In this document: in pieces, positions 1 to 63,836 of the stretch
How the letters are laid out: each line of letters opens with the position of its first letter
Position numbering within the stretch: the first letter of the stretch is position 1
Origin: an uncultured Gammaproteobacteria bacterium
GTDB lineage: Bacteria; Patescibacteriota; Microgenomatia; Daviesbacterales; UBA10151
DNA: 63,836 nucleotides
Reading direction: 5' to 3'
Assembly: GCA_964405065.1 (NCBI GenBank)
Contig: CAYOMO010000001.1
Location: forward strand, 1-63,836
Notes under the pieces: model-generated
Databases searched by the model: none
What the model was told of the DNA's origin: nothing
The model's input: only the letters and a program-made list of their open reading frames with translations
Made by a program: the position numbers and the translations under genes

Positions 1-1
1 T

Positions 2-310
2 CAATTTGATTGGCAAGATGTCATAAAAAAGCCAATTGGTGAATTTATGAGTAGATATTTTGCTCATCGAGGATTTGAAGATGGTTTACATGGATTAGCG
101 TTATCTTTATTACAAGCTTTTTCTCATTTAGTGATGATTCTTAAAGTCTGGGAAGCAACCCAGTTTGAGAAGAAACAGCTTGGTTATGAAGAGGTGGTTG
201 GTTTGATGAAAACTCAAGGAGAAGAGCTACATTATTGGTTTAAGTATTCCAATCTGTCAAAAAACCCTTTAAAACGAACCTTACAAAAAGTAAAAAACAA
301 GTTGTTTTAA
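2..310 (+). CDS. C-terminal fragment of a family-2 glycosyltransferase (5' end lies upstream of the window)
   Basis: Frame 2 is open from nt 2; QFDWQDVIKKPIGEF precedes the tracked Met at 47. The tail GLHGLALSLLQAFSHLVMILKVWE aligns by eye with the C-terminal tails of the GT2 proteins at 2760-3563 (GSVGVIDSLMQTFFLLTSYVRLWE) and 18611-19468. Confidence 0.55.
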   Translation, partial: QFDWQDVIKKPIGEFMSRYFAHRGFEDGLHGLALSLLQAFSHLVMILKVWEATQFEKKQLGYEEVVGLMKTQGEELHYWFKYSNLSKNPLKRTLQKVKNKLF

Positions 311-333
311 CCTGTCTAAAATTGGATTGATGC

Positions 334-2760
334 ATGCAAATATATTTTCGATCTAAGTATTTCCCCTATATCGTTGGGATTTTTCTGCTTACTTTAGTAA
401 CGGTGGGTCTGTTTTGGCCTTTTTTTGGAAAAGGGGAGATACCAATTCCGGGGGATATATTAATAGGGACTTATTATCCTTGGATAAATGAAACATGGGG
501 ATTTGCTGTTTCACCTCCGGTCAAAAATCCGCCTATGTCAGATGTGGTGTCTTTGATGTACCCGTGGAGAAAACTGGCTTATGATTACATTAGATCTGGT
601 CAGTTTCCTTTATGGGATGCCAATTCTTTTTTGGGACAGAGTCTGATTGGCAATTTTCAGGCTGGACTATTCAATCCGTTTAATATTTTATTTTTTCTGC
701 CGATTTCTTTTCAGATAGCTTGGGGTTGGCAGGTGGTTTTTCAACCATTTTTAGCCATGTGTTTTAGTTTCATTTTATTTAAACGATGGAAACTACAGTT
801 ACCAGCAGCAATTGCTGGCGCATTGGGGTATGGAATTTCAGGACCGATGCTTGTCTGGATGGAATACAATGTGCTGGGATTTTTGATAGCTTTGTTACCG
901 CTGTCACTATTAGTCGTAGATGTTTTTATTCAACAATCGAAAGCTCGTTTTCTACTGGGAATCAGTTTGGTGACCACTTTGGGAATATTTTTTGGCTATA
1001 TTCAGATGCTGTATTATGTGCTTTTTTTCTCATTTCTTTATGGGTTGGTTCTATCATATTCAAAAAAACAACCTTATTTGATTGTTCTTAAATGGGGTGT
1101 AATTTTTTGTTGTAGTGTTTTGCTAGGACTTTGTTTGGCGAGTATTCAGCTATTACCTGGCTTTGAGACGCTAGGTTTGTCGATACGTAATCTGGATGTG
1201 GTTGCGACTGGAAATGCCGTTACTTTTTTACCCTATTCTCAGTTAATAACTGGGTTGGTCGCAGATTTTTTTGGTAATCCTGCCACCTACAACTATTTTG
1301 GATCGGGATCTTATGAATCCTTTGCTTTTTATACCAGTATTGCTCTATTGCCATTTATCTTTTGGTCTTATGCTGATTCTTCACGAAGAAGATTGTCTAT
1401 TGTGATGACATTATTTGTTGCTGGAAGTTTACTTTTAGCTTTGTCAGGACCAGTATCCTGGCTAGTACAGTCATTGTCATTTTTAGGATTAAAAGGTTCT
1501 GTCAGTAGTCGGGTCTTATTTATTTTTAGTTTTGGGTTTAGTGCTTTAGGGGCTTTAGGTCTTCAAGCTGTTTTAGATCAAAAAAATAAAATTTTTCAAT
1601 TTAAAAGCTGTATTGGTTTGGCAACAATAAGTGGGATATTACTGGGTGTAATAATTGTTTGGCTTTGGTTTTACCAGTTGGCTGCATCCGTAGAATACAA
1701 AGAGTTTTTACTAGTTCATCTGAGCACAATTAAAATTGCTTTTAGGAATACTTTATTGCCAATTGGGATATGTTTTATTGCTACGGTCACTTTATTTTTA
1801 ATTCGAAGATTTAGACTGGCTGCATGGGTGATTGCTTTGCTAATTGTGGTGGATATGTTTCGTTTTTCAAGTAAATATGTCCCTTTTACTGCAGAAAATT
1901 TGGTTTTTCCCGAGACGAAAACTACTCAATATCTAAAAAGTATTTCATTGCCTTATAGGATAGGTATTGAAAAAGCAGAGTTGCTTACGGCTAATACCTG
2001 GAGTGTTTATAACTTACAAAGTATAACTGGATATAATATTTTGCTACCCCGTTCGACGGCTGATTTTGTAAGTGTTTTAAACAATGGAAAAACTGGTGAA
2101 GAAAATGCTAGATTTTTGGATATCAAAAATTTTGACTCAACGTTGCTTGATCAAGCCAATGTCGAATATATATTGACTTTGAAAAGAGAGTTGGGGTCTC
2201 CAAATGCCAGTGGTAAATTGAGTCATTTGATAGATACAGATAAATATCAAATTGTTTTTCAAGAGGGCCCAGTTGTGGTATTGAAAAATAAATTGAGTCT
2301 CGATCGGTTTTTTATTCCTAAAAAAGTGGAGTATGCAGATAAGCTACAGATTTATCAGTCTTTGGCAGAGTCAGGATATGATCCTAATACCGTTTTTGTT
2401 GATCGGCTAACTCAATCTATTAATACTGTTCTGGCCCAATGTGAGATAAAGCTACAGAGCTATCGTCAACAAAGCTATGATTTTCAGTCAGATTGCTCAG
2501 GATCTTCTTTGCTTGCAGTGAGTGAGACTTTTCAACCTGGTTGGAAAGTGAAAGTAAATGGTGAGAAGGAGAAGTTATTTAAAATTAACAACCAATTTCT
2601 GGGGATCCCTTTGTCAGCCGGAAAATCCCAGATTACATTGTATTATTTACCGGATACTTTTTTGATAGGAGCTGTGATGAGTGGAATAGGTTTAGTTATA
2701 ATATGTGTATTGTGGTTCTATTTGCCTAAGCTAAAGATGGTATTATTAACTAAACCATAA
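334..2760 (+). CDS. Large polytopic membrane protein, YfhO-like GT-C glycosyltransferase candidate
   Basis: 808-aa ORF. Many hydrophobic segments over the first ~520 aa, then a soluble domain and a final TM (IGAVMSGIGLVIICVLWFYL). The C-terminal block FQPGWKVKVNGEKEKLFKINNQFLGIPLSAGKSQITLYYLP is the pattern I associate with YfhO-family proteins. Family call by eye only. Confidence 0.65.
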   Translation: MQIYFRSKYFPYIVGIFLLTLVTVGLFWPFFGKGEIPIPGDILIGTYYPWINETWGFAVSPPVKNPPMSDVVSLMYPWRKLAYDYIRSGQFPLWDANSFLGQSLIGNFQAGLFNPFNILFFLPISFQIAWGWQVVFQPFLAMCFSFILFKRWKLQLPAAIAGALGYGISGPMLVWMEYNVLGFLIALLPLSLLVVDVFIQQSKARFLLGISLVTTLGIFFGYIQMLYYVLFFSFLYGLVLSYSKKQPYLIVLKWGVIFCCSVLLGLCLASIQLLPGFETLGLSIRNLDVVATGNAVTFLPYSQLITGLVADFFGNPATYNYFGSGSYESFAFYTSIALLPFIFWSYADSSRRRLSIVMTLFVAGSLLLALSGPVSWLVQSLSFLGLKGSVSSRVLFIFSFGFSALGALGLQAVLDQKNKIFQFKSCIGLATISGILLGVIIVWLWFYQLAASVEYKEFLLVHLSTIKIAFRNTLLPIGICFIATVTLFLIRRFRLAAWVIALLIVVDMFRFSSKYVPFTAENLVFPETKTTQYLKSISLPYRIGIEKAELLTANTWSVYNLQSITGYNILLPRSTADFVSVLNNGKTGEENARFLDIKNFDSTLLDQANVEYILTLKRELGSPNASGKLSHLIDTDKYQIVFQEGPVVVLKNKLSLDRFFIPKKVEYADKLQIYQSLAESGYDPNTVFVDRLTQSINTVLAQCEIKLQSYRQQSYDFQSDCSGSSLLAVSETFQPGWKVKVNGEKEKLFKINNQFLGIPLSAGKSQITLYYLPDTFLIGAVMSGIGLVIICVLWFYLPKLKMVLLTKP

Positions 2761-3563
2761 TGTTAAGTGTCATTATTATTACTAAAAATGAAGAGAGTCG
2801 GATCAAAGCCTGTTTAGAGTCGGTGAAATGGGCCAATGAAATTATTGTTGTAGATCAAGGTTCAACAGATAAAACACTCGAAATAGCTAAGCAATATGAT
2901 GCCAAAATTTTTCATAGTGACAGCACTGATTTTTCCGAGAGGCGCAATTTAGGGGCTGAAAAAGCTTCAGGTGACTGGTTGTTGTATATCGATGCTGATG
3001 AGAGAGTTTCCTCAGATCTAAAAGATGAATTATTTAGTATTTTTGAAGATTCTAGATTTACCGCTTACGCTATTTCTCGTAGAAATTTTATTTGGGGCGA
3101 GGAAAAAAAATATGGGCCATTTTATCCAGACTGGGTAATTCGGCTTCTGCATAAAGCCCATTTTAAAAAATGGGTAGGGAAAGTTCATGAATATCCACAA
3201 TTTGATGGAGAGATTGGATATACCAAAAACTCATTTATTCATCTGACTCATCGAAATGTTGATCAAGTGATTATGAAAAATCTGCAGTGGAGCAAAATTG
3301 ATGCCAAACTGCGTTTTGATGCTCATCATCCGCAAATGAGCGGTTGGAGGTTTTTACGAATTTTTATTACCGAAACCTGGAATCAAGGGATAGTCAGAAA
3401 AGGATTTTTTAATGGTTCAGTTGGAGTAATAGACTCTCTCATGCAGACATTTTTCTTGCTCACTAGTTATGTGAGACTTTGGGAGATGCAACAGAAAAAA
3501 CCGTTGGATCAGATATATGATGATTTAGATAGAAAACTAATTGATAATCACTTTAAGCTGTGA
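2760..3563 (+). CDS. Glycosyltransferase family 2 (GT-A fold)
   Basis: 267 aa. Carries LSVIIITKNEESRIKACLESV and VVDQGSTDKT nucleotide-binding signatures and a DADE (DxD) motif. The start overlaps the upstream stop (TAATG). Paralogous to 18611-19468. Confidence 0.85.
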   Translation: MLSVIIITKNEESRIKACLESVKWANEIIVVDQGSTDKTLEIAKQYDAKIFHSDSTDFSERRNLGAEKASGDWLLYIDADERVSSDLKDELFSIFEDSRFTAYAISRRNFIWGEEKKYGPFYPDWVIRLLHKAHFKKWVGKVHEYPQFDGEIGYTKNSFIHLTHRNVDQVIMKNLQWSKIDAKLRFDAHHPQMSGWRFLRIFITETWNQGIVRKGFFNGSVGVIDSLMQTFFLLTSYVRLWEMQQKKPLDQIYDDLDRKLIDNHFKL

Positions 3564-3670
3564 AGTGAGAAGTTAGATGTGTGAATCTGGAAGAAGAAGT
3601 GAGAGATGCGATAATCCTACATCACATTTCAAGAATCTATTTTCACATTTCCCACTTCTTACTTCTTTTT
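3562..3670 (+). repeat. Long imperfect inverted repeat followed by T5 (possible terminator/attenuator or structured RNA)
   Basis: The left arm GAAGTGAGAAGTTAGATGTGTGAA (3562-3585) pairs with the right arm TTCACATTTCCCACTTCTTACTTC (3642-3665). That gives 19 Watson-Crick pairs plus 2 G-U out of 24 positions. TTTTT follows at 3666-3670. Confidence 0.4.
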
Positions 3671-3680
3671 GGAATTAACA

Positions 3681-4757
3681 ATGAAAATCGCAGTATTTAG
3701 TCCTTATTTAGATACCAAAGGTGGTGGAGAGCGGTATATTTTAACCGTGGCTGCTATTTATTCTGAACATCATGAGGTCGATTTGCTTTTACCGACACAT
3801 TTACATAATTTACATCCCGAACAGTATAAAAAAGATGTTTCGGAAAGACTGGCAATTGATTTAAGCAAAGTGACTTTTGTACATGCTCCAATTGGTGTTG
3901 GTAGTAAAACAATGGATAGATACTTTTTTTTGCGCAGATACGATCTGCTATTTGCTGTGACGGATGGGAGTTTGTTTTTAGCTTCAAGCAAAAGAAATAT
4001 TTTGCATATTCAAACACCTCTTGATGTTCATCCCTCGGTAAGTAAATGGGGGAGAGTTAAGTTAAAAAGTTGGCATCAGATCATCTATAACTCAGAATTT
4101 ACCAAAAAGCATTCTCAAAAAAATTGGCCTTTGCCTTCGAAAGTAATTTATCCGCCAGTTGAGATTGAGCAAAGACATAAACTGGAGAAGAAGAATATTA
4201 TTTTGTCGGTTGGTCGGTTTTTTGGGTTTTTGAGGGAGAAAAAACATCAGATGATGATAGAGACGTTTGCCAAAATGGTTGAGCAGGGAAAAATTAAAGG
4301 CTGGGATTTGTATTTGGTAGGCTCCATGGAAGAAGGAGATCAGGAATATATCAATGAGTTGAAGTCTCTTGCTACTGGTTTACCAGTGATGATTTTGCCC
4401 AATATTTCTCACGAAGATTTAAAACATCTGTATGGGCTTTCGAAAATATATTGGCATGCCATGGGATATGGTGAAACTGATCCAACTAAAATGGAACACT
4501 TTGGAATTACGACAGTTGAGGCGATGTCAGCTGGGGTTGTACCTGTTGTGATCAGAAAAGGTGGTCAGATAGAGATTGTTGAAGAAGACAAGAGTGGATT
4601 ATTTTGGGAAACTGAGGGAGAATTAATAGAAGAGACTAAGAAATTGGTAGCTGATTCAAAGAAATTAGAACAACTTTCGACTGGAGCTGTCGAAAGAGCG
4701 CAAATGTTTAGTCAGGAACGCTTCATGAAGGAAATATTAGCTTTAATACATGATTAG
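3681..4757 (+). CDS. Glycosyltransferase family 4 (GT-B, Glycos_transf_1 type)
   Basis: ATG at 3681 (MKIAVFSPYLDTKGGGE) is preferred over the tracked TTG at 3669. EHFGITTVEAMSAGVVPVV is the E-x7-E motif of retaining GT-B enzymes. Confidence 0.85.
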   Translation: MKIAVFSPYLDTKGGGERYILTVAAIYSEHHEVDLLLPTHLHNLHPEQYKKDVSERLAIDLSKVTFVHAPIGVGSKTMDRYFFLRRYDLLFAVTDGSLFLASSKRNILHIQTPLDVHPSVSKWGRVKLKSWHQIIYNSEFTKKHSQKNWPLPSKVIYPPVEIEQRHKLEKKNIILSVGRFFGFLREKKHQMMIETFAKMVEQGKIKGWDLYLVGSMEEGDQEYINELKSLATGLPVMILPNISHEDLKHLYGLSKIYWHAMGYGETDPTKMEHFGITTVEAMSAGVVPVVIRKGGQIEIVEEDKSGLFWETEGELIEETKKLVADSKKLEQLSTGAVERAQMFSQERFMKEILALIHD

Positions 4758-6009
4758 ATTGTCGAATTTTAAAATTTGGTGGTTGCTTATCCCCGCTGTT
4801 ATGGTGAGGGTGTTTTTAGCGATGTCCACTTTTCATCCGGATGTTCGGGCTTTTAATCTGGCTGGTGATCTTATTGGTGGAGGTAATATTACAAATTTGT
4901 ATGATTATTTAGCTTCATGTACTGTGGATAATCCTTTAGTTAAAACATTTGGGGCTGATTTGTTTATTTATCCGCCACTGATTTATTTATTGCATGGAAT
5001 TTTTAATGTGTTTTTTTCATTTATTTTTGGAAAAGAAATAATGAATGGTTTTATGATCGAACAGGCATCATATTTTGGTAATTGGTTGTTTAATTTACAT
5101 TTGTTACTTCTTAAAATGCCATATTTTTTCTTTGATCTACCAGTTGTTTTTGCAATTACAAGTTTTTTTGAAAAAAAGCAGGAAAAAGTATGGGCAGCAC
5201 TTTTGTGGTTGTTTAACCCGGTTATTTTGTATTCAGGTTATATGATGGGGCAATTTGATCTGATTCCGGCTGTTTTAACTATTTATTCGCTTTGGTGTAT
5301 TAGAAAGAAAAAGCTTTATTTTGCGGCACTTTTGTTGGGATTGGCTGCTGCATTTAAACTCTACCCACTTTTTCTTGTTGTTCCTTTTATTATAATTGGT
5401 AAAAACTGGAAAGAAAAAATTTATTTAGGTAGTTTGGCTCTTTTGCCTTATATCCTGTCAATTATTCCTTTTCTTTCATCACATGGATTTAGAACATATG
5501 CTTTGATGGCAGGTCTGACTCAAAAAACATTGTATGCTCAAATACCAGTCTCCGGTGGTGAAAGTTTAATTTTATTTCCCTTATTACTTTTGGTGATGTA
5601 TTTTTATTTTTGGTTTTATGACAGATCAGTCGAAAGAATATGGCAAAGATGGTTTGTAGTTTTACTTAGTTTTTTCATTTTTACTCACTTTCATCCCCAA
5701 TGGCTAAGTTGGTTGGCACCATTTTTAGTTATCGAAGTAGTGAGTTTCCGATTTAAAACAGTATTACCTCATGTTTTTTTGGCGTTAAGTTTTATTGGTA
5801 TGATCTTTATGTTTGATCCTTCATTGACAGTGAAAATTTTTGCGCCACTTTTTCCGGCTTTGTATGCACTTCCAGGAACTTGGCAAGAATTGGGAATTAG
5901 AGTTGATGAGGTCTATATCAGAAGTATTTTACAGACTGTCTTTGCTTCAGCTTGTGTTTTTTATATTTATTTGTATTTTGCAAAGAAGTTACCTGAAAAA
6001 GCAGAATAA
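4750..6009 (+). CDS. Polytopic membrane protein, DUF2029/GT87-like GT-C candidate
   Basis: 419 aa with ~10 hydrophobic segments. LFNPVILYSGYMMGQFDLIPAV followed by LLGLAAAFKLYPLF mirrors LINPAVIYVASVWGQTDLIQNL and FAGIALMTKHTILL in the next gene (shared NPxxIxxxxxxGQxDLI motif). Overlaps the upstream gene by 8 nt. Confidence 0.55.
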   Translation: MIRLSNFKIWWLLIPAVMVRVFLAMSTFHPDVRAFNLAGDLIGGGNITNLYDYLASCTVDNPLVKTFGADLFIYPPLIYLLHGIFNVFFSFIFGKEIMNGFMIEQASYFGNWLFNLHLLLLKMPYFFFDLPVVFAITSFFEKKQEKVWAALLWLFNPVILYSGYMMGQFDLIPAVLTIYSLWCIRKKKLYFAALLLGLAAAFKLYPLFLVVPFIIIGKNWKEKIYLGSLALLPYILSIIPFLSSHGFRTYALMAGLTQKTLYAQIPVSGGESLILFPLLLLVMYFYFWFYDRSVERIWQRWFVVLLSFFIFTHFHPQWLSWLAPFLVIEVVSFRFKTVLPHVFLALSFIGMIFMFDPSLTVKIFAPLFPALYALPGTWQELGIRVDEVYIRSILQTVFASACVFYIYLYFAKKLPEKAE

Positions 6010-6028
6010 TTGTTGAATTATTTTATTG

Positions 6029-6071
6029 TTAAATTGTTGTTCACACAGTTCATGCGCAGCTAACAATTTAA
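6029..6071 (+). repeat. Inverted repeat TTAAATTGTT / AACAATTTAA in the intergenic region
   Basis: TTAAATTGTT (6029-6038) and its exact reverse complement AACAATTTAA (6062-6071) flank a 23-nt GC-richer loop. A further AATTTAACAAT copy lies at 6091-6101. Confidence 0.4.
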
Positions 6072-6116
6072 TAAGTGAGCTTACGCTCTTAATTTAACAA
6101 TCTAACAATAATTACA

Positions 6117-7424
6117 ATGAAAACAATTCCATTTATCGGATTTCTCCTTATATCTTTTGTTTTGTATTTTTTAATTAGCTTGCCTATTTATTCTGGAGAT
6201 GTTAAGAATCATGTTGCTTGGGGGGAAAGTTTATTGATTCAGGGTTCGTATGGTTTTTTTGATCGAACTTTTCCAGGGTTTTCATTTCCCACATATCCGC
6301 CTTTGATCATGTTTTCTTTTGCCGCTAGCTGGGGATTGTATCAACTAGCTTTAAGCAGTACTTATTTTCTGAATTCTTTTTTATCAATTTTCCCATCTGG
6401 ATTGGTACCATGGATGGAATGGGAAAATGTCTGGATCTCTTTTTTGAAATTGCCGGGACTTTTGGGAGCTATTGCTTTTGCTGGAGTTTTACCGTGGGTT
6501 TTAAAAAAAACTGGTGAAACTCAATCAATCAAAAATAAATACCTTATTGCTTTTTTATTGCTGATAAATCCGGCGGTGATTTATGTGGCTTCAGTTTGGG
6601 GACAAACCGATCTGATTCAAAATTTATTTTTAGTCCTAGCTTTAGGATTTACTTTCTCTAAAAAGTTTTGGTGGGCATTTATTTTTGCTGGAATTGCCTT
6701 GATGACAAAACATACCATTTTATTGCTTTGGGGAGTGTATATGTTTTATCTGCTGAAAGAGTTTGGTGTTAAAAAAATGTTGCAGGGGATAGGAGTGTCG
6801 TTGATTATTTTTTATCTGTCCTATCTGCCTTTTCATTCTCCATCGCTAATCTGGCCGCTGCAATTTTATTACTCCAATTTTACTCTGGTCGATTTTGGAG
6901 TAGCTGAGAATGCACTTAATATGTGGGGAGCTATTATTGATTTTGGTATGGCTCCTTCAAGTTCTTTTGCAGGAATAAGTTATGACCTTTGGGGATATTT
7001 GTTATTTACTGTCTTTGTACTACCAATAACTTTATTATTTTACTTTAAGAAAACAACCAAATATCAGCTTTTTCAATATTTATTTTTAATTTCAGGTTTT
7101 TACTTTTTCTTTTTTACCAGAATGCATGAACGATATATGATCCCGGTCGTTTTATTTGCCACCATTCTGGTTTGCTTTAAACAGAAGAAAATTTTGATGA
7201 TTAATAACTGGATTAATTTTCTTTTCTTTACTTTTTTGCACTTTATAAATGTCTACCGAGGACTTTTTCAACCAACAATTCCAATTATTTATGATCTCAC
7301 CAAATCACATCAATTTTTGCTATTTTTGGTTATTGGATATGGTGTTTTGATGATGTACAACTACACTACCTTTTTGCAAGAATTACAGAGGTCACCAAAA
7401 AGAGAGAAATTGATAAAATGGTAA
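6117..7424 (+). CDS. Polytopic membrane protein, DUF2029/ALG-like GT-C candidate (paralog of 4750-6009)
   Basis: 435 aa and multi-TM. Carries the GQTDLI motif, FPTYPPLIM, and a late HERYMIPV motif reminiscent of eukaryote-type lumenal mannosyl/glucosyltransferases. Call by eye only. Confidence 0.55.
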   Translation: MKTIPFIGFLLISFVLYFLISLPIYSGDVKNHVAWGESLLIQGSYGFFDRTFPGFSFPTYPPLIMFSFAASWGLYQLALSSTYFLNSFLSIFPSGLVPWMEWENVWISFLKLPGLLGAIAFAGVLPWVLKKTGETQSIKNKYLIAFLLLINPAVIYVASVWGQTDLIQNLFLVLALGFTFSKKFWWAFIFAGIALMTKHTILLLWGVYMFYLLKEFGVKKMLQGIGVSLIIFYLSYLPFHSPSLIWPLQFYYSNFTLVDFGVAENALNMWGAIIDFGMAPSSSFAGISYDLWGYLLFTVFVLPITLLFYFKKTTKYQLFQYLFLISGFYFFFFTRMHERYMIPVVLFATILVCFKQKKILMINNWINFLFFTFLHFINVYRGLFQPTIPIIYDLTKSHQFLLFLVIGYGVLMMYNYTTFLQELQRSPKREKLIKW

Positions 7425-7433
7425 ATTATTAAT

Positions 7434-9179
7434 ATGACAGCTTTTTCTAAATTATATTTAGGTATATTCACCTTTGTGATTATTGTATGTTTAGCGACTT
7501 TTTTGCGGGTTTATCAGTTAAATATTAATCCACCTTCTTTGTTTGGTGATGAAGTTGATGTCGGGTATCAGGCTTATTCTCTATTAACAACCGGCAAAGA
7601 TGTCAGTGGGCGAACCCTGCCTTTATATTTAAAGTCATTAACTGAGTATCGGGCCTCTTTTTACATCTATTCAGCTGTGCCTTTTGTGGGGATTTTTGGG
7701 TTGAATGAATGGGGTGTTAGGTTGCCTGCAGCTTTTTGGGGAGTTGTATCACTGGTCGGTTTGTTTCTGCTGACTCGCAAACTTTTTAATACCTATGTGG
7801 GACTCGCGGCAATGTTTTTGATGGCGATATCCCCCTGGCATTTGCAGTATTCCAGAGGCTCTTTTGAAGTGACGATGCTGTTGTCATTTTTACTGTTTGC
7901 CAGTTGGTTAACATTGTTGGGTTTAAAGAAAGGGTATTATTTAATTCCGGCGGCTCTTTTATTTGGTGCTTCTTTCTATATTTATTCAACAGCAGCAGTG
8001 TTTGTCCCACTTTTAATACTTTTGATTGGCGGGATTTATCTCAACAATAAGTCAGCTTTAAAACAAGTCGGTTGGAAATGGTTGGGTACTGGGATTTTAG
8101 TGGGTGCGATTGTTTTGTCTGGGGTCGTGTTATCAATTTTTAGTGGACAAGCTACCAATCGTTTTTCCGGTATTAGTATTTTTACCGATTCGGTTTTATT
8201 GGACAAGATTAATTTGGCCAGAACAAACTTGGGTTACTATACACCTGAAGGTCAATTTGTTACAGGTAATCAGACCGTAGAATCATTTTTCCACAATAAA
8301 CCAACTGTGTATCTTCAGGTGTTTGCCACCAATTATTCCAAAGCTTTGTCGTTTAATTTCCTCTTTTCAGAGGGTGATATTAATTTCAGACAATCAATTC
8401 ATGAGATGGGGGAGCTGTATTATTTTGAGATTATTTTATTGATAGCTGGTATCTGGTATCTCGTATATAGGGAAGATAGAAGGAAAGCTTGGTTTGTATT
8501 TGGATGGCTGCTTTTGGCGCCGATTCCGGCATCTCTCACAGCTGATGGTGGCTATCATGCGACTCGTCTGTTTATTATGCTACCACCTTTGGTGATGTTA
8601 AATGCTTTAGGTCTGGTGTTTTTAGTGGAGTGGGTTTTGAAGATGGAAAAGAGGAAATTAGGAGGATTAGTGGGATTAGGTATCTTAAGCGTAATAATGG
8701 TTTTGAATATGACTTTTTATTTTCATCGATACTATGAGCATTATCCGGTGGAGTCATGGCGATGGTGGCATGTTGGATTTAAAGAGGCGATGCAGTATAT
8801 AGCCGAGCATGAAGATGAGTACGAGAAAGTTTTCTTTAATAATACCTATGAACCATCTTTGGGACGATATCTGATGTGGACCCAGGCTGATCCACGCAGG
8901 ATTCAGTCGCAATTTAATGATTTGCAAGCTAAAGATAATATTGTCGAAGGATTTCATGGATTTGTCTTTGACAAGAAATATTACTTTGGCACCACAGCCA
9001 AACAGTACGAAGTGGATAAGCTTTTGAAGCCAGGATATCTCTATCTGGTGGCGGCCAGAGACGAAGTTCAGGGAGACTGGGATTGGAGCAAAACCCCACC
9101 TCCAGCTGGTGTGAAAGTGCTTAAAACTGTAGTTAACCCTCAAGGGGCTCCGATATTCTACGTCGTAACTAAGCAATAA
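7434..9179 (+). CDS. PMT/ArnT-like GT-C glycosyltransferase (GT39/GT83-type), paralog 1 of 6
   Basis: 581 aa. Loop-1 GDEVDVGYQAYSLLTTGKD carries the Asp-Glu pair. NEWGVRLPAAFWG, SPWHLQYSRG and LLAPIPASLT blocks are shared with the five other copies. Has a C-terminal ~170-aa soluble domain. Confidence 0.85.
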   Translation: MTAFSKLYLGIFTFVIIVCLATFLRVYQLNINPPSLFGDEVDVGYQAYSLLTTGKDVSGRTLPLYLKSLTEYRASFYIYSAVPFVGIFGLNEWGVRLPAAFWGVVSLVGLFLLTRKLFNTYVGLAAMFLMAISPWHLQYSRGSFEVTMLLSFLLFASWLTLLGLKKGYYLIPAALLFGASFYIYSTAAVFVPLLILLIGGIYLNNKSALKQVGWKWLGTGILVGAIVLSGVVLSIFSGQATNRFSGISIFTDSVLLDKINLARTNLGYYTPEGQFVTGNQTVESFFHNKPTVYLQVFATNYSKALSFNFLFSEGDINFRQSIHEMGELYYFEIILLIAGIWYLVYREDRRKAWFVFGWLLLAPIPASLTADGGYHATRLFIMLPPLVMLNALGLVFLVEWVLKMEKRKLGGLVGLGILSVIMVLNMTFYFHRYYEHYPVESWRWWHVGFKEAMQYIAEHEDEYEKVFFNNTYEPSLGRYLMWTQADPRRIQSQFNDLQAKDNIVEGFHGFVFDKKYYFGTTAKQYEVDKLLKPGYLYLVAARDEVQGDWDWSKTPPPAGVKVLKTVVNPQGAPIFYVVTKQ

Positions 9180-9215
9180 TTACGTTACTTCATAATCAGC
9201 TAGCATGACTGTTTA

Positions 9216-9301
9216 TTGGAAGTTGGAAGTTAGAGGCTAGATAAAGAGATTGGAAGCTAGAAGTTTGATCTAATATCCAATTTCTAACATCCAACTTCCA
9301 A
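9216..9301 (+). repeat. 86-nt imperfect hairpin built from TTGGAAG-type repeats
   Basis: TTGGAAGTTGGAAGTTAGA (9216-9234) versus TCTAACATCCAACTTCCAA (9283-9301) gives 18 of 19 complementary positions. Inner ATTGGA/TCCAAT and TAGA/TCTA pairs extend the structure. No T-run follows. Confidence 0.5.
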
Positions 9302-9413
9302 ACTACAAATATATTGTGCAAGTTGCCGAACTTACACAGTTAATTTAATGCAACCCAGTTGCTTTTGTCAACCTATCATTTACTTTTTTTATATTAAACT
9401 ATATACTCGCTTC

Positions 9414-9977
9414 ATGAATTCACGTTTTCCTGATCGAGAATCAGTTCCACTGATTAGAACATTTGATGAGATTCCAGTTATGCCGAGACTGATTGAACCA
9501 CATAACCGAATTATTGCTGCTGCTCGAGCCTTTGGTCTTATGGACATGCCCGATACTGTTGAGGCTTATATACGGCTTTCTCAGAGATCTAGAAGTGAAA
9601 CTGGCCAGCAAATTGGAATTACATCTGATAATCCAGTTACTTTGCCTGTTGCTGAAATAGAGATTGATGCTAGAAATGTTCGAAGTGTTGGTCAAGAAGT
9701 TGCTGCTGGTTCATTGATTAGTTGGACTTTATTTAATAATCGGGTCGTAAGAGTTCCTTGGACTAAAGTTAATTTGAACAATCCTGAAGAGGTTTTTAGT
9801 GGAGTGAAAGAGGAAGATGCTGTTAGATTTCAAAGAGTATTGCCACAAGAATCATATTTAATGTTAACTCATACCTATGTTACTCAGTTGAAGGGAATCC
9901 AAGATTGGATGACTAGTGATTTAGGAAATATGTTCCGATTCTTATCGGATTCAGGCTTTAATCCAAATCCTCACTAA
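9414..9977 (+). CDS. Hypothetical soluble protein, arginine-rich orphan
   Basis: Open frame 9348-9977. I prefer the ATG at 9414 (MNSRFPDRES) because the 22 preceding codons (QPSCFCQPIIYFFYIKLYTRF) look like AT-rich promoter DNA and contain a TATACT box at 9402-9407. No TM segment or recognisable motif. 16 Arg versus 3 Lys. Confidence 0.55.
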   Translation: MNSRFPDRESVPLIRTFDEIPVMPRLIEPHNRIIAAARAFGLMDMPDTVEAYIRLSQRSRSETGQQIGITSDNPVTLPVAEIEIDARNVRSVGQEVAAGSLISWTLFNNRVVRVPWTKVNLNNPEEVFSGVKEEDAVRFQRVLPQESYLMLTHTYVTQLKGIQDWMTSDLGNMFRFLSDSGFNPNPH

Positions 9978-9986
9978 TAATTAACA

Positions 9987-11741
9987 CTATTTGTTTGCTG
10001 CCGACGGTGTTGCTTCTACTGGGAAAACTTCTTTTTCTACTCGGTGCCAGAAGATGTATGGGTAGGCTTTGTCGCCTCTTTGGACTCTGCCCAGGACTTG
10101 AATGGCTGGGGAGTATTTGGCTTCGCCTTCGCAGCCTTCGGCATCAACAGCTAGGACATTGTCATTGTTTTTGGTGAATGCATCACGGGAAGGGCAGCGG
10201 ACGCTGGAGAAATAGATGTTTTTATATTGCCAGGCTTTTTCACCGCGATTCATGGCTATTTCATTGAAAGCTTTAGGATCGACTCCAGAAAAATATGCAT
10301 ACCAGGGGTACAAACTATCGGGAATATTTGTTACGATAATTTTGTCGTACTGGTTTTGAAGAAGCAAAATATTTAATGCTGCTTCTTTGGCCCCGACATT
10401 GCGATCTCCAGGGATCGGTGGACGCTGGGGATTGTGAATGAAATACATATGTTCGAAGAAGAGGAAATTGAGGAGTAGTACTGCCATAATACTACCAAGT
10501 ACCAAACGGCGTTTTGGTAAGACGCTGGCCAGATATTCCAGGCCGACTGCTCCGATCATCACTATAAATGGGATCATATACAAAGCCCGCATCTGATTGG
10601 GTGCATCTTCTGTCGTAAGTGAAGCTGGTATAGGTGTTGCCAAGAGAAGTAAAGCTGGAAGTAGGGAATACTTACCTCGAATAATAGCTACAACTCCTGC
10701 AAGTAAGAGGAAAAATTCAATATAACTTAAGACTCCCATTCCGACTGTGTCATATCTGGCTGGTTTAGCTTCAAAAGGAACTAAGAAAAATTTAGCTGAA
10801 AAATACTGAGAAAATTCATTAATTCCTTCTTGTGTCCACAAAACCAGTTTATTATGGAAAATTCTGGCCATTAAAACATCGTTGTGGCCTTCTTCAAAAG
10901 GAAACAGATCCAAATTGTGACGGATATTTAGATCATTAAAGATTGAAACTTGAGAAAAACGGCCTCGGGCTTCTTTATTGAGGCCAAAAAGGACTGTGGT
11001 GAGGGAAATAATTACTATTACTGCCAATATTAATTTATAGTTGAAAACTTTTTTATATTGCCAGGGTTTGGTGTAATAAGCCCAGGTGACTATCAGCAGG
11101 ATTGGAGTTAGTAAGCGAGGCGTGTGGTAGTAGAAGTAAGGCAAAATGAGTGATAAGCAACACGCAACAAGCAAAACGAAAGATGAAAGTGATGTGAGTG
11201 TTTTGTGTTTGATTAAGCGAATAAAAAACAAGAGTCCTAGCAGGCTGAAGAACATCCCGACTATTCCTTCTGAAGAGGCTCGCGAGAGTGAGACATCCCA
11301 GACTGAAAAAGCCAGTAAAAAGGCTGCGAATAAACCAATTTTTTCGCCATTTTTCCCTTCGAAGATCTGTTTGGATAGAAAATAGATCACAAAGACTGTT
11401 AAAGCACCAAACAGAGCCGAAGGAAACCTAACCGCGAATTCATTTTGGCCAAATAAAATAAGGGATGGAATGATGGTGTAGAAATAGCCAGTTGGTCTGA
11501 AATCACCAAATGAGTTGTAATACAGTGGAAAAGCTTTGCCCCAGTCGTCTTCGCCAGTTTTGAGGATTGAGAGAGCGTTCCAGCCCATTTTGACTTCATC
11601 AATATGAAAGCCGGCAGGGTATGAACCTAATAGATACAGCCTCAAGAGTAAGGCAACCAGGAAAATTAAAAAAAGCGGGTGTAAAAGCCGCTTGAAGAGT
11701 GAAACTTTGAATATTTCTTGCATGTTGGTAGTTGAGTTCAT
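9987..11741 (-). CDS. PMT/ArnT-like GT-C glycosyltransferase, paralog 2 of 6 (inverted copy)
   Basis: 584 aa. Carries IDEVKMGWNALSILKTGEDDWG, FGDFRPTGYFY, NEFAVRFPSALFG and ATPIPASLT. It is the only copy on the minus strand. Confidence 0.85.
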   Translation of the reverse strand: MNSTTNMQEIFKVSLFKRLLHPLFLIFLVALLLRLYLLGSYPAGFHIDEVKMGWNALSILKTGEDDWGKAFPLYYNSFGDFRPTGYFYTIIPSLILFGQNEFAVRFPSALFGALTVFVIYFLSKQIFEGKNGEKIGLFAAFLLAFSVWDVSLSRASSEGIVGMFFSLLGLLFFIRLIKHKTLTSLSSFVLLVACCLSLILPYFYYHTPRLLTPILLIVTWAYYTKPWQYKKVFNYKLILAVIVIISLTTVLFGLNKEARGRFSQVSIFNDLNIRHNLDLFPFEEGHNDVLMARIFHNKLVLWTQEGINEFSQYFSAKFFLVPFEAKPARYDTVGMGVLSYIEFFLLLAGVVAIIRGKYSLLPALLLLATPIPASLTTEDAPNQMRALYMIPFIVMIGAVGLEYLASVLPKRRLVLGSIMAVLLLNFLFFEHMYFIHNPQRPPIPGDRNVGAKEAALNILLLQNQYDKIIVTNIPDSLYPWYAYFSGVDPKAFNEIAMNRGEKAWQYKNIYFSSVRCPSRDAFTKNNDNVLAVDAEGCEGEAKYSPAIQVLGRVQRGDKAYPYIFWHRVEKEVFPVEATPSAANK

Positions 11742-11784
11742 TATATACTAAACTGGAGTGTAAATTGGTATAGTTAATCTTGTC

Positions 11785-11805
11785 ATCCTGAATTTATTTC
11801 AGGAT
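11785..11805. promoter_or_regulatory. Perfect 8-bp palindrome ATCCTGAA-N5-TTCAGGAT in a divergent intergenic region (candidate operator)
   Basis: Read directly from the sequence. It sits between the divergent starts of paralog 2 (11741, minus strand) and paralog 3 (11875-11911, plus strand). Confidence 0.35.
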
Positions 11806-11874
11806 CTTCCAACTATATTTAATGTATAGACTTAATGGTTATCATAAAATTTATTTTGTTTGCGATCTTGGAAG

Positions 11875-13584
11875 ATGCCGAAACGAGTTCGGCATGACAG
11901 AATGAGAATAATGAGAACATCGTGGATTTATTTTGGATTATTGGGAGTTGTTATACTTGCATGTGTGCTGCGTTTTGCCTGGCTGGGTCAGATTCCGGCT
12001 GGGGTGACTCCTGATGAGATTCAACAAGGCTACAGCGCTTACTCGATTTTAAAAACCGGCAAAGATGAATGGGGTGATTTTTTACCTATCTTCCCTCGCA
12101 GTTTTGGAGATTATCGCCCACCTTTGTATGTCTATCTGACAATTCCTTCTGTGGCGCTTTTTGATCTGAATATATTTGCAGTCAGACTGCCTTCGGCTGT
12201 GTTTGGTGTTTTGGGCGTGTTAATGATTTATTTGTTAACGCTGGAACTTTTTAAACAACGATTTGTGGCTTTGTTGGCCTCTTTGATCTTGGCTATTTCT
12301 TCCTGGCACTTCTTTTATTCCCGGGCTGCCTGGGAATCCAATGCTACTATTGTCTTTTTCATGCTTGGTTTATGGATGTTTTTGAAAGCGGATAGCGGTA
12401 AGCGGGTAGTCGTTAGGAGTTGGTGGATGGTTGGTTCGGCGGTTTCATTAGGGCTGACGATGTTTGGATACTATTCTTTTCAGATGTTTACACCCCTTTT
12501 TGTAGCTGGTTTGATTGGTTTGAGATCTTTGGAAGGTGGGTTCAAAAGTCATTTGAAAGACAGAACTAAATGGCTGTTTGTGGGAGTATTTGGTTTGTTT
12601 GTACTGATTTTGATGTATGGCCAGCTTTTTACTGGAGCGGGGAGAAGAGCCGGGGATGCGGCTTTATACAACCCGGAAAATGTTACTGCACTGCGAGATG
12701 TACAGGTGAATGATCCATTACCACAGCCATGGGGGCGGGTAATAAATAACAAATTGGGGTATTTAGGCAGCCAATTTGCCCAAAATTATTTAGGGTATTT
12801 CTCGACTACTTTTTTGGCTTCACCTGATCGTTCAGATAGTAGTTTGTACAACTTGCCCGGGCAATGGCTACTGTCGGTGTGGGAGATTGGATTGATCCTG
12901 ACAGGAGCCGTCATGCTTTTTAAAAACCGACAGTTATCGGGAAAAATCCTTGGTTTGTGGATATTAGTAGCGCCGATTCCAGCGGCTTTGACTAGAAATT
13001 ATATGCATACTCAGCGGGTAGAAGTGTTGTTACTAGTATTTCCTATTTTAGCGGCTTACGGATTGTATTCCTTGGTTAGCTTGGTCAAAAGTAGGTATTT
13101 TAAACTGGGATTTTTAGGAATTGTAGCTTTCTTTATGGTAGCATCTGTCGCTAAAAGGCTCGATTTTTACGTTTTTCATCAGTTTGATCGACCGCTTGGT
13201 GGAGTGCATTACAACTATCAGGAGGTTTTTGATTACACCGAGAAAAATAAAGGTCAGTATGATCAGATTATTTTTACCAAATCTCAAGGTCAGCCGCAGA
13301 TATATTTAGCCTTTTATTCAAAGATGGATCCCGAGTATTTTCAGTCACAATCCAAAAACTGGGTCGAATTTGAAAAAGAGTTTAAATTTTTGGATCAGTC
13401 AAATTATGTTTTAGGTAAATATCGTTTTGAAAATGTCGAATGGAATAAATCCAAAGTTGAGCCAAGGACGCTGATTGTTGGAAGTGAACAGGAAACACCG
13501 GATGGTGTGAAATCCTCCAAAGAGATTAAAGATCCTTTTGATAAAATAATGTTTCGTGTTTTTGATACTAACAATGAACTTTAA
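11875..13584 (+). CDS. PMT/ArnT-like GT-C glycosyltransferase, paralog 3 of 6
   Basis: Carries PDEIQQGYSAYSILKTGKDEWG, FGDYRPPLYVY, FAVRLPSAVFG, SSWHFFYSRAAWE and VAPIPAALT. The start is uncertain: tracked TTG 11860, or ATGs at 11875, 11902 and 11911. The short N-termini of the paralogs favour 11902 or 11911. Confidence 0.85.
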   Translation: MPKRVRHDRMRIMRTSWIYFGLLGVVILACVLRFAWLGQIPAGVTPDEIQQGYSAYSILKTGKDEWGDFLPIFPRSFGDYRPPLYVYLTIPSVALFDLNIFAVRLPSAVFGVLGVLMIYLLTLELFKQRFVALLASLILAISSWHFFYSRAAWESNATIVFFMLGLWMFLKADSGKRVVVRSWWMVGSAVSLGLTMFGYYSFQMFTPLFVAGLIGLRSLEGGFKSHLKDRTKWLFVGVFGLFVLILMYGQLFTGAGRRAGDAALYNPENVTALRDVQVNDPLPQPWGRVINNKLGYLGSQFAQNYLGYFSTTFLASPDRSDSSLYNLPGQWLLSVWEIGLILTGAVMLFKNRQLSGKILGLWILVAPIPAALTRNYMHTQRVEVLLLVFPILAAYGLYSLVSLVKSRYFKLGFLGIVAFFMVASVAKRLDFYVFHQFDRPLGGVHYNYQEVFDYTEKNKGQYDQIIFTKSQGQPQIYLAFYSKMDPEYFQSQSKNWVEFEKEFKFLDQSNYVLGKYRFENVEWNKSKVEPRTLIVGSEQETPDGVKSSKEIKDPFDKIMFRVFDTNNEL

Positions 13585-15247
13585 ACATTTGCATTTTCAT
13601 CTTTCGACCATTAATTTCCCATTACTTGGTTTGATACTTTTGATCGCAACTTTACTCAGATTCAGTTTTTTTGGGGTGGTTCCGCCTTCACTCAACTGGG
13701 ATGAAGCCTCACTTGGTTATAATGCCTATTCGATTTTAAAGACCGGTAAAGATGAATGGGGTAGAGTATTCCCGATCTCTTTTGAAGCTTTTGGCGATTA
13801 CAAATTACCGGTGTATGTATATGCAGCGGTGCCTTTTATTGGTGTTTTAGGACTTACAGAGTGGGCGGTCAGGCTGCCATCTATGGTGGCTGGAGTATTG
13901 TCAGTGCTGCTTTTATATTGGATCGTTTTAGTTGAATCTCGCAATCAAAAATGGGCAGTTGCTGCATCACTTTTGTTGGCAGTATCTCCCTGGGCAACAT
14001 TTTTATCACGAGTAGCTCTGGAGGCCAATTTGGCTCTTTGTCTTTTTTTGGTAGGTATGTTTTTTCTGATTTTAGGCTATAAAGTGCATCTGCTGAGTAA
14101 ATCCGAATCCGTTATTTATTTCATGGTGTCAGCTCTGTTTTTTGGTTTAACTCTTTTTACTTACAATAGTGCCCGAGTTTTTGTGCCTCTTTTTTTAATA
14201 ACTGTGGCCTTGGTCCGATTTAAAGCGGTTGGTGAAGTTGGGAAGAAACTGTGGTTACCGGCCCTCGTTTTTTTGCTGTTTGTTGGGGTGGCTGGATATT
14301 TGGCTTTAACTCAGGATTCAGCGTCGCGGTATTATTGGGTGGCGATTGTCGATGATGGAGCGATCAATTTTCTCAATCAGTCACGAGGTGAAAGTCAGCT
14401 GCCAGGGATTGTCACAAAGCTTGTTTATAACCGTTATAGCTATTTTGGGTATGAGTTTTTAAAAAACTACTTGAGTCATTTCTCTCCCTCTTTTTTGTTT
14501 GTTAGAGGTGGAGATAATTATCAGTTTTCAGTTCAAAATATGGGTTTGATGTATGCTTTGGAAGCACCATTTTTGATTTATGGGATCTGGCGAATTCGTA
14601 AATATCCTTCGGCAGCGAAACTGGTTATCCCTTGGATGTTACTAGCGCCGATTCCAGCAGCAATTACCAGAGAATCGCCACATGTGCTACGCAGTATTTT
14701 TATACTAGGAAGTCTGCAGATTTTAGTTGGGTTGGGGATTGTTGATTGTGTTGAATGGTTGAGGAGAAAATGGCATTTGTATCAGCGCTTCTCTTTTGCC
14801 TTAATTGGATTATTAATTGGTCTTAATATTTGGATTTATTTTTCCGCTTATTTGACTCAGTATCCAAATGAATATTCTCAGTCCTGGCAGTATGGTTACA
14901 AACAGGTGATTGAGTTTGTTAAATCAAAACCAAATGTCAATGATAGACCTTTGTATTTCACTAAAAAGTATGGTGAACCGCATATTTTCTATCTCTTTTA
15001 CACCAAATACGATCCGGCCAAATATCAGTCAAATTCATCACTTGTCAGATATCAGCAAAGCAATTGGCGGTGGGTAGATCAGTTGGATAATGTTCATTTT
15101 ATTAATGATTGGGAGATGAAGGAAAAACTGAAAGATCAACATGGCTATGTCATCTCTACTCCGGGAAATTATCCTGGTATTCCGCCAGTACTAAAAAAAG
15201 TTGATTTTCTGGATGGCAAAGGAGCTTTTGAAGTAGTTGAGATATGA
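13574..15247 (+). CDS. PMT/ArnT-like GT-C glycosyltransferase, paralog 4 of 6
   Basis: ATG 13574 (MNFKHLHF) is preferred over the tracked GTG 13556 and overlaps the upstream stop by 11 nt. Carries WDEASLGYNAYSILKTGKDEWG, FGDYKLPVYVY, TEWAVRLPSMVAG, LLAPIPAAIT and C-terminal YGEPHIFYLFYTKYDPAKYQ. Confidence 0.88.
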   Translation: MNFKHLHFHLSTINFPLLGLILLIATLLRFSFFGVVPPSLNWDEASLGYNAYSILKTGKDEWGRVFPISFEAFGDYKLPVYVYAAVPFIGVLGLTEWAVRLPSMVAGVLSVLLLYWIVLVESRNQKWAVAASLLLAVSPWATFLSRVALEANLALCLFLVGMFFLILGYKVHLLSKSESVIYFMVSALFFGLTLFTYNSARVFVPLFLITVALVRFKAVGEVGKKLWLPALVFLLFVGVAGYLALTQDSASRYYWVAIVDDGAINFLNQSRGESQLPGIVTKLVYNRYSYFGYEFLKNYLSHFSPSFLFVRGGDNYQFSVQNMGLMYALEAPFLIYGIWRIRKYPSAAKLVIPWMLLAPIPAAITRESPHVLRSIFILGSLQILVGLGIVDCVEWLRRKWHLYQRFSFALIGLLIGLNIWIYFSAYLTQYPNEYSQSWQYGYKQVIEFVKSKPNVNDRPLYFTKKYGEPHIFYLFYTKYDPAKYQSNSSLVRYQQSNWRWVDQLDNVHFINDWEMKEKLKDQHGYVISTPGNYPGIPPVLKKVDFLDGKGAFEVVEI

Positions 15248-16899
15248 GAAAAATTTCTAATTTAGTTTTAATAACTATTTTGTTATTTGGATTTTCGTTG
15301 AGGTTTTATAGTGTACAGAATATTCCGCCTGGATTGACGTGGGATGAAGCAGCTTTGGGATACAATGCTTATTCTTTGTTAAAAACAGGGAGAGATGAAT
15401 ATGGGGCTGTTTTACCGCTTAACTTAAAGTCTTTTGGTGATTATAAACCGGCTTTGTATGCCTATTTGGATATCCCTTTTGTGGCTTTATTTGGACTCAA
15501 TGAGTTAGCGGTCAGATTACCTTCTGTGTTGGCTGGGGTAATCTTTATTTGGCTCATGTATGCCCTGATGCAGGAACTATTTGCGAAAAAATGGCTCTCA
15601 ATCAGTACTGCCTTGTTTGCCGCTATCTCTCCACTATCACTCCATTTTTCCAGAGGCGCGTGGGAGTCAAATGTGGCAACAGTTTTAAATCTAGGTGGAG
15701 TTTATTTATTTTTAAAAGCTCAGAGAAATAACTGGTGGTATCTGGGAAGCGGAGTATTATTTGGTTTGTCTTTATTAACTTACCAGGGTTCGCGATTGTT
15801 TGTATTACTTTTACTTTTAGGATTATTTCTTATTTATAGAAAATCAATTAAATATTCATCGAAAGGATTTTTAAGCGGGGTCGTTTTTTTGGGATTGATC
15901 GGAGTCGTTTTGGGAATTACATTATTTGTTTTCGGTCAGGGTGACAGGCTTTCAACTACCAATTTTTTTGCTTATACCAGGTCTGATGACCAGATCAATC
16001 AGATTATCAAAGAAGATGGCTTGGAAAAAGGTTCCGTCCCGTATGAATTTCTGCATGGTGAATGGTTTGCTTATGTTCGTGGTTTAGTTGAAAGATATGT
16101 TGTTTACTATTCGCCAAATATCTTGTTTGTGACAGGTGATTATAGCCCTCGTCATAAAGTGGCTGATATGGGTGTTTATCCTTATTATTCCTTGATCTTA
16201 ATGGCTTTGGGAGTGTATTTTTTTGTCACATTTAAATCCAAAGGAGTGGCTGTTTTAGTGTTGTATTTATTGATAGCTCCTCTGCCGGCTGTTTTATCAC
16301 GTGATCTGATTAATATGGTCAGAGCGCTAAATCTAGTTGTTCCTTTTACCATGCTTGAAGCAGCTGGCTTTTATCTATTATTTATAAAACTATACAAATC
16401 ACTGATTGGTAAAATGGTTTTGGTCGGGGTAATTGGATTTATTATGGCAAATTATTCAATGTATTTAGATAGTTATTTTGTTCATACTCCAGTTCAGTAT
16501 TCACAAGGCTATTTGTATGGGTATAAGCAAAGCTTGGGGCTCGCTAACGCTCGTAATAAAGATTTGTGGGATTCATACGATAAAGTAGTTATGACAGATA
16601 CCTATGGACAGCCATATATTTATTACTTATTTTATAGTCAATATGACCCGGCTAAATATCAGCAGCAGGCCGAGCTTGATCGAAATAGTGTGGATGTTGG
16701 GAGTGTGAAACAGATTGATAATATTGAGTTCCGGCATATTTTTTGGCCGGGAGACAGAGGGATTAAAAATAGTTTATTTATCGGTACACTGGAAGAGTTG
16801 CCAGATCAGGATGTGAAGCCTTTTGCTGAGTTTAATCTCAAAGGGGATATTCACTTTTTGGATAATCAGCATGCATTTAGGGTGGTGGAAACAAAATGA
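15244..16899 (+). CDS. PMT/ArnT-like GT-C glycosyltransferase, paralog 5 of 6
   Basis: ATGA overlap with the upstream gene. Carries WDEAALGYNAYSLLKTGRDEYG, FGDYKPALYAY, NELAVRLPSVLAG, IAPLPAVLS and YGQPYIYYLFYSQYDPAKYQ. Confidence 0.88.
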   Translation: MRKISNLVLITILLFGFSLRFYSVQNIPPGLTWDEAALGYNAYSLLKTGRDEYGAVLPLNLKSFGDYKPALYAYLDIPFVALFGLNELAVRLPSVLAGVIFIWLMYALMQELFAKKWLSISTALFAAISPLSLHFSRGAWESNVATVLNLGGVYLFLKAQRNNWWYLGSGVLFGLSLLTYQGSRLFVLLLLLGLFLIYRKSIKYSSKGFLSGVVFLGLIGVVLGITLFVFGQGDRLSTTNFFAYTRSDDQINQIIKEDGLEKGSVPYEFLHGEWFAYVRGLVERYVVYYSPNILFVTGDYSPRHKVADMGVYPYYSLILMALGVYFFVTFKSKGVAVLVLYLLIAPLPAVLSRDLINMVRALNLVVPFTMLEAAGFYLLFIKLYKSLIGKMVLVGVIGFIMANYSMYLDSYFVHTPVQYSQGYLYGYKQSLGLANARNKDLWDSYDKVVMTDTYGQPYIYYLFYSQYDPAKYQQQAELDRNSVDVGSVKQIDNIEFRHIFWPGDRGIKNSLFIGTLEELPDQDVKPFAEFNLKGDIHFLDNQHAFRVVETK

Positions 16900-18572
16900 A
16901 AATTCACAATTTACAATTTTCAATTTTCAGTATAGTGCTGGTTACCATTGTTGTTTTAGCAGCGATTTTAAGACTCTGGGGGATTGGGCAGTATCCGGCT
17001 GGACTAAATGCCGATGAAGCGGCAATTGGGTATAACGCCTATTCATTGATACAAACAGGTAAAGATGAGTATGGCAATTGGTTTCCTTTAGCATTTACTT
17101 CATTTGGGGACTTTAAGCCAGGGCTTTATTTTTATATTGTGTTGCCTTTTGTTGCCACATTTGGTTTGAATGAATTGGCAGTTAGATTACCATCTGCTTT
17201 ATTGGGAATTGGTACTGTCGTACTAATATATTTTCTGGCCAAACAGCTATTTAGAAATCAGTGGGTCGGTTTATCTGCAGCGTTTTTACTGGCAATTACT
17301 CCTTGGCATGTGGCTTTTTCTAGGGGAAGCTGGGAAACCAATGCCGCCACTTTTTTTATTACTTTAGGAATTTATTTATTCATTAAAAAAATTGGAGATC
17401 CAAAATATCTTTTCTTTAGTCTTTTGAGCTTTTTGGTTTCCATGTATATCTATCAGAGTCCTCGATTGGTTGTTCCTGTTTTAGTGTTGGGATTAACCGG
17501 TTTGTACTGGAAAGAGTTGTTTAAAACAGTCAAATCCAATTGGAAATCATTTAGTGTAATGGTAGTTATTTTAGGAATTTTGACTGTTCCTTTAGCGCTG
17601 CAGTTTGTAGGTGGATCTGGTTCTGCCCGGTTTAGTGGATTGTCGTTTTTATCAGATATTGGCCCTGAAAACAGGGTTAATGAACTTCGAGGAGAGCATC
17701 CGAATGCTGGTGGTATTTTTGCTAAGATTTTTCATAATAAAATTACTGCCTACGCTCCACAATTTTTTAGTCACTATGTTGATCATTTCAGGGGAGATTT
17801 TTTGTTTATCAATGGTGATCCGATTATTCGCAATAAAGCTCCAGAAGCTGGTCAATTTTATTTACTTACCGCAGTTTTCTTAGTCATTGGTTTAGTTGGA
17901 CTATTGCGAATGGATTCCAAGTATAAATGGGTAGTTTTAGTCTGGTTGCTGGTTTCACCAATTGCCTCATCGATGACTTATCAGACTCCCAATGCGGTCA
18001 GAGCTTTAACAATGGTGATCCCGTTTGTTTTGATAATGGCTTTAGGTATGGTCAACATTGTTCGATTTTTCAGTAAAAAATCGTTTAAAGTAGTGATAAT
18101 TGGATTAATCTTAATGGTTCTTAGCTATGAAACTTTTCATTTTATTGAAAGTTATTTTATCCATTCACCCCAAAGATATCCATTAGCCTGGGAATCTGGC
18201 TTCCGCGAGATGGTAGGTAAAATGCAACAGTATGAAAATGATTATCAAAAAGTTGTTATCACCGATCGCTATGATCAACCGTATATTTTAACCCTTTTTT
18301 TCAAAGCAGCTTTAGCCCAGGAAGAGGGAAGAACTTTCAATTCGGCTGATTATCAAAGTAAACTGATTTTATCTGAAAGAGATAAGTTTAATTTTGGTAC
18401 TGTCAGGTCATTTGATAAGTATGAATTTAAAGAAGTAAAACCCGAAGAAATAATGGAAGCAAAAAACACTTTATTTATAGTAACTCCCAAAGAAGTGCCG
18501 CCGAATTCGGATATAATTGATCGAGTGAAATTTCCAAATGGGGAAGATGCGTTTGTGTTTATAAAAAAATAA
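16896..18572 (+). CDS. PMT/ArnT-like GT-C glycosyltransferase, paralog 6 of 6
   Basis: ATGA overlap with the upstream gene. Carries ADEAAIGYNAYSLIQTGKDEYG, FGDFKPGLYFY, NELAVRLPSALLG, TPWHVAFSRGSWE and VSPIASSMT. Confidence 0.88.
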   Translation: MKIHNLQFSIFSIVLVTIVVLAAILRLWGIGQYPAGLNADEAAIGYNAYSLIQTGKDEYGNWFPLAFTSFGDFKPGLYFYIVLPFVATFGLNELAVRLPSALLGIGTVVLIYFLAKQLFRNQWVGLSAAFLLAITPWHVAFSRGSWETNAATFFITLGIYLFIKKIGDPKYLFFSLLSFLVSMYIYQSPRLVVPVLVLGLTGLYWKELFKTVKSNWKSFSVMVVILGILTVPLALQFVGGSGSARFSGLSFLSDIGPENRVNELRGEHPNAGGIFAKIFHNKITAYAPQFFSHYVDHFRGDFLFINGDPIIRNKAPEAGQFYLLTAVFLVIGLVGLLRMDSKYKWVVLVWLLVSPIASSMTYQTPNAVRALTMVIPFVLIMALGMVNIVRFFSKKSFKVVIIGLILMVLSYETFHFIESYFIHSPQRYPLAWESGFREMVGKMQQYENDYQKVVITDRYDQPYILTLFFKAALAQEEGRTFNSADYQSKLILSERDKFNFGTVRSFDKYEFKEVKPEEIMEAKNTLFIVTPKEVPPNSDIIDRVKFPNGEDAFVFIKK

Positions 18573-18610
18573 TTATTAAATTGTTAGTATTGTTAAATTG
18601 TTGAAAAATT

Positions 18611-19468
18611 ATGAAACTTTCAGTTGCGATTGCTACTTATAATGAAGAGGCCAATATTGGTGATTGTTTGCAATCTGTAAAAGCTATTGCTGATGAGATT
18701 GTGATTGTCGATGGTACTTCTTCTGATCGAACAGTTGAAATTGCCAAAGAGTATGGATCTAAAGTTACCGTTACTGAAAATCATGCTAATTTTCATATCA
18801 ACAAACAAAAATCTTTTGATTTATCCAAAGGCGAATGGATTCTTTATTTGGATGCTGATGAGAGAGTATCTCCTGCTTTGGCAAAAGAAATTAGTCGGGT
18901 GATTGAGATGTCGCAAGAGGAACTGGAAAAGTATCAACAATCTTTGCCACATAAAAGCCTGTTTGATAGACACCAACAGTTGCTAGAACAGCGAGACGGT
19001 GGTATTGGGAAAAAAGATGGTGAATATGTGGCATTTTTCTTTCCCCGGCTTAATTATTTTCTTGGTAAATATCTGCGTTATGGTGGGGTTTATCCAGATG
19101 GGGTCATCCGGCTTTTTAAACGGAATAAAGCGTACTTGCCAGCCAAAGATGTCCATGAGCAGATGGTAGTGATGGGTCGAGTGGGGTGGTTACAACACGA
19201 TCTGTTGCATATTGATTCTCCTACTTTTGAGCGGTATATCAAAAGAAACAACCGATATATTGATTTGCTTGTGACACAGCTTAAAGAAGCAAAAATTAAA
19301 AAAAACTTTATAAATTTTGTAAACTATGAAATTATTAAACCACTAAATTGGTTTTTTATGACACTAATCCGACATAAAGGAATACTGGATGGTTATCAGG
19401 GAATTATTTTTTCATTTTTTTCTGCCTTGAGATTTCCCAGAGCTTTTTGGAGGTATATAAATTCCTAA
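18611..19468 (+). CDS. Glycosyltransferase family 2 (paralog of 2760-3563)
   Basis: 285 aa. Carries LSVAIATYNEEANIGDCLQSV, IVIVDGTSSDRT, YLDADERV and the same hydrophobic C-terminal tail type (GYQGIIFSFFSALRFPRAFW). Confidence 0.85.
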   Translation: MKLSVAIATYNEEANIGDCLQSVKAIADEIVIVDGTSSDRTVEIAKEYGSKVTVTENHANFHINKQKSFDLSKGEWILYLDADERVSPALAKEISRVIEMSQEELEKYQQSLPHKSLFDRHQQLLEQRDGGIGKKDGEYVAFFFPRLNYFLGKYLRYGGVYPDGVIRLFKRNKAYLPAKDVHEQMVVMGRVGWLQHDLLHIDSPTFERYIKRNNRYIDLLVTQLKEAKIKKNFINFVNYEIIKPLNWFFMTLIRHKGILDGYQGIIFSFFSALRFPRAFWRYINS

Positions 19469-19469
19469 T

Positions 19470-20522
19470 ATGAAAGTTGGTATAGATATTTCCGCTCTTA
19501 ATTCGATGAGTAAAGGGCGCGGTATTGGTTTTTATAGTGATTATTTAATTAAATCTTTGAAACAGTATACAAATGTTGAAGTGATAGTGATTGACGGCCG
19601 AGAGCTGATTGCCGACAGCCGACAGCTGGACTTAATTCATTATCCGTTCTTTGATTTTTTTAAGCCGACTTTGAAAGTTGACCCGGACATCCCGACGGTT
19701 GTGACAATTCATGATGTTATTCCGTTGCTTTTCCCCAAACACTATCCGTCTGGAATTAAAGGCCGAATCAATCTATTTAGACAAAAACAAGCTCTAAAAA
19801 AAGTTAAAGCAATTATTACTGATTCTGAGACGTCAACACGGGATGTTAAAAAAGTTTTTTCAATTAACCAGGATCGTATTTTTAGTGTTTATTTAGATTG
19901 TGCGGATGATTTTAAAAATATTAAAGAAAAAAAATCAGTCACAGCTACTTTGGTTAGATATCATTTGCCGACGAGGTATCTTTTATACACAGGAAGTGTC
20001 AATTGGAATAAAAATTTGCTTAATCAGACCAAAGCCGCTTTGGCTCAGGGAATAGATATTGTATACATTGGTAAAGGATTTGAACAAAAAGATCAGCTCG
20101 ATCATCCTGAGATGGCCAGTTTTAAACAATTTTTGGAAAAGTATGCTAATAATTCACGGGTTCATGTTTTAGGATTTGTTCCACATGAGGATTTGATAAA
20201 TTTAATAAGTGGTGCACAGGCTATTTTGTATGTATCTTTTTACGAAGGATTTGGTTTGCCTATTTTAGAAGCTCAGTCTTGTGGCACGCCAGTCATAACT
20301 GCTAACACATCATCTATGGTTGAAGTGGCCGGAAAAGCAGCAATTTTGGTCGATCCGGATGACGAGAAAGCGATAGAACAGGCGATATATAAAATTGTAA
20401 ATCAACCAAAAATAGCAGATGAACTTCGTCAAAAAGGTATTGCCAATTTAGAACGTTTTTCCTGGGAAAAAACCGCTCATGAAACGGTAAAAGTATATAA
20501 ATATGCATTATCTAAATCATAA
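19470..20522 (+). CDS. Glycosyltransferase family 4 (GT-B)
   Basis: 350 aa. YEGFGLPILEAQSCGTPVITANTSSMVEVAG contains the E-x7-E motif. Confidence 0.85.
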   Translation: MKVGIDISALNSMSKGRGIGFYSDYLIKSLKQYTNVEVIVIDGRELIADSRQLDLIHYPFFDFFKPTLKVDPDIPTVVTIHDVIPLLFPKHYPSGIKGRINLFRQKQALKKVKAIITDSETSTRDVKKVFSINQDRIFSVYLDCADDFKNIKEKKSVTATLVRYHLPTRYLLYTGSVNWNKNLLNQTKAALAQGIDIVYIGKGFEQKDQLDHPEMASFKQFLEKYANNSRVHVLGFVPHEDLINLISGAQAILYVSFYEGFGLPILEAQSCGTPVITANTSSMVEVAGKAAILVDPDDEKAIEQAIYKIVNQPKIADELRQKGIANLERFSWEKTAHETVKVYKYALSKS

Positions 20523-21654
20523 AATCACTCCGGATATAAAAAAAATAGGTTTGTTTTTTTTACTCTGGAAAATCTTTTTGTATCTCAGTTTGGTGATAGC
20601 TTTTTGTTTTATACCACTTGGAGGAAAGAATTTTTTTGGTGGTGGTTTAGAACTTTACAACCAGTTTCCGTATCTTTTAGCCTGGGCCAATTTTGATGGT
20701 GAACATTATATGTCAATTGCCATGAATGGCTATCAAAGTCTAGAACAAGCATTTTTTCCTTTGTACCCACTGCTGATTCATGTGGGAATCTGGCTTTTAC
20801 CTGATAATTTCCTTACTACATCTGCGGTTGGATTAATTATCTCAAACATGGCTTTTTTGATCGCTTTATGGTTGGTTTATAAACTGGTTCGGCTCGAGTA
20901 TTCGGCTAAAATCGCATTTTTGACTGTTGGTTTGTTGTTGGTTTTTCCAACCTCTTTTTATTATGGAGCAGTCTATACAGAAAGTTTGTTTTTATTATTT
21001 TCGGTGGCAGCTTTTTATTTTTCTCGTCAGGAAAAATGGTGGTTGGTAGCTTTGATGGGTATCTTAGCGTGTAGTACACGTGTTTTCGGTGTACTGCTTT
21101 TACCGGCCTTACTAATTGATGTTTTTATCGATAGGAAAAGTTTTTCCAAATGGTATCCACTCCTTTTTATTCCACTTGGATTATTGCTTTATATGATATA
21201 TTTATACGCTACAGTTGGTGATCCATTGGCATTTTATACATTACAGTCTTTAATAGGAGAGCATCGACAAAAGGGTATTATTTTATTTCCCCAAGTGGTA
21301 TATCGCTATCTCAATATTTTAGTTCACTATCAAAAAATTGATATTTTTTTGGCTACCTTTTTGCTTGAATTTTTTTCAACCTTACTTTTTTTCATTATTC
21401 CGATCTGGGCATTTTTTAAAAAAGTAAGATGGTCGTATATTTTTTATTCACTAGCAAGTTTACTACTTCCTACTATTCAGGGAAGTTTTTCATCCGGTGC
21501 TCGTTATGTTTTAGTCATATTTCCGGTTTTTATGATGATGGCGATGATTATTGAAAAATGGCCGAAGCTGTTTCAGCGAATGCTTTTTCTTTTATCAGCT
21601 GTTTTATTGTTTCTTTTTACCATATTATTTGTTAGAGGATACTGGGTAGCATGA
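20503..21654 (+). CDS. Polytopic membrane protein, PIG-V/Gpi18-like mannosyltransferase-type GT-C candidate
   Basis: 383 aa and multi-TM. The loop WANFDGEHYMSIAMNGY matches the W-D-x-x-x-Y-x-x-IA-x-x-GY signature I associate with the Mannosyl_trans2 (PIG-V) family. Overlaps the upstream gene by 20 nt. Confidence 0.6.
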   Translation: MHYLNHKITPDIKKIGLFFLLWKIFLYLSLVIAFCFIPLGGKNFFGGGLELYNQFPYLLAWANFDGEHYMSIAMNGYQSLEQAFFPLYPLLIHVGIWLLPDNFLTTSAVGLIISNMAFLIALWLVYKLVRLEYSAKIAFLTVGLLLVFPTSFYYGAVYTESLFLLFSVAAFYFSRQEKWWLVALMGILACSTRVFGVLLLPALLIDVFIDRKSFSKWYPLLFIPLGLLLYMIYLYATVGDPLAFYTLQSLIGEHRQKGIILFPQVVYRYLNILVHYQKIDIFLATFLLEFFSTLLFFIIPIWAFFKKVRWSYIFYSLASLLLPTIQGSFSSGARYVLVIFPVFMMMAMIIEKWPKLFQRMLFLLSAVLLFLFTILFVRGYWVA

Positions 21655-22916
21655 AAAAAATAATTCACTCTGCAATCAAACATCCTTTTTTCTCTTCTAG
21701 TGTAGTAATGATTGTAGGAACAAATTCCATCAATGGAATAAACTATTTGTATCATTTATTGATGGGTCGTTTATTAGGCCCATCTGATTATGGCGAGTTG
21801 TCAGCTTTTTTCTCACTGATTGGGCTTCTTTCGGTGGTGCCTTTATCTTTTGGTACGGTGATTATTAAATTTATAGCTGCTTCTAAAACAGACTCCGAAG
21901 TCGCTGGTTATTTACGATGGTTTATAAAGCCGGTATTTATATTGTCCATACTTTTGGCTTTGGGCACAGCAATAAGTGCGCCTTTTTTGGCCAAATATTT
22001 AAATACGCCGCATACCTGGGGGATATTAATCATTGCTGTGTCATTTTTATTTGGTTTGCCATCTTATTTATTTAGATCTGTATTACAAGGATTAATTAAA
22101 TTTCATTTGGTAGTGACTAGTTTGATATCTGAGACAGCACTTAAGCTATTGGCGGCTTTGATATTTATTTGGATTGGTTGGGGAGTGATGGGCGCAATGA
22201 CTGGATTATTGGTGGCTATAATAGCTGGTTGTCTAATTAGTTATTTTTTCTTGAAAAATTATTTTTCGGTTGCGCCAGCGACTCATTTGGATAAGAAAGG
22301 TGTAATTTCTTTCACTATGCCGGTTTTGATCCAAACGATTGCGATGACTTCATTGATGTCAGTAGATTTGATCTTAGTTAAACATTTTTTTTCTAGTTTT
22401 GATGCTGGAGTTTATGCCGCGGTAGCCACAATGGGAAAAATTATTTTATTTGCTAGTGCCCCAGTGGCGACAGTAATGTTCCCACTGATTACTAAAAAAT
22501 ATTCATTAAATGAAAATTTTACACCAATATTTTTCTTAAGTTTATTTGCTACTGTGTTGGTAGTTACCAGTGTAATAATGATTTATTATTTCTTTCCTTA
22601 TTTTGCCATGGGTATGTTGTATGGTGATAAATATTTTTCCGGTATTTCTCTTTTAGTTCCTTATGCACTTTATACGGGGCTTTTGTCTTTGGTTGGTCTT
22701 TATACCAATTTATATATGTCAATAAATCACAATAAAGTTATGATATTGCCGCTATTAGCTGCCGTAGCTCAGTTTGGAGTGATAAATCTGCTTCATAATT
22801 CAATTGCGGAGGTCGTGTGGATTTCAGTTGTTGTTGCGGCTTTATTATTTGGTTTATTGTCAGTATACTTTTTGACAGTTGTTTATTCTAAAAAAAATGA
22901 AAAAAATAAAAGCTGA
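21651..22916 (+). CDS. Wzx/MOP-superfamily oligosaccharide flippase
   Basis: 421 aa with ~12 hydrophobic segments. The N-terminal GRLLGPSDYGELSAFFSL motif is typical of Polysacc_synt flippases. ATGA overlap with the upstream gene. Confidence 0.75.
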   Translation: MKKIIHSAIKHPFFSSSVVMIVGTNSINGINYLYHLLMGRLLGPSDYGELSAFFSLIGLLSVVPLSFGTVIIKFIAASKTDSEVAGYLRWFIKPVFILSILLALGTAISAPFLAKYLNTPHTWGILIIAVSFLFGLPSYLFRSVLQGLIKFHLVVTSLISETALKLLAALIFIWIGWGVMGAMTGLLVAIIAGCLISYFFLKNYFSVAPATHLDKKGVISFTMPVLIQTIAMTSLMSVDLILVKHFFSSFDAGVYAAVATMGKIILFASAPVATVMFPLITKKYSLNENFTPIFFLSLFATVLVVTSVIMIYYFFPYFAMGMLYGDKYFSGISLLVPYALYTGLLSLVGLYTNLYMSINHNKVMILPLLAAVAQFGVINLLHNSIAEVVWISVVVAALLFGLLSVYFLTVVYSKKNEKNKS

Positions 22917-24444
22917 ATATTTTGGTCTGTTTATTCTGATACTTATGGCATTTAGTTTGAGGATCTTGCCGTTGTTTCAAGGGCATTTGTCTTTTCATTT
23001 TGATATGGCAAGGGATGCATTTGTTTCTGAACAGATTTGGAGGAATTTTGATGTTAAAATTCAAGGACCAGCAACATCGACTCCTGGTTTGTTTCACGGA
23101 GTTTTATATTACTATCTGATCGCCCCTTTTTATGCATTGGGTCAAGGAAACCCTTTTTTTGTGGCTGTAGCTTTAGCATTATTGAATGCTTCAACAATAA
23201 TTCCGCTTTATTTATTGGCAAAGGCTTTTTTTAAATCAAAAAATTGGGCGTTTTTACTTGTGAGTATCTGGACTATTTCTTTTGAAGCGATCCAGTATGG
23301 TCCTTGGCTTTCAAACCCTCAGCCAGCAGTATTAACATCAGCCTGGTTTTTTTATTTTTTGTATCAATGGATTCAAAAGAAAAAATGGGGTTTCATAGGT
23401 GCTTGTATATGCGCGGCATTGTCGATGCAGTTTCAATTTTTCTTGTTGTATTTATTCTTTGTCATAATAGCGGCTAATTTTTTATTTAAGATTCAGCCCC
23501 CAATTAAATCAATTTTACTGGGAATTAGTCTGATACTACTAATTTTATCTACTATGGTTGCAGCTGTTTTATTTTTTGGCGGACCCATACAACTAATTAC
23601 GAGTTTGACTGCCTTTTCCGATACTAAGGGTAGTCTGGATGCCAATTTCACTGATCTTTTTTTGACTTATATCAACAATTTATCAAAAGTTTTCACTAAT
23701 AATTTATTTCCGTTAAATGTTTTTTTGGGGGGAATTATTTTTGTTGTGACATTGATTTGGATCATCCTAAAAAAACAGCTATTTATTGTTTTGGGGATTT
23801 TTTCGAGTGTGGTGATGTTCTTTTTTGGTGGACACAGTAATGTTTATGCCAATATAGCCTTGGTCCCCCCAATGCTTTTAGGATTTGTATTTGTGCTTAA
23901 ATCTCTCTGGCCAAAATATAAAAGTGGAGTTTTTTTTATATTACTGATGGTGATAATAGCCAATCTGTATATGACTATAAAAGCTGTACCAAAAGGACAA
24001 TATCTGTTAGTAATTCAGCCAGATATGACATTAAACAACCAACTGGCATTGATTGATCAAACTTATCTCTTGTCAGATGGCAAACCATTTGCTATTAATT
24101 CGCTGACAGTTCCTTTGTGGACTAATACTACCTGGGCTTACTTGTATCATTTTTATGGTTATCAAAAGTATGGGTATGTACCGGTGTTTTATGGAAATGA
24201 TCCGATCGGTACTTTAGGTCAGGATATCGTTCATAAAGGAAAGGCTGAAAAAAAGTTTTATATTATCGAGCCTTTGAAAGGTATACCTGGTAATATTGCT
24301 GATTCAGAGTTTAGTAAAGAAGATGGAAATACCAGTTTAGTCAAAGAATACAATTATGGCCAAGTCCGCTTACAAGAAAGAATTAGCAAAAACCAAAACC
24401 AGCTCTCTTCTGAAGCCAGCCAAAGTGCGGAAAAAATTAATTAG
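22897..24444 (+). CDS. Polytopic membrane protein with C-terminal soluble domain, GT-C-like candidate
   Basis: ATG 22897 (MKKIKAEYFG) is preferred over the tracked TTG 22879. Multi-TM. First loop is HLSFHFDMARDAFVSEQIW. A ~150-aa hydrophilic C-terminus follows. The function is inferred only from architecture and context. Confidence 0.45.
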   Translation: MKKIKAEYFGLFILILMAFSLRILPLFQGHLSFHFDMARDAFVSEQIWRNFDVKIQGPATSTPGLFHGVLYYYLIAPFYALGQGNPFFVAVALALLNASTIIPLYLLAKAFFKSKNWAFLLVSIWTISFEAIQYGPWLSNPQPAVLTSAWFFYFLYQWIQKKKWGFIGACICAALSMQFQFFLLYLFFVIIAANFLFKIQPPIKSILLGISLILLILSTMVAAVLFFGGPIQLITSLTAFSDTKGSLDANFTDLFLTYINNLSKVFTNNLFPLNVFLGGIIFVVTLIWIILKKQLFIVLGIFSSVVMFFFGGHSNVYANIALVPPMLLGFVFVLKSLWPKYKSGVFFILLMVIIANLYMTIKAVPKGQYLLVIQPDMTLNNQLALIDQTYLLSDGKPFAINSLTVPLWTNTTWAYLYHFYGYQKYGYVPVFYGNDPIGTLGQDIVHKGKAEKKFYIIEPLKGIPGNIADSEFSKEDGNTSLVKEYNYGQVRLQERISKNQNQLSSEASQSAEKIN

Positions 24445-25240
24445 GTTGGTTTCTGTAATTGTTCCGGCATATCGTCAGGAAAAAACAATCCAAAAAGATC
24501 TTCGTCGAATCAAACTTGTTTTAGATAAATTGCGTTATAAAACAGAACTTATTTGCGTGGTTGATGGGACGCTTGATAAAACTTTTGAAAAAGCTAAAAA
24601 AATCACTAAAAAATACCGAGGTGTTAAAGTTGTTGGATATGAGGTAAACAGAGGTAAAGGTTACGCTGTTCGTTTTGGGATGGCTAAAAGTCGGGGAGAT
24701 ATTATTGCTTTTATTGATTCAGGAATGGATCTGGATCCCAATGGGCTGTCAATGCTCTTGGAACATTTTGAATGGTATAAAGCCGATATTATAGTGGGGT
24801 CAAAAAGACATCCAGTTTCAAAAGTCGACTACCCCTGGCAAAGAAGGATTTTGTCGATCGGTTATCAGATACTCGTTCGTTTGTTATTTGACTTAAAAGT
24901 GAAAGATACCCAGGTTGGATTAAAAGTATTTCGTCGTGAGGTGCTTGAAAAAGTTTTGCCGAGGCTTTTGGTCAAAGCTTATGCTTTTGATATCGAAATG
25001 TTGTCGGTGGCAAATTACTTGGGTTTTAAACGAATTTATGAGGCTCCGGTTGAGTTGAGGTTGGATTTTGGTGGAGGTTCTGTATTAACAAGTCAAAAGT
25101 TTTTACGAACATTGATGTATATGATGCTTGATACGATGGCTGTTTTTTATCGTTTAAAAATCCGAAAATATTATGATGATAAAAGCTCAAGAAGGTGGAA
25201 ATACGACCCAGAACTCAATTTTCGTATTAATATTGGTTGA
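24356..25240 (+). CDS. Glycosyltransferase family 2, DPM1/polyprenyl-phosphate glycosyltransferase-like
   Basis: Carries VSVIVPAYRQEKTI, VDGTLDKT, GKGYAVRFGMAKSRGD, IDSGMDLDP, VGSKRHP and KDTQVGLKVFRREVL. The start is uncertain: ATG 24356 overlaps the upstream gene by 89 nt. An in-frame TTG at 24446, 2 nt after the upstream TAG, would give a typical GT2 N-terminus. Confidence 0.75.
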   Translation: MAKSAYKKELAKTKTSSLLKPAKVRKKLIRLVSVIVPAYRQEKTIQKDLRRIKLVLDKLRYKTELICVVDGTLDKTFEKAKKITKKYRGVKVVGYEVNRGKGYAVRFGMAKSRGDIIAFIDSGMDLDPNGLSMLLEHFEWYKADIIVGSKRHPVSKVDYPWQRRILSIGYQILVRLLFDLKVKDTQVGLKVFRREVLEKVLPRLLVKAYAFDIEMLSVANYLGFKRIYEAPVELRLDFGGGSVLTSQKFLRTLMYMMLDTMAVFYRLKIRKYYDDKSSRRWKYDPELNFRINIG

Positions 25241-25243
25241 TCA

Positions 25244-26371
25244 ATGAAAAAAAAGACTTCACTTTCTATTTTAATTTTTTCATGGCGAGGCCCTCAGCAT
25301 CCTCATGCTGGTGGGGCGGAGATTGTGACTCATGAACATGCCAAAGCTTGGGTAAAAAAAGGTCACCAAGTGACTTTATTTACTTCTACTTTTGACCAGG
25401 CTTTAGCGGAAGAAAATATTGACGGCGTGAGAATAGTCAGAAGAGGGTCACAGATACTGTCAGTTCAGTTACAAGCCTTTTTTTGGTACTTATTTGGGCA
25501 GTCACAGACCTTTGATTTGGTTATTGATCAGTTTCATGGATTACCGTTTTTTACTCCACTTTTTGTTCGTAGTAAAAAGATGGCTTTTATTCATGAAGTT
25601 ACCAAAGATGTCTGGAGATACAATCCTTTAGGGGAACCTTTTCATTCGATTGTTTCCTGGCTTGGTCAAATAGGAGAACCAGCTATTTTTAGGTTCTTTT
25701 ATAAAAAGATACCGTTTATGACCGTTTCAGCTTCGACTAAATCTGAATTGGTCGAATATGGTGTTCCTCCAGCAGCCATTCAAGTGGTTCACAACGGTTT
25801 TCATCAAGTTAAAACTTCTAAAAAAAATAATCGGTCTGTGATAACTTTTATCGGAGCAATTGCTAAAGATAAAGGAATTGAAGATGCAATCAAAGTTTTT
25901 GCTTTATTAAAAAATTTATCATTTTCATTTTGGGTAATTGGTAAACATGATGATGAATATTTCCGTAAAATTAAAAAATTAGTTGAAACATATGATTTAA
26001 AAAAAAGGGTTAAATTTTGGGGTTATGTCACCCAATCAAAAAAATTCGAACTATTAAGTCGTAGTTTTTTGGTAGTCAATCCCTCAGTCAGAGAGGGGTG
26101 GGGATTGACGGTGATTGAATCAGCGGCGGTAAAAACCCCAACTGTAGCTTACCGTGTAAGCGGATTGAAAGATGCTATTGTTCATGGTAAGACCGGTATT
26201 TTAGTCAATCAGAAAACACCTGAATCTTTAGCACAGGCTATAAAAAAGATATATGAAGATCAATCTTTTTATAGAAAGTTACAAATACAAGGTTATCAAT
26301 GGTCAAAAAAATTTAATTGGTTGAAAGCTACAAAGCAAAGTACATCTTTAATTGAAAAGATCGTATCCTGA
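25244..26371 (+). CDS. Glycosyltransferase family 4 (GT-B)
   Basis: 375 aa. REGWGLTVIESAAVKTPTVAYRVSGLKDAIVHGKTG contains the E-x7-E motif. Confidence 0.85.
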   Translation: MKKKTSLSILIFSWRGPQHPHAGGAEIVTHEHAKAWVKKGHQVTLFTSTFDQALAEENIDGVRIVRRGSQILSVQLQAFFWYLFGQSQTFDLVIDQFHGLPFFTPLFVRSKKMAFIHEVTKDVWRYNPLGEPFHSIVSWLGQIGEPAIFRFFYKKIPFMTVSASTKSELVEYGVPPAAIQVVHNGFHQVKTSKKNNRSVITFIGAIAKDKGIEDAIKVFALLKNLSFSFWVIGKHDDEYFRKIKKLVETYDLKKRVKFWGYVTQSKKFELLSRSFLVVNPSVREGWGLTVIESAAVKTPTVAYRVSGLKDAIVHGKTGILVNQKTPESLAQAIKKIYEDQSFYRKLQIQGYQWSKKFNWLKATKQSTSLIEKIVS

Positions 26372-26413
26372 TATTGCATTGATTGATGTTAGTTATTAGA
26401 ATCGAATAAACCC

Positions 26414-27385
26414 ATGAGTGTAATGACATCGATTAAAAAAAATCTGGTTGGAAAAAAAATACTTCTAACCGGAGGTAGCGGTTTTTTGGGAAATCATGTA
26501 TATCTGCAATTAATTAAACTCGGTGTTTCTAGAGATGATATTTTTGTCCCGAGATCAAAAGAGTTTGATCTGCGTAAAAAAAGTATTTGTCGGCAGTTGA
26601 CTAAGCCCGCTGATTTAGTAATTCATTTAGCAGGTAACGTCGGTGGAATTGGAAAAAATAGAGATTTACCAGGCACCCTTTTTTATGACAACCTTTTAAT
26701 GGGGGTAGAGCTGATTGAAGCGGCACGTTTGAATAAAGTTAATAAGTTTGTTTGTATTGGCACTATTTGTGCTTATCCCAAGATTACTCCTATTCCATTT
26801 AAAGAAGAGGCTCTATGGGATGGCTATCCTGAAGAAACAAATGCTCCTTATGGTTTAGCTAAAAAAATGTTGTTAGTTCAACTTCAGTCATACAGGCAGC
26901 AATTTGGATTTAATGGGATTTATCTTCTACCAGTTAATCTATATGGGCCAGGTGATAATTTTGATCCAGACTCTTCGCATGTTATTCCAGCTTTAATAAA
27001 AAAAATATCCGAGGCGGAAAAGGCTAAAAAACCAGCAATAGATGTTTGGGGAGATGGTTCGCCAACCAGGGAGTTTCTGTATGTCGATGATGCAGCTTTA
27101 GGAATATTAAAAGCTACAGCTTTTTATGACAAAGAACATCCGGTCAATTTGGGTTCTGGTTTTGAAATATCTATTAAAAAATTGGCAAATTTGATCGCTT
27201 CATTGCTCGGTTATTCAGGTCAAATTGTTTGGGATGTTACAAAGCCAAATGGTCAGCCTCGTCGAAAGCTTGATGTCAGTCGAGCGGAAAAAGAGTTTGG
27301 TTTTCGGGCTAAAACAGATTTTGAACAAGGAATTAAAAAAACCATTAATTGGTATTTGAAACAAAGGAAGTATGAGCATTTATAA
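26414..27385 (+). CDS. fcl: GDP-L-fucose synthase (GDP-4-keto-6-deoxy-D-mannose 3,5-epimerase/4-reductase)
   Basis: 323 aa. [14 protein letters not shown] Rossmann motif, NAPYGLAKK (YxxxK), and [23 protein letters not shown] ... [18 protein letters not shown]. These align closely with my memory of E. coli Fcl ([23 protein letters not shown] ... VWGSGTPMREFLHVDDMA). Confidence 0.88.
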
Positions 27386-28790
27386 CAATGCGGTAAAAAA
27401 ACACTTTGATAAATTTGCCCCAAAGAGAGAATATTACCAACAACTAAACCATTATTATCATCAAAGTTTAAGAGAGCTATGTGCTTTTTTTATCCCTAAA
27501 TCTTCGGTTGTATTACAGTTGGGATCTGGAACTGGTGATCTACTTGCTTATCTACGACCAAAAAAAGGATTTGGTATAGATATATCCGGAGCAATGATCA
27601 AAATTGCTCAAAAAAAACATCCCGCCCTGCAGTTTAAGCAAAGTGATGTTCAAACAAGTACATTTAATAGCAAGTTTGAATATATTATTTTGACTGATCT
27701 GATTGGTCATTTAGGTGATGTTCAAAAAACATTCGAAAATATTAAAAAAATGTCAAATGCTGACACTCGAATAATTATCACTTACTACAATTTTTTGTGG
27801 GAACCATTAGTGGTATTAGCAGAAAAGCTGGGTTTAAAAATGCCAAATCCAATCCAAAACTGGCTATCGTTAACAGATATTCAAAATTTACTTTTTTTGG
27901 CTGATTTGGAGGTGGTTAAAAAAGGAAATTATTTATTATTGCCTATCTATATACCTATTATTTCGACCCTTGTAAATAAATATGTGTCTCGTTTACCAAT
28001 TATTAAACAGTTGTGCTTGGTTCAGTATGTTGTAGCGAGAGTTCGACCGATTAAATCTGCTCAAAATTTAAAGGTTTCGATTATTATTCCGGCAAGAAAT
28101 GAAGCAGGTAATATTGAAGCTGCTGTAAAAAGAACACCAAGATTGGGTAAATGGGATGAATTGATTTTTGTCGAAGGAAATTCCTCTGATGACACAAAAA
28201 AGGAGATCAAAAGGGTGATTCAAAAGTATCAAAAAGAACGCAATTTAGTTTTGATTGATCAAGGCAGAGGACGAGGAAAAGGTGACGCTGTCAGAAAAGG
28301 TTTTGCTAAAGCCAGGGGTGATATTTTGATGATTTTAGACGCTGATCTGACAATGCCACCGGAAGAACTAACAAAATATTATAAAATAATTTCTTCAGGT
28401 ATTGGTGAGTTTGTGATGGGTTCCCGTCTGGTATACCCGATGGAAAATCAAGCAATGAGATTTTTAAATATTATTGGTAATAAATTTTTTTCATTAGTTT
28501 TTAGTTTTTTGCTTGATCAGAAAATAAAAGATACTTTGTGTGGGACAAAAGTTTTGTTCAAAAAACATTACGAACAAATAGTTAAGAATCGAAGTTATTT
28601 TGGTGATTTTGATCCGTTTGGTGATTTTGATTTGATCTTTGGAGCAGCTAAGTTGAATTTAAAAATAGTCGAAGTACCAATTCGTTATAAAGCTCGTACA
28701 TATGGAGAAACCAATATTAGTCGCTTTAAACATGGATTTTTATTGCTTAAAATGGTGATCTTTGCTTCTCGTAAAATTAAATTTGTTTAA
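27372..28790 (+). CDS. Bifunctional fusion: class I SAM-methyltransferase domain + DPM1-like GT2 domain
   Basis: 472 aa. The N-terminal part has [15 protein letters not shown] and [12 protein letters not shown]. The C-terminal part has [69 protein letters not shown] and [13 protein letters not shown]. Confidence 0.8.
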
Positions 28791-28791
28791 T

Positions 28792-29619
28792 ATGAATTCT
28801 TTAGTATCAGTAATTATTACAACCAAAAATGAACAATTAGTTATTCAAAGATTGTTAGAAAGTATTACTACACAAACATATCACCCAATTGAAATTATTG
28901 TGGTTGACAATAAATCTATTGATAAAACTAGAACTATTGCTAAAAAATTTACTAAACACGTTTATACTGCTGGACCGGAAAGATCGGCTCAGCGTAATTA
29001 TGGGGCCAAAAAAGCTAATGGAGCGTTTTTATTTTTTTTGGATGCCGATATGGAGTTGTCAAAAAATGTAGTAGCCCAAAGTGTAAAAGTTATTACCAAA
29101 TCAGCCAAAATTGGCATGGTAATAGTCCCTGAGATATCTATCGCCCAAAAATATTGGGAGAAAGTTAAAGCTTTTGAAAGATCATTTTACAATGAGGGTG
29201 GAGATGAACAGATCGATGCCGCCCGTTTTTTTAAAAGAGAGATTTTTGCATTAGTCGGGGGATACGATGAAAATATAACTGGACCAGAAGATTGGGATTT
29301 GCCTGAACAAATACGTTTAAAAGGATACAAATCGGCTCGAATTAAAGCTTGGATTTATCATCATGAAAGAATTAATTCAGTTTGGCAGCTAGGGAGAAAA
29401 AAATATTACTATGGTTTGAGAGCGCATACTTATATGAGTAAAAATAAAGTTTCGGTCATGGGGGCTAAAACAATTTATATTTTAAGACCGGTTTTTTATC
29501 AAAAATGGCGAAAATTATTACAACATCCTCTCCTAAGTGTCTCAATGTTTAGTATGTTAATGATCGAGCAGTTTTGTGGTGGATGGGGTTATTTGTCTGG
29601 AAGGCTTAAAAAGTTATGA
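28792..29619 (+). CDS. Glycosyltransferase family 2
   Basis: ATG 28792 (MNSLVSVIITTKNEQ), 1 nt after the upstream TAA, is preferred over the tracked 28762. Carries IIVVDNKSIDKT, FLDADMEL and GPEDWDLPEQ. Confidence 0.85.
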   Translation: MNSLVSVIITTKNEQLVIQRLLESITTQTYHPIEIIVVDNKSIDKTRTIAKKFTKHVYTAGPERSAQRNYGAKKANGAFLFFLDADMELSKNVVAQSVKVITKSAKIGMVIVPEISIAQKYWEKVKAFERSFYNEGGDEQIDAARFFKREIFALVGGYDENITGPEDWDLPEQIRLKGYKSARIKAWIYHHERINSVWQLGRKKYYYGLRAHTYMSKNKVSVMGAKTIYILRPVFYQKWRKLLQHPLLSVSMFSMLMIEQFCGGWGYLSGRLKKL

Positions 29620-30740
29620 ATATCCTTCAACTAACAGCTCATTTTTCTCCAAATATCGGTGGTGTTGAGACACATTTGAATGATCTGGTAAAAGGACTAG
29701 CTGATAAAAAAAACCAAGTAACTGTTTTGACATATCAACCACTTTCTACCAAAATAAAAGCGGCCTTTTTAGAAAAAAAGCCGCGAGTAATAATAATTCG
29801 CTTACCATGGATCACAGGTTGGTTTTATTCGCTTGTTAATAATCCGATCCTGGAATTTTGTTATCTTTTTCCTGGTTTATTTTTGGCTTATCCTTTTGTA
29901 ATCAGTAAATATCGGATCGAAGTGATCCATTCGCATGGTTTGGTTGCATCAACGGTGGCTGTTTTTTGGAATATAATTTTCAATCGGCGTCTGATAATCA
30001 GTACTCATTCTCTATACCATTTCCCCCGGAAAGGTTTTTATAGACAATTCGTCAGATGGATGCTTTCTCAAGCAGATGTCTGCTTGTGTCTATCAAAAAA
30101 ATCAGTGCAAGAATTAATTCAATTAGGTATTGATCCGGCTATAATTCGCCAGTTTGTTTATTGGATTGATACTAGCTTGTTTAAACCAAAAAAAGTTGAA
30201 AAATTAAAAAAACTACTTGGTCTTGATAAAAAAATGGTTGTGCTGTTTGTGGGAAGATTGATTAAAGAAAAAGGTATTGGAGTTTTATTGCAGGTTTTTA
30301 AGACGGTTCACACTAAAACAGTTTTACTTGTGGCAGGAGATGGTCCGGAGCGGGATGAAGTTATTAAAATAGCCCAACAGTATAAAACAGTTCGATTTTG
30401 TGGGAGCTTATCTGGTGAAGAATTGGTTAATTATTACAATTTGAGTGATGCTTTGATAGTTCCATCAACTCATGAAGAAGGATTTGGTCGGGTGATATTG
30501 GAAGCCTTGGCATCAGGTATTCCAGTTATTGGGTCAAAGCGGGGATCAATCCCGGAAGCATTAGATAAAACAGTTGGTAGATTGATTGATGTTTCTGTAG
30601 AAAATATCAAAAAGGAAATTGCCTATTTAAAGAATCATCCAGATGTGTTAAAAAAGTTGAAGCAAAATACTCGTCAGTATGCTTTAAAAAGATATTCTTT
30701 GAGAAATCTTGAGACAATAATCAAATCTTATGACCATTAA
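29616..30740 (+). CDS. Glycosyltransferase family 4 (GT-B)
   Basis: 374 aa. HEEGFGRVILEALASGIPVIGSKRGSIPEAL contains the E-x7-E motif. ATGA overlap with the upstream gene. Confidence 0.85.
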   Translation: MNILQLTAHFSPNIGGVETHLNDLVKGLADKKNQVTVLTYQPLSTKIKAAFLEKKPRVIIIRLPWITGWFYSLVNNPILEFCYLFPGLFLAYPFVISKYRIEVIHSHGLVASTVAVFWNIIFNRRLIISTHSLYHFPRKGFYRQFVRWMLSQADVCLCLSKKSVQELIQLGIDPAIIRQFVYWIDTSLFKPKKVEKLKKLLGLDKKMVVLFVGRLIKEKGIGVLLQVFKTVHTKTVLLVAGDGPERDEVIKIAQQYKTVRFCGSLSGEELVNYYNLSDALIVPSTHEEGFGRVILEALASGIPVIGSKRGSIPEALDKTVGRLIDVSVENIKKEIAYLKNHPDVLKKLKQNTRQYALKRYSLRNLETIIKSYDH

Positions 30741-31569
30741 ACAACAGCAAACACTGGAAAAGTTACTCGATCATGTTGGTGATATAGCATTACGAAGAAG
30801 AGCCCGTCGGATGGTCAGAGATCTGGATCCAAAACCAGGTGATAAGATCCTTGATGTTGGATGTGGTGATGGCTTTTATTTATTTTTGTTGTCTCATCTG
30901 GGGATTAAGTTATCACTTTATGGGACTGATTTTGATCCATTGGCTTTAAAATCAGCCAAAATCAATTTAAAAAACAAAAAAATTTACTTAAAACAAGCAG
31001 ATCTGATGAAAAAGCTGCCTTTTAAAGATAATTTTTTTAATAAGGTGGTGATGTCTGAAGTTGCAGAACATTTACCAAATGATGTCAAAGGAATAAAAGA
31101 GGTGGCTCGAATATTAAAACCTGGTGGGATTTTATGTTTGACAGTACCAAACGCCAATTATCCACTGCTTTGGGATCCAGTTAATAAGATCATGGAAGCG
31201 ATTACCGGAAATCATATTAAAGACGGCTTTTGGGCAGGTTTATGGTTCAATCATATTAGGTTGTATACAGTGGAACAGATGAAAAAAGTGGTCGAAAAAA
31301 CCAAATTGAAAGTGGAAACTGTTGAATCTTTGACTTTCTGGTGTTTGCCCTTTAATCATCATATTGTGAATTTAGGAGCTCGGGTAGTTTATGCCAAAAA
31401 TACTTCTGAAAAGATAGTTCAAGCAGTGAGTAAATATGAAGTGAATAAACCATTGTCTCCTGTCGTAAAGGCTATTTTTAGTATTTTTCGAATGATCGAT
31501 CGACTGAATGATCTGTATCAACCCAAAAATCAGGGAGCTGGAGTCTATCTTAAGGCGATTAAAATCTGA
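30730..31569 (+). CDS. Class I SAM-dependent methyltransferase (Methyltransf_11 type)
   Basis: 279 aa. Carries ILDVGCGDGFYLFLL (motif I), VVMSEVAEHLPND and LKPGGILCLTVPN. Confidence 0.8.
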   Translation: MTIKQQQTLEKLLDHVGDIALRRRARRMVRDLDPKPGDKILDVGCGDGFYLFLLSHLGIKLSLYGTDFDPLALKSAKINLKNKKIYLKQADLMKKLPFKDNFFNKVVMSEVAEHLPNDVKGIKEVARILKPGGILCLTVPNANYPLLWDPVNKIMEAITGNHIKDGFWAGLWFNHIRLYTVEQMKKVVEKTKLKVETVESLTFWCLPFNHHIVNLGARVVYAKNTSEKIVQAVSKYEVNKPLSPVVKAIFSIFRMIDRLNDLYQPKNQGAGVYLKAIKI

Positions 31570-32651
31570 TGAAAAGCTCGAAAAAGTTTTATTTCTTCAT
31601 TGGCACTGTTGCTGAGTTTAATAAATTAGTTCCTGTACTAAAAGAGCTTCAAAAGAGAAAAATAAAATTTCATATTATTGATTCCGGTCAAAATAAGATT
31701 AATTACCAAGATTTTAAATTGTATTTAGGGAACATCAAACCACTGCTAGTTATAAATCCAAAGGTCAACAAATCATCTACTGTAATTTTTTTCTTTTGGG
31801 CTTTATTTACTCTCATAAAAGGAAGTATCAAATTTTATTCTTTGTTTCAAAATCAGTCTAAGAAAGATATTTATTTTATTATTCATGGCGATACTGTCAC
31901 TTCTACTTTAGGAGCTTTTTTGGCTAAATTGAATGGATTAAAACTGGTGCATATTGAAGCAGGTTATTTCTCTCACAATTTTTTGGAACCTTTCCCCGAA
32001 GAAATTTGCAAACATATTAACTCTTTTTTAGCAGATATAATGTTTGCGCCAACTGATTGGGCGCTGGACAATTTAAAAAATTTTAAAGGACTCAAAATAA
32101 GTACTGGTTATAATACTAATATTGAGTCTTTTTGGTGGTCAATGAAACAAAAAATAAAAATCCCTTTTCTACTACCAAAAAAATATTATTTGTTGATTGT
32201 TCATCGACAGGAACATGTACTTTTAAAGAAAGCCTGGACTAAGAGGATAATGGAGCTTATTATTAAAACAGCAGATAAAAATCTACTATGTGTAGTATTA
32301 AACCATCCACTAACAGTTGAAATAATCCATTCGCTTCAGGTGCCAAAGAAAAATCTAAAAATAATTAGTCAACTATCATATGGGGAATTTCTCAAAGTAT
32401 TAAAAAAGGCAGAATTTATTGCCACTGATAGTGCAACAATTCAGCAAGAGGCTTACTATCTTGGTAAACCATATTTAGGATTGGCTAACTATGCAGTTCA
32501 AACAGAGGGTTTGGGTCAAAATGCCCTATTAAGTAAAGGAAATCCTCAGATCATAAATAACTTTCTGAAGAATTACCTTGCTTTTAAAAAAGCTGAGATA
32601 AAGCCAAAAAAAAGTCCAGCTAAAATAATCGTTGATGAGCTAATGAGTTAG
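31569..32651 (+). CDS. UDP-N-acetylglucosamine 2-epimerase-like protein (WecB/Epimerase_2 family, divergent)
   Basis: 360 aa. Carries [26 protein letters not shown] and [15 protein letters not shown]. These correspond to the GDT, H-x-EAG ... PFPEE and DSGG-QEEA-LGKP blocks of WecB-type epimerases. Confidence 0.65.
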
Positions 32652-33158
32652 ATCTACTTTGAAAGCTTTTTTTTGATCTTTTTTTCCAAAACGATCTTTA
32701 ATTTTTTTAGCTGGGATTCCTCCAACTATTGAATAAGGAGTAACATTTTTGGTAACAACTGCATTAGCACCAACAATTGCGCCTTTTCCGATTGTCACTG
32801 AGGGCATAATTACTGCATTGGCCCCTATCCAAACATCATCCTCAATAGTAACTTTTCCACCAAAATAACCTTGGAGTTTGATTGGTTTTAGGGCATTTGA
32901 GAAGGAATGATTTTCTGAAACAAGATTTACATTGTACCCAATCAAAACATAATTGCCGATATCTATGCCATTTTGGCCGCCAAGTTTTGTATCTGTATTT
33001 ATTAATACATGGTTACCAATTGAGATATTTTGAGGGCTCATCAGAGTCACATTACTCATGATATGTACATTTTGTCCCATTTTTCTAACAAAAATGCTCC
33101 AAAAAAAAGCTCTCATTGAAGCAAATAGATAAATTGTAGAGCCATATATAAAATTCAT
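32640..33158 (-). CDS. Hexapeptide-repeat (left-handed beta-helix) acyltransferase, WcaF/WbbJ-like sugar O-acetyltransferase
   Basis: 172 aa. Repeated [LIV]-G-x4 units. [49 protein letters not shown] is the classic C-terminal LbH acetyltransferase block. The 3' end overlaps the convergent upstream gene by 12 nt. Confidence 0.8.
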
Positions 33159-33174
33159 CTTGTGTAGCTGAATT

Positions 33175-33187
33175 TATACTATATACT
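33175..33187. promoter_or_regulatory. Tandem TATACT -10-like boxes in a ~37-nt divergent intergenic region
   Basis: TATACT at 33175-33180 and 33182-33187. The second lies 8 nt upstream of ATG 33196. The reverse complement reads TAGTAT/TATAGT toward the minus-strand acetyltransferase gene. Confidence 0.35.
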
Positions 33188-33195
33188 AGGTGAAA

Positions 33196-34242
33196 ATGAA
33201 ATATCCGCTGGTTAGTGTTGTGATAGCTACTTACAATTCTGAAAAAACATTGGTTGCTACTTTAGATTCGCTGAAAAAACAAATTTATCCTAGTAATAAA
33301 ATAGAGATATTAATAATCGATGGTGGGTCGACAGATGCCACACTACAAATCGCAAGACGATATAAAACTAAAATAATTCCTAATCCAAAAACAGAGCTTA
33401 TTTATGCAAAATATCTTGGATTTTATCAGGCAAAAGGCAAGTATTTAATTTTTCTTGATAGTGATGAAATTTTAGATAATAAAAAAAGTATTCAGATTAA
33501 AGTAAACTCGATAAGTAAAAATCCATATATTCGGGCTGTTTTGCTTGGTGGATATAAAACTCTTAAAACAACCCATCCGATTAATAATTATATAAATGAA
33601 TTTGGTGATCCTTTTTCATTTTTTATTTATCGAGAGTCTAAAGGGAATCGTTTTTTGACATCTGATTTTAGCCAAAGATTTTCCAGGCGAGTGCTTTATC
33701 AGGATCAGGACTGTCTGGTGATAGATTTTCAGTATGTCTATCCATTGCCTTTGATAGAATTGTGGGCTGGTGGAAGTATGATTGATCTGCAGTATGCCAG
33801 AAAAGCTTTTCCTCAGATTAAAAAAAATCCCGGGTTATTAGCGCATTTGTTTTATTTATTAAATGATCATGGTTCACTGTTGGCTATTAGCAAAAATGAT
33901 TTTACTTGTCATAATTCAGTTCCAAATTTGACTGCATATTTTAAGAAAATTGCATCAAGAGTTAAAAATAATGTTTTCAATACCGATATGGGGCAAGGTG
34001 GTTTTGGTGGAAGAAATAATTATCAAAATTCACTTTATCGTTTTAAAAAATATGCATTTATTTTATATGCATTATTATTTATCTGGCCTGTTTATGATGG
34101 TTTGTATTTGTCGATTACGAGACGGAAATTGGTATATCTTTTGCATCTTCTATTAACCTGGTATACCATGTGGTTAATTGGCTACTTTAACTTGATAAAA
34201 ATAGTCCGTTTAAAGATCGATATTGGATACTATGGTAAATAA
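33196..34242 (+). CDS. Glycosyltransferase family 2 with C-terminal membrane segments
   Basis: ATG 33196 (MKYPLVSVVIATYNSEKTL) is preferred over the tracked GTG 33190. Carries ILIIDGGSTDAT and FLDSDEIL. The tail is hydrophobic (FILYALLFIWPVY, LLHLLLTWYTMWLIGYF). Confidence 0.82.
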   Translation: MKYPLVSVVIATYNSEKTLVATLDSLKKQIYPSNKIEILIIDGGSTDATLQIARRYKTKIIPNPKTELIYAKYLGFYQAKGKYLIFLDSDEILDNKKSIQIKVNSISKNPYIRAVLLGGYKTLKTTHPINNYINEFGDPFSFFIYRESKGNRFLTSDFSQRFSRRVLYQDQDCLVIDFQYVYPLPLIELWAGGSMIDLQYARKAFPQIKKNPGLLAHLFYLLNDHGSLLAISKNDFTCHNSVPNLTAYFKKIASRVKNNVFNTDMGQGGFGGRNNYQNSLYRFKKYAFILYALLFIWPVYDGLYLSITRRKLVYLLHLLLTWYTMWLIGYFNLIKIVRLKIDIGYYGK

Positions 34243-34269
34243 AAAATATGCTATTATCAAACCAGTTTT

Positions 34270-35391
34270 ATGAATAAAATGCAGGTGCCTTTGGTAAATC
34301 TTGTGGCAAATTACAATGGTATTAAATCTGAAATAGATAGAGCAATTGCCAAGGTAGTCGCGTCTGGTTCTTTTATACTAAACGATGTTGTTGCTGACTT
34401 TGAAAGTCAATTTGCCACTTACTGTGATTCTAATTATAGTGTTGGAGTTGCATCAGGTACAGATGCGCTTTATTTAAGTTTATTGGCTTTGGATGTGAAA
34501 AAAGGTGACGAAGTAATTGTTCCTGCAAATACCTTTATCGCCAGTGTTTATGCAATCCTGTATGCTGGTGCATTACCAGTAATTGTTGATGTTGATGAAA
34601 ATACCTCATCAATTGATGTTTTACAAGTTGAAAAAAAAATAACTTCAAAAACCAAAGTTATTATGCCTGTTCATTTATATGGTAAGCCGGCTGATATGGC
34701 CTCACTTAAAAAAATTGCTAAACAAAAAGGAATTGCAATATTAGAAGATGCCTGTCAAGCCCATGGAGCCATGTATCATGAAAAAAAAACAGGATCATTG
34801 GGTGATATTGCCGCTTTTAGTTTTTATCCTGGGAAAAATTTGGGTGCTTACGGTGATGCTGGAGCAATAACTACCAATTCAGCTTCTTTGATGAAAAAGA
34901 TAAAATCGCTGAGAGAATACGGAGCCAAAAAGAAATATTATTTTGATCAGATTGGATATAATAGCCGGTTAGATGCTCTGCAAGCCAGTATTTTGCGAGT
35001 CAAATTGAGACATTTGGATGTTTGGAATAAAAAACGTCAACGAGCTGTAGCCTATTATCAAAAAAATCTACTACAAGATTTACCATTTATAAAAACTTTC
35101 ACAGAAGATCCCAATGCTAAATCGGTATATCATTTATTTGTTATTCAGGTACCACAAAGAGATGTTTTACAAAAATATTTACTTGAGTATGGTATTCAGA
35201 CAGGTATTCATTACCCGGTGCCGGTTCATTTACAAAAGTCACTTGATTTCCTCGGATACACTAAAAATTCTTTTCCGATAGCTGAAAAATTAGCTTCAAG
35301 TATTTTATCTTTGCCATTATATCCTGAGATTACTAAAGATCAGCAAGACTGGGTGATCGAAAAGATAAGGGATTTTTATTTGCATGATTAA
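34270..35391 (+). CDS. DegT/DnrJ/EryC1/StrS-family PLP-dependent sugar aminotransferase
   Basis: 373 aa. Carries GTDALYLSLLALDVKKGDEVIVPANTFIAS, and FSFYPGKNLGAYGDAGAITT with the PLP-binding Lys. Confidence 0.88.
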   Translation: MNKMQVPLVNLVANYNGIKSEIDRAIAKVVASGSFILNDVVADFESQFATYCDSNYSVGVASGTDALYLSLLALDVKKGDEVIVPANTFIASVYAILYAGALPVIVDVDENTSSIDVLQVEKKITSKTKVIMPVHLYGKPADMASLKKIAKQKGIAILEDACQAHGAMYHEKKTGSLGDIAAFSFYPGKNLGAYGDAGAITTNSASLMKKIKSLREYGAKKKYYFDQIGYNSRLDALQASILRVKLRHLDVWNKKRQRAVAYYQKNLLQDLPFIKTFTEDPNAKSVYHLFVIQVPQRDVLQKYLLEYGIQTGIHYPVPVHLQKSLDFLGYTKNSFPIAEKLASSILSLPLYPEITKDQQDWVIEKIRDFYLHD

Positions 35392-36391
35392 AGTTGGTGT
35401 TATTGGATTAGGTTACTGGGGGCCAAATTTTGTTCGTAATTTTATTCGTCATCCGGATTTTGAAGTGAGGTGGGTATGTGATCTTTCAGATCAAGCTCTA
35501 AAAAAATCCCAGCAATTATATCCCCATATTCCGCAAACGAGTGAATACGAGGTTGTTTTACAGGATCCTGAAATTGATTTAGTTATGGTGGTAACCCCGC
35601 CAGAAACCCATTTTCATATTGCAAAACAGGCCCTTATGCATAATAAACATGTTCTGATTGCTAAACCAATTACCTTGTCATACAAAGACGCACAAGTTTT
35701 ATTAAAATTAGCCCAAAAAAAAGGTTTACTTTTATATGGTGATTTGACTTATTTATATACAGGCGCTGTTAAATATATACAGCATTTTATTAAAAAAAAG
35801 CAGTTGGGAATTCCGCTGTATTATGATTCTACACGGACCAATTTAGGTCTAATTCAAAAAGAGGTTAATGTCATATGGGATCTGGCTCCGCATGATCTAG
35901 CTATAATTGATCGATGTTTTGGTATTTCACCAGTTAAAGTATTGGCTACGGCCTCTCATCATGTTAAAGGTTCTAAAAATTTTGAAATGGCGCATATCAC
36001 TCTGGAATACGATAATGGTTTTATAGCTCATATTCATCTTTCATGGGTATCACCAATTAAACTCAGAACCGTCCTGATTGGGGGGAGTAATAAAATGATT
36101 TTCTTTGATGATATTGAACCAGATGAAAAAATCCGGATTTATGATAAAGGAATTGATGTTATCGATGATGAGATTACCTATATGAAACCAATCTATCGAA
36201 ATGGTGATGTACTGATTCCTAAATTATCCAATGAGGAGGCAATTTATGTTGAGCTTTGTGAAATAGCAAAACAACTTATAAGCAAAAAAATTTCATATGA
36301 AAATGCTGAGATTAATATCAGGATTGTGAAGCTTCTTGAAGCTTGTGATATTTCTATCAAAACCGGTAAGAAAGTTTTACTTCGAAGATAA
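35384..36391 (+). CDS. Gfo/Idh/MocA-family NAD(P)-dependent sugar oxidoreductase (WbpB/GnnA-like candidate)
   Basis: 335 aa. N-terminal KVGVIGLGYWGPNFVRNF Rossmann motif, and the usual two-domain length. Overlaps the aminotransferase gene by 8 nt. Confidence 0.78.
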   Translation: MIKVGVIGLGYWGPNFVRNFIRHPDFEVRWVCDLSDQALKKSQQLYPHIPQTSEYEVVLQDPEIDLVMVVTPPETHFHIAKQALMHNKHVLIAKPITLSYKDAQVLLKLAQKKGLLLYGDLTYLYTGAVKYIQHFIKKKQLGIPLYYDSTRTNLGLIQKEVNVIWDLAPHDLAIIDRCFGISPVKVLATASHHVKGSKNFEMAHITLEYDNGFIAHIHLSWVSPIKLRTVLIGGSNKMIFFDDIEPDEKIRIYDKGIDVIDDEITYMKPIYRNGDVLIPKLSNEEAIYVELCEIAKQLISKKISYENAEINIRIVKLLEACDISIKTGKKVLLRR

Positions 36392-37015
36392 TTTTTTAGT
36401 AAAAAAGCGTCTTTCGGCTAATAAGCTATTTTTCGATAAATCATAATAGGTGGCTTCCGTTTCATTTTGTGAATAGGGGGTTAGTTTATCAAGTAAAAGT
36501 ATTACCTCTTTAAAAAGAGTCCAGCCAAAAGCCAGACATCTGTGATAAACATCTTTCACTTCATCCGTTTCAGGATAAATGGAAAATTTTACTTGTCCCC
36601 AGATTGGCCCATCGTCAATTCCGGGAGTTATTTCATGAATAGTTACTCCATGGATTGTTTCATTGTTTTTGAGAGCCCAATTGATAGGAGAAACACCGCG
36701 ATATTTTGGTAGAGGACTATTATGAATATTAATAATTCTTTTACAGCGATTAATGAATGATGGTTTGATTATTTTGTCATAGGTGACAGAGACAGCTAAG
36801 TCAATTGCTATAGATTGTGGTAGATCTTGGAAATGGCCGGATTCGACTATATCGACTTGATTTTTTTTAGCCCATTTGATTAAAGAAGAGGTCCAAGTTG
36901 GTTCAGGAACAACCGGAACTATCGCTACTAATGTGTATTTTGGGTGTCTTAAAAACCACTGAGCGACTTTAATAGCCAATCTGCCTTTTCCCAAAACAAC
37001 TACATTCTTTTTCAT
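36377..37015 (-). CDS. Fmt-like formyltransferase, probable sugar N-formyltransferase
   Basis: 212 aa, with an N-terminal catalytic domain only. IINIHNSPLPKYRGVSPINWAL matches the formyl_trans_N H-x-S-L-L-P-x-x-R-G block, and ITPGIDDGPIW supplies the conserved Asp. The 3' end overlaps the convergent gene by 15 nt. Confidence 0.78.
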   Translation of the reverse strand: MKKNVVVLGKGRLAIKVAQWFLRHPKYTLVAIVPVVPEPTWTSSLIKWAKKNQVDIVESGHFQDLPQSIAIDLAVSVTYDKIIKPSFINRCKRIINIHNSPLPKYRGVSPINWALKNNETIHGVTIHEITPGIDDGPIWGQVKFSIYPETDEVKDVYHRCLAFGWTLFKEVILLLDKLTPYSQNETEATYYDLSKNSLLAERRFFTKKLSSK

Positions 37016-37115
37016 TATTTTTATTGTAATGAGATTATTTACGAATACAACCCCTGTCTGGCCTTTTGGGAATGGTCGCTATACAATAACGCCACTTTAA
37101 GTACTTTACTCATTT

Positions 37116-39755
37116 ATGAAATTTAGTCAAACTGATCGCACCTTTTTGTTGATATTACTACTGTTAGTGGTGTGTCTTTTAGCCAGTTGGTTTAGACATG
37201 GAAATTTATTTATCGGAGCTGAAGAAGGAATTATTTTCCAAAGGATTGATTTGGTATATCAGAAAATGGTTTCTAGTGTCTGGCTTGATTTGTATTTGGG
37301 CGTACCTTATTTTAGCGATCTATCAAAAAGGCCACTATATGCATTTTTGACCTTACTATTTAATGTTGGCGCGCCGCCCTTTTTTTTGCAGGTAAGTATA
37401 TTTGGGTTGATTTTGATAGGGGCTGTAACTAGTACCTATCTACTTTTTAGAAAGAACTTTGGTTGGATTCGATTTCCGCGCTTGGTTGCTTTTTCTGGAG
37501 CTTTGTTTTATCTGAGCAATCCTTATGTGATTAGTCAAGTCTGGGCAAGAGGACTCTATCCTCAATTTTTTGCCTATCTGTATTACCCGGTTTTTTTACT
37601 TTTGATAGCATACTATTTTGATGCTAAAAAGCCCATTTATTTAATCATAAATTTAATTATTTCATTTGTATTTTCTGCAGCTATGGGAAACCCGAGCTAT
37701 GCAGTATCACTTTGGATACTTGTCAGCGGGTATTGGTTTTATAAAACATTTGAAAGTAATGGTTCATTTTTAAATAAATCTTTGCAAATAGTGATTCTTG
37801 GCTTTTTCTTGTTTGGTTGGGTAATAATAAATAGTTGGTGGCTGTTGGTAACAGTTTGGTATGCTCCAGCAGCTTTTTTAGGGAGTGGGAATGTTTTTGA
37901 AAATGCTTTATCTTCTTTGAGAGCAGTTAGCAGTCAATATTCGTTTTCATCAGTAATTAGACTATATCATCCGTTGCACTTTGAATCTTCGCTTTATTTT
38001 GGTATCTATAAAGCCAGTATATTTCAGTTTCTAAGTTGGATGGGAGTTGTAGTAATACTTTTTAGTCTGAGATTTATTCGTCAAAAAAGTATTCAGTTTT
38101 ATTTTGTAATGTTTTTGGTTGGTTTAGTTGTTTGTTTGGGATCTAATCAGCCATTTGGAGCTATTTTTGAATGGATATTTGTTCATTTTCCTCCACTACA
38201 AGTTTTTCGCAATCCATATGAAAAATTTGGACTAGTTTTTTTGCTGGCATATAGTGGGTTGTTTGGAGTTGGTATCACTGGGATATATATTTTTTTAAAA
38301 AAAATCAATAGCAGTTTAGCTTTTTTTTCAGTTGCAGTTTTATTAATTCTTATAACTGGAATATTTAATTGGCCATTATGGTCGAGTGAGGTGATTAGTT
38401 GGGGGAATGAAACAATTATTCCTAGTCGATATCGGTTACTTGATGATTGGCAGAAAAAAAACAATCCTACGGGCGGAAGAATTTTTTTTACTCCTTATTT
38501 ATCTAGCTTTGGTGCTTCATATAAGTGGCCAGGTGCTGATTATCATGGTAATGATCCTCTCTATCAACTGATAGATGCTTCTGTTTTAACTCAGACGGGG
38601 ACAAATCCTTATTTGATGGCTTTAAAACAGTATATTGGTCGTAAAAATTTAGTAGATTCGTTCCAAAGAATTGATGTGAAATATATTATTGATCGCTCGG
38701 ATATATATTCTACCAGGCAGGATAAAAAAAGTTTGGATTTTCTTACCGATAGCTTTTTTACCCCAGTACAACCGATGGGATCTATTTGCGAATCTTTGAA
38801 ATATGAGAATCATCATGTTACATGTTTGGTTCAGTCTTCTTTACAAGACATGTCTGAAGTCCAGAATATTCGTCTAGATTTCAAATCAGATGTGCCTGGA
38901 TATATAGAGGTATTTTTGGTCGATAAATATAATAACCAGCCTCGATGGAATGGGGAAAAAGAACAACAACTTCGTTATTCTATAGAAGATATTGGTCAAG
39001 TAAAAACAATTGATCTGTCGCTTTTTAATCCAACCGAAAATCCAGATACTGATTTTACTTCTATCAGACAAGTTGAAATATACTTTAGACCGCGAATCTT
39101 TTCGGATAATATTAATTTTCAAGTTATAAGTCTGGGTGTTGTTAAAGGTGAAAAGCAATTATTAGATTCTTATCATAAAATAGTTTCTTTAGATGGATTA
39201 AAAATTTATGGACCGAATCAGTCTGGTTTGATAAATCCAGTGAGAGCTTTTGCCCAGATTGCTTACACTGACTCATATGATCAGTTGTTTGATTCTTTTA
39301 AACACTCTTCAGAGACAGCTTATTTATTCAAATCTTCAAAGCTTGATGAATCTTTAACTGAAATACCTTTACAAACGGAGATTCAAACAATAAAAATGAA
39401 TCAGAATAAATATTTTGTTACTCTTCCCAAAGCTGGTAATTATTTTTTACGTCTAAATCAAAATTTCAATTCTGAATGGAAAGTAAAATATTTAAACTCT
39501 TCAAGTCATGTCAGTTTGACCTTTTTTGATCAATTAGCTTTGTTTTTATCATCTGATGTTGATTCTAATAAACACTTTTTAACTGATGGATATGCGAATG
39601 GTTGGTTGATAAAAGCTCAAAATCCAATTCAAATAGTTATCGTGTATAAACCACAAATTTTGCTAGATATTTTATGGCCGATTTCATTTGGTTTTTTTGG
39701 GTTTCTGATTTGCTTAGTAATCGGATTTTATGTATCTAAAAATAAGACGTTGTAA
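37116..39755 (+). CDS. Giant polytopic membrane protein, AftD/DUF3367-like GT-C candidate (paralog A)
   Basis: 879 aa. N-terminal ASWFRHGNLFIGAEEGIIF, ~14 hydrophobic segments, VFRNPYEKFGLVFLLAY, a ~400-aa soluble domain, and a C-terminal TM after GYANGWLI. Shares these landmarks with 56546-59812. Confidence 0.6.
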   Translation: MKFSQTDRTFLLILLLLVVCLLASWFRHGNLFIGAEEGIIFQRIDLVYQKMVSSVWLDLYLGVPYFSDLSKRPLYAFLTLLFNVGAPPFFLQVSIFGLILIGAVTSTYLLFRKNFGWIRFPRLVAFSGALFYLSNPYVISQVWARGLYPQFFAYLYYPVFLLLIAYYFDAKKPIYLIINLIISFVFSAAMGNPSYAVSLWILVSGYWFYKTFESNGSFLNKSLQIVILGFFLFGWVIINSWWLLVTVWYAPAAFLGSGNVFENALSSLRAVSSQYSFSSVIRLYHPLHFESSLYFGIYKASIFQFLSWMGVVVILFSLRFIRQKSIQFYFVMFLVGLVVCLGSNQPFGAIFEWIFVHFPPLQVFRNPYEKFGLVFLLAYSGLFGVGITGIYIFLKKINSSLAFFSVAVLLILITGIFNWPLWSSEVISWGNETIIPSRYRLLDDWQKKNNPTGGRIFFTPYLSSFGASYKWPGADYHGNDPLYQLIDASVLTQTGTNPYLMALKQYIGRKNLVDSFQRIDVKYIIDRSDIYSTRQDKKSLDFLTDSFFTPVQPMGSICESLKYENHHVTCLVQSSLQDMSEVQNIRLDFKSDVPGYIEVFLVDKYNNQPRWNGEKEQQLRYSIEDIGQVKTIDLSLFNPTENPDTDFTSIRQVEIYFRPRIFSDNINFQVISLGVVKGEKQLLDSYHKIVSLDGLKIYGPNQSGLINPVRAFAQIAYTDSYDQLFDSFKHSSETAYLFKSSKLDESLTEIPLQTEIQTIKMNQNKYFVTLPKAGNYFLRLNQNFNSEWKVKYLNSSSHVSLTFFDQLALFLSSDVDSNKHFLTDGYANGWLIKAQNPIQIVIVYKPQILLDILWPISFGFFGFLICLVIGFYVSKNKTL

Positions 39756-39784
39756 TCCGAAGCCAGGTTTATTAGTATCAATCA

Positions 39785-40810
39785 ATGAAAAAACATGAGC
39801 GCACATTTTTAATAAACGATACTTTAACTTCAGTAGTGGTAATTATTGATGATATTAATGTTTCCTTAATTGAAACTGTTAAAAAAATAGACCAAGTAAT
39901 TCAAAAAAAAACTCATCTTTATGAAATTGTATGTATTGACAATACTGGATATATTCTCGAGCAAGATCCGGTTTTATCTAGAATCCAGAAACAAAATTCA
40001 AATGTACGCTCCATAATTTTATCCAAAAAATATTCCAGAGACGTTGCAATCACGGTTGGGGTTGATTCGTGTATTGGGGATTACGTTATTTTTTATGATA
40101 CAAAGACTGACAGCCCTCAAGTATTACATTTATTTATTGATAATTTGGAAAAAGGATTTGATGTTGTAATTGGCAATCCTAAAAATCAGCAGGCAAGTTT
40201 GAGTTTGTTCAGTCGATTATTCTTGTCTATGGTAACTGCATTCTCTCGACAGGGGTATTTTTATCGTTCAAATCATTCACTGGCTTTAAATCGACGGGCT
40301 GTTCTCTCAATCACTCGCACTAGAAGAAAAAATCGCAACTTTACCTATTTGAATTCACTGATTGGACTAAAAAGACAGATCATCTCCTATGAAGGATTAT
40401 CCAATCAGTCTGCTAATGATCCTCGAACAGGTCTTTTTACAATTTTAAAAGTTGTTTTAGATGATGTGATATCCAATTCATTTAAGCCAATCAGATGGAT
40501 AAGTTTACTGGGTATGCTGGGAAGTACTTTGTTTTTATTGTATATTTTAGGCGTGGTTATCTTAATAATTGTCTTCCAAATGACTTGGATAGCCCCCCAG
40601 GGATGGATTAGTTTGGCGACAGTCATGGGAGCATTGTTTTTTTTACTTTTTTCTTTGCTGACTATTATGTCAGAATATTTAATTCGAATTATGGATGAGT
40701 CACGCAATGAACCACTTTATTTTATATCTCAGGAAAAGGATGGTTCTCACCGGATTTTTAAAAACCGCCAAAAAAGTCTGCAAAAAAAACTTAATATAAT
40801 AAAAATATGA
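39785..40810 (+). CDS. GtrB/CsbB-like membrane-anchored GT2 (polyprenyl-phosphate sugar synthase type) with atypical DxD region
   Basis: 341 aa. A GT-A domain followed by two C-terminal TMs and SEYLIRIMDESRNEPLYFI. This matches the GEYIGR..E...RP.YII ending of GtrB as I recall it. IVCIDNTG replaces the usual DDGS.D motif, and FYDTKTDSP sits where D-x-D-LQDP is expected. Confidence 0.6.
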   Translation: MKKHERTFLINDTLTSVVVIIDDINVSLIETVKKIDQVIQKKTHLYEIVCIDNTGYILEQDPVLSRIQKQNSNVRSIILSKKYSRDVAITVGVDSCIGDYVIFYDTKTDSPQVLHLFIDNLEKGFDVVIGNPKNQQASLSLFSRLFLSMVTAFSRQGYFYRSNHSLALNRRAVLSITRTRRKNRNFTYLNSLIGLKRQIISYEGLSNQSANDPRTGLFTILKVVLDDVISNSFKPIRWISLLGMLGSTLFLLYILGVVILIIVFQMTWIAPQGWISLATVMGALFFLLFSLLTIMSEYLIRIMDESRNEPLYFISQEKDGSHRIFKNRQKSLQKKLNIIKI

Positions 40811-41568
40811 AGACAGCTTTGATAGGATATTCTGGATTTGTTGGAAGTAATATTCTTTCTCAACAGTCTTTTACTGATCTTTATAATTCAAAGAATATTT
40901 CACAAATAACAGGTAAGAAATACGATCTAATTGTAAGTTGTGCTACTAGTTCATTGTTTTGGAAAGCAAATAAAGAACCAAAAGCAGATTGGTTACAAAT
41001 AAAAAGTCTTATCAAGCATCTTTCTTTAGTTAAAGCCTCCCAATTTGTTTTAATATCAACTATTTTTGTCTATCCAAATCCATACAATGTTGACGAAGAT
41101 ACTCTCATTGATACAAACTTATTAACCCCTTATGGACTTCATAGATACAAACTTGAACAATTTATTCAAAAAAAATTTAGACAGTCTGTCATTGTAAGAT
41201 TACCAAATTTGTTTGGTCAAAATCTGAAAAAAAATTTTATTTATGATCTGATTCATCACAACCGTTGGGATTTAACTCATAAAGATAGCTCGATGCAGTG
41301 GTACAATCTCGAAAACATTTGGCAAGATATTACTATCGCAATCAATAACCAATTGCCTTTGGTAAATTTTTCAGTAGCTCCTTTGGCTGTTAAAAGAATT
41401 GCTAAATACAGTCTAGGTGTCACTTTTCCTACTATCACAGAAAAACCTCCTTTAAACCATCGGATGCTGACTAAATATGATTATTTATATAAAAAGAAGA
41501 ATGGTTTTTTATACAATGAATACCCGACTTTGCAATCATTGAAAGATTTTATTTTAAAAAACAGATGA
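40807..41568 (+). CDS. Short NAD(P)-binding Rossmann protein, atypical SDR/epimerase-reductase-like
   Basis: 253 aa. Has an N-terminal ALIGYSGFVGSNI (GxxGxxG). PYGLHRYKLE sits where extended SDRs carry YxxxK. ATGA overlap with the upstream gene. Confidence 0.55.
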   Translation: MKTALIGYSGFVGSNILSQQSFTDLYNSKNISQITGKKYDLIVSCATSSLFWKANKEPKADWLQIKSLIKHLSLVKASQFVLISTIFVYPNPYNVDEDTLIDTNLLTPYGLHRYKLEQFIQKKFRQSVIVRLPNLFGQNLKKNFIYDLIHHNRWDLTHKDSSMQWYNLENIWQDITIAINNQLPLVNFSVAPLAVKRIAKYSLGVTFPTITEKPPLNHRMLTKYDYLYKKKNGFLYNEYPTLQSLKDFILKNR

Positions 41569-42383
41569 AACTAGGTTTTTTTAATATTGCTTGGGATAAA
41601 TCTCAAGATCGACAAATTGCTAAGTTATTAAAGAAATATGACTTTGAAGGGATAGAAGTGGCTCCGGCTAAAGTCTGGGATATACCAACAAAAGCTACAA
41701 AAAACCAGATCAAAGAATATAGAGACTTTTGGCAAGATCATGGTATTTCCATTGTTTCCATGTGTTCACTTTTTTTCCCCAAACAAGAACTTAATTTTTT
41801 CAATGGACATTTGGCTCAAAATAAGATGCTTGATTATTATGAAAAAATTACTGATATTGCAGTAGGACTTGGGGCTAAAAAATTGGTCTTTGGTTCTCCT
41901 AAAAACAGAGAATATTATCAAAAGGATTTATTATTGGTAGATGAGATAGCAAGAGATTTTTTTTCTAAACTGGCACAGATTGCTGAGCAAAAGCAATTAA
42001 TACTTTGCATCGAGCCGATCCCCATGCAGTATGGAACTCGTTTTATAAATTCGATATCTGAAGCACTCACACTTGTAGAAGCGGTAAATCACCCAGCATT
42101 CAGATTTCATTTGGATACCGGAGCTGCCACTATTAATCAAGAAAATATTGAGCTCATTTTCCATAAGATGATTAAATATCTTGAGCATGTTCATCTAAGT
42201 GAAGATTACTTGGGAGAATTAGGTCGTGGAAAAGTAGATCATCCACTTTTTGCGAAATTACTTAATAAATATGGTTATACGGAATGGAAAATAGTTGAGA
42301 TGCGTTCGGATGGTAAATCTGATACTATTGGACAAATTGAAAGGGTTTTAGCATATGTCAAAAAAACTTACAACTTTATTTAA
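41565..42383 (+). CDS. Xylose-isomerase-like TIM-barrel protein (sugar isomerase/epimerase, AP_endonuc_2 family)
   Basis: 272 aa. Alternating beta/alpha pattern with metal-ligand-type residues (CIEPIP, FHLDTGA, HVHLSED), as in the family. ATGA overlap with the upstream gene. Confidence 0.6.
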   Translation: MKLGFFNIAWDKSQDRQIAKLLKKYDFEGIEVAPAKVWDIPTKATKNQIKEYRDFWQDHGISIVSMCSLFFPKQELNFFNGHLAQNKMLDYYEKITDIAVGLGAKKLVFGSPKNREYYQKDLLLVDEIARDFFSKLAQIAEQKQLILCIEPIPMQYGTRFINSISEALTLVEAVNHPAFRFHLDTGAATINQENIELIFHKMIKYLEHVHLSEDYLGELGRGKVDHPLFAKLLNKYGYTEWKIVEMRSDGKSDTIGQIERVLAYVKKTYNFI

Positions 42384-43161
42384 ATTAGCCAAAAAATGGC
42401 AATTACCGCTTTATTCAAGTCATATTTTTTCTACCAAAAAAAGTATTTACTGTTTAGGAATCCCTGTTATCAATGAAGGAAGCAGACTAAAAAATGAGTT
42501 AAAAAAACTAAGAAAGTATGCTGATAGAGTCGATATTATTATTTTTGATGGAGGTAGTACAGATGGTTCAACTGATCCCGAATTTTTAAAGAAGCAAGGG
42601 GTAAGGGCTTTGTTAATTAAACAATCTCCGGGTAAACAAGGGACTCAACTAAGAATGGGATTTGCATTTGCTCTTCAGGAGGGTTATCAAGGAGTGATTA
42701 CAGTGGATGGTAACAATAAAGACGGAATTGAAGCGATCCCAAAATTTATTGAAATGCTTGAAAAAGGCTATGATTTTATACAAGGTTCGCGGTATGTCAA
42801 AGGAGGTAAAGCGATAAATACACCACATATGAGACATATTGGCAATCACTGGATTTTAGCGAATATGTTTTCATTAACTGCTGGATTTCATTTTACTGAT
42901 GTTACTAATGGTTTTCGAGCATATTCTAAAAAGCTTCTACTTGATTCACAAGTAAATCCTTTTCGAGAAATATTTGTAGGTTATGAGCTGATTTTTTATT
43001 TAGGAGTTAGAGCAGCACAACTAAATTACAAAGTAAGTGAAATACCTGTCTTGAGAAAATATCCTTTACATACTGTACCAACGAAAATACGAGGAATATC
43101 TAGTTTGTTTAGAGTTTTAAAAGTTGGGATACAAACAGCAATTGGTTATTATAATCCCTGA
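42355..43161 (+). CDS. Glycosyltransferase family 2, DPM1-like polyprenyl-phosphate glycosyltransferase candidate
   Basis: 268 aa. Carries GIPVINEGSRL, IIIFDGGSTDGS, VITVDGNNKDGIEAIPKFIEM, IQGSRYVKGG and DVTNGFRAYSKKLL. Confidence 0.72.
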   Translation: MSKKLTTLFKLAKKWQLPLYSSHIFSTKKSIYCLGIPVINEGSRLKNELKKLRKYADRVDIIIFDGGSTDGSTDPEFLKKQGVRALLIKQSPGKQGTQLRMGFAFALQEGYQGVITVDGNNKDGIEAIPKFIEMLEKGYDFIQGSRYVKGGKAINTPHMRHIGNHWILANMFSLTAGFHFTDVTNGFRAYSKKLLLDSQVNPFREIFVGYELIFYLGVRAAQLNYKVSEIPVLRKYPLHTVPTKIRGISSLFRVLKVGIQTAIGYYNP

Positions 43162-44231
43162 ATTTCTATCTCTTCAATAATGTCATAGATATTATCAATT
43201 TTTCCTCCTAAAAGCAGATGGAAATTGGGAATACCATAGTTTTTGTGATAATAGATTGGTCTGCCATCATTATTTTCGGTTATTTTTAAAACGGCTTTAG
43301 ACTGAAATAAAGACTCTGAAGAGTGGATTTTATTCAAACCTGGTAAATATCTAGAAACATCTTTTGACATAAAAGAGAAAGCTGAATCAGAGATGGTTTT
43401 TTTATCAAGATCTTCATCCGTACCATACCAACTAATTCTTGGGGTATATCTGACATGATGAAGCGAATGCATTTTTTTATCAGGAAAAGGAAGCAAGGAA
43501 AAAAAAGGCCCATCCATGATAGTAATACCATATTTTTTATAAGGTAAAGGAAGTTTTACTAGGGGCATTTCGGTGTATTCAAATTTAACTGATATTAGTG
43601 GTAAATCTGATTGCTGTAGGATGGTATTGATTCCTGCATAAGTACAGTTTAGAACTTTTGTTCCTACAATATTTTTTCCATTCTGAAGAGAGACAGTGAT
43701 ATTTTTATCTGCTGTGGATTTTACTTTCATAACTTGAGAGTTAAACCAAATTTCAATTTGTTTTTTCATAATTTTATGATGTAGGTCATGTCTTAAGATA
43801 GCCGCATCAAATTCAAACTCTTCTACTTGAAAAACTTCTTCAATAAGTGCTTGGTTAAACATTTCTTTGATAAATTCAGGTGCTTTTTTTATCGGAGTAT
43901 TGATCAAATGACAAAATCTCTCAAACTGAATTGCATTTACTTTAGAATTATGTTTTGCAATGGCATAAAAAGACGGAAATTTTTTAACAATCGATGATTT
44001 AAACTCTTTACAAAATTTAACGAAATTTTGATGGGAACGAATAGCTGTTATAAATGATCGAGGGTAATGGTATCCGTTGTGAACACGGGCTTGATTGTAA
44101 TAAGAAGCTTTGGTGAGTAGCTGAGCTTCTTTTTCAATGAGTAACACTTGCGAATACCTTTTTTTCAAATGAAGGGCTAATAAGGAACCATATAATCCAC
44201 CTCCGATAATAATTACATCATACTTTTTCAT
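43149..44231 (-). CDS. FAD-dependent oxidoreductase (DAO-type dinucleotide-binding fold)
   Basis: 360 aa. N-terminal KKYDVIIIGGGLYGSLLALHLKKRYSQVLLIEKE is a GxGxxG + acidic-residue FAD motif. The 3' end overlaps the convergent GT2 gene by 13 nt. Confidence 0.75.
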   Translation of the reverse strand: MKKYDVIIIGGGLYGSLLALHLKKRYSQVLLIEKEAQLLTKASYYNQARVHNGYHYPRSFITAIRSHQNFVKFCKEFKSSIVKKFPSFYAIAKHNSKVNAIQFERFCHLINTPIKKAPEFIKEMFNQALIEEVFQVEEFEFDAAILRHDLHHKIMKKQIEIWFNSQVMKVKSTADKNITVSLQNGKNIVGTKVLNCTYAGINTILQQSDLPLISVKFEYTEMPLVKLPLPYKKYGITIMDGPFFSLLPFPDKKMHSLHHVRYTPRISWYGTDEDLDKKTISDSAFSFMSKDVSRYLPGLNKIHSSESLFQSKAVLKITENNDGRPIYYHKNYGIPNFHLLLGGKIDNIYDIIEEIEIQGL

Positions 44232-44274
44232 GACTTGTGCTCTTAGGGGTTTAGTTTACAATATCCCTACCAAT

Positions 44275-45933
44275 ATGGTGAAGTTGTGGTTTTTACATTC
44301 AAAAAAGCATATATTTTCATTGATTTTTCTATCTTTGATCGGAATAGTTGTGTTTAGGCCATCATTTTCAATGGGTTTGTATGGGGATGAGTGGCAGATG
44401 TTGTGGTTTAGTAAAGCAATTCAACAAGGATCCTATCAAATAGCTTCTGGTGATATTTGGAATTCTTATTTAAATGAGATGGTTGTTTTTAAATGGATAG
44501 AATATTTTTTTGGGTATGATGGTAGATTTTACTACCTTTTTTCATTTTTGTGTCGCTTTTTATCTGTCGGAGTCAGTTACTGGTTTTTTTATAAACATAC
44601 CAAGTCAATATTAGCTGCGGTAACTATTAGTTCATTATTTATGGTATCGCCAATTGGTATTGAGGCAACTGATTGGGCTCGCAATTTTGATTCATATTTA
44701 GGTATAGCATTACTATTATTTTTAATTGATCAGTTGATCAAAATATCTTCTTTGACAAAAGTTTTATTTATAACCTTTATTTCTATCATACTTTTTTTAA
44801 TTAATCCTCTTAGATCACATGGTACCGTTTTAATTATCTTAGGAATTATCTGTACAAGATTTATAACAGAAAGATTTAATAAATACCGTCTAATGACGCT
44901 TTGTTTAATTCTTAGTATTTATTTGTTTTTTACTAAAATTGAAGTTTTTGGTGGACTTACAACTTTTGAACCATTTCCATTCACACTTTATTTGAGCTCA
45001 ATTAAAAATTTGGTTGGTAATATGGGTCGGGTTCTTGTTCCAAGCTTTGGCAATCAACCGCTGTTATTTGGAGGAGTAGCAATTTTATTTCTACTATGGA
45101 AATGGGAGCTATTTAATTTGCATTCTACAATCGGAAAAGTCTTGTTTGCGATCTTTGTTTTGAGCTTTTTATACGTTGAGTATCAAATTTTTAATGCAGC
45201 TATTTTTGCTAAAAGTGTCTATATTGGGATTTTTTTTCTTGGCTGGATTATCACCAGTATTGTATTTCATATCATTCAACGACAAAATGCAAAATTGGTT
45301 GAAATAAACACCTTATTTCTTCTGACAATCGCTTTTTTGATATTTCCTTTTATCAGGCAGCCCCATTTTCAAGCCGCCTCGGATCATCGGTATCTTGTAT
45401 ATTCAGCCTTAGCGGTGGTTTGGATAGTTTTGGGAGTTTTTATGAAAAAAAACTCTTTTATTAGTCAATTTTTTATCTATTTACTACTGTTTACTCTTAT
45501 ATATTATTATTCTTGGCTAACTCATCAATTTCTTTCTGAAAAAAGTGTTTCACACAATTATTTGTACTCGACTTTTTTATGGAATCAGATATATCAGTTA
45601 GCTCCAGATGTAGATTCCGATAAAAGATCAAATGTTTTTTTTCTGAAAAATAACTTTACAGATTCAAGTGTTTTTGGAGATAGTGTCAACTTCGGTTTTA
45701 TGTTCCATTTCGGCCTTTTATTTAATATTTCAAAAGAAAAAAATCTGCCATATTTATTTGTAGAGGATCCTCAGACAATATATTCTTTGCTTAATGATGG
45801 TAAACAATCACTGCGCTATTTCCCAACTGAAAGAGTATTCAGGGTTGATGATAGTCTTTTTTTTAAAATTGATAATGGCAAAGTAAAAAAGCTGTCATAT
45901 CCGGAGGTGATCTATGAAAAATCGGCAGATTAA
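44275..45933 (+). CDS. Polytopic membrane protein, GT-C-like candidate
   Basis: ATG 44275 (MVKLWFLHSKKH) is preferred. The tracked ATG 44230 would share a CATG with the divergent gene's start and leave no promoter space. Multi-TM. First loop is FSMGLYGDEWQMLWF with an Asp-Glu pair. Soluble C-terminal ~130 aa. Confidence 0.5.
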   Translation: MVKLWFLHSKKHIFSLIFLSLIGIVVFRPSFSMGLYGDEWQMLWFSKAIQQGSYQIASGDIWNSYLNEMVVFKWIEYFFGYDGRFYYLFSFLCRFLSVGVSYWFFYKHTKSILAAVTISSLFMVSPIGIEATDWARNFDSYLGIALLLFLIDQLIKISSLTKVLFITFISIILFLINPLRSHGTVLIILGIICTRFITERFNKYRLMTLCLILSIYLFFTKIEVFGGLTTFEPFPFTLYLSSIKNLVGNMGRVLVPSFGNQPLLFGGVAILFLLWKWELFNLHSTIGKVLFAIFVLSFLYVEYQIFNAAIFAKSVYIGIFFLGWIITSIVFHIIQRQNAKLVEINTLFLLTIAFLIFPFIRQPHFQAASDHRYLVYSALAVVWIVLGVFMKKNSFISQFFIYLLLFTLIYYYSWLTHQFLSEKSVSHNYLYSTFLWNQIYQLAPDVDSDKRSNVFFLKNNFTDSSVFGDSVNFGFMFHFGLLFNISKEKNLPYLFVEDPQTIYSLLNDGKQSLRYFPTERVFRVDDSLFFKIDNGKVKKLSYPEVIYEKSAD

Positions 45934-47089
45934 GAAGATTGATATTATTGCTTTTTCTTCTCATGGGGAGGGATTATCGGGCGGAGATCGGATATGGATT
46001 GAATTTGCTAAACAATGGATAAGGAAACATCGAGTGCATATTTTTACTTGGTCAGAAGGTAAAGCGATGTTTGATAGGCAAAAAAATACAAAAAAACACG
46101 CCATCTTTTTTCATGTCTTAAGTAATTTTTGGTTTAAAAAAAGAAGCTTTTTTTTCGGTTATGTTGCTCGAATTATTGGTTCAATACTTTGGTCGTTATC
46201 TGCCTCAAATACCGATGTAATCTATTCTGCCTCTGAATTTTGGATGGATGTTTTTCCAGCAACGATCTTAAAACTACGAAATCCTTCAACTATGTGGGTT
46301 GCTACATGGTTTCAAACGGCTCCTAATCCAATCAGAGGTTATCATGAACGATTTTCTTTTAGGGCACTTTTATATTGGTTATCACAACAACCATCAAAAT
46401 TATTAATTAGTTTATTAGCAGATCGAGTGTTAGTAAATAATGAAATTGAAAAAAAGCAATTTTTAAAACTTGATCAAAAAGGATTTGTCTTAGTAGTTTT
46501 AGGTGCAGTTAATTTAGAGCACATTCAGAAATGGATAAAAAATAATTCTAAATATAATAAAAAATATGATGCTGTTTTTCAGGGTCGTTTTCATCCCCAA
46601 AAAGGAGTTGAAGAGTTGGTTAAAATCTGGAAAATGGTTGTTGAAAAAAAGCCTCAAGCCGTTTTAGTAATGATCGGAGATGGTCCATTGATGTTTTCAG
46701 TTAAGCAGCTCATTAAAAAGTATCATCTGGGAAAAAATATCAAACTCATGGGGTATGTATTTGACGGAGATGAAAAATATAAGTTATTTAGTCAATCAAA
46801 AATGGTGTTGCATCCAGCTCTTTATGATAGTGGTGGGATGGCTTCGTATGAAGCGATGGCTTTTGGACTTCCTGTAATAGGATTTGATTTACCTTCTTAC
46901 ACCAGTTATTATCCGAAAGGAATGATAAAAGTCCCCGTTTCTCATTTTGAATTATATGCTAACAAGATTTTGGAGCTTCTCACAACTTCGTTGTCTCAGA
47001 AAATCGGTGCTGAAGCGAAAAAATATGTATTTACCCAGGCTTCATGGAATATGAGAGCAGATATGGTGCTTAAAAAGATATTAGTATGA
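45914..47089 (+). CDS. Glycosyltransferase family 4 (GT-B), divergent
   Basis: 391 aa. Preceded by a strong SD (GGAGGTGA). FQGRFHPQKGVEELV and YDSGGMASYEAMAFGLPVIGFDLPSY form a variant E-x7-E region. Confidence 0.75.
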   Translation: MKNRQIKKIDIIAFSSHGEGLSGGDRIWIEFAKQWIRKHRVHIFTWSEGKAMFDRQKNTKKHAIFFHVLSNFWFKKRSFFFGYVARIIGSILWSLSASNTDVIYSASEFWMDVFPATILKLRNPSTMWVATWFQTAPNPIRGYHERFSFRALLYWLSQQPSKLLISLLADRVLVNNEIEKKQFLKLDQKGFVLVVLGAVNLEHIQKWIKNNSKYNKKYDAVFQGRFHPQKGVEELVKIWKMVVEKKPQAVLVMIGDGPLMFSVKQLIKKYHLGKNIKLMGYVFDGDEKYKLFSQSKMVLHPALYDSGGMASYEAMAFGLPVIGFDLPSYTSYYPKGMIKVPVSHFELYANKILELLTTSLSQKIGAEAKKYVFTQASWNMRADMVLKKILV

Positions 47090-49398
47090 ACACTCTTCTA
47101 GTTTTTCTTCATGCTCTCAAACCCAATCTGCCATATCTTTTTTTAGTTTTTACCTATTTTTTCCTGACTTTTTTGGTTGGTTTTATCCAGATTAGATTTT
47201 TTATAAAAACAGCCAAACTCTATTTTTTAATTCCAGCGGCAGTTATTGTTGGAATCTTAACAAATATTCTCTTTCTCGCTTTATTTAGTTATTGGCTCAA
47301 AGGACCTATTGGTATATTATTGATTAACGGCATCTACGTGATAAGCAGTTTATTCTTAATCGTGAAAAGACCTGCTTTATTGCATATTGATTATCCAAAG
47401 CTTTCATTATCAACCTTTATCATTGCAGGTCTCTGGAGTTGTTTTTTGTTATTTCTTTTTTTTACGGCTGGTAATAACACTTATGGAGGTGATGTGATTG
47501 CTTATTGGGGATTTGCTACATCTTTTGCCAATGGCAACTATCCACTTCGATCACCTTGGCAACCGGATTTATTAGCGACACATCATCAGGGAGGGTATTT
47601 GTATGAGGGGGCTATTTTTGCTTTAACCAACGTCAACATTGGCTTTATTCATTCTTTATTTTCAGTTCTAGTTATCGCGGGGGGATTTTTTTTATTATGG
47701 GGGATTATTCGACTTAAAACTCAGTTTAAAATCTGGTCTATTATTCCGGCAATTATTTTTTATATCTCATTTGGAGCTATTTTTGTTCCAATCCCTGAGA
47801 GATTAGCTACTTTTATTTCTAATGACACAGTTATTCAAAAAAATGAGGGTTGGCCAATATTTACTGATGTAAAAAATAGACTTGGGGGATCTTCAAATTT
47901 AAATGAAATTTTTTACATTAATCATCGAGCTGCAGCTTTCGCCGGTATGTTTTTAATATTTTGTTTACTGACCATGGAATGGAGAATATCAGATAGGTGG
48001 AAGTTGGTAGTAATTACTTGTTTGTTAGTTGTTGTTATTTCAATTGATGAAGTTGTGTTACCCTCACTTCTGCTTGGAGGAGGATGGTGGTGGTTGTGGC
48101 AATTAAAATTAACATCTAAGAAAAAAAGTTTTTTTATTTCTTCTGTTATTGCAGCTTTGGTGAGTGTTTGTTTGTTTTTTGGAATAGGTAGTGCTTTAAG
48201 AGATTCATTACTTACACCCTCGATTGAAGCTCCTCGTTTCCAAGTTGTTTTTGATATTGAATCATTTCTCTTGAGGTTTAAAGAGATGAGTGGTGTATGG
48301 CTTTTATGGAAAGAATATTATTTTTACCAACCCAATCTAATAGCTTATTTTGTTGTGGCGTTAGTATTAGTTTTATATCTAAGACAACTAGAATTAAGTA
48401 TGTATTTTATGGCTAGTTTTGGCTCACTTCTTGGACTTTTATTGATTGAACATACTTACTATCCTGGTAATCAGGGAAGATTTTTACATTTAATATATTT
48501 GATTTTAAGTTTAATTATTATTGAAGCTGCACTTTTTTTATTTAAGTTAAATATAAAAGCCAAGTTACTGGGATGTTTGTTAATTTTCTGTTTCAGTATA
48601 TCTGTGATTACAACCGGGATTTATTTACTATATCAGGCTAAATCAGATAACTATCCAAATCTGAAAGGCACTATGCCAACAATTGCTGCTTTACATTGGT
48701 TTCGTCAGTATCACCCAAATGACAGAGTGATTTTTATTGATGGATTTTTAAATAACTCACAAGATAGTTATCTCAATATTAATGCAATTCAATATTTTGG
48801 GTTAAAAGTCCCATTGAGTCCGGCTAAAGTAAAAGTTCATACTCCAGATATAGGAGTTGAAGCAACTGATTTGATTACTACTTTAAATCCACAGGATTTC
48901 ACAGACCTAAATACCTATTATTTATTTATCAAACATGATCAAATGAGTGCTTTACCTCATAAGCGACAAATCGATTTATTAAATACGCAATTCTTTATGC
49001 CGATTTATGAAGATTCAGACGGTATTTACTATCATGTTTTGCCTGACTTTATCCGTTATGGTCAATCAATTTCAGCTGGATCTATTCGTAAAATTAGTGA
49101 TGTAATTCCTCCAAATACTGATGTTTTTTTGGATGATCCCTACAATATAAATTCAGCTTTAAGAGCTGTATTGTGGTTACGACTAAAAGATTCAAACAGT
49201 GTTTATACTGAGTGGAGGTCGGGAATATTTAACTATATTGAAACAAAGATGGTTTTTTATGATCCACTGAAAAGAACAGCACCTTATCAATATCTGATAG
49301 TTGGACCTAAGATTGATCCTTTGACTAAATGTAATTGTTCAAAAGTTGAAATGGTCTGGCAAATGAATGCAGCGAAAGGATATCGAGTAATAAGATGA
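47086..49398 (+). CDS. Large polytopic membrane protein with C-terminal soluble domain, GT-C-like candidate
   Basis: 770 aa with ~14 hydrophobic segments. The loop is GGDVIAYWGFATSFANGNYPLRSPWQPD. The last ~230 aa are hydrophilic. ATGA overlap with the upstream gene. Function is inferred from architecture only. Confidence 0.45.
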   Translation: MNTLLVFLHALKPNLPYLFLVFTYFFLTFLVGFIQIRFFIKTAKLYFLIPAAVIVGILTNILFLALFSYWLKGPIGILLINGIYVISSLFLIVKRPALLHIDYPKLSLSTFIIAGLWSCFLLFLFFTAGNNTYGGDVIAYWGFATSFANGNYPLRSPWQPDLLATHHQGGYLYEGAIFALTNVNIGFIHSLFSVLVIAGGFFLLWGIIRLKTQFKIWSIIPAIIFYISFGAIFVPIPERLATFISNDTVIQKNEGWPIFTDVKNRLGGSSNLNEIFYINHRAAAFAGMFLIFCLLTMEWRISDRWKLVVITCLLVVVISIDEVVLPSLLLGGGWWWLWQLKLTSKKKSFFISSVIAALVSVCLFFGIGSALRDSLLTPSIEAPRFQVVFDIESFLLRFKEMSGVWLLWKEYYFYQPNLIAYFVVALVLVLYLRQLELSMYFMASFGSLLGLLLIEHTYYPGNQGRFLHLIYLILSLIIIEAALFLFKLNIKAKLLGCLLIFCFSISVITTGIYLLYQAKSDNYPNLKGTMPTIAALHWFRQYHPNDRVIFIDGFLNNSQDSYLNINAIQYFGLKVPLSPAKVKVHTPDIGVEATDLITTLNPQDFTDLNTYYLFIKHDQMSALPHKRQIDLLNTQFFMPIYEDSDGIYYHVLPDFIRYGQSISAGSIRKISDVIPPNTDVFLDDPYNINSALRAVLWLRLKDSNSVYTEWRSGIFNYIETKMVFYDPLKRTAPYQYLIVGPKIDPLTKCNCSKVEMVWQMNAAKGYRVIR

Positions 49399-50270
49399 AA
49401 TCTTTTAAAATAAGTGCGGTCATTCCGACATATAATTCAATAAAAACAGTAGAAAGAACCATTAGATCATTGTTAGATCAATCTTTAAAGTTATCTGAAA
49501 TTATTGTTGTTGATAATGCTTCAACTGATCATTCTTCGACAATTTTAAATAAAAAATTTGGCAGTAAAATTAAATTAATAAAATTGAAAAAAAATACTGG
49601 TGTTACAGGCGGTCGAAATGAAGGTATTAAAAATATTTCTCCAAAATCTAATTTTGTCCTGTTTATGGATCATGACATGATTGCTGATTCTCATATGACG
49701 GAAGAGATGGTAAAAGGTTTTAAACAATCATCTGAAATAGGCATAATCACCCCAAAAATATATTATCTAAAACCAAAAGATGTTATCTGGTCGGCTGGAA
49801 CTGGAATGAATTTATGGACTGGCCAAGTACTTTTTAGAGGAGGAAAAGATACTGGCCAGTATGATCAGCCGACTGAAGTACAGGTGGCTCCAGCTGTTTT
49901 ATTGGTAAAAAAAACTGTTATAGAAAAAATAAAAAGATTTGATCCTATTTATTTTGCCACGTATGAGGACACTGATTTTTGTTTCAAAGCATTATCAGTG
50001 GGCTTTAAAACTTTCTATATGCCAAAAGCTGTGGCATTTCATGATCTGCCGTACGACCAAGAAGATGCTCAGAATCGGCTATTAAACAGGCTATATTATG
50101 TCGGACGCAATAGGATTATATTTCTGAGAAGATATGGTTATTTTACCTCTGTACCTTTATCTTTCGGTTTTGGACTGTATTATTTATATCTGTCAATCAG
50201 ACAGTATCGGATTGGTGAATTTGCTCATTACATCAAAGGAACTATTGACGGGATGACAATCAAAGTTTAA
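49395..50270 (+). CDS. Glycosyltransferase family 2
   Basis: 291 aa. Carries ISAVIPTYNSIKTVERTIRSLLDQS, IIVVDNASTDHS, FMDHDMIAD and YEDTDFCFKA. Confidence 0.85.
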   Translation: MKSFKISAVIPTYNSIKTVERTIRSLLDQSLKLSEIIVVDNASTDHSSTILNKKFGSKIKLIKLKKNTGVTGGRNEGIKNISPKSNFVLFMDHDMIADSHMTEEMVKGFKQSSEIGIITPKIYYLKPKDVIWSAGTGMNLWTGQVLFRGGKDTGQYDQPTEVQVAPAVLLVKKTVIEKIKRFDPIYFATYEDTDFCFKALSVGFKTFYMPKAVAFHDLPYDQEDAQNRLLNRLYYVGRNRIIFLRRYGYFTSVPLSFGFGLYYLYLSIRQYRIGEFAHYIKGTIDGMTIKV

Positions 50271-50296
50271 ATTAAGACAAGTTTAAAGCCTGAAAT

Positions 50297-50932
50297 ATGA
50301 AATTATCAACTATTCCTTTCAGTTATCACTGGATTTTAAAAAAAGCCATTGGACACCCTTCAACTATTCTTGATTTAGGATGTGGCGATGGTAATTTTTC
50401 CTACGATTTATTTAAAGACAGTAATTTTAAATTAACCGGTGTTGAATTGTATCCTGATTCAATAAAACGGGCGAAATTAAAAAAAATATATTCAAAAATA
50501 GTCAAAGGCGATATTCTGAATTTGCCAAAAACGCTTAAATCTTCTTATGATGTGGTTTTGGTCTCACAAGCTATTGAACATTTACCTAAAAAAAAGGGAC
50601 TTAAAGCAGTTCGGGAATGGGAAAAGAAAGGTAAAAAAATTATCATCTCGACACCGGTTGGATTTGTTCCTTTTCATCAGTTAGAACTGTCTGAGCAAGA
50701 CCAGAATCCTTATCAAAAACATCTTTCAGGATGGGAAGTTAGTGATTTTAAAAAAATGGGATATTCTGTATATGGACAGGGGTGGGGAGCTTTATATAGA
50801 AATCCATTTGTAAAAAAATTACCAGGCAGCTTTTTTCCTGTCATTAGTTTGATTTCGTTTCTGGTGTCACCGGTGATCTATTTTTATCCCCAATTTGCTA
50901 TGTATCAGATAGCTGTTAAGGAGAACCGATGA
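50297..50932 (+). CDS. Class I SAM-dependent methyltransferase with C-terminal hydrophobic tail
   Basis: 211 aa. Carries ILDLGCGDGNFSYDL and VVLVSQAIEHLPKKKG. The tail is FFPVISLISFLVSPVIYFY. Confidence 0.78.
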   Translation: MKLSTIPFSYHWILKKAIGHPSTILDLGCGDGNFSYDLFKDSNFKLTGVELYPDSIKRAKLKKIYSKIVKGDILNLPKTLKSSYDVVLVSQAIEHLPKKKGLKAVREWEKKGKKIIISTPVGFVPFHQLELSEQDQNPYQKHLSGWEVSDFKKMGYSVYGQGWGALYRNPFVKKLPGSFFPVISLISFLVSPVIYFYPQFAMYQIAVKENR

Positions 50933-51990
50933 GACAAATATATCCATTTGTTTCTGTAGTGATTCCAACCTATAATGCAGAGGCTTTTATTAACCAAGCT
51001 TTAAAAAGTGTTTTAAAAACAAATTATCCACACTTTGAAATTGTCATTGCTGATGATAGGTCAACAGACAATACGATAAAAGTAATACAACAACATTTTT
51101 CAAAAAATCCCAAAATTCATATTTACCGGAATAGGATCAAAAAGTTAGCCGCCGGGACTAGAAATGTTGGGATAACAAAATCACAAGGACCTTTGATTGC
51201 CTTACTAGATCATGATATTGAAGTAGATCCTGGGTGGTTGAAAGAGATGGTAATTGTAATGAATAAATATTCTGAATGTGGAGTAGTACAGGGCAAGGTA
51301 ATGGATATTAAAAACAGACAGATTATTCAGCATGCAGGGGTGAAAATTCATGCATCACTCGGATGGGTGATTCCTGTTGGTTTTGGTCTTAGCGGTAAAA
51401 AATTTTTTACTAAAGAAAAACAAGCTTTTGCAAATGCCACGGGGTTACTTTTTAAAAAATCAGTTTGGAAAAAAGTTGGTGGTTTTGACGAGATGTTAGA
51501 AATAAATACCGATGATTGGGATTTTAATTGGCGAACCAATTTATATGGTTTTAAGCATTATTTTGCGCCTCGTTCGATCACATATCATTGGTCTAAAACT
51601 CAACAAACTCGCGATGCCTGGATTAAAAGAACCAATTGGGAGTTTCACTTTGCCAAAGTACCCTGGATTTTTATCAAAAACTATGATTTTTTGAATATAC
51701 TGCGTTTTTTGCCAATATATTTACTGGTAAATTCTTTCAGAGGGGTATTTAATCTGATTTTTAGACTCAATCCAGCGCCCTTAGCAGGTTTTTTGTTATC
51801 ACTTGGATGGACGCTAAAGAATTTTCCGGATTTAATGAAAAAAAGACGTCAAGTCCAATCACATAGGATGATATCTGATAGACAGATGTTAACTTTATTT
51901 GAACAAACAAGTGTTTTTGATTACTTTCGAAAACATTGGCTGCAGGCTTTTAGATTTGGTAATAAAATATCAATTGAAAATCCATACTAG
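50929..51990 (+). CDS. Glycosyltransferase family 2 with C-terminal membrane region
   Basis: 353 aa. Preceded by an AAGGAG SD. Carries VSVVIPTYNAEAFINQALKSV, IVIADDRSTDNT, LLDHDIEVD and NTDDWDFNWR. Confidence 0.85.
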   Translation: MRQIYPFVSVVIPTYNAEAFINQALKSVLKTNYPHFEIVIADDRSTDNTIKVIQQHFSKNPKIHIYRNRIKKLAAGTRNVGITKSQGPLIALLDHDIEVDPGWLKEMVIVMNKYSECGVVQGKVMDIKNRQIIQHAGVKIHASLGWVIPVGFGLSGKKFFTKEKQAFANATGLLFKKSVWKKVGGFDEMLEINTDDWDFNWRTNLYGFKHYFAPRSITYHWSKTQQTRDAWIKRTNWEFHFAKVPWIFIKNYDFLNILRFLPIYLLVNSFRGVFNLIFRLNPAPLAGFLLSLGWTLKNFPDLMKKRRQVQSHRMISDRQMLTLFEQTSVFDYFRKHWLQAFRFGNKISIENPY

Positions 51991-51993
51991 ATT

Positions 51994-52875
51994 ATGCAAA
52001 GATGTGTCATTTGTGAAAATAGCTTTAGCTCTCAAAAAAAAATTGCAGCACGTGATGGGTATTATTATTTGATTTGTCCTGTTTGTTCAGGCGGTAATTT
52101 AATGCCACGAAAAAAAGCTTTGAAGGCTTTAAAGAACGCTTATCTGAGTCAGTATTTTGATTGGAAAGAAGCTGTTGGATTGCGGAAATATCTCAATCAG
52201 TTACAACTTTTTAAAAGCTATCCTGAATGGATTGAACAAACTGTTGGTAGAAATAAAGGTAAAGTACTTGATATTGGAGCTGGAGTCCCGAATTTTGTTT
52301 ATACCATGAAAAAAAATGGTTGGGATAGTTATGCTCTTGAGATATCAAAAGAACAGGTAAAACTGATCAAAAAGTATATTGATCCTAAAAAGGTGTGGCA
52401 GGGTGATTTTGAAATAAAACGGATTCCTAGGGATACTTTTGATGTTTTAACTTTTTGGCATATGTTGGAACATCTGACATATCCAGCAAAAGCAATCAGA
52501 AAATCTTCTCGGGTATTAAAAAATAATGGAATGCTTTTTGCTGAATTTCCAAATTTAAATTCGTCCAATTTGGCTCTTTTTAAGACCGATTATTGTCATT
52601 TTGATTTGCCGGGTCATTTAGTCTATTATAATAAAAAATCACTGGAGAATTTATTTACTAAAAATGGTTTTAAAAACATTAAAATATCCTACCCGCTTAA
52701 ATTAAACGGTTCTTTTAGTCTGAATCTGATGAGATGGGTAAACACTTATATTCGTTTTCCTTTTGTCGGTGTGATAGTTTTTTACATGACTCTTCCTGTA
52801 TCTATATTATTAACAGTGATTAATTCGTTTTTGGGAAAAACAGATTTGATGAGAATTAGTGCTGTTAAAGCTTAA
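51994..52875 (+). CDS. SAM-dependent methyltransferase with N-terminal Cys4 zinc-ribbon
   Basis: 293 aa. CVICEN...CPVCSG, followed by VLDIGAGVPNFVYTM, LTFWHMLEHLTYP and LKNNGMLFAEFPN. Confidence 0.78.
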   Translation: MQRCVICENSFSSQKKIAARDGYYYLICPVCSGGNLMPRKKALKALKNAYLSQYFDWKEAVGLRKYLNQLQLFKSYPEWIEQTVGRNKGKVLDIGAGVPNFVYTMKKNGWDSYALEISKEQVKLIKKYIDPKKVWQGDFEIKRIPRDTFDVLTFWHMLEHLTYPAKAIRKSSRVLKNNGMLFAEFPNLNSSNLALFKTDYCHFDLPGHLVYYNKKSLENLFTKNGFKNIKISYPLKLNGSFSLNLMRWVNTYIRFPFVGVIVFYMTLPVSILLTVINSFLGKTDLMRISAVKA

Positions 52876-53609
52876 TTTTTCGTTAGAACTATTGTTATAA
52901 ACATTCCAAAATGATTGTTTAAGGGTGAAAGAATTTTTTCCAGCCATTTAAATCCTTGATAAGTGAAAGTCGGGACTAACTGTCTTTTTTTTAATCCACC
53001 AGACAACAGGTACATTATAGGTGTGTGAGAAGATAATACTGTTACTGGTAGGTGGGGATATTTAACTTGATAAATGGCTTGGTCTCTTTTAAAGATTACC
53101 CCAGGAAGGGCATTATTGGCATCAGATAGTGGTCCTTTGCCAGTAACTTTCCATTTAGTGATTTTTTCATCAAAATCTTCATAGTGAAAATTTTTGTAAA
53201 CAAATCTCCCCCAAAAAGAGTTATTTGGTTCAATCATAATGACTTTGCCCCCTTTTTTTAGCACTCTATTAAATTCATTTAGAGCTTTGGTCGGGTTTTT
53301 GATGTGATGAAAAGTATTTAATAAGTATATAGCAGAAAGAGTATTTTTTTTAAAAGGCAATTTTTCAGCATTAATTACTCGGTCACACATTGGCAATTTA
53401 ATAACATCTGACGTAATCACATCGGGGATAAAATCTTTAATAAATCCCGCACCTGACCCTAATTCGAGTCTTTTTCCATGGGGTAGATTTTGCGAATGAG
53501 ACTGGAAAATAGTATAGAAATCTGAATAGACATTTTTAAATATCTTTTTTTGTTGAATTATTTTTACACTATCAATAGTTGTTTGAGGGAGATCTAAAAG
53601 GTTAGCCAT
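52872..53609 (-). CDS. Class I SAM-dependent methyltransferase (Methyltransf_11 type)
   Basis: 245 aa. Carries RLELGSGAGFIKDFIP, IYLLNTFHHIKNP and LKKGGKVIMIEPN. Its stop shares the TTAA at 52872-52875 with the convergent gene. Confidence 0.78.
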   Translation of the reverse strand: MANLLDLPQTTIDSVKIIQQKKIFKNVYSDFYTIFQSHSQNLPHGKRLELGSGAGFIKDFIPDVITSDVIKLPMCDRVINAEKLPFKKNTLSAIYLLNTFHHIKNPTKALNEFNRVLKKGGKVIMIEPNNSFWGRFVYKNFHYEDFDEKITKWKVTGKGPLSDANNALPGVIFKRDQAIYQVKYPHLPVTVLSSHTPIMYLLSGGLKKRQLVPTFTYQGFKWLEKILSPLNNHFGMFITIVLTKN

Positions 53610-54693
53610 TTATTTTCTTTCTAAGCTTTAAGAAAGGTGTTTCTATGAAGCTATAGGAAATATATCCAACAACTCCGGTTAATACAAGTGAAAGTATAGC
53701 TTGTGGAAAATCTGTTTTGTAAACCATATGAGTTATAAAATAGATAATTTTATTTACTTCATAGTGCCAAATATAAATAGAATAGGAAAATAAACTTATT
53801 AGAGTAAAAGTGACATATATCTTTTTTTCCTGTGTGAGCTTTTTTATCAAGTAGACATTTTGAAAGAAAAAGCTGATGAGAAGAGACATCCATAATCCGA
53901 TCCAGGTAAATCCAAATGTCTTTAAAACAACTGAATTGTTTAATTCCCCAGTTATGTCTAGAAAATTGAAATATATACTTGAAAAAGTAAGAATGGCGAT
54001 CGCGATTAAAACCAGTTTCAAACTATTTAGTTTGATAAAAATTTTAGGCTTTTTTATTTTTATGAGAGCGAGTATGACACCGATTAATAAAGGATCGAAA
54101 TGAAATAATACTGATTTTCTTAGATCTGGATCAAAACTTGGATTTAAAAACCAAACATAGATAAAGCGGATCAAGATGAGAAATCCAACAACTAAAATAA
54201 GTGAACTAAGTAAGCGTTTTTTTGTCCATTTAAATTGACACAATCCGTAAATCAACCAAGGTAAGAAGAGGTAAAACCATTCTTCGATGGCCAAACTCCA
54301 GGAAACCGCAAAAAAACCATGGGGGTCGGGGAAAAGATTTTGCAAAAAAAATAAATATGACCAGTGAATTTGTAGTTTTTGATAATGAATGGCATCAATA
54401 AACTGAAAGACAATAAAGGCACAGTAATACAAAGGAAGTGTCCTAAACCACCGATTAAAATAAAATTTCTTAAAAGATGGTTTGCTTGTTTCTAGATCAA
54501 GTTTGAAAACTATTCCGCCAATTAGAAATCCACTTAAAACAAAAAATAATTCGACACCCAAAATTCCAAATATAGAATTGGGTTTGTAAATATTTAAAAT
54601 TCCCCAATCAAGATGCTCAATAAAGACCATAAGTATGGCTATAGCTCTTAGGATATCTAGACCAAAATTTCTGGTTTTGGAAAGCCCAAACAT
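53602..54693 (-). CDS. Acyltransferase family 3 membrane O-acyltransferase
   Basis: 363 aa with ~10 TMs. N-terminal NFGLDILRAIAILMVFIEH with the conserved His. Overlaps the downstream methyltransferase gene by 8 nt. Confidence 0.8.
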   Translation of the reverse strand: MFGLSKTRNFGLDILRAIAILMVFIEHLDWGILNIYKPNSIFGILGVELFFVLSGFLIGGIVFKLDLETSKPSFKKFYFNRWFRTLPLYYCAFIVFQFIDAIHYQKLQIHWSYLFFLQNLFPDPHGFFAVSWSLAIEEWFYLFLPWLIYGLCQFKWTKKRLLSSLILVVGFLILIRFIYVWFLNPSFDPDLRKSVLFHFDPLLIGVILALIKIKKPKIFIKLNSLKLVLIAIAILTFSSIYFNFLDITGELNNSVVLKTFGFTWIGLWMSLLISFFFQNVYLIKKLTQEKKIYVTFTLISLFSYSIYIWHYEVNKIIYFITHMVYKTDFPQAILSLVLTGVVGYISYSFIETPFLKLRKKING

Positions 54694-54789
54694 AAGTTAA
54701 AAGTATAATCGATGAATCTACTAAAACAAACAACAAAAGAGTTGTTTTGCGTGTTTTCATATATGTAACTATAGTGTAAAATCCAGGCA

Positions 54790-56544
54790 ATGATCATCCT
54801 TGGAATTAATAACTCACATCTTTCAACAGCAGCTCTTTTAGTAAACGGAAAACTTGTGGCTTGTATTTCCGAAGAACGATTGTCTAGGATCAAAAATCAG
54901 TCGGGACTTCCTGTAAAAGCGGTTAAAGAGGTCTTAAGAATCGCTAAAATAAAACCTAAGCAAGTAGATTACATTGTTTTTGGTTTTAAAGATCCCCAAA
55001 TTAATACTGGATATTCAGTTTATCCTACAACTTTACCAACAACTGGTTTTTCATTGACACAATTTATTTGGCAACTCAAGGAAGCTCTTTTAGCGGCTGT
55101 CCCTGTAAGTAGATATATATACCAAAGTTTAATTGGCCCCTATTATCAGCTATTTATGAATCGACAATTGGATTTGCAGCTTAGTTTGGATGTTCAAAAA
55201 AAGTTGGGAATTGGTTCAGACAAAATTATTAAATGTGATCATCATACAGCTCATGCCGCGGCAGCTTTTTATTCATCGGCTGATCACAGTAATGGCAAAA
55301 AATTAATTTTTACTTTGGATGCAATGGGGGATGGTCTCTGTGCTTCGGTTTCACAATCTGAAAATGGGGTTATGACTAGAATAGCTGCGACCAAAGCAGG
55401 TAATTCTTTAGGGGACTTATATGCGTATGTCACTTCCTATTTGGGTCTTAAAAGGGGAGAACATGAATTTAAAGTAATGGGTTTAGCTCCGTATGCCTCA
55501 GAAAAACATTTTATACCTTTGTATAAAAAGCTGAGAAAAATGATTTGGGTTAATGATGATTTAACATTTTCAACTAGTGTTTATTCGCACGTTTTTTATA
55601 AGAAATTAGACAAATTATTTTTACATCAACGATTTGATAATGTCGCTGGGGCGGTTCAAAAAGTGACAGAGGATTTATTGAAAGAATGGATTTCAAAATC
55701 GATCAAACAAACAGGTATTAAAGATATTATTTGTGGGGGTGGGGTATTTATGAATGTTAAAGCTAATCAGTTGATTTTGGAAATGCCTATGGTTCAAAGT
55801 ATGTTTATTGTTCCTAGTTGTGGTGATGAATCAACTGCATTTGGTGCGGCATTTTGGGCTTATCAAAAATATGCTAATTCCGCCAAATACCCGATTCAAC
55901 CATTACGGGAGTTGTATCTGGGGTCGGTTTTTACCGATAGAGAGATTCAATCAGAGTTGAAAAAAAATAAATATCGAGCTTTGAAAATAAATAGGTATAC
56001 TGATATCGAAAAAGAAGTGGCAAAGATCTTGTCAGAGGGTGGAATAGTGGCTAGGTTTAAAGGTCGAGCCGAATGGGGAGCCAGATCACTTGGGAACAGA
56101 TCTATTTTGGCCAATCCATCCCATTTTGGAGTAATAAAAGAGATAAATGATCAGATTAAATCACGAGATTTTTGGATGCCCTTTGCCCCTTCGATTAAAT
56201 CTGAAAATTTAGAAATATATGTCACAAATCCAAAAAAGATGAAAGTTCCCTATATGATTATTACTTTAAATTCGACATCCAAAGGACAGCAAGAATTAAT
56301 TGCTGCTATGCACCCTTATGATGGGACCTTAAGACCCCAAGAGGTATACCAAGACTGGAATCCGGATTATTGGCATTTAATAAATGAGTTTGAGAAATTG
56401 ACAGGTATAGGAGGGGTATTAAATACTTCTTTTAATTTGCATGGTTTTCCAATAGTTCAAACACCAGAAGATGCACTTGATGTCTTACTTAGATCAGGTT
56501 TGAAGCATTTAGCTATTGGATCATTTTTAGTATCCAAAAAATGA
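54790..56544 (+). CDS. NodU/CmcH-family carbamoyltransferase
   Basis: 584 aa. Carries IILGINNSHLSTAALLVNGKLVACISEERLSRIKN, CDHHTAHAAAAFYSS and WGARSLGNRSILANP. Confidence 0.88.
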   Translation: MIILGINNSHLSTAALLVNGKLVACISEERLSRIKNQSGLPVKAVKEVLRIAKIKPKQVDYIVFGFKDPQINTGYSVYPTTLPTTGFSLTQFIWQLKEALLAAVPVSRYIYQSLIGPYYQLFMNRQLDLQLSLDVQKKLGIGSDKIIKCDHHTAHAAAAFYSSADHSNGKKLIFTLDAMGDGLCASVSQSENGVMTRIAATKAGNSLGDLYAYVTSYLGLKRGEHEFKVMGLAPYASEKHFIPLYKKLRKMIWVNDDLTFSTSVYSHVFYKKLDKLFLHQRFDNVAGAVQKVTEDLLKEWISKSIKQTGIKDIICGGGVFMNVKANQLILEMPMVQSMFIVPSCGDESTAFGAAFWAYQKYANSAKYPIQPLRELYLGSVFTDREIQSELKKNKYRALKINRYTDIEKEVAKILSEGGIVARFKGRAEWGARSLGNRSILANPSHFGVIKEINDQIKSRDFWMPFAPSIKSENLEIYVTNPKKMKVPYMIITLNSTSKGQQELIAAMHPYDGTLRPQEVYQDWNPDYWHLINEFEKLTGIGGVLNTSFNLHGFPIVQTPEDALDVLLRSGLKHLAIGSFLVSKK

Positions 56545-56545
56545 G

Positions 56546-59500
56546 ATGAAAGCTTTTTCTGACTTCAGATATTTTCTGGTAATTGCTTTAATTAGTTTTT
56601 TGACGGTATCTATTTGGTTTAGGCATGGATATCAGCTGGGTACTGCTGAAGGTGGACTCCCATTTAATAATTTACAGCGTCATGCTGAAATTTTTCGTTG
56701 GGCTTGGGGGGATGGAGCGATGGGAAATTCAACCAGTTTTTTGGTCGCCTCATATCCGACATATTTTTTCCTATCTCAGTTTGAAAAGATCGGTGTGTCT
56801 GGTTTTATTATTGAGGCAACTGTTTTTTGGTTCATTCTAACTACTTCTGGAATTGGTATATTTCTGATTGCCCGAAGAATAGCAATTATTACGGGAGGTT
56901 TTTCTTTATTTGCAGTGTTTTTTTATTGGTTATCACCATTCGTATTGGTAAATGTTTGGAACCGGTTTTTATACAATCACATTTTTTTTCTTGCTCTTTT
57001 ACCACTTTGTTTTTATACCTATTGGAGAGGAATTCAGCAAAAAAAATATTCTTATCTTTTTTTGACCGTTTTGATTACGTTTTTTTATAGTTATGCGCTT
57101 ACCGCATTGGCTCTAACTACGCTACTTTTTATTGTATTTGGCTTTGTGAGTATTTATTGGATAGTTATTTTCAAAGCCCGTAATTTAAAGTTTATTTTTT
57201 TGTATAATTTACTGTTTGGATTCACTTTTGGTTTGGTTCACGCTTGGTGGCTGTCTCAGCTATTATTTATCGGTTCGTCGGCAAATTTTGCGGAGTCGGT
57301 TAGTTCATTTTTCTCTACGGAGGGCAATATCAGTGGTTTAACTGAAATAAGTCGGAAGCTGGGATCATTTATTGATCTGACGCGATATATCCATTTCAAT
57401 TTTTTCTATGATCATTCGGCTCCCTGGTCAGAGGCTTTAAGTTCACAATTGGCTTTTATTTTAAATTCAATCATTTTATTTGTTACCTTCATTGGTATTG
57501 TATTGGGTCGGAAAAATAAAGTGATATTGTTTTTTGCTTTATTCTTTTTGTTGTCTTTTTTCTTATCCAAAGGAAATAGTCCACCTTTTGGGGAATTGTA
57601 TACCTACTTTTTTGTTAAGATTTCTTTCTTGCAAATCTTTCGAAATCCCATCGAAAAAATTGGTTTAATTTCAGTTTTTTGCGGGTCACTAATAACTGCC
57701 TATGCTCTTGATGGTTTGCATCAGCGATATATCGCAAATTATACACAGAGATTTGAAGGTCGAAATTATTTACTGATCTTTCCATTACTATTGATTGGCA
57801 TTTTTTGGGGCTGGCCATTTTTTTCTGGAATTATGTTTTCTGTCTATAAAAATACGGCTGGAGAGGTAGCTTTATATCAAAGTTTAGTCCCTAGCTATTA
57901 CAAAGAGGCTGATATTATGATGTCTCAGGATGCTAGTATTTCCAGATTTCTGGCGTTGCCTTTGATGGGGGAAGGTATTACCTATGAATGGCCTATTCAT
58001 TATAGCGGAATTGATATTTATAGTACCCTTTTTCATAAACAAAATATTGCTCTTAATACAACGATTCCTTTTTATAATCAGGTAATTTATCAATTGGTTA
58101 GTTATCAATTAAAGCCAGATCTGGTCTACTTTTTGCCATATCTTGCAGTGGATCACATTCTGTTACGACGTGACGTAGCTTTTCAAGAACGTGCTTATCC
58201 CGATCCTTCACAAACTGAAGAGAATTTAAAACAACTTGAGAGTAAACAGTTAGTTAAAAAAGAGGTCGATTTTGGAGAGTTGTCGCTTTATCAGGTAGAG
58301 AAGTCTCTAAATTGGGGGAAATTTTATACTACCAACCAAATTGTTTTTACGAATGGAGTAGATTTTGCCAAAATGACAGATGGTGTTTCTGAACACAAAA
58401 GGGTATATATCAATCCTTTAATGTTTAAATCATTGCCAATTGACCCGATGGAAATACAGCTTTTTCCGGATAAGATAACATCGTACAATTGGTTGAAACC
58501 ATATCAATCTTATAACGATCAAAATTTATACGATAAATTAGTATATGTGAAGCATTCGCCCGATGATGTGATTTACCCATTTGTTAGATCCAAAGAATTA
58601 TTAACATCACTATTATATGCTGACTATCCAAAATGGGTTTTATTTAATATTAATTTATTAGGTAAACGAGCAGTTGAAATTTGTCGATATGATACAAATG
58701 CAGTTCAACCATCTAAAGAAAATAAGTTGGTCGAAAATTATCAAGCGGAGTTTCAGAATTTACAGGACCATATTCAACGGATTTCAAATGAGAATCGAGC
58801 ATTAAAGAGTGAAATATTTCAGTCTGTTATTACTCAGGCATTACTTTTGGATCGTTGTCAAAAAATAAATATAAATTTTTTCTTAGATTTTTTTGCTGAA
58901 GTCGGTATTATTTCGCCTTTTTCCAAACAGATCAGTTATGAAAATTTAACTGATGTCTCGTATCAGGTGCCTCAGTCAGGAAGTTATCTGGTAAAGAATG
59001 ATTTTGGCCAAGATTCAGATCAAATTCCAATTATTTTGACCCAGGGGAATTATAAAAAGCAGTTTTTAGAGGATGATACTTACACTAAACAAGTTGTGGC
59101 AGAATTTTCTGATTTTACGATTGATTCTAAATGGGTAGATTCTGAGCCGATAGAAATTGAGGATTATAATGCGCTGTATTCAGTAAAAGTTGATTATCAG
59201 ATTCAGTCAGGTGATTTTATGGCAATTTATGCCAAGCAAGATAACGATCCAAAATCTCAACCACGTTATTTAAATGAGTTACCAGCTCAGAATACTCAGT
59301 TTTCCATTGAGTTTTCTCCTTCATTGGGGGCAAAATATTTTCAGATTGGGATAACTGGTGATAAAAATGAATATTGTAAAGATAAATGCTCTGCACATCA
59401 AAATTCGCTTAAACTTTATGTGAAAAAGTTGGAGATTATAAAAAAAACATTTCAGTTGCCACATTTTGTTTTAAAGCAGAAAAAACCGATTCAGGAATCG

Positions 59501-59812
59501 TTGATAAGTTGGAGTAAGAAATCGCCAGTTGAATATGAGATAACAGTTAACAAAACTGATTCTCAGCCTGAGATTTTGGTATTTTCTGAATTGTTTGGTC
59601 AAGGATGGGAAATTCAAGGACAATCTTTCCAGCATATTTTAGTAAATGGATTTGCAAATGGTTGGATTTTAGATAAAGCAGGAACTTTTAAAACAACAGT
59701 CTATTATTTACCTCAAAGAAATCTTGATTTGGGTTATCAAATATCATTTGGAGCTTTATTCGCAACGATAAGTATTCTTTGGGGAGTAAAAAAATATGAA
59801 AAACATCGTTAA
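56546..59812 (+). CDS. Giant polytopic membrane protein, AftD/DUF3367-like GT-C candidate (paralog B)
   Basis: 1088 aa. Carries SIWFRHGYQLGTAEGGLPF and IFRNPIEKIGLISVF. A ~650-aa soluble region follows, then a C-terminal NGFANGWIL plus a TM. Confidence 0.6.
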   Translation: MKAFSDFRYFLVIALISFLTVSIWFRHGYQLGTAEGGLPFNNLQRHAEIFRWAWGDGAMGNSTSFLVASYPTYFFLSQFEKIGVSGFIIEATVFWFILTTSGIGIFLIARRIAIITGGFSLFAVFFYWLSPFVLVNVWNRFLYNHIFFLALLPLCFYTYWRGIQQKKYSYLFLTVLITFFYSYALTALALTTLLFIVFGFVSIYWIVIFKARNLKFIFLYNLLFGFTFGLVHAWWLSQLLFIGSSANFAESVSSFFSTEGNISGLTEISRKLGSFIDLTRYIHFNFFYDHSAPWSEALSSQLAFILNSIILFVTFIGIVLGRKNKVILFFALFFLLSFFLSKGNSPPFGELYTYFFVKISFLQIFRNPIEKIGLISVFCGSLITAYALDGLHQRYIANYTQRFEGRNYLLIFPLLLIGIFWGWPFFSGIMFSVYKNTAGEVALYQSLVPSYYKEADIMMSQDASISRFLALPLMGEGITYEWPIHYSGIDIYSTLFHKQNIALNTTIPFYNQVIYQLVSYQLKPDLVYFLPYLAVDHILLRRDVAFQERAYPDPSQTEENLKQLESKQLVKKEVDFGELSLYQVEKSLNWGKFYTTNQIVFTNGVDFAKMTDGVSEHKRVYINPLMFKSLPIDPMEIQLFPDKITSYNWLKPYQSYNDQNLYDKLVYVKHSPDDVIYPFVRSKELLTSLLYADYPKWVLFNINLLGKRAVEICRYDTNAVQPSKENKLVENYQAEFQNLQDHIQRISNENRALKSEIFQSVITQALLLDRCQKININFFLDFFAEVGIISPFSKQISYENLTDVSYQVPQSGSYLVKNDFGQDSDQIPIILTQGNYKKQFLEDDTYTKQVVAEFSDFTIDSKWVDSEPIEIEDYNALYSVKVDYQIQSGDFMAIYAKQDNDPKSQPRYLNELPAQNTQFSIEFSPSLGAKYFQIGITGDKNEYCKDKCSAHQNSLKLYVKKLEIIKKTFQLPHFVLKQKKPIQESLISWSKKSPVEYEITVNKTDSQPEILVFSELFGQGWEIQGQSFQHILVNGFANGWILDKAGTFKTTVYYLPQRNLDLGYQISFGALFATISILWGVKKYEKHR

Positions 59813-60155
59813 ATATTTCAGACAAAATAAAATAAAAAAAATAATGGTCATTTTGTTTTTATTGATTCTTGGTATTAATTATATTTATGGTTACAGATAT
59901 TCAATCCCTTTAATTGACAATTTGGTTTATAAAAACAGTTACTATCCTTTGGTTTTTTTATGGATCGGATTGGTCTGGTGTTGGAAATTATCAGAAAAAT
60001 TTTTGTTTAAAATCGGTTTTATATTATTTTTTTTCTCCAGTTTTTATCAATTGATTGATAAACGAATTGTTGCTGAAATATTAATGAGTTACTGTCTATT
60101 AGTTTTTTTAACTGCTACGATATTATCAATTAAAAAGAGTATTTCAAATGAATAG
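59796..60155 (+). CDS. Small four-TM membrane protein, unknown function
   Basis: 119 aa. Four hydrophobic segments (IMVILFLLILGINYIYG, YYPLVFLWIGLVWCW, FKIGFILFFFSSFYQL, ILMSYCLLVFLTATILSI). Overlaps the upstream gene by 17 nt. Confidence 0.6.
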   Translation: MKNIVKYFRQNKIKKIMVILFLLILGINYIYGYRYSIPLIDNLVYKNSYYPLVFLWIGLVWCWKLSEKFLFKIGFILFFFSSFYQLIDKRIVAEILMSYCLLVFLTATILSIKKSISNE

Positions 60156-60327
60156 AATAGTCCTGTTGTTTGCTTTAATATTTGTTTTGCATTTATTTGC
60201 AGCTATTTTTTTGGTCTTAACCAACCATCATGGTTGGCTTTATCCGATTTTTAGAAATATTTTTTACGGAACTATTTTAATCACTTTAATCGATATTTTT
60301 TATTTATTTACAACTTCTAAAAAATGA
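60148..60327 (+). CDS. 59-aa two-TM mini-protein (not in the supplied ORF track)
   Basis: Hand translation gives MNRIVLLFALIFVLHLFAAIFLVLTNHHGWLYPIFRNIFYGTILITLIDIFYLFTTSKK*. The ATG overlaps the upstream TAG by 8 nt, and its TGA forms an ATGA junction with the next gene. It exactly fills the gap between the two neighbours. Confidence 0.5.
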   Translation: MNRIVLLFALIFVLHLFAAIFLVLTNHHGWLYPIFRNIFYGTILITLIDIFYLFTTSKK

Positions 60328-62951
60328 AAATCTTTGTGATTGTTTTATTACTATTTTGGATAGGACTTCTACCATTTTGGAAAGCCGCTCATGACTTGCC
60401 CTACTCTTCGCAATCTTTTGTTGCAAGTCAATTACAGCTACCAACTGCTTGGAATGCAGTTGGTGGTGTTTTTGGTCAAAACCAGTTGGCAACTTTATGG
60501 TCCTGGCCAAATAATACTGTCTATTCACTAGGAGCTTCGATAGGTATTAGTTTTAATTGGTTAATCCCTTTACTGGGCATATTACCGGTTTTAATAATTG
60601 GTTTTTGGGGGATGTATTTTTTTTCCGGCATTTTTATGGCTAGTCGAGATGCTCGGTTGATAGCGGCGCTTTTTTTTCTGACAAATTCCTATATTTTGCT
60701 AGTTATCGACGGTGGGCAACTTTTATGGGGTTTGGCTTATGGAATTATTCCCTGGTGTTTAGTTACATTCTATCGTTACATCAACCAAAAGCGGCATGTT
60801 GGCTGGTTTTTATTCTGCTTTATTCTGCTTAGTTTTGCTGATCTCAGAGCGATTTATCTTTTAGGAATTATTTTAGTGATCTATTTATTAATAGAGATTT
60901 TAAGAAAACCACAAATTGGTTATTTGGTGTTTTTTATTAGGGTATTACTGGCTGGTTTATTAGCTGTTTTATGTTTAGTCCTATTGCATGCTTACTGGTT
61001 ATTACCACTTTTGATGTCGCAATCTTCAGTATTGCCTTCAAATTTATCAATTTCTTCGGAGGCAGATTTTTTATCTTTTATTAGTTTGAGTCATGCTTTT
61101 GTTTTACAACAGCCACACTGGTATTTAAATATCTTTGGTCAACTGCAACCTATTAGATTGGAGTTTATCTGGATACCTCTGCTGATTATTCCAATTTTTA
61201 TAAATAAAAGATGGTTGAATGTTCAGTTGCTGGTAATTCTGTTGGTTGGAGTATTTTTGGCGAAGGGAAATCAACCGCCTTTGGGGAGTTTATATGCACA
61301 TTTACTAAATTACATTCCGGGATTTTTTTTATTTCGAGATTCAAGTAAATTTTTTATTCTTATTGCTTTGGTTTATGCTGTTTCAGTTGGATTGTTGGTT
61401 CAGCAATTGGAAGATGCGAGGGGGCGTTTTAAAAAGTATTCCCGTTTGTTAGTCGGAGTTGTAGTAGCGCTTGTCGTTTTGATGGTTTGGCCTACTTTTA
61501 CTGGTCAAATGACAGGTTTGCTTGGTTTTTCTAAGCAAGTAGCTGAATATCAGCAGCTCGAGCAAATTTTAAAAACTGACTCATCAGAAGGTCGGGTATT
61601 GTGGATTTCTTCTAAACCACCGCTAGGGTATATGGATCAGTCAAATGTAGCCATAAATGCCGTTGATTTGATAGGTCTTCGACCTTTTAGTACTGGAATC
61701 AGGGGGACTTATGAAACACTCAACTTTTTGCGAGAAGCTTCTTATTCTGGACAGTTGTTACAAATTTCTGGAATAAAAAAGCTGGTTTATGCTTTTCCGG
61801 ATCCCAATAAAAAATACAAAGTAGATGAACAAGATTATTATGATCTGTTCTTGCAGCAATTGCAGGGTAGAGACTGGGTTTCTCCTACTGAGAACAGTCA
61901 GGTTTTAAATCTTCAAAAACCACAGCCTTTATTTCATATTCCACAAAATTATTATTTGGTAGTTGGTTCTGATGCTCTATATGGTGAGTCCACTCTATCT
62001 GCCCAGCAGAATCTTGTCAACAATGGATTAATTTTTGTAGAAGAAGAAATCTCTCCTGATCTCAATACAAATCTATTGAAACATCCAGTACTTTTATATA
62101 AAAAAGAACTTCTTGATGTAGCTATGCAGCTAGTTGATCCAAAGTACTTTTATTTTCCAAGCCAAATACTGAATTCATCTCCAAACCAAACTGGCTGGTG
62201 GAAAAGAGATACCGGTGACTTTTTATCATTTCATGATTTTTTAAAACAGAAATATCAGATCGAGAATACTGATTTTGACTTGAGAGGAGGATGGGCAGTA
62301 TCTGAAGGTCAAAACTCTCTAACAATTTCGAAAAAAGGAACACCAAATGATATTGTTCTAATCAGGCTGTTAGAAAGTAGTAGAAGTGGTGAATTGAGTG
62401 TTGAAGCAGACAATCAGAGTATTAAAAAGCTAAATACTAGTCAGGGGAAAGATCAAGTTCAGTGGCGAATTGTCGGATCAGCCGAAAAAGATTTTTCCCA
62501 GCTGACTTTAAAAACTACTGGTGATATACATTTGGTGAATGCTATTGCGATAGTCCCTAAGGCCATATTTAATCAAAGGTTACACCAGGTTGAAAGCATA
62601 CCAAAATTCTATACTAAGCTTGGAGAAAATGATGCTAATGACTCTCAAGCAAAAGTTGTTTTTGAAAAATTAAATGATGATCAGTATCAGCTTGAAGTCA
62701 CGAATCTAAGCAAACCTTCTCTGATCGTTTTTAATCAAAGATATGATCCGAAATGGACAATAAATGGTCAGCCAGCAATTCCAGTTTATTCAATTTTTAA
62801 TGGATTTTTTATTGATAAAAATGGTACATATTTAGTCGAATATAGCCCACATCGATACCTCTTTTTAGGCGGAATGATTAGTACTGGGAGTTTACTGCTT
62901 TTAATAGGCAGTGTAGTGTATAGATATTATGCAGATACGAGAAAAAATTAA
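60324..62951 (+). CDS. Giant polytopic membrane protein, AftD/DUF3367-like GT-C candidate (paralog C, more divergent)
   Basis: 875 aa and multi-TM. Carries LFRDSSKFFILIALVY. A ~430-aa soluble region follows, then YDPKWTINGQPAIPVYSIFNGFFI plus a C-terminal TM. Confidence 0.55.
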   Translation: MKIFVIVLLLFWIGLLPFWKAAHDLPYSSQSFVASQLQLPTAWNAVGGVFGQNQLATLWSWPNNTVYSLGASIGISFNWLIPLLGILPVLIIGFWGMYFFSGIFMASRDARLIAALFFLTNSYILLVIDGGQLLWGLAYGIIPWCLVTFYRYINQKRHVGWFLFCFILLSFADLRAIYLLGIILVIYLLIEILRKPQIGYLVFFIRVLLAGLLAVLCLVLLHAYWLLPLLMSQSSVLPSNLSISSEADFLSFISLSHAFVLQQPHWYLNIFGQLQPIRLEFIWIPLLIIPIFINKRWLNVQLLVILLVGVFLAKGNQPPLGSLYAHLLNYIPGFFLFRDSSKFFILIALVYAVSVGLLVQQLEDARGRFKKYSRLLVGVVVALVVLMVWPTFTGQMTGLLGFSKQVAEYQQLEQILKTDSSEGRVLWISSKPPLGYMDQSNVAINAVDLIGLRPFSTGIRGTYETLNFLREASYSGQLLQISGIKKLVYAFPDPNKKYKVDEQDYYDLFLQQLQGRDWVSPTENSQVLNLQKPQPLFHIPQNYYLVVGSDALYGESTLSAQQNLVNNGLIFVEEEISPDLNTNLLKHPVLLYKKELLDVAMQLVDPKYFYFPSQILNSSPNQTGWWKRDTGDFLSFHDFLKQKYQIENTDFDLRGGWAVSEGQNSLTISKKGTPNDIVLIRLLESSRSGELSVEADNQSIKKLNTSQGKDQVQWRIVGSAEKDFSQLTLKTTGDIHLVNAIAIVPKAIFNQRLHQVESIPKFYTKLGENDANDSQAKVVFEKLNDDQYQLEVTNLSKPSLIVFNQRYDPKWTINGQPAIPVYSIFNGFFIDKNGTYLVEYSPHRYLFLGGMISTGSLLLLIGSVVYRYYADTRKN

Positions 62952-63836
62952 CCAGCTTGTTTTACTCATTCAAACTAAAACTTTTAGACAAAGTCTTTTG
63001 ACGGTATCAACTGTTGGAATAAATGGTATTTTGGGAGCTATCTTTTTTATCTGTATTGCGCGAATGTTAGGGCCCTCTGAGTATGGGGTTTTTGCTTTAG
63101 CAATTGCTTCATTAACACTGATAGCTGACATTGCTGATTTTGGTACCAATACCGGTATTGTTAGATTTGTGCCAGGTTTAATTAAACATCAACCTGCAGA
63201 TGCTTATCGGATGCTGAAGCTGAGTTTGGAGATAAAAGCAGTGGTTTGGTGTTTGGTGTTGCTGGTGGGATTTTTCCTGATTCCATTTATTGTTATCACT
63301 ATTTTTGGGAAAGTTGAGCTAATTTTTCCACTTCAGTTGAGTTTAATTGGAGTGGGCGGAGCAATGTTTTATACTTATACCCAGTCAGTACTCCAGGCTT
63401 TTGAAAAATATCGTTTATGGAGTTTTTTAAATCTTTTTACCAATGGTTTACGGCTTTTCATTACATTGGTTTTGAGTGTTCTAGTTGGTTTGAATGTATT
63501 TAGCGGTTTGCTGCTTTATATCAGTATTCCTTTTATTGGATTTTTAATTGGTTGTAGTTTGTTGCCAATTCGTCAGATTGTATCAGCCCAGAAAGAGACA
63601 AATTTATTCAAAGATTTTCGTTCTTACAACAGTTATATTGCCATCTTTACTTTAATTGCGGCTTTTTCGAACAGAATTGATATGTATCTTGCCGCCAAGT
63701 TACTAAACCCTGATGAGGTTGGTATCTACGGTGCTGCTGTGCAGCTGAATTCATTTATTCCACAAATAATGGGCGGGCTAGGAGTGGTAGTAGCTCCAAA
63801 GTTTGCTTCTTTTACCACGCAACATCAAATGATTGG
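62929..63836 (+). CDS. Wzx/MOP-superfamily flippase, 3'-truncated by the window edge (not in the supplied ORF track)
   Basis: ATG at 62929, frame open to the end of the window. MQIREKINQLVLLIQTKTFRQSLLTVSTVGINGILGAIFFICIARMLGPSEYGVFALAIASL carries the same LGPS(D/E)YG N-terminal motif as the flippase at 21651-22916. Overlaps the upstream gene by 23 nt. Confidence 0.7.
   Translation, partial: MQIREKINQLVLLIQTKTFRQSLLTVSTVGINGILGAIFFICIARMLGPSEYGVFALAIASLTLIADIADFGTNTGIVRFVPGLIKHQPADAYRMLKLSLEIKAVVWCLVLLVGFFLIPFIVITIFGKVELIFPLQLSLIGVGGAMFYTYTQSVLQAFEKYRLWSFLNLFTNGLRLFITLVLSVLVGLNVFSGLLLYISIPFIGFLIGCSLLPIRQIVSAQKETNLFKDFRSYNSYIAIFTLIAAFSNRIDMYLAAKLLNPDEVGIYGAAVQLNSFIPQIMGGLGVVVAPKFASFTTQHQMI

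Follow-up and report, generated by a model that had tools for sequence, protein, structure and literature searches.

We find that the window, a complete contig of 63,836 bp, is probably the variable, GT-C-rich part of a phosphoglycosyltransferase (PGT)-initiated, Wzx-flipped envelope-glycan island of at least ~95 kb. In our best reading the island holds at least 21 GT-C enzymes and is about one tenth the size of a ~1-Mb genome. It is composed of known enzyme types and would be primed by ordinary machinery just past the contig. The source is an ultra-small CPR/Patescibacteria bacterium of the Microgenomates (Daviesbacteria/Woesebacteria-related), and what sets its surface-sugar locus apart is an unusual richness in membrane enzymes for extracellular glycosylation. 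A preliminary description had proposed a GT-C-heavy, largely extracytoplasmic machinery, fed by polyprenyl-phosphate sugars and making a heavily decorated product; the 16 GT-C-like proteins and four synthase-type GT2 enzymes described below agree with that proposal.

Gene content of the contig

The window is ~98% coding and carries 52 genes (49 non-nested ORFs with a length of 100 aa or more, a partial gene at each end and one 59-aa membrane ORF), with 43 of 50 on the + strand. The preliminary description arrived at the same number, and like it we count no housekeeping gene among the 52. Its family counts are likewise reproduced by Pfam: 11 GT2 (the 5´ partial gene included), five GT4, five methyltransferase domains, two Wzx proteins (Polysacc_synt, one cut by the contig end), one Acyl_transf_3 and one carbamoyltransferase, in addition to sugar-nucleotide enzymes. 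The glycosyltransferases, flippases and tailoring enzymes, apart from those taken up further below, are:

1..310 (+), GT2, C-terminal end cut by the contig end (frame-2 translation); the full-length orthologue (300 aa, locus L072, 9076-9978) resembles the downstream GT2 of L001
2760..3563 (+), GT2 (Pfam Glycos_transf_2, 84 bits)
3669..4757 (+), GT4 (Pfam Glycos_transf_1, 83 bits)
18611..19468 (+), GT2 (Pfam)
19470..20522 (+), GT4 (Pfam)
21651..22916 (+), Wzx-type (MOP) flippase (Polysacc_synt, 54 bits)
25244..26371 (+), GT4 (Pfam, 124 bits)
26414..27385 (+), GDP-L-fucose-synthase-like SDR, 6-deoxyhexose epimerase/reductase (NCBIfam NF047922, 270 bits, under the cut-off of 500)
28762..29619 (+), GT2 (Pfam)
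29616..30740 (+), GT4 (Pfam)
30730..31569 (+), SAM methyltransferase (Pfam)
31569..32651 (+), UDP-GlcNAc 2-epimerase-like (Pfam Epimerase_2, 120 bits; WecB, 116 bits, under cut-off)
32640..33158 (-), hexapeptide (WcaF-like) acetyltransferase
33190..34242 (+), GT2 with one C-terminal TM
34270..35391 (+), DegT/PseC/ArnB-type sugar aminotransferase (Pfam, 385 bits)
35384..36391 (+), GFO/IDH/MocA oxidoreductase, UDP-GlcNAc 3-dehydrogenase-like (NF040723, 103 bits, under cut-off)
36377..37015 (-), sugar N-formyltransferase-like (Pfam Formyl_trans_N, 83 bits)
45914..47089 (+), GT4 (Pfam)
49395..50270 (+), GT2, rhamnosyltransferase-like
50297..50932 (+), SAM methyltransferase
50929..51990 (+), GT2
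51994..52875 (+), SAM methyltransferase
52872..53609 (-), SAM methyltransferase
53602..54693 (-), membrane O-acyltransferase (Pfam Acyl_transf_3, 90.7 bits)
54790..56544 (+), NodU/CmcH-type carbamoyltransferase (Pfam Carbam_trans_N, _C; NodU, 97 bits)
62962..63836 (+), Wzx-type flippase cut by the contig end (Polysacc_synt, 68 bits; full 431-aa orthologue in L001)

Four further GT2 enzymes, earlier called DPM1/GtrB-type, hold up as such at family level, all scoring under the NCBIfam equivalog cut-offs. Listed with them are three genes (40807-41568, 41565-42383 and 43149-44231) from among the tailoring enzymes of the preliminary description, whose role in glycan work we take from their context only:

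24356..25240 (+), DPM1-type GT2 and candidate polyprenyl-phosphate sugar synthase, without TM helix (PDB DPMS 5MLZ best at 3e-15, then GtrB and ArnC; NCBIfam PgfS, PpgS)
27372..28790 (+), methyltransferase fused to a DPM1/AglJ-type GT2 (Pfam; GT2 half: AglJ, 102 bits; Dol-P-hexose transferase, 50 bits)
39785..40810 (+), GtrB/ArnC-type polyprenyl-phosphate glycosyltransferase, GT2 with two C-terminal TM helices, aligned over its full length with GtrB (PDB 5EKP, E 3e-17) and ArnC (PgfS, 85 bits; ArnC, 68 bits)
40807..41568 (+), SDR-like NAD(P) protein, 253 aa, with an N-terminal GxxGxxG (weak Pfam Epimerase and RmlD; no NCBIfam or PDB match)
41565..42383 (+), xylose-isomerase-like TIM barrel of keto-sugar epimerase type (Pfam AP_endonuc_2, 104 bits; also IolO and psicose 3-epimerase)
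42355..43161 (+), DPM1-type GT2 (sole PDB match DPMS 5MLZ, 1.7e-9; Dol-P-hexose transferase, 60 bits)
43149..44231 (-), FAD-dependent oxidoreductase (Pfam DAO, 63.5 bits)

The large polytopic membrane proteins

The preliminary description had also taken 16 large polytopic proteins to be of GT-C type. Evidence for membership in the GT-C superfamily was obtained for all 16 from Pfam, from family members and from AF2/Foldseek. A transporter or permease identity was rejected, none of the 16 resembling a transporter. Ten score at or above Pfam GT-C thresholds, through matches to YfhO, GT87 and PIG-V and eight matches to PMT_2. GT-C proteins make up a fraction of a percent of the genes in typical bacteria, and 16 among 52 genes cannot be chance.

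334..2760 (+), YfhO-type GT-C, 808 aa, ~11 TM plus a C-terminal TM, "PGD" after TM1 (Pfam YfhO, 95.5 bits; NCBIfam PgfM1/PgfM2 C-terminus)
4750..6009 (+), GT87/PIG-M-like GT-C, 419 aa (Pfam GT87, 25.7 bits, cut-off 25; PIG-M; NF046093)
6117..7424 (+), GT-C of an ALG6/GT87-like family, 435 aa
7434..9179 (+), PMT_2 GT-C, paralogue 1 of 6, D-E after TM1 (PMT_2, 54 bits)
9348..9977 (+), orphan ORF, 209 aa, at a synteny breakpoint
9987..11741 (-), PMT_2 paralogue 2 (PMT_2, 38 bits; PMT, 27 bits)
11860..13584 (+), PMT_2 paralogue 3 (PMT_2, 44 bits; PMT, 39 bits)
13556..15247 (+), PMT_2 paralogue 4 (PMT_2, 33 bits)
15244..16899 (+), PMT_2 paralogue 5 (PMT_2, 57 bits)
16896..18572 (+), PMT_2 paralogue 6 (PMT, 45 bits; PMT_2, 43 bits)
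20503..21654 (+), PIG-V/PMT_2-like GT-C, 383 aa (Pfam Mannosyl_trans2, 32.3 bits, cut-off 22.4)
22879..24444 (+), divergent PMT_2-like GT-C, 521 aa (PMT_2, 26.6 bits, cut-off 26.1)
37116..39755 (+), AftD-like GT-C, 879 aa, with a C-terminal extracytoplasmic domain and terminal TM, "AEEG" after TM1
44230..45933 (+), predicted GT-C of a family without Pfam/NCBIfam model, 567-aa ORF, likely start ~M16
47086..49398 (+), predicted GT-C of a second such family, 770 aa, ~13 TM and a C-terminal alpha/beta domain
56546..59812 (+), AftD-like GT-C, 1088 aa
59796..60155 (+), small 3-TM membrane protein, 119 aa, conserved in relatives
60148..60327 (+), 59-aa 2-TM ORF, retained in the nearest relative (56% identity)
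60324..62951 (+), AftD/MmpA/YfhO-like GT-C-family protein, 875 aa

The six PMT_2 paralogues share 27-35% pairwise identity and form an array marked by a 64-nt repeat that recurs every ~1.67 kb, in which paralogue 2 is inverted and has a higher GC (0.414). The orphan at 9348-9977 has no Pfam or NCBIfam match and is missing at the corresponding position in the nearest relative; it had been called arginine-rich, but Arg makes up only 8% of it.

The proteins at 44230-45933 and 47086-49398, for which no sequence match to Pfam/NCBIfam models was found, are predicted to fold as GT-C. Their AF2 models (pLDDT 86.9 and 91.6; 13 and 31 homologues found, respectively) have best Foldseek PDB matches that are almost exclusively GT-C folds (STT3, ArnT, PglB, AftA/B/D, DPY19 and Pmt4; probability 0.96-1.00, with modest TM-scores of 0.33-0.45), and transporters score at most 0.3. 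The former matches STT3, ArnT, AftB, PglB and DPY19, the latter STT3 (4e-5), then DPY19, AftD, PglB and AglB. The protein at 6117-7424 has no Pfam match of its own (1277 homologues) and is weakly linked to 4750-6009; among 50 aligned family members, matches were to GT87 (9), Alg6_Alg8 (5), PMT_2 (3), PIG-U (1) and Mannosyl_trans4 (1), and none to Wzy or transporter families.

The proteins at 37116-39755, 56546-59812 and 60324-62951 form one family: the first two are joined by blastp (E 3e-24), and the third joins them by hhalign (probability 99.9%). Sub-threshold or indirect matches are evidence for a putative AftD/MmpA/YfhO-like GT-C family, namely a GT-C_AftD match over 496 residues of 56546-59812 (19.2 bits, under the cut-off of 26), unmarked PF11847 matches in orthologues of the first (L015) and second (L075), an MmpA match of the third (NCBIfam, 51 bits) and a link to YfhO via P0243. 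MmpA, the closest named relative of 60324-62951, is described as partially homologous to the N-terminal TM portion of AftD (PMC8698533), but is not itself a proven glycosyltransferase. Within this stretch, the small protein at 59796-60155 is without Pfam or NCBIfam match; it has 89% aa identity in the nearest relative, above its neighbours, and a 117-aa counterpart in L075, and is a candidate GtrA/GacJ-type helper.

A review describes a DxD motif, or a modified form of it, as usual in an extracellular loop of GT-C enzymes (PMC8035078). An acidic residue directly after TM1 is kept in the six PMT_2 paralogues (invariant D39-E40), 44230-45933 (D53-E54, with an invariant Y-G-D-E-W), 6117-7424 (invariant D28) and 60324-62951 (invariant D24).

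Extension of the locus in relatives

The nearest relative is collinear with the window at 76-82% nt identity, and its locus runs on for at least 10 kb upstream, with a possible third Wzx, and ~21 kb downstream. The downstream order is Wzx, methyltransferase, two GT2, two PMT_2, GT4 enzymes and Wzy_C, followed by PMT_2, three GT4, a Bac_transf PGT, DUF4012, and then RecO and GlyRS. The Wzy_C-family protein (PF04932, 37 bits, cut-off 31.7) lies ~10.4 kb and the PglC-type PGT (PF02397, 200.7 bits) ~18-19 kb past the window end. The block of Wzy_C, PglC-type PGT and DUF4012 recurs in ~49-51 of 55 Microgenomates loci (395-aa GT4 in 54, Wzy_C in 51, PGT and DUF4012 in 49 each). DUF4012 has been reported to be over-represented in CPR and to accompany CPS/EPS clusters (PMC6744442).

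The claim that the whole window is one glycan supercluster is thus right as to content and not as to completeness, the relative extending in both directions. Within the window, Pfam finds no Bac_transf, MraY/WecA (Glycos_transf_4), Wzy_C, Wzz or ABC-transporter families and a six-frame search no PGT motif, as the preliminary description had noted. The lack of a priming PGT and Wzy is apparently a window-edge effect, since the relative carries both just past the window end; these genes and the flanks were observed in relatives, and the contig of the present organism ends inside the locus. Inspection of the flanks, which had been proposed as a check, could be taken to point to an ordinary Wzx/Wzy polysaccharide locus, given a PGT and Wzy_C directly outside the window. 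This does not follow, as 21 or more GT-C enzymes and four or five polyprenyl-phosphate-sugar synthases are not part of such loci, and no Wzz was seen in the scanned ORFs. The window and the Pfam-scanned part of the flank ORFs yielded neither a GtrA-type flippase nor a Wzz/PCP protein or LCP ligase.

A possible assembly route and its relation to known systems

Our observations concern gene families and their arrangement, from which we infer every chemical step that follows. The PglC-type PGT of the conserved core past the 3´ end would prime a polyprenyl-phosphate carrier, and cytoplasmic GT4 and GT2 enzymes would lengthen the glycan with nucleotide sugars as donors. Among these sugars there are probably a 3-amino-3-deoxy-HexNAc with an N-formyl or N-acetyl group (35384-36391, 34270-35391, 36377-37015, 32640-33158), one of ManNAc type (31569-32651) and a 6-deoxyhexose (26414-27385). 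Wzx flippases, two in the window and possibly the third upstream, would carry lipid-linked intermediates outward. In parallel, the four DPM1/GtrB-type GT2 enzymes would produce polyprenyl-phosphate monosaccharides, and the conserved FAD-oxidase/TIM-epimerase/SDR trio may modify one of them. From such lipid-linked donors, the 16 GT-C proteins of the window and at least five of the flanks would extend and branch the glycan or glycans outside the membrane. Methyl-, carbamoyl- and O-acyltransferases would decorate the product, and the Wzy_C-family core enzyme would polymerise it or ligate it to an acceptor, possibly a wall-linked polymer, a lipid anchor or a surface protein.

The island totals ~45-50 glycosyltransferases and several flippases, and most likely yields several glycoconjugates or else a single large LAM/AG-like heteroglycan that does not repeat; a short repeat unit is unlikely. 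More than one product is favoured by the operon breaks, the several flippases and the cassette-like nature of the variable segment, and the genes need not all act in one pathway. In Gram-positives, an established scheme leads from a GT-A C55-P-sugar synthase via a flippase of GtrA/Wzx type to a GT-C enzyme that decorates a wall polymer, including secondary wall polymers made by Wzx/Wzy (PMC8035078). The island may be likened to this multi-component transmembrane glycosylation of wall polymers, or to the assembly logic of mycobacterial LAM/AG.

Gene content and polytopic membrane proteins

The window (63,836 bp, ~34% GC, ~98% coding) holds 52 genes, made up of 49 non-nested ORFs of at least 100 aa, two end-cut genes and a membrane ORF of 59 aa; the + strand carries 43 of 50 genes, and overlaps of start and stop codons are frequent. 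A Pfam scan of every ORF reproduced the gene number and family counts of the preliminary description, namely 11 GT2 (including a 5´ fragment with a full-length GT2 orthologue in the nearest relative), five GT4, five methyltransferase domains, one of them fused to a GT2, two Wzx-type flippases of the Polysacc_synt family (21651-22916 and 62962-63836), one Acyl_transf_3 protein, one carbamoyltransferase and a set of sugar-nucleotide enzymes. As had been claimed, none of the 52 is a housekeeping gene, and searches across the window found no tRNA or Rfam family. No ORF of the window matched the Bac_transf, MraY/WecA, Wzy_C, Wzz or ABC-exporter families of Pfam, and six-frame searches for PGT signature motifs were negative with any pattern in the window and in loci L001-L016 (a real PGT reads ‘LVGPRA’, missed by the first pattern; the second pattern, at ‘DEFPQF’, fits).

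Intergenic breaks and strand switches divide the window into ~7 units. All 2-kb bins show a positive GC skew (0.04-0.22), and the title of a paper on a closed Microgenomates genome names an unusual nucleotide composition disparity between DNA strands (PMC7143001). The single window gene that lacks a glycan-type call is a 209-aa orphan at 9348-9977 (+). Previously called arginine-rich, it contains only 8% Arg, and it has no Pfam or NCBIfam match and no counterpart in any fetched locus.

Evidence for a GT-C nature was obtained for all 16 large polytopic proteins and is graded from strong to indirect: ten are assigned through Pfam, two through their fold, one through its family members and three through links to AftD, MmpA and YfhO. 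This upholds their earlier reading as GT-C enzymes, and the contrary outcome, in which most would match transporter families, did not occur: 0 of 16 matched Wzy_C or a transporter or permease family. Each has 6-13 TM segments by a crude hydropathy count. The ten Pfam matches lie at or just above curated thresholds.

Polytopic proteins of the window that match GT-C families of Pfam
334-2760: YfhO, 95 bits
4750-6009: GT87 / PIG-M, 25.7 bits (cut-off 25)
7434-9179, 9987-11741 (- strand), 11860-13584, 13556-15247, 15244-16899 and 16896-18572: PMT_2, 33-57 bits
20503-21654: PIG-V, 32.3 bits (cut-off 22.4)
22879-24444: PMT_2, 26.6 bits (cut-off 26.1)

The protein 334-2760 further resembles the GT-Cs PgfM1/PgfM2 of Streptococcus mutans protein glycosylation (NCBIfam). 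The six tandem PMT_2 paralogues share 27-35% mutual identity and an invariant D-E immediately after TM1, and a 64-nt conserved DNA segment recurs every ~1.67 kb along the head-to-tail array. Pfam PMT (PF02366) was matched by four of the six; only N-terminal PMT/PMT_2 domains were reported in the Pfam scans, MIR and PMT_4TMC being absent from them. At ~9177, nucleotide synteny with the nearest relative ends. The orphan ORF sits exactly at this breakpoint, where the inverted PMT_2 gene and raised GC and GC3 also begin, and the relative carries two different PMT_2 genes in place of these two. The segment resembles a replaced cassette. GC is 0.39-0.41 and GC3 0.35-0.41 in four of the six paralogues, compared with ~0.33 and 0.25 elsewhere; the observation concerns 7434-15247, and 9180-13584 in particular.

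GT-C families without curated models

The proteins 44230-45933 and 47086-49398 have 13 and 31 homologues, respectively, in a database of 5.8 billion proteins, and none of these carries a Pfam domain. Their AlphaFold2 models are confident (pLDDT 86.9 and 91.6) and agree in secondary structure with a polytopic N-terminal membrane domain. In Foldseek searches of the PDB with both models, the top matches were almost only GT-C enzymes (STT3, ArnT, PglB, AglB, AftA/B/D, DPY19 and Pmt4; probability 0.96-1.00), and transporters ranked far below (probability ≤0.3). STT3 is the best fold match of both. Because the TM-scores are modest (0.33-0.45 for GT-C matches, 0.35-0.45 against STT3), the models predict membership of the GT-C fold class, not orthology. 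The 44230-45933 family has an invariant Y-G-D-E-W after TM1 (D53-E54). In the 47086-49398 family, WWDYG is absent from the invariant and near-invariant columns, the nearest motif being F550-x-D552-G553. We considered whether the two form one family, and whether 47086-49398 joins the AftD-like family described below; hhalign probabilities were <20% in both cases and the families are kept separate. The public gene call for 44230-45933 (P0032, 520 aa) starts at M48 and omits TM1. Since its homologues are ~550 aa long and the first 23 residues of the 567-aa ORF have a pLDDT <50, translation probably starts near M16.

The protein 6117-7424 has 1277 homologues. Among 50 aligned members of its family, GT87 was matched by nine, Alg6_Alg8 by five, PMT_2 by three and PIG-U and Mannosyl_trans4 by one each; no Wzy or transporter family was found among them. 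The remaining three proteins, 37116-39755, 56546-59812 and 60324-62951, belong to one family (blastp; hhalign probability 99.9%, E 7e-37, 778 columns). Their link to GT-C appears indirect but consistent, being below threshold in the window proteins themselves: 56546-59812 matches GT-C_AftD with 19 bits over ~500 residues, under the cut-off, precomputed matches to PF11847 exist for orthologues in two other genomes, and one distant homologue carries YfhO. In addition, 60324-62951 matches the NCBIfam model of MmpA (51 bits), a protein reported to have partial homology with the membrane part of AftD (PMC8698533). The MmpA match had been considered as an argument against GT-C and was dropped, because a relationship between MmpA itself and the membrane (GT-C) part of AftD has been reported. 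A mixed alignment of the AftD-like family found AftD in the PDB only at E 0.15, and no meaningful match emerged from profile searches of the PDB for the families of 47086-49398, 44230-45933, 6117-7424 and 60324-62951. By these comparisons, at least three GT-C families, those of 44230-45933, 47086-49398 and the 60324-62951 type, appear to lie outside curated models and PDB sequence searches, and they enlarge the known GT-C sequence space.

The first extracytoplasmic loop contains one or more conserved acidic residues in the six PMT_2 paralogues and in the families of 44230-45933, 6117-7424 (D28 invariant after TM1) and 60324-62951 (D24 invariant after TM1). The corresponding loop reads AE(E/G)G in 37116-39755 and 56546-59812, and 47086-49398 has a conserved G-G-D136 that does not directly follow TM1.

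The extended locus and its conserved core

The nearest genome is the MAG GCA_964636275.1, three contigs of which tile the window.

Contigs of the nearest relative collinear with the window
1-9177: L072, 76% nt
34409-46932: L073, 81% nt
49406-63833: L001, 82% nt

Its contigs extend the locus on both sides, with 10 kb more of the same kind upstream of the window equivalent.

Flanks of the window equivalent in the nearest relative
Upstream: a paralogue of 6117-7424; a protein like 22879-24444; two unclassified polytopic proteins; a 12-TM protein, weakly Wzx-like
Downstream, 1: rest of the Wzx gene, methyltransferase, DPM1-like GT2, second GT2
Downstream, 2: two PMT_2 GT-Cs, GT4, 510-aa polytopic protein, GT4, hexapeptide acetyltransferase
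Downstream, 3: 191-aa anchored protein, then Wzy_C-family protein (37 bits, cut-off 31.7)
Downstream, 4: third PMT_2, three GT4, with rsmH inverted among them
Downstream, 5: 229-aa Bac_transf PGT (200.7 bits, in locus L017), DUF4012 protein, then RecO and GlyRS

Upstream proteins of 412, 487 and 1128 aa could not be classified. With hhalign no relation to the AftD-like family was detected, and the likeness of the 487-aa protein to Wzx reaches only E 0.007. The 1128-aa protein (L072 2640-6026) begins with a signal-like segment, includes a soluble domain of at least ~400 aa and ~12 TM segments, and matched none of the families compared. Downstream, Wzy_C lies ~10.4 kb and the PGT ~18-19 kb past the equivalent of the window end. 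From these positions, the island (window plus the relative's flanks) comprises at least ~95 kb, with no fewer than 21 GT-Cs. The flanks examined showed a single PGT and a single Wzy_C. Wzz gave no match in the window or in 20 flank ORFs scanned, and the DUF4012 protein sits where such a protein might be; DUF4012 is enriched in CPR and associated with CPS/EPS loci (PMC6744442).

With the downstream block's 395-aa GT4 as query, a search of 185,579 species genomes gave 55 loci at 63-83% identity, nearly all from Daviesbacteria, Woesebacteria or Microgenomates MAGs. Local annotation of the 55 found Wzy_C in 51, the PGT in 49, DUF4012 in 49 and RecO in 48, in a nearly fixed order: PMT_2, PMT_2, GT4, GT4, acetyltransferase, anchored protein, Wzy_C, PMT_2, GT4, GT4, GT4, PGT, DUF4012, RecO, GlyRS. 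The gene rsmH has no fixed place: some genomes carry it in inverted orientation among the GT4 genes, and others have it downstream of GlyRS. Across Microgenomates, the 395-aa GT4 (63-83% aa identity) and the PglC-type PGT (72-88%) are far more conserved than the rest of the island, which suggests an essential, lineage-wide function. In L017 these two genes lie at 10001-11188 (GT4) and 14876-15565 (PGT), with equivalents in L018-L069.

The window genes lie upstream of this core. The part at 37-64 kb is collinear in three genomes, where the block 37116-63836 moves as a unit; other relatives lack parts of it. Because synteny breaks at ~9177 while the order of the core stays nearly fixed, the window is the variable arm of a lineage-wide envelope-glycan locus. 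This changes the preliminary description, largely right in its interpretation, in two respects. The window, taken there for the whole supercluster, is part of a locus that runs at least 10 kb further upstream and ~21 kb further downstream in the relative. A priming PGT and a Wzy-type enzyme, not recognised there, are absent from the window itself and present in the extended locus of relatives (PGT in 49/55 and Wzy_C in 51/55 loci); the contig of this organism ends inside the locus.

The relative's GlyRS and RecO are closest to Candidatus Daviesbacteria MAGs and other island genes to Woesebacteria, and the organism is for this reason assigned, by gene similarity, to the Microgenomates group of the CPR. 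Many MAGs with the locus (L001-L004, L007, L010, L011, L017-L071) bear the title ‘uncultured Gammaproteobacteria’, with a single ‘Pseudomonadales’; by GlyRS, RecO, PGT and GT4 they group with Daviesbacteria, Woesebacteria or Patescibacteria MAGs. Such titles look like placeholder or erroneous taxonomy, and we have discounted the Gammaproteobacteria label.

Putative lipid-linked donors, proposed pathway and known systems

Four GT2 enzymes (24356, 27372, 39785 and 42355) had been described as of DPM1/GtrB type, and at family level they are DPM1/GtrB/ArnC-like: their closest PDB and NCBIfam matches are DPMS 5MLZ, GtrB 5EKP, ArnC, PgfS, PpgS, AglJ and a Dol-P-hexose transferase, all with scores under equivalog cut-offs, so that the donor sugars cannot be named. 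For the product of 39785-40810, alignments with the structures of GtrB (5EKP, E 3e-17) and ArnC span the full length, and the PgfS and ArnC models are matched as well. The best PDB match of 24356-25240 and 42355-43161 is the archaeal Dol-P-Man synthase 5MLZ, and for 27372-28790 the GT2 half gave matches to AglJ (102 bits) and to the Dol-P-hexose transferase. Two C-terminal TM helices, as in GtrB and ArnC, are found only in 39785-40810. The other three are soluble, as is the catalytic domain of mycobacterial Ppm1, and might need a membrane partner. The co-location of these synthases suggests that the GT-Cs may use lipid-phosphate-linked sugar donors.

Among the nucleotide-sugar genes, a UDP-GlcNAc 3-dehydrogenase-like GFO enzyme, a DegT aminotransferase, a formyltransferase and a hexapeptide acetyltransferase suggest a 3-amino-3-deoxy-HexNAc that is N-formylated or N-acetylated; the set also suggests a 2-epimerised HexNAc and a 6-deoxyhexose. 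A five-gene module at 39785-44231 has the same order in at least four assemblies (L016, L073, L074 and L076) and adjoins the GT-C 44230-45933.

Genes of the module 39785-44231, in order
GtrB-type GT2
253-aa SDR-like protein
TIM-barrel keto-sugar epimerase-like protein
DPM1-type GT2
FAD (DAO) oxidoreductase, on the opposite strand

One possibility, by analogy with DprE1/E2, is that this module might oxidise, epimerise and reduce a lipid-linked sugar. Between two AftD-like GT-Cs lies a 119-aa 3-TM protein (59796-60155), 89% identical in the relative, compared with 77-82% for its neighbours, and found again as a 117-aa gene in a 308-kb JGI contig. A lenient Pfam scan detected no GtrA, SMR or exosortase family in it, and no GtrA even at E ≤ 10; by size and position it is a candidate GtrA-type flippase. 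An overlapping 59-aa 2-TM ORF (60148-60327) is retained in the relative at 56% identity.

We propose that a PGT-primed wall glycan made by a Wzx/Wzy pathway would be further built outside the membrane by multi-component transmembrane glycosylation, each unit consisting of a GT-A C55-P-sugar synthase, a flippase and a GT-C. The same components act on Wzx/Wzy-made wall glycans in an established Gram-positive scheme (PMC8035078). The best-supported reading is that such a scheme has been scaled up ~10-fold here, which recalls how mycobacteria assemble LM/LAM and arabinogalactan. What is directly observed is which enzyme families occur, how many members they have, that they cluster and that a core is conserved; on these we infer an order of steps, donors, an acceptor and decorations (methyl, carbamoyl, acyl and formyl- or acetyl-amino groups). 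One short repeat unit is an implausible product of ~45-50 glycosyltransferases and several flippases, and the locus would make several glycoconjugates or one large non-repeating heteroglycan.

A related reading, which we consider quite possible though somewhat short of an even chance, is that several independent modules of synthase and GT-C, each with its own acceptor, lie beside a separate Wzx/Wzy_C pathway and are clustered solely because this region is a hotspot of surface-variation cassettes. The four DPM1/GtrB-type GT2 and at least two to three Wzx in the window fit this, as do the ~7 units, the end of synteny at ~9177 with its altered PMT_2 array and raised GC/GC3, and the joint travel of 37116-63836 in three genomes; B. 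subtilis, L. lactis and Listeria likewise have several independent GT-A/GT-C pairs (PMC8035078). However, genes are tightly packed, with overlapping start and stop codons across module borders, the 16 GT-Cs do not pair one-to-one with four synthases, and the flanks examined hold a single PGT and a single Wzy_C. This reading overlaps the best-supported one and differs only in the number of products. Ordinary capsule or O-antigen-like synthesis by Wzx/Wzy, with the polytopic proteins being miscalled polymerases, ligases or transporters, is largely refuted and highly improbable. A PGT, Wzx and a Wzy_C-family protein are all in the extended locus, the first and last just outside the window, where the preliminary description had said that they would mark an ordinary locus, and DUF4012 accompanies CPS/EPS loci (PMC6744442). 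Nevertheless, all 16 proteins have GT-C evidence and none matches the families that this would call for, transporters fall far below GT-C in both fold searches, four polyprenyl-P-monosaccharide synthases are not part of standard repeat-unit assembly, and Wzz is missing from the window and the 20 flank ORFs.

We regard it as unlikely that the locus serves mainly protein O-glycosylation, in which the six PMT_2 would be protein O-mannosyl-type transferases, and a PglL/WsaB-like Wzy_C or STT3-like 44230-45933/47086-49398 would pass lipid-linked glycans en bloc to surface proteins such as pilins or S-layer proteins. PF02366 on four of the six paralogues, the D-E motif in all six, the likeness of 334-2760 to PgfM1/PgfM2 and of 39785-40810 to PgfS, and STT3 as best fold match of both new families are in its favour. 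Wzy_C is also a domain of O-oligosaccharyltransferases, and pili and sortase systems are prominent in CPR (PMC6744442). Yet MIR and PMT_4TMC domains are missing from the Pfam scans, a WWDYG-type motif is absent from the invariant columns of the 47086-49398 family, characterised Gram-positive PMT_2 GT-Cs act on wall polymers (PMC8035078), and the island encodes no candidate acceptor protein. A bolder form of the proposed pathway, improbable in our estimate, is an ER-like or mycobacteria-like extracytoplasmic glycan line that takes up ~1/10 of a ~1-Mb genome, with at least three unmodelled GT-C families, a sugar-remodelling module and one GT-C that may be an STT3-like en-bloc transferase. The module 39785-44231 would remodel a polyprenyl-P sugar after its synthesis, as a non-homologous analogue of DprE1/DprE2 whose donor is used by adjacent GT-Cs, and the transferase could act on surface proteins for host attachment.

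CPR/Patescibacteria are thought to be host-attached and their surface chemistry is hardly known; the island, with its conserved core and cassette-like variable arm, points to a surface glycome as complex as that of mycobacteria in a genome of ~1 Mb. No account of GT-C-rich loci in CPR emerged from our literature searches; one Microgenomates genome paper only notes ‘29 genes of glycosyl transferases’ (PMC7143001). GT-Cs make up 16 of the 52 window genes, and the island with its at least 21 GT-Cs is ~1/10 of the genome, if ~1 Mb is assumed from the relatives' 0.74-0.84-Mb contigs. The core (PGT, DUF4012, Wzy_C, three GT4 and three PMT_2) provides a defined target across Daviesbacteria and Woesebacteria, both for genetics in their few cultivable relatives and for glycan analysis, and a variable arm that differs even at ~80% genome identity suggests selection by hosts or phages, in parallel to O-antigen loci.

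Compared with known systems, the Arn pathway (ArnABCDT) shares a DegT aminotransferase, a formyltransferase, an ArnC-like GT2 with 2 TM and ArnT-like PMT_2 GT-Cs. The locus has only generic relatives of ArnA-N, ArnB, ArnC and ArnT, with hits far under equivalog cut-offs, and no ArnA decarboxylase domain, ArnD deformylase or ArnE/F; monoderm CPR have, to our knowledge, no lipid A acceptor. With the ALG/Agl pathway it shares the logic of cytoplasmic GT4/GT2, a MOP-family flippase, DPM1/ALG5-type Dol-P-sugar synthases and lumenal GT-Cs. The likeness (ALG6/8, PIG-M, PIG-V and AglJ matches, and STT3 as fold match of two proteins) is at family level, not orthology: WWDYG, a feature of STT3/PglB/AglB, is absent among the conserved columns of 44230-45933 and 47086-49398, and the primer is of PglC type rather than ALG7/MraY type. 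Similarly, without MIR and PMT_4TMC in the Pfam scans the PMT_2 proteins do not show the full domain set of GT39 (PMT). Gram-positive CPS/EPS loci with a Bac_transf primer and DUF4012 (Bifidobacterium longum, cited in PMC6744442) have a PglC/WbaP-family PGT beside DUF4012, Wzx, Wzy_C, GT2/GT4 and acetyltransferases in common with the island, but span 20-30 kb without a GT-C array or polyprenyl-P-monosaccharide synthases, and their Wzz/tyrosine-kinase module was not seen here.

Both Gtr serotype conversion and Gram-positive transmembrane glycosylation (CsbB/GtcA/YfhO, GtlA/GtlB, GacI/J/K/L, and GtsABC on the B. anthracis SCWP; PMC8035078) have GtrB-type synthases, YfhO/PMT_2 GT-Cs and Wzx in common with the locus; the Gram-positive systems also share a monoderm host and a Wzx/Wzy-made backbone decorated outside the membrane. 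They have 1-3 GT-Cs per system, in contrast to 16 per 64 kb and at least 21 per island here, where at least three GT-C families lack a curated model and the GtrA-family flippase of the three-component Gtr/CsbB-GtcA-YfhO type was not detected (119-aa protein, E ≤ 10). Mycobacterial and corynebacterial assembly of arabinogalactan and LM/LAM (AftA-D, EmbA-C, MptA-D/GT87, PimE, Ppm1, DprE1/E2) likewise employs many different GT-Cs, which work one after another on the outer face with polyprenyl-P-sugars as donors. Also shared are a DPM1-type synthase and members like AftD/MmpA and GT87, and the possible oxidase/reductase remodelling of a lipid-linked sugar recalls DprE1/E2. Emb, AftA/B/C, UbiA and DprE1 (FAD_binding_4) families were, on the other hand, not found here, and the oxidase is of DAO type and comes with a TIM-barrel epimerase. 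The genes lie in one island, as opposed to being spread over a 4-Mb genome, in another phylum and outside any mycolate context. In conclusion, the parts of the mechanism are of known kinds, and what is unusual is the density and diversity of GT-Cs, the families without models, the five-gene module and the architecture of a core plus an arm.

Follow-up and report, generated by a model that had tools for sequence, protein, structure and literature searches.

ArnT, the undecaprenyl-phosphate-L-Ara4N:lipid A transferase of family GT83 (5ezm/5f15), carries a C-terminal extracytoplasmic domain, has 13 transmembrane helices and takes its sugar from a polyprenyl-phosphate monosaccharide. PMT enzymes (GT39; Pmt1/2, Pmt4 and bacterial Pmt) have 11 transmembrane helices and an outside C-terminus, as seen in the Pmt1/2 structures, bear an Asp-Glu (DE) pair in the first outside loop and come as several specialised paralogs; yeast Pmt1 and Pmt2 work as obligate hetero-oligomers. 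For their envelopes, mycobacteria and corynebacteria use many GT-Cs (PimE, MptA/B/C, EmbA/B/C, AftA-D), tandem paralogs among them (embCAB), each making a defined linkage outside the membrane from polyprenyl-phosphate sugars once GT-B/GT-A enzymes have acted in the cytoplasm. Surface-modifying enzymes encoded as arrays of tandem paralogs often generate variation, and decoration systems tend to be variable and to differ between strains. In the Gram-positive multi-component transmembrane glycosylation systems (GtlA/GtcA/GtlB, CsbB/GtcA/YfhO, GacI-L), a GT-A lipid-phosphate-sugar synthase is combined with a GtrA- or Wzx-type flippase and a GT-C whose outside loop carries an acidic motif; Pfam PMT_2 is also the domain of GtlB and GttB (PMC8035078). 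Membership of a GT-C family does not reveal the acceptor: YfhO-family enzymes act in some species on teichoic acids and, in streptococci, on Ser/Thr-rich proteins (PMC12041528).

The DNA studied here (the window, 63,836 nucleotides) is that of a CPR bacterium from among the Microgenomates and holds an array of six GT-C paralogs:

7434 to 9179, plus strand: copy 1, 581 aa, GT-C of the PMT_2 family (Pfam PMT_2 E 3e-14), orthogroup c1
9987 to 11741, minus strand: copy 2, 584 aa, inverted and lineage-restricted GT-C paralog with Pfam PMT_2 and PMT matches
11875 to 13584, plus strand: copy 3, 569 aa, orthogroup c3
13574 to 15247, plus strand: copy 4, 557 aa, orthogroup c4, 11-nt overlap with copy 3
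15244 to 16899, plus strand: copy 5, 551 aa, orthogroup c5, ATGA 4-nt overlap with copy 4, the modelled copy
16896 to 18572, plus strand: copy 6, 558 aa, orthogroup c6, ATGA 4-nt overlap with copy 5

An earlier note on this DNA had described six intact genes, the last four linked by overlaps of 4-11 nt. Both observations hold: each ORF (551-584 aa) runs from an ATG to a single, terminal stop, and stop and start codons overlap by 11, 4 and 4 nt at the junctions of copies 3/4, 4/5 and 5/6. Longer versions of copy 3 (TTG at 11860) and copy 4 (GTG at 13556) are possible. A 4-nt start/stop overlap is possible at 89 of 219 adjacent pairs. Judging from these overlaps, the array would form an operon, and the cassette copies are probably translationally coupled and co-expressed.

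By sequence, the six genes encode GT-C enzymes and fall on the PMT_2/ArnT side of that superfamily. Each copy clears the gathering threshold of Pfam PMT_2 (PF13231, 26.1 bits) with 33.0-57.2 bits (E 1e-8 to 3e-15), a family match far beyond chance. Copies 2, 3, 5 and 6 also match PF02366 PMT (24.8-45.4 bits, cutoff 22.7, E down to 1e-11), copies 1 and 4 being unmatched. Among solved structures, a sequence search reaches only ArnT (E 3e-4, over the TM2-TM7 region); the same search gives no meaningful match to oligosaccharyltransferases (OSTs; E 2.3). The copies have diverged widely: copy 1 is 27-32% identical to the other five, and copy 5 27-34% identical to the other copies in the window.

This divergence has spared the presumptive catalytic residues. 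All six copies have the Asp-Glu pair after TM1, as had been reported, and among 352 family members drawn from 84 loci there is no exception. In copy-5 numbering, 100% of these 352 members keep D34/E35 and R360, and 99% keep D51, R91, S136-R137 and R235. The motif variants and C-terminal strings quoted in the earlier note are all there, including those of the FGD block, except that copy 4 reads FGDYKLP, its proline displaced by one; copy 1 has an acidic Glu in place of the Asp of FGD found in the other copies. By residue conservation, all six copies look catalytically intact.

The AF2 model of copy 5, a high-confidence one (pLDDT 93.2, pTM 0.92), has the GT-C class-A fold. A Foldseek search with this model returned 28 PDB matches at E<=1e-3, every one a GT-C enzyme, with E-values of 2e-8 to 1e-4 for STT3/PglB/AglB, ArnT, ALG9/12, Pmt4 and DPY19. 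The best E-values belong to OSTs, enzymes that glycosylate proteins, but PDB matches aligned over the full length have TM-scores of ~0.5 for OST, ArnT and ALG enzymes alike, so that a search by fold cannot tell them apart; the model lies at roughly equal distance from STT3/PglB, ArnT, ALG9/12 and PMT. In the predicted architecture of copy 5, ~11 transmembrane helices follow an N-terminus that lies inside, and DE is in the first outside loop; the alternation of Lys/Arg-rich loops is what 11 helices and an outside C-terminus would give. The soluble C-terminal domains that the earlier note had put at ~170 aa and considered strongly divergent do exist, but the domain is an alpha/beta unit of ~130 aa from ~residue 420, probably located outside, and it is alignable across all six copies, with F463 and P469 (copy-5 numbering) conserved in 91-95% of the family. 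A structure search with the isolated domain gave no match suggesting carbohydrate binding.

The array had been taken for a local paralog radiation in an unusual arrangement, and neither idea survives comparison with related loci. Tandem copies, two to seven of them, occur in every one of 83 such loci. Copies 1, 3, 4, 5 and 6 each correspond to one orthogroup, in a fixed order, and the five orthogroups span Davies-, Shapiro-, Ames-, Woese- and Collierbacteria, several candidate phyla in all. A neighbour-joining (NJ) tree separates them, with c1 as a separate clade and a single member per orthogroup in 11 of 12 sampled genomes. Orthologs of copies 4, 5 and 6 were found in 73, 74 and 80 of the 83 loci, and best-hit orthologs of copy 1 in 44; relatives of copy 5 at 48-83% identity make up at least 120 clusters. 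Of 82 loci, 60 have c4-c5-c6 next to one another and 28 have the whole series c1-c3-c4-c5-c6 so arranged, or 34 when order alone counts. Clear orthologs of copy 2 are confined to five loci (L001, L002, L004, L005 and L031); its 90%-identity cluster has 14 members, and the NJ tree places it, with a long branch, next to the c3 clade. On these comparisons, copies 1, 3, 4, 5 and 6 are an ancient fixed-order cassette common to Microgenomates, and copy 2 is a later, lineage-restricted addition.

Selection has acted on every copy. The dN/dS test along the array gave ~0.05-0.11 for all six (0.08 for copy 1 against locus L004, 0.06-0.09 for copy 2, 0.08-0.11 for copy 3), which indicates strong purifying selection, although dS is near saturation (1-2.4) and the values are approximate. 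Together with residue conservation, this bears out the view that no copy is decayed. Neither conversion tracts nor repeat-mediated switching was seen among the array copies. The 15-mer that copies 3 and 4 share was found where reported, at exactly 12061 and 13748, and has no further occurrence, but it encodes a conserved KDEWG motif flanked by synonymous differences and is thus no sign of recent exchange. Positions conserved in an orthogroup-specific manner make up 19% of the columns of the catalytic loop EL1, versus 1-5% elsewhere, a clustering that fits specialised donor or acceptor use, as the earlier note had supposed. Most likely, then, the six enzymes are functional and non-redundant.

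The array stands in a 64-kb glycan locus, whose genes of interest are:

4750 to 6009, plus strand: GT87/PIG-M-like GT-C (Pfam GT87 and Mannosyl_trans), eight hydrophobic segments, a recurrent upstream partner (21 of 83 loci)
6117 to 7424, plus strand: polytopic PIG-M/ALG6-like GT-C, 435 aa, directly upstream of copy 1 (36 of 83 loci)
18611 to 19468, plus strand: soluble GT2 (Pfam Glycos_transf_2), the most conserved downstream partner (74 of 83 loci)
19470 to 20522, plus strand: soluble GT4 (GT-B; Pfam Glycos_transf_1), a conserved downstream partner (64 of 83 loci)
20503 to 21654, plus strand: PIG-V-like GT-C (Pfam Mannosyl_trans2 and PMT_2), eight hydrophobic segments (36 of 83 loci)
21651 to 22916, plus strand: candidate Wzx-type flippase (Pfam Polysacc_synt), eleven hydrophobic segments (22 of 83 loci)
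24356 to 25240, plus strand: GT2, candidate polyprenyl-phosphate-sugar synthase, homolog of DPM synthase/PpgS (50 of 83 loci)
39785 to 40810, plus strand: GtrB/ArnC/PgfS-like GT2, candidate undecaprenyl-phosphate-sugar synthase

The 435-aa protein has no Pfam match on its own; a profile of 26 orthologs matches GPI mannosyltransferase 1 (9wno, E 2.5e-12) and ALG6 (6snh, E 2e-10). Characterised relatives of the PIG-M/ALG6-, PIG-V- and GT87-type GT-Cs extend lipid-linked glycans. The soluble GT2 matches GmaR/SunS-type GT-A proteins over its N-terminal ~100 aa only. The first candidate synthase matches dolichol-P-mannose synthase (PDB 5mlz, E 3e-15, residues 32-238) and, under the model cutoff, NCBIfam PpgS (E 9e-13). 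The second matches GtrB (5ekp, E ~4e-17), ArnC (E ~2e-15) and PgfS (E 6e-24), with near full-length coverage, and has two C-terminal transmembrane segments (245-263 and 277-295). Neither a priming phosphoglycosyltransferase, nor a Wzy polymerase, nor a ligase was recognised in the window.

The explanation we favour, with about an even chance of being right, is that the array works as an assembly line outside the cytoplasm, made up of non-redundant, lipid-phospho-sugar-dependent GT-Cs, for an envelope glycoconjugate. Each enzyme would take its sugar from a polyprenyl-phosphate-sugar, the probable donor, made by the GT2 synthase homologs of the same locus, and would transfer it at the outer face of the cytoplasmic membrane. 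The array enzymes would act with the cytoplasmic GT2 and GT4, the PIG-M/ALG6-, GT87- and PIG-V-like GT-Cs and the Wzx-type flippase, each member contributing its own sugar or linkage to a conserved glycoconjugate of the envelope (lipoglycan or wall polysaccharide), presumably with one enzyme per step and with a glycan rather than a protein as acceptor. Against this explanation speak the negative results for a priming enzyme, polymerase and ligase in the window and for a carbohydrate-binding match to the isolated C-terminal domain.

Part of the same evidence can be turned toward proteins. If the array were a PMT-like panel of protein O-glycosyltransferases, acting on Ser/Thr of various secreted or surface proteins such as an S-layer protein, type IV pilins or adhesins, or working as obligate hetero-oligomers, the PF02366 matches of four copies, the PMT-type DE pair in all, the inferred 11-helix topology shared with PMTs and the top Foldseek E-values to protein-modifying OSTs would fall into place; hetero-oligomers of this kind would explain the translational coupling and the fixed order, and stoichiometric complexes fit coupled expression. 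Monoderm GT-C enzymes do glycosylate Ser/Thr-rich protein regions (PMC12041528). Yet none of the six copies has a PMT_4TMC or MIR match in Pfam at E<=0.01, or the OST motif WWDYG (a regex for WWD or W[WYF]D[YWF]G matches none), and the equal TM-scores take the edge off the OST matches. The conserved neighbours build glycans, no Ser/Thr/Pro-rich candidate acceptor is encoded within the window, and the gene context leans toward glycan extension over a protein O-glycosylation panel, which we regard as rather unlikely, if worth keeping in view.

The glycan could also be a preformed wall polymer, either of a teichoic-acid-like kind or one of the secondary cell-wall polysaccharides, to which each paralog adds one side-chain sugar, by analogy with Gtr-type and GtlB/GttB/YfhO systems; copy number would then reflect several donor sugars or polymers. 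The window does contain a GtrB/PgfS-like synthase, a Wzx-like flippase and a YfhO-family GT-C, and its many methyl-, carbamoyl-, acyl- and formyl-transferase genes suggest a heavily decorated polymer; Listeria GtlB and GttB, moreover, are PMT_2-domain GT-Cs acting on lipoteichoic and wall teichoic acids (LTA/WTA; PMC8035078). We nonetheless find such decoration improbable: the five orthogroups are order-fixed across several candidate phyla, unlike the usual variable, strain-specific systems, the known loci have one GT-A synthase and one GT-C and not five coupled GT-Cs, and no GtrA-family flippase was detected in the window, where a 119-aa three-TM ORF at 59796 has no GtrA match. As for paralogs that are redundant or variable (antigenic or phage-receptor variation), or that include just one or two catalytic members among scaffolds or decaying copies, copy numbers ranging from two to seven among loci are what such a process might leave behind; but with DE and the other conserved charged residues retained at 99-100% in 352 members, low dN/dS in each copy, ancient and collinear orthogroups and no trace of conversion or switching, this seems to us very improbable.

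Read as an extracytoplasmic assembly line, the array can be set against the systems described above. It shares with ArnT the GT-C class-A fold (TM-score 0.51-0.52), a C-terminal domain that is probably extracytoplasmic too and, presumably, the polyprenyl-phosphate type of donor, but ~11 inferred helices stand against 13, the domain is not recognisably similar to that of ArnT, and, to our knowledge, CPR bacteria have no lipid A. ArnT (GT83) orthology was rejected: the copies score at most ~31 bits (two copies only, 25.7-30.9 bits) where the equivalog NF009784 has a cutoff of 567. Canonical PMT orthology was rejected too, on the missing PMT_4TMC and MIR matches. The PMT/ArnT-like label of the earlier note stands for the side of the superfamily, not for orthology. 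With PMTs, the array shares the Pfam PMT match of four copies, the DE pair, the inferred topology and several specialised paralogs side by side; it differs in its distinct ~130-aa C-terminal domain and its glycan-building neighbourhood, and Foldseek covers only ~270 columns of Pmt1/2/4, with weaker E-values (1e-4 to 5e-3). The lowest Foldseek E-values (2e-8 to 3e-6) are those of STT3/AglB/PglB, which likewise combine a transmembrane core with an outside C-terminal domain, but WWDYG is absent from the array and their TM-scores do not exceed those of ArnT or ALG enzymes. In the Gram-positive systems, one synthase and one GT-C decorate teichoic acids or rhamnan, whereas here five to six GT-Cs form a fixed cassette; the counterpart of their membrane-anchored GT-A would be the candidate synthase at 39785-40810, and that of their flippase the Wzx-like ORF at 21651-22916 (Polysacc_synt), no GtrA homolog having been detected.

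The mycobacterial and corynebacterial envelope GT-Cs also come as tandem paralogs, and GT87-like and AftD-like proteins are encoded in this window. The array belongs to a separate PMT_2-type subfamily, however, a single operon-like block holds five to seven coupled paralogs, and no decaprenyl-phospho-arabinose pathway genes were seen in the window. Much more tentatively, and with the chances against it, the five-enzyme cassette and its lineage-specific extras may build a clade-defining envelope glycopolymer almost wholly on the outer face of the membrane, possibly as a hetero-oligomeric complex. CPR genomes are very small, and, if this were true, a cassette kept in such a genome would perhaps be central to the interaction of the cell with hosts or surfaces. 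It would also give these bacteria an equivalent of the ALG/GPI pathways of the ER lumen, and of LAM/arabinogalactan assembly in mycobacteria.

The six PMT/ArnT-like GT-C paralogs (copies 1 to 6) are separate open reading frames (ORFs), as the earlier note had described them, and the ORF list, translation and alignment bore out coordinates, motifs, overlaps and a shared 15-mer with small corrections. In the ORF list they read:

7434-9179, plus strand: copy 1
9987-11741, minus strand: copy 2, inverted
11860 or 11875-13584, plus strand: copy 3, two possible starts
13556 or 13574-15247, plus strand: copy 4, two possible starts
15244-16899, plus strand: copy 5
16896-18572, plus strand: copy 6

Read from the ATG starts of the earlier note, they encode 551-584 aa without an internal stop in any. 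All six exceed the Pfam gathering threshold of PMT_2 (E 9e-8 to 3e-15), and copies 2, 3, 5 and 6 also exceed that of PF02366 PMT. In a six-way alignment, identity to copy 1 is 27-32% and 35 columns are invariant, including an Asp-Glu pair directly past TM1 and the motifs that the note had quoted. The last four genes, copies 3 to 6, overlap by 11, 4 and 4 nt.

An AlphaFold2 model of copy 5, obtained with a 48-sequence alignment (pLDDT 93.2, pTM 0.92), was compared with the PDB using Foldseek, and every match at E<=1e-3 was a GT-C enzyme: STT3/AglB/PglB (2e-8 to 3e-6), ArnT (5e-6), and ALG12/ALG9, Pmt4 and DPY19 (4e-5 to 8e-4). Emb and AftA followed at about 1e-3 to 3e-2, above that cutoff, and full-length alignments gave TM-scores of about 0.5. 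Judged by this model, copy 5 belongs to GT-C class A, and no solved structure is closely related to it. When the PDB was searched with sequence profiles of 6 and 48 sequences, ArnT alone was reached, and weakly (E 3e-4 and 1e-3). No NCBIfam equivalog or subfamily model scored above its cutoff for any copy, the ArnT equivalog reaching no more than 31 bits where 567 are required; none of the six has a Pfam match to PMT_4TMC or MIR, and the OST motif WWDYG is absent from all of them. The annotation "GT39 family protein" is already in use in databases. The predicted helices and Lys/Arg-rich loops are consistent with 11 TM helices and an N-terminus inside, an arrangement that would leave a long TM7-TM8 loop and a C-terminal alpha/beta domain of ~130 aa outside. 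Modelled alone (pLDDT 89), this domain matched nothing in the PDB below E 0.46 and therefore offers no clue to the acceptor.

The array had been presented as unusual, and as the product of a paralog radiation at this locus; neither view survived comparison with other genomes. Scanning a genome collection with copy 5 as query returned 80 loci, whose informative titles name Shapiro-, Ames-, Woese-, Collier-, Levy- or Gottesmanbacteria, or the "Microgenomates group"; many others bear apparently uninformative placeholder titles such as "uncultured Gammaproteobacteria". Relatives of copy 5 are numerous at 48-83% identity, and Candidatus Daviesbacteria is the one organism named as a source among the matches listed. 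On these grounds the window is assigned to a CPR bacterium of the Microgenomates group, probably close to Daviesbacteria. When all ORFs of 83 related loci were searched with a six-copy HMM, every locus (83/83) contained 2-7 family members (4.5 on average) within ~21 kb. Such an array is thus ordinary in this clade. The enzymology, too, is conventional. The family is also large: the six-copy profile matches 6,464 cluster representatives (50% identity clusters) at E<=1e-30, nearly all of the best 150 matching over close to their full length, in proteins of ~510-685 aa, and it has neither a characterised member nor a close solved structure. By best-hit assignment of related proteins to the six window copies, the order c1-c3-c4-c5-c6 (orthogroups named after the copies) recurs locus after locus. 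Among 82 loci, c4-c5-c6 are adjacent in 60, c3-c4-c5-c6 in 41 and all five in 28, with the five in that order in 34; since many contigs are cut short, these are minimum counts. In a neighbour-joining tree built from 67 proteins (12 genomes) five clades separate, with one member per clade in 11 of the 12 genomes, and copy 5 is 35-83% identical to its orthologs while the window paralogs share 27-34% among themselves. Fixed order, clades and the greater closeness of orthologs together indicate that the duplications came before these lineages separated. Copies can no longer be assigned one to one without ambiguity in Levy- and Gottesmanbacteria. Of 219 neighbouring same-strand pairs, 89 have a candidate 4-nt start/stop overlap, which makes tight coupling itself a conserved trait; promoter and terminator counts across 6000-20000 did not exceed those of shuffled sequences.

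The note had seen no decayed copy, and all six look functional and specialised. Among 352 family members, the Asp-Glu pair in the first extracytoplasmic loop (EL1; D34-E35) and R360 are 100% conserved, and D51, R20, R91, S136-R137 and R235 are 99% conserved (copy-5 numbering, the printed positions plus 5). Against orthologs in three related loci (L001, L004 and L005), dN/dS is 0.05-0.11 for each of the six copies, values that are approximate because dS, at 0.8-2.4, is close to saturation. Enzyme class and functional integrity are well supported for all six. Positions fixed within orthogroups and differing between them make up 19% of EL1 columns versus 1-5% elsewhere, and such clustering beside the catalytic pair is in keeping with enzymes that have come to handle donors or acceptors differently. 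The 15-mer AAAGATGAATGGGGT, found at 12061 and 13748 only, encodes KDEWG inside the conserved YSILKTGKDEWG motif. There is no conversion tract: synonymous differences on both flanks, and an identity of 57% between copies 3 and 4 over the surrounding 195 nt, lead us to reject both gene conversion and recent duplication.

Copy 2 stands apart from this pattern. It has clear orthologs in five loci only (L001, L002, L004, L005 and L031) and sits on a long branch beside the c3 clade. In L001, a 308-kb JGI contig of a close relative, unannotated minus-strand genes of 121, 78, 293 and 718 aa, plus one of 54 aa, lie downstream of the inverted copy (631-6542), which suggests that there copy 2 is the first gene of a separate minus-strand operon; the window lacks these genes. 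Copy 2 is 90% identical to its L001 counterpart at the amino acid level, with a lower dS, and copies 3-6 are 77-84% identical. Third-codon-position GC along the array is 0.385, 0.409, 0.391, 0.351, 0.328 and 0.299 from copy 1 to copy 6; of the 43 other window genes, 42 lie at 0.19-0.31. This trend and the conservation of copy 2 could stem from expression-linked codon bias or from the array's 5' part having been exchanged more recently. Between copies 1 and 2, a plus-strand ORF at 9348-9977 (209 aa, perhaps 187 aa from an ATG at 9415) has no Pfam match and no homolog in the 83 related loci, and its only matches lie on contigs from strains that are almost identical. In L004 the two copies are separated by 128 bp, so the ORF looks like a recent insertion of ~800 bp. 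The spacer before it (9180-9347) is strongly structured: an imperfect inverted repeat with 28-nt arms (9216-9243 / 9274-9301), a motif unique in the window, has a second hairpin behind it (9312-9342), and the spacer RNA has a folding energy of -45.9 kcal/mol (z = -5.3 versus shuffles). The spacer could be a terminator, or the remnant of a small insertion.

The whole contig (334-63836) is one glycan locus, with these features around the array (counts are of the 83 related loci):

334: YfhO protein
4750, upstream: GT87/PIG-M-like GT-C, 21 loci
6117, upstream: PIG-M/ALG6-like GT-C, 36 loci; no Pfam match alone, profile matches 9wno (E 2.5e-12)
7434-18572: copies 1 to 6, between upstream and downstream partners
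downstream: soluble GT2, 74 loci
downstream: GT4, 64 loci
20503, downstream: PIG-V-like GT-C, 36 loci
downstream: Wzx-like flippase, 22 loci
downstream: DPMS/PpgS-like GT2, 50 loci
downstream: second GT4, 17 loci
farther downstream: GtrB/ArnC/PgfS homolog, near full-length, two C-terminal TM helices
22879-24444, plus strand: PMT_2 protein, 521 aa, distant seventh relative of the array (hhalign probability 95.5% over the first ~170 residues)
31569-37015: nucleotide-sugar (UDP-sugar) tailoring set of UDP-GlcNAc 2-epimerase, hexapeptide acetyltransferase, DegT-type aminotransferase, GFO/IDH/MocA oxidoreductase and formyltransferase
37116, 44230, 47086 and 60324: four large polytopic proteins without significant Pfam match
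56546: AftD-like protein, 1088 aa

At least 12 of the window's proteins are recognisably GT-C: those at 334, 4750, 6117, 20503, 22879 and 56546, and the six copies. The protein at 22879-24444 has HFDMARD in its first loop in place of the DE motif and is conserved in 6 of the 83 loci only. Pairwise, the membrane proteins at 37116 and 60324 and the YfhO protein show marginal similarity only; the one at 60324-62951 (plus strand, 875 aa) has a sub-threshold NCBIfam match to the MmpA trehalose-lipid delivery family over residues 293-436 (E 9e-14, 51 bits versus a cutoff of 210). The set at 31569-37015 resembles di-N-acyl or formamido sugar pathways. With six methyltransferase-domain genes, a carbamoyltransferase (54790) and an Acyl_transf_3 protein (53602), the window is rich in methyl-, carbamoyl-, acyl- and formyl-transferases, and these, with the tailoring set, suggest a glycan that carries many modifications. 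Nothing in the 64-kb window was recognised as a priming phosphoglycosyltransferase.

Collinear, fixed orthogroups, tight coupling and group-specific residues in the catalytic loop argue for paralogs with distinct and necessary functions, and redundant or decaying paralogs are disfavoured. We favour a glycan acceptor, because the characterised relatives of the recurrent partners extend lipid-linked glycans and because the locus carries homologs of lipid-phosphate-sugar synthases. The paralogs would then form an extracytoplasmic assembly line that builds an envelope glycoconjugate, a reading we believe has about an even chance of being right. That the array consists of protein O-glycosylation enzymes is a serious rival, if in our judgement an unlikely one. 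The acceptor cannot be read off from GT-C family membership: the targets of YfhO enzymes are teichoic acids in some species and, in streptococci, Ser/Thr-rich proteins (PMC12041528), and the PMT_2-type GtlB and GttB use teichoic acids as acceptors (PMC8035078). Among the window ORFs there is no Ser/Thr/Pro-rich candidate acceptor, the maximum being 14 of 40 residues. A role of the paralogs in side-chain decoration alone seems to us quite improbable, being harder to reconcile with a cassette conserved across candidate phyla.

CPR/Patescibacteria account for a large share of bacterial diversity and have small genomes, and to our knowledge their envelopes are essentially uncharacterised. Here at least 12 GT-C enzymes are encoded in one 64-kb locus, whose core, a five-gene cassette, keeps its gene order in several candidate phyla; its retention implies a conserved, important surface glycoconjugate. 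The orthogroups provide a concrete framework, open to testing, in which the product can be worked out on the assumption of one linkage per enzyme, and a natural series of GT-C paralogs with common chemistry and different specificity loops. No description of the cassette was found in the literature on GT-C, PMT_2, GT39, GT83, COG1807 and ArnT in CPR/Patescibacteria/Microgenomates, most subscription journals lying outside coverage; the nearest published remark concerns one Microgenomates genome with "29 genes of glycosyl transferases" (PMC7143001). The components are of known kinds, and what appears to be newly recognised is that a conserved GT-C cassette, with several paralogs in fixed order, is a trait of the Microgenomates as a whole.

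Follow-up and report, generated by a model that had tools for sequence, protein, structure and literature searches.

The stretch of DNA analysed here in its full length of 63,836 nucleotides (the window) is a 64-kb glycan island, crowded with GT2, GT4 and GT-C genes, in which an atypical SDR, a xylose-isomerase-like TIM barrel, a DPM1-like GT2 and an FAD protein are encoded side by side. The question raised by this locus is whether these enzymes jointly remodel a sugar carried on polyprenyl phosphate, as a first-pass annotation had proposed. The four open reading frames delimited there match the ORF list exactly, the strings quoted from them (GYSGFVG, PYGLHRYKLE and YDVIIIGGGLYGS) are all present in the translations, and the family assignments are upheld by Pfam (Epimerase, AP_endonuc_2, Glycos_transf_2 and DAO). 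These ORFs are real genes and not chance ORFs, as direct searches return thousands of homologues each for the SDR, the flavoprotein and GT2S (best E-values 1e-147 to 1e-192), a TIM-barrel homologue adjoins the SDR in 74 of 80 related loci, and synteny is retained across phyla.

Coordinates of the cassette genes and of the adjacent polytopic membrane proteins within the window
Feature	Position	Strand	Length	Description	Evidence
Polytopic membrane protein	37116..39755	+	879 aa	Candidate GT-C transferase	~9 TM-like segments
GT2L	39785..40810	+	341 aa	GtrB/ArnC-like GT2, fifth cassette member	Two C-terminal transmembrane helices
SDR	40807..41568	+	253 aa	Atypical extended SDR	Pfam, motifs, AlphaFold model, Foldseek
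TIM barrel	41565..42383	+	272 aa	Xylose-isomerase-like	PF01261, NCBIfam, PDB matches
GT2S	42355..43161	+	268 aa	Soluble DPM1-like GT2	PDB 5mlz, NCBIfam, invariant residues
Flavoprotein	43149..44231	-	360 aa	DAO-fold FAD protein	PF01266, family profile, Foldseek
Polytopic membrane protein	44230..45933	+	567 aa	Second candidate GT-C-type donor user	~10 TM-like segments

The SDR family occurs at no fewer than 579 genome loci, and neighbourhoods were counted in the best 80 of them. The complete five-gene set is found within a span of 9 kb or less in 59 of these 80; at most of the remaining 21, at least one cassette gene lies about 2 kb or less from a contig end, and in a few of the 80 no flavoprotein is present within 10 kb. 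The only families common to more than 60 loci are the five of the cassette. The block, whose co-conservation had been named as a check on the original proposal, is therefore very strongly co-conserved, and its four genes do belong together, but they are not the full unit, which also includes the upstream GtrB/ArnC-like GT2L. That protein had been described as the partner of the giant membrane protein encoded before it; it is instead a cassette member, its gene adjoining that of the flavoprotein in most of the 80 loci. The five-gene synteny spans more than 12 phyla, some archaea included, with carriers among Patescibacteria, Paenibacillus, Acidobacteriota, Planctomycetota, Myxococcota, Cyanobacteria, Gemmatimonadota, Gammaproteobacteria, Microbacterium, Methanothrix and others. 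No papers on the five-gene cassette were found in the literature, and this widespread, uncharacterised gene set has apparently not been studied so far.

Several genomes carry cassette members as single polypeptides, in the form of SDR-TIM (P0363, P0371 and P0493), TIM-SDR (P0492) and DAO-SDR (P0391 and P0420) fusions. These fusions show the flavoprotein, the TIM barrel and the SDR to be a joint unit, whose oxidase, TIM enzyme and reductase work together on one substrate. At a further locus, cut off on its upstream side, a GFO/IDH/MocA sugar-type dehydrogenase is fused to the SDR (P0376); characterised members of the GFO/IDH/MocA family include sugar C3/C2 dehydrogenases. In two genomes from two phyla (L017 and L079) GT2S forms a single polypeptide with a polytopic membrane protein, one of these partners having a PMT-like DWHPP motif, and about 30 of the 80 loci encode small GtrA-like or ArnE/F-like membrane proteins directly beside the cassette; these fusions and neighbours tie the cassette to polyprenyl-phosphate-sugar glycosylation.

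The flavoprotein is of DAO type and not of DprE1 type, as had been correctly noted at the outset. It matches PF01266 at 3.2e-17, its family profile matches GlpO (4x9m) at 1.4e-8, and the best solved sequence-level relative of the family is the Mycoplasma L-alpha-glycerophosphate oxidase. Searches by Foldseek with the structural model (pLDDT 89.7) give 4ysh, 4x9m and 2qcu as best matches (TM about 0.75, identity 13–16%), placing the protein closest to GlpO, GlpD, L-2-hydroxyglutarate dehydrogenase (L2HGDH) and glycine oxidase, which are secondary-alcohol and amine oxidases. We propose that it acts on a secondary alcohol of a sugar, as an oxidase or a dehydrogenase. Quinones are generally absent from Patescibacteria, and the presence of the cassette in this group and in the strict anaerobe Methanothrix leaves the electron acceptor in doubt, which counts against the preferred explanation.

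The TIM barrel (AP_endonuc_2, 1.3e-29) comes closest in NCBIfam to 5-keto-L-gluconate epimerase, psicose 3-epimerase and L-ribulose-5-P 3-epimerase, all scoring under cut-off, with weak matches to hydroxypyruvate and oxo-tetronate isomerases, while its PDB matches are ketose 3-epimerases and the 3-keto-D-glucoside 4-epimerase 6wn6. Across 74 sequences, conservation is at least 95% for the metal/catalytic tetrad E150-D184-H210-E245 and for a VFGSPxNR loop. Residues E156, H186 and R215, which bind the ketose in the Agrobacterium psicose 3-epimerase, are not conserved in the cassette protein. It is proposed to be an epimerase or isomerase working beside a keto group. As the superfamily also includes dehydratases, a deoxy product is conceivable, which counts against the preferred explanation.

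The SDR is matched by the Pfam families Epimerase (2e-6) and RmlD_sub_bind (1e-5; 25.2 bits, narrowly missing the cut-off of 27 bits). Invariant across 81 sequences are GxxGxxG, S84-T85 and Y109-x3-R113, so that the catalytic region is indeed atypical, with an invariant YxxxR in place of YxxxK. The AlphaFold model (pLDDT 95.9) is closest by Foldseek to RmlD (1vl0) and GalE, at TM about 0.73 and identity 12–18%, with GDP-keto-sugar reductases also among the top matches. Within the trio, the protein is proposed to act as the keto-reductase that depends on NAD(P)H; its RmlD-type keto-reductase fold counts in favour of oxidise, epimerise and reduce chemistry, and against the preferred explanation in that the fold is also that of nucleotide-sugar enzymes. 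It is an extended SDR of RmlD/GalE fold and not a classical one like DprE2.

GT2S, the most conserved of the cassette proteins, matches Glycos_transf_2 at 2.2e-10, and its best solved relative is the Pyrococcus dolichol-phosphate mannose synthase (1.7e-9). Its NCBIfam matches, to dolichyl-phosphate hexose transferase (1e-16), AglJ and PpgS, are all under cut-off. We propose that GT2S is a polyprenyl-phosphate hexose synthase. Alignments of GT2L with GtrB (5ekp, 3e-17) and ArnC (2e-15) cover its full length; it has TM-like segments near residues 245 and 277, and matches PgfS (6e-24) and ArnC (8e-19) in NCBIfam, both far under cut-offs. Both proteins deviate at the DxD motif, making donor and activity uncertain, a point against the preferred explanation: GT2S has an invariant D118-G-N120-x-K122-D123 where the Pyrococcus enzyme has D-A-D-L-Q, and the motif of GT2L is degenerate, reading YDTK in the window and being variable in 20 cassette homologues, with a downstream DPP retained. 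The gene order at locus L088, which is GtrA, GT9, PMT_2 GT-C, DAO-SDR fusion, TIM and DPM1-like GT2, speaks for a lipid-carrier route. This variant, which looks to be in working order, does without GT2L; its lack there, and that of a flavoprotein near the cassette in a few loci, count against the preferred explanation.

In 65 of 76 loci, at least one protein of 400 or more residues with seven or more TM-like segments is encoded no more than 6 kb from the cassette. In the window, the 879-aa protein had been called an AftD-like giant, a description partly supported by a BLASTP match (3e-27) to the 1088-aa protein of the window, which itself matches PF11847 (GT-C_AftD) weakly, at 3e-4 and below threshold, but not by any direct family match, as searches of Pfam, NCBIfam and the PDB gave none. 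It has a long non-TM stretch between its TM-like segments, one of which is C-terminal. The 567-aa protein, for which no Pfam or NCBIfam match was found, is encoded divergently from the flavoprotein; the homologue in the closest relative is 520 aa long, with a start that lies 140 nt from the flavoprotein gene, and the start annotated in the window probably lies too far upstream. A flippase candidate was not found within the window, which also counts against the preferred explanation. The SDR, the TIM barrel and the flavoprotein have no predicted transmembrane segment, which fits action at the cytoplasmic face.

Taken together, we judge the chances to be even that the cassette provides extracytoplasmic GT-C-type transferases with a remodelled polyprenyl-phosphate hexose. 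In such a pathway the DPM1-like GT2 would take a common hexose from its nucleotide sugar and place it on polyprenyl phosphate at the cytoplasmic membrane face, after which the flavoprotein would oxidise one ring hydroxyl to a ketone, the metal-dependent TIM barrel would invert or shift the stereocentre beside this ketone through an enediolate, and the YxxxR SDR would reduce the ketone with NAD(P)H to leave an epimeric (rare) hexose on the lipid. The GtrB-like protein, having kept its membrane hairpin and lost its DxD, might, speculatively, scaffold the soluble enzymes at the membrane or hold the lipid-linked sugar for them, chiefly for the flavoprotein. The product would next be flipped, candidates in other genomes being the GtrA- or ArnE/F-like proteins, and transferred to a surface glycan by the polytopic GT-C-like neighbours. 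The genes, folds, catalytic motifs, co-conservation, fusions and gene neighbourhoods are observed here; the substrate, the order of the four enzymatic steps and the site of oxidation we infer from family membership, fusions and gene context. We hold it to be about as likely as not that oxidation and reduction take place on the lipid-linked sugar and not on its nucleotide-sugar precursor. The remodelling module as first conceived is sustained by co-conservation, the fusions, the link to glycosylation and the lack of contrary orthology, but neither its restriction to four genes nor the pairing of the GtrB-like protein with the giant was borne out.

The trio could possibly, though with lesser probability, act before lipid loading, on a nucleotide sugar or sugar-1-phosphate in solution, and the DPM1-like GT2 would then load the finished rare sugar onto polyprenyl phosphate for the same end use. 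The best structural matches of the SDR model are all nucleotide-sugar enzymes, genes for rmlA, rmlB, rmlC and mannose-1-phosphate guanylyltransferase lie near the cassette in 10–30 of the 80 loci, and the three enzymes have no predicted transmembrane segment. Yet the 253-aa SDR scores 21.6 bits against the NCBIfam rmlD cut-off of 224, the flavoprotein gene is nearly always beside that of the membrane-anchored GtrB-like protein, two precedents exist for lipid-level epimerisation in three-component systems of this kind, and we know of no DAO-fold flavoproteins or xylose-isomerase-like TIM barrels in nucleotide-sugar pathways. These points are not decisive. Orthology to nucleotide-sugar or unrelated enzymes, named at the outset as grounds for rejection, was not found: matches in NCBIfam are weak, those by fold reach no more than 12–18% identity, and the cassette enzymes have no orthology to RmlD, UGM, DprE1 or DprE2, reaching 24.2 bits against a cut-off of 304 for UDP-galactopyranose mutase and 36.8 bits against 460 for type 2 glycerol-3-phosphate oxidase.

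It is unlikely that the target is not a sugar ring but a polyprenol/dolichol-like carrier, oxidised from alcohol to aldehyde, or a glycerol- or polyol-phosphate substituent. The glycerol-3-phosphate oxidase of Mycoplasma as nearest solved relative of the flavoprotein, and the hydroxypyruvate and oxo-tetronate isomerases of the TIM superfamily, would suit such a substrate, but the TIM barrel is most closely related to keto-sugar epimerases, a sugar-type GFO/IDH/MocA dehydrogenase is fused to the SDR in one variant, and the matches to small-molecule enzymes all fall far under family cut-offs. Chance adjacency is common in a 64-kb glycan island, but five-gene synteny over more than 12 phyla and member-to-member fusions are strong evidence against ordinary, unrelated polysaccharide-cluster neighbours without a joint function, which we regard as highly improbable.

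For sugar epimerisation on a lipid carrier, as preferred here, DprE1/DprE2 and the Citrobacter youngae O2 SDR are precedents. As in DprE1/DprE2, the decaprenyl-phosphoribose 2'-epimerase of mycobacteria, a flavoprotein would oxidise a hydroxyl of the sugar, and the ketone would be reduced by a second, NAD(P)H-dependent enzyme of the SDR superfamily; the enzymes pair up, those of the cassette even being fused in some genomes, and the genes lie beside polyprenyl-phosphate-sugar machinery and GT-C transferases (GtrA-like Rv3789 and the arabinofuranosyltransferases AftA-D/Emb in the DprE system). There is, however, no family-level homology, as the cassette flavoprotein has a DAO fold where that of DprE1 is VAO, and the SDR is an extended one with YxxxR where DprE2 is classical, and the cassette adds a TIM-barrel enzyme between oxidation and reduction. 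Its lipid-linked sugar is proposed to come from a DPM1-like GT2 and a nucleotide hexose rather than from a UbiA-type synthase and PRPP, and it occurs in many phyla, whereas DprE1/DprE2 are found mainly in Actinobacteria.

In the undP-ribofuranose three-component system of Citrobacter youngae O2 the SDR epimerase ORF13 turns undP-Ribf into undP-Xylf (Kelly et al. 2024, PMC11127046). Here too an auxiliary, cytoplasmic enzyme of the SDR superfamily diversifies a lipid-linked monosaccharide donor ahead of flipping and GT-C use, but ORF13 is a single GalE-like SDR with canonical YxxxK, the pentofuranose donor is made from PRPP, the flippase is of MATE type, and there is no flavoprotein, TIM barrel or GT2 (PMC11127046). 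The proposed sequence of oxidation, epimerisation beside the ketone and reduction is shared with the 3-keto-glycoside route of E. coli YcjQ/YcjR/YcjS, which converts gulosides to glucosides, and with ketose 3-epimerases, as are the xylose-isomerase-like TIM barrel and its E-D-H-E metal site. Those systems, unlike the cassette, act catabolically on free glycosides or ketoses, with NAD-dependent dehydrogenases on both sides.

The overall layout resembles GtrA/GtrB/GtrC, CsbB/GtcA/YfhO and ArnC/ArnE-F/ArnT, in which a GT2 enzyme makes the polyprenyl-phosphate sugar, a small flippase turns it across the membrane and a GT-C enzyme transfers it; GT2L aligns with GtrB and ArnC, and in other genomes the cassette has ArnF-like and GtrA-like neighbours. 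In those systems the sugar is transferred as loaded, save for deformylation by ArnD, whereas the cassette has a GtrB-like member that lacks the conserved DxD and intercalates three redox/epimerase enzymes.

An ORF list reproduced exactly the positions that the first-pass annotation had assigned to four neighbouring genes, encoding an SDR, a TIM barrel, a DPM1-like GT2 (GT2S) and a flavoprotein; the motifs it quoted were found in the translations, and its family assignments are upheld by the Pfam matches (see table). Overlaps of 4 and 29 nt join the three genes on the plus strand, and the minus-strand flavoprotein gene is convergent on them with a 13-nt overlap. Together with GT2L, a GtrB/ArnC-like GT2, they form a cassette within a single long glycan-biosynthesis island that makes up the window, with a GC content of about 33% and nearly all genes on one strand.

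Cassette genes and other features of the window, with intervals from two related loci
Feature	Position	Strand	Length (aa)	Match or remark
PMT_2-type GT-C paralogues	7434-18572 and 22879-24444		551-584	Six consecutive, plus a seventh
Methyltransferase/GT2 protein	27372-28790		472	N-terminal SAM-methyltransferase domain, C-terminal GT2 domain
Amino-sugar gene set	31569-37015			UDP-GlcNAc 2-epimerase-like, hexapeptide acetyltransferase, GT2, DegT aminotransferase, GFO/IDH/MocA oxidoreductase, formyltransferase
GFO/IDH/MocA protein	35384-36391
Giant polytopic protein	37116-39755	+	879
GT2L	39785-40810	+		Directly upstream of SDR gene; full-length alignment with GtrB and ArnC; two C-terminal TM segments
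SDR	40807-41568	+	253	Pfam Epimerase; RmlD_sub_bind slightly under cut-off
TIM barrel	41565-42383	+	272	Pfam AP_endonuc_2, 1.3e-29
GT2S	42355-43161	+	268	Pfam Glycos_transf_2
Flavoprotein	43149-44231	-	360	Pfam DAO, 3.2e-17
Overlapping start codons	44229-44231			Flavoprotein (-) and 567-aa protein (+)
Polytopic protein	44230-45933	+	567
Carbamoyltransferase	54790-56544
Giant polytopic protein	56546-59812		1088
Giant polytopic protein	60324-62951		875
Carbamoyltransferase genes, Woesebacteria genome L003	17428-20780, 13802-14719			Two carbamoyltransferases and an ornithine-carbamoyltransferase-like gene, adjoining the cassette
P0376, locus L089	139-1902			SDR fused to GFO/IDH/MocA dehydrogenase

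Besides the cassette, the island holds about seven PMT_2-type GT-C paralogues, a YfhO-like protein, a Wzx-like flippase, many GT2 and GT4 genes, several methyltransferases, a WbpB/E/D/I-like amino-sugar set with a formyltransferase, a carbamoyltransferase and an acyltransferase. Among named homologues the closest belong to Levy-, Roizman-, Woese- and Daviesbacteria, which makes a Microgenomates-group member of the Patescibacteria the probable source; the closest relative carries a collinear locus with proteins that are 78-87% identical. Six of the PMT_2-type paralogues, all but one of them on the plus strand, share 27-35% mutual identity and the seventh is more distant, a tandem family of polyprenyl-phosphate-sugar-dependent transferases that is unusually large for a single locus. 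The amino-sugar set, which is like a WbpB/E/D/I-type 3-amino-sugar pathway with an added formyl option, is immediately followed by the gene for the 879-aa membrane protein; the closest relative has the set in collinear order. Elsewhere in the window a methyltransferase domain and a GT2 domain are joined in one protein. The presence of carbamoyltransferases both in this island and beside the L003 cassette hints at a carbamoylated sugar.

The cassette extends well beyond this lineage. A word-indexed search returned 5114 matches to the SDR family, while an SDR profile run against 1.84 billion cluster representatives gave 3286 at E <1e-3 and 978 at E <1e-30. Scanning one genome per species located at least 579 loci, the best 80 of which were fetched with 10-kb flanks. 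These include Patescibacteria (Levy-, Woese-, Pace- and Parcubacteria and many Saccharibacteria/TM7), about a dozen Paenibacillus species, Gorillibacterium, Acidobacteriota, Planctomycetota, Myxococcota, Cyanobacteria, Gemmatimonadota, Gammaproteobacteria, Bdellovibrionota, Chlamydiae, Chloroflexia, Microbacterium, Methanothrix and one nanoarchaeote. Among these best 80 of at least 579 loci, the SDR gene is accompanied by the TIM barrel in 74, by GT2S in about 74, by the flavoprotein in about 63-65 and by a GtrB-like GT2 in most. The first-pass annotation had described a four-gene block and taken its co-conservation as one test that could refute it; the block passes strongly, and the unit that is conserved has five genes rather than four, with GT2L added. 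All five are present in 59 of the 80 loci, and in most of those that fall short one or more cassette genes lie within some 2 kb of the end of a contig.

In all-against-all clustering, the cassette families alone exceed 60 loci, the next family being RmlB with 30. Adjacency is nearly universal for the flavoprotein and GT2L genes and for the SDR and TIM-barrel genes, with DAO>GT2L>GT2S>SDR>TIM (31 loci) and DAO>GT2L>SDR>TIM>GT2S (14 loci) as the commonest orders; the arrangement of the window, GT2L>SDR>TIM>GT2S with DAO convergent, recurs in 7. Neither in the window nor in the copy from Paenibacillus does any of the five proteins reach the cut-off of an NCBIfam model, and a search of the full-text literature found no description of the cassette, with DprE and Saccharibacteria together leading to tuberculosis papers only. 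A link to the characterized S-layer glycan locus of Paenibacillus alvei CCM 2051 found no support: the review of that locus describes WsfH/WsfD glucosylation and no cassette genes; a P. alvei genome, possibly of another strain, does carry the cassette.

Fusions were sought with phmmer against the window's proteins among the best 150 SDR-family representatives, several of which are double the normal length; long stop-to-stop ORF "fusions" in high-GC loci were left out as artefacts. The SDR is followed by the TIM barrel in P0363, P0371 and P0493, the order is reversed in P0492, and the flavoprotein is joined to the SDR in P0391 and P0420. Because fusions exist in both orders and between both pairs, they provide good indirect evidence that the oxidase, TIM enzyme and reductase work in successive steps on one molecule. 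P0376 joins the SDR to a GFO/IDH/MocA dehydrogenase, from a family that includes sugar C3/C2 dehydrogenases. The TIM-barrel gene is next in this locus and no flavoprotein gene was seen before the contig ends 138 nt upstream; if there is none further upstream, the dehydrogenase stands in the oxidase's place. At 176 bits, the dehydrogenase half of P0376 is a homologue of the window's own GFO/IDH/MocA protein, so that the cassette-type SDR may also cooperate with such sugar dehydrogenases. Beside other cassettes, homologues of this protein were found only in the window's closest relative, together with a marginal match in L022 (23.7 bits, E 8e-6).

The SDR matches the extended-SDR families PF01370 and PF04321 and has an RmlD/GalE fold. 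Its AlphaFold model (pLDDT 95.9) has RmlD, GalE and GDP-keto-sugar reductases as structural neighbours (TM ~0.73, 12-18% identity). GxxGxxG, S84-T85 and Y109-G-x-x-R113 are invariant in 81 sequences, so the usual catalytic lysine is always arginine (YxxxR), and a basic loop, GxGLKKN, is also conserved. Orthology to RmlD was rejected: the rmlD equivalog TIGR01214 scores 21.6 bits against a cut-off of 224, PDB 3sc6 matches at E 0.018, the motif is YxxxR and not YxxxK, and the likeness is one of fold only. A subfamily of 307-336 aa (P0365, P0368, P0370 and about 35 others) is longer; P0365, the one inspected, has about 30 residues inserted near residue 173; the other long members match the profile in two stretches with a break near position 150.

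The TIM barrel matches PF01261 with 104 bits against a cut-off of 31.1, and its E150, D184, H210 and E245, at least 95% conserved, align with the metal/catalytic tetrad of ketose 3-epimerases (5zfs). Its nearest families are epimerases working beside a carbonyl, namely 5-keto-L-gluconate epimerase, psicose/tagatose 3-epimerases and L-ribulose-5-P 3-epimerase, and it also matches a solved 3-keto-D-glucoside 4-epimerase. All equivalog scores lie far under their cut-offs, with IolO best at 60.8 bits against 300 and psicose epimerase at 45.9 against 300. Three further positions, which bind the ketose in Agrobacterium psicose 3-epimerase, are G, A and L in the window protein and are not conserved; the family has its own conserved VFGSPxNR loop instead. 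As dehydratases also occur in the TIM superfamily, a deoxy product is possible.

The flavoprotein model (pLDDT 89.7) has glycine oxidase, Mycoplasma GlpO, sarcosine oxidase, GlpD and L-2-hydroxyglutarate dehydrogenase as neighbours (TM ~0.75, 13-16% identity), and GlpO is the best match of the family profile (1.4e-8). The GlpO and L-2-hydroxyglutarate dehydrogenase equivalogs give 36.8 bits against 460 and 29.1 against 299. Its Pfam match is PF01266 (DAO) and no VAO-type family; these matches bear out the earlier description of a DAO-type protein, so it is no homologue of DprE1. A UGM-like mutase was also rejected, since TIGR00031 gives 24.2 bits against 303.75, the match to PDB 1i8t covers the N-terminal Rossmann motif only, and the top 50 structural neighbours listed contain DAO-type oxidases and no UGM. 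The first-pass annotation had named clear orthology to enzymes such as RmlD or UGM as refuting its proposal, and neither was found. No TM segments are predicted in the SDR, TIM barrel or flavoprotein. The cassette occurs in Methanothrix, an anaerobe, and quinones are generally absent from Patescibacteria.

Of the cassette genes GT2S is conserved best, scoring 230-310 bits across phyla. The protein is like the catalytic domain of Dol-P-Man synthase, with Pyrococcus DPMS (5mlz, 1.7e-9) as its best solved relative, and ends in a C-terminal helix that looks amphipathic by eye. It carries an invariant D118-G-N120-x-K122-D123 in place of the D-A-D-L-Q of Pyrococcus DPMS. GT2L matches GtrB (3e-17) and ArnC (2e-15) over its full length, TM hairpin included. 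At its DxD position 20 cassette homologues are variable and mostly non-acidic (NIY, NAN, LPE, NPA), with DTK in the window, while the DPP that follows, the other GT2 motifs and the membrane hairpin are kept. A canonical DxD is thus absent as a conserved feature from both proteins. From these sequences, GT2S is predicted to be a working polyprenyl-phosphate hexose synthase, and GT2L may be a non-canonical or catalytically inactive paralogue, a pseudo-glycosyltransferase acting as membrane anchor or lipid-sugar holder. The latter idea fits the near-constant adjacency of GT2L to the flavoprotein gene; GT2L is dispensable in at least one variant (L088).

Two genomes have GT2S fused to a polytopic membrane protein. 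The partner in a Parcubacterium (L079, 1024 aa) is from a family of about 700 aa encoded separately beside the cassette in 21 other loci, and that in a Saccharibacterium (L017, 753 aa) is from a family of about 450 aa that carries a PMT-like DWHPP motif in a loop and, in sister genomes, is encoded by a gene of its own after GT2S. Both recur next to the cassette, the former (cluster 8, ~700 aa) in L016-L035 and the latter (cluster 21, ~450-500 aa) in L016, L018, L031, L033 and L066. A Pfam scan of the two gave no match, and they are candidate new GT-C families, each fused once to a DPM1-like GT2. The locus of the P0420 fusion (L088) runs GtrA_DPMS_TM, GT9, PMT_2 GT-C, DAO-SDR, TIM, DPM1-like GT2, an order that reads as a textbook three-component system with the trio of flavoprotein, TIM barrel and SDR inserted.

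Candidate small flippases of GtrA or ArnE/F type stand beside the cassette in about 30 of the 80 other loci; none was found in the window. Iterated searches found GtrA-like proteins in 14 loci, mostly directly after the TIM gene, and ArnE/F-like proteins in 14-16, among them two side by side in Methanothrix. The flavoprotein gene of Paenibacillus is immediately preceded by one for a 116-aa EamA/SMR-type protein, whose best NCBIfam match is ArnF, the Und-P-Ara4N flippase subunit, over the full length at 4e-9 and under the cut-off. By a crude hydropathy count without a matched control, 65 of 76 loci encode, no more than 6 kb away, a protein of 400 aa or more with seven or more TM-like segments.

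On its two sides the window's cassette is flanked by the 879-aa and 567-aa polytopic proteins, neither of which matches a recognized GT-C family; the former has no family match and, even at E up to 10, no PDB match. The label "AftD-like" given to it earlier is only loosely justified, because the AftD GT-C Pfam model is touched by the related 1088-aa protein alone (BLASTP 3e-27 between the two), weakly and below threshold. The three giants are distantly related to each other and share a layout of N-terminal TM bundle, long non-TM stretch and C-terminal TM segment. The start codons of the flavoprotein and 567-aa genes overlap divergently, leaving no promoter space, and in the closest relative the homologue of the latter, with 520 aa, begins 140 nt from the flavoprotein gene; the longest-ORF start of the 567-aa gene is therefore probably too far upstream. 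No UbiA-like family was found among window ORFs of at least 100 aa, where GT2 synthases are present instead, and a motif-plus-TM screen of related loci gave no convincing UbiA-type synthase, with one loose motif match (L067, 474 aa).

The genes, folds, catalytic residues, synteny and fusions observed form the basis of the following model. GT2S would place a common hexose on polyprenyl phosphate at the cytoplasmic face, the flavoprotein would oxidize one ring hydroxyl, the TIM barrel would epimerize or isomerize a neighbouring centre through a metal-stabilized enediolate, and the YxxxR SDR would then reduce the ketone. The remodelled polyprenyl-phosphate hexose would be flipped and used by GT-C-type transferases. 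With oxidation by flavin and reduction by nicotinamide, the conversion would be directional, as in DprE1/DprE2. We infer from this basis the identity of the sugar, the carbon oxidized, the order of steps and the action of the trio after rather than before lipid loading. The first-pass annotation had proposed that the block remodels a polyprenyl-phosphate sugar by oxidation, isomerization and reduction; this is supported in part, as regards the module, its logic of oxidation and reduction and its connection with lipid-carrier glycosylation, with the gene set corrected.

Chance adjacency of the cassette genes is excluded for practical purposes, and the cassette is very probably one functional module feeding a polyprenyl-phosphate-sugar/GT-C route. 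That the trio carries out an oxidize-epimerize-reduce sequence on a sugar is probable, while the full model, with the trio acting on a lipid-linked sugar, is evenly poised. In the main alternative, which we consider rather unlikely, the same pathway would have the trio act on a nucleotide sugar, in keeping with the SDR fold and with the rml or manC genes that are frequent neighbours. Against it stand the shortness of the SDR and the linkage of the flavoprotein to a GT2 anchored in the membrane, and we know of no DAO-type flavoprotein or xylose-isomerase-like barrel in nucleotide-sugar pathways. It is highly improbable that the trio acts on a lipid moiety or a polyol phosphate. Returning to the lipid-linked sugar, we put forward tentatively a widespread and previously unrecognized pathway that epimerizes a hexose on its polyprenyl-phosphate carrier, in which a DAO oxidase, a metal-dependent TIM epimerase and a YxxxR SDR would be held at the membrane by a degenerate GtrB paralogue, supplying a rare-hexose donor to diverse GT-C enzymes in candidate-phyla-radiation bacteria, Firmicutes, many Gram-negative phyla and some archaea.

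Very few systems are known to change the stereochemistry of a sugar on its lipid carrier: DprE1/DprE2, a major tuberculosis drug target, and a recent Citrobacter SDR. If the proposal is true, the cassette adds a third solution, unrelated to these two in its enzymes and far more widespread than either. It reaches more than a dozen phyla and is present even in the reduced genomes of Patescibacteria, Saccharibacteria included, about whose envelope glycans next to nothing is known. It would also offer new enzymes for glycoengineering (the YxxxR SDR, a lipid-sugar TIM-barrel epimerase and possibly a pseudo-GtrB scaffold) and help to annotate thousands of genes labelled only "FAD-dependent oxidoreductase", "sugar phosphate isomerase/epimerase" or "NAD-dependent epimerase".

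The closest systems in mode of working are DprE1/DprE2 and the ORF13 SDR of Citrobacter youngae O2, and the closest in chemistry is the YcjQRS 3-keto-glycoside route. ORF13 converts undP-Ribf to undP-Xylf inside a synthase/flippase/GT-C system, and its authors were aware of no epimerases in such side-chain glycosylation systems except DprE1/E2 (PMC11127046). DprE1 is a VAO/PCMH-fold oxidase (FAD_binding_4 with an ALO-type cap), whereas the cassette has a PF01266 DAO protein; DprE2, with about 254 aa and YxxxK, is of the classical SDR type, whereas the cassette SDR, similar in length, is extended and has YxxxR. The DprE system obtains its lipid-linked substrate from PRPP through a UbiA-type synthase, while the cassette has GT2 synthases. 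A DprE-like pairing of oxidase and reductase on one substrate finds its counterpart, by indirect Rosetta-stone evidence, in the DAO-SDR fusions; as to the polyprenyl-phosphate sugar on which DprE1/DprE2 act, it is genomic context that points to such a substrate for the cassette. GtrA/GtrB/GT-C three-component systems employ a GT2 polyprenyl-phosphate sugar synthase, as the cassette would by the homology of GT2S and GT2L, although the canonical DxD of that synthase is missing from both. With ketose 3-epimerases and 3-keto-glycoside epimerases the TIM barrel has PF01261 and the E-D-H-E tetrad in common, but neither the equivalog score nor the ketose-binding residues. The cassette enzymes lack the defining features of DprE1, DprE2, RmlD, UGM and all equivalog families tested, and are members only of the broad DAO, extended-SDR, PF01261 and GT2 superfamilies. 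The cassette is unusually widespread, and because it sits in cultivable Paenibacillus species it is experimentally accessible and directly testable.
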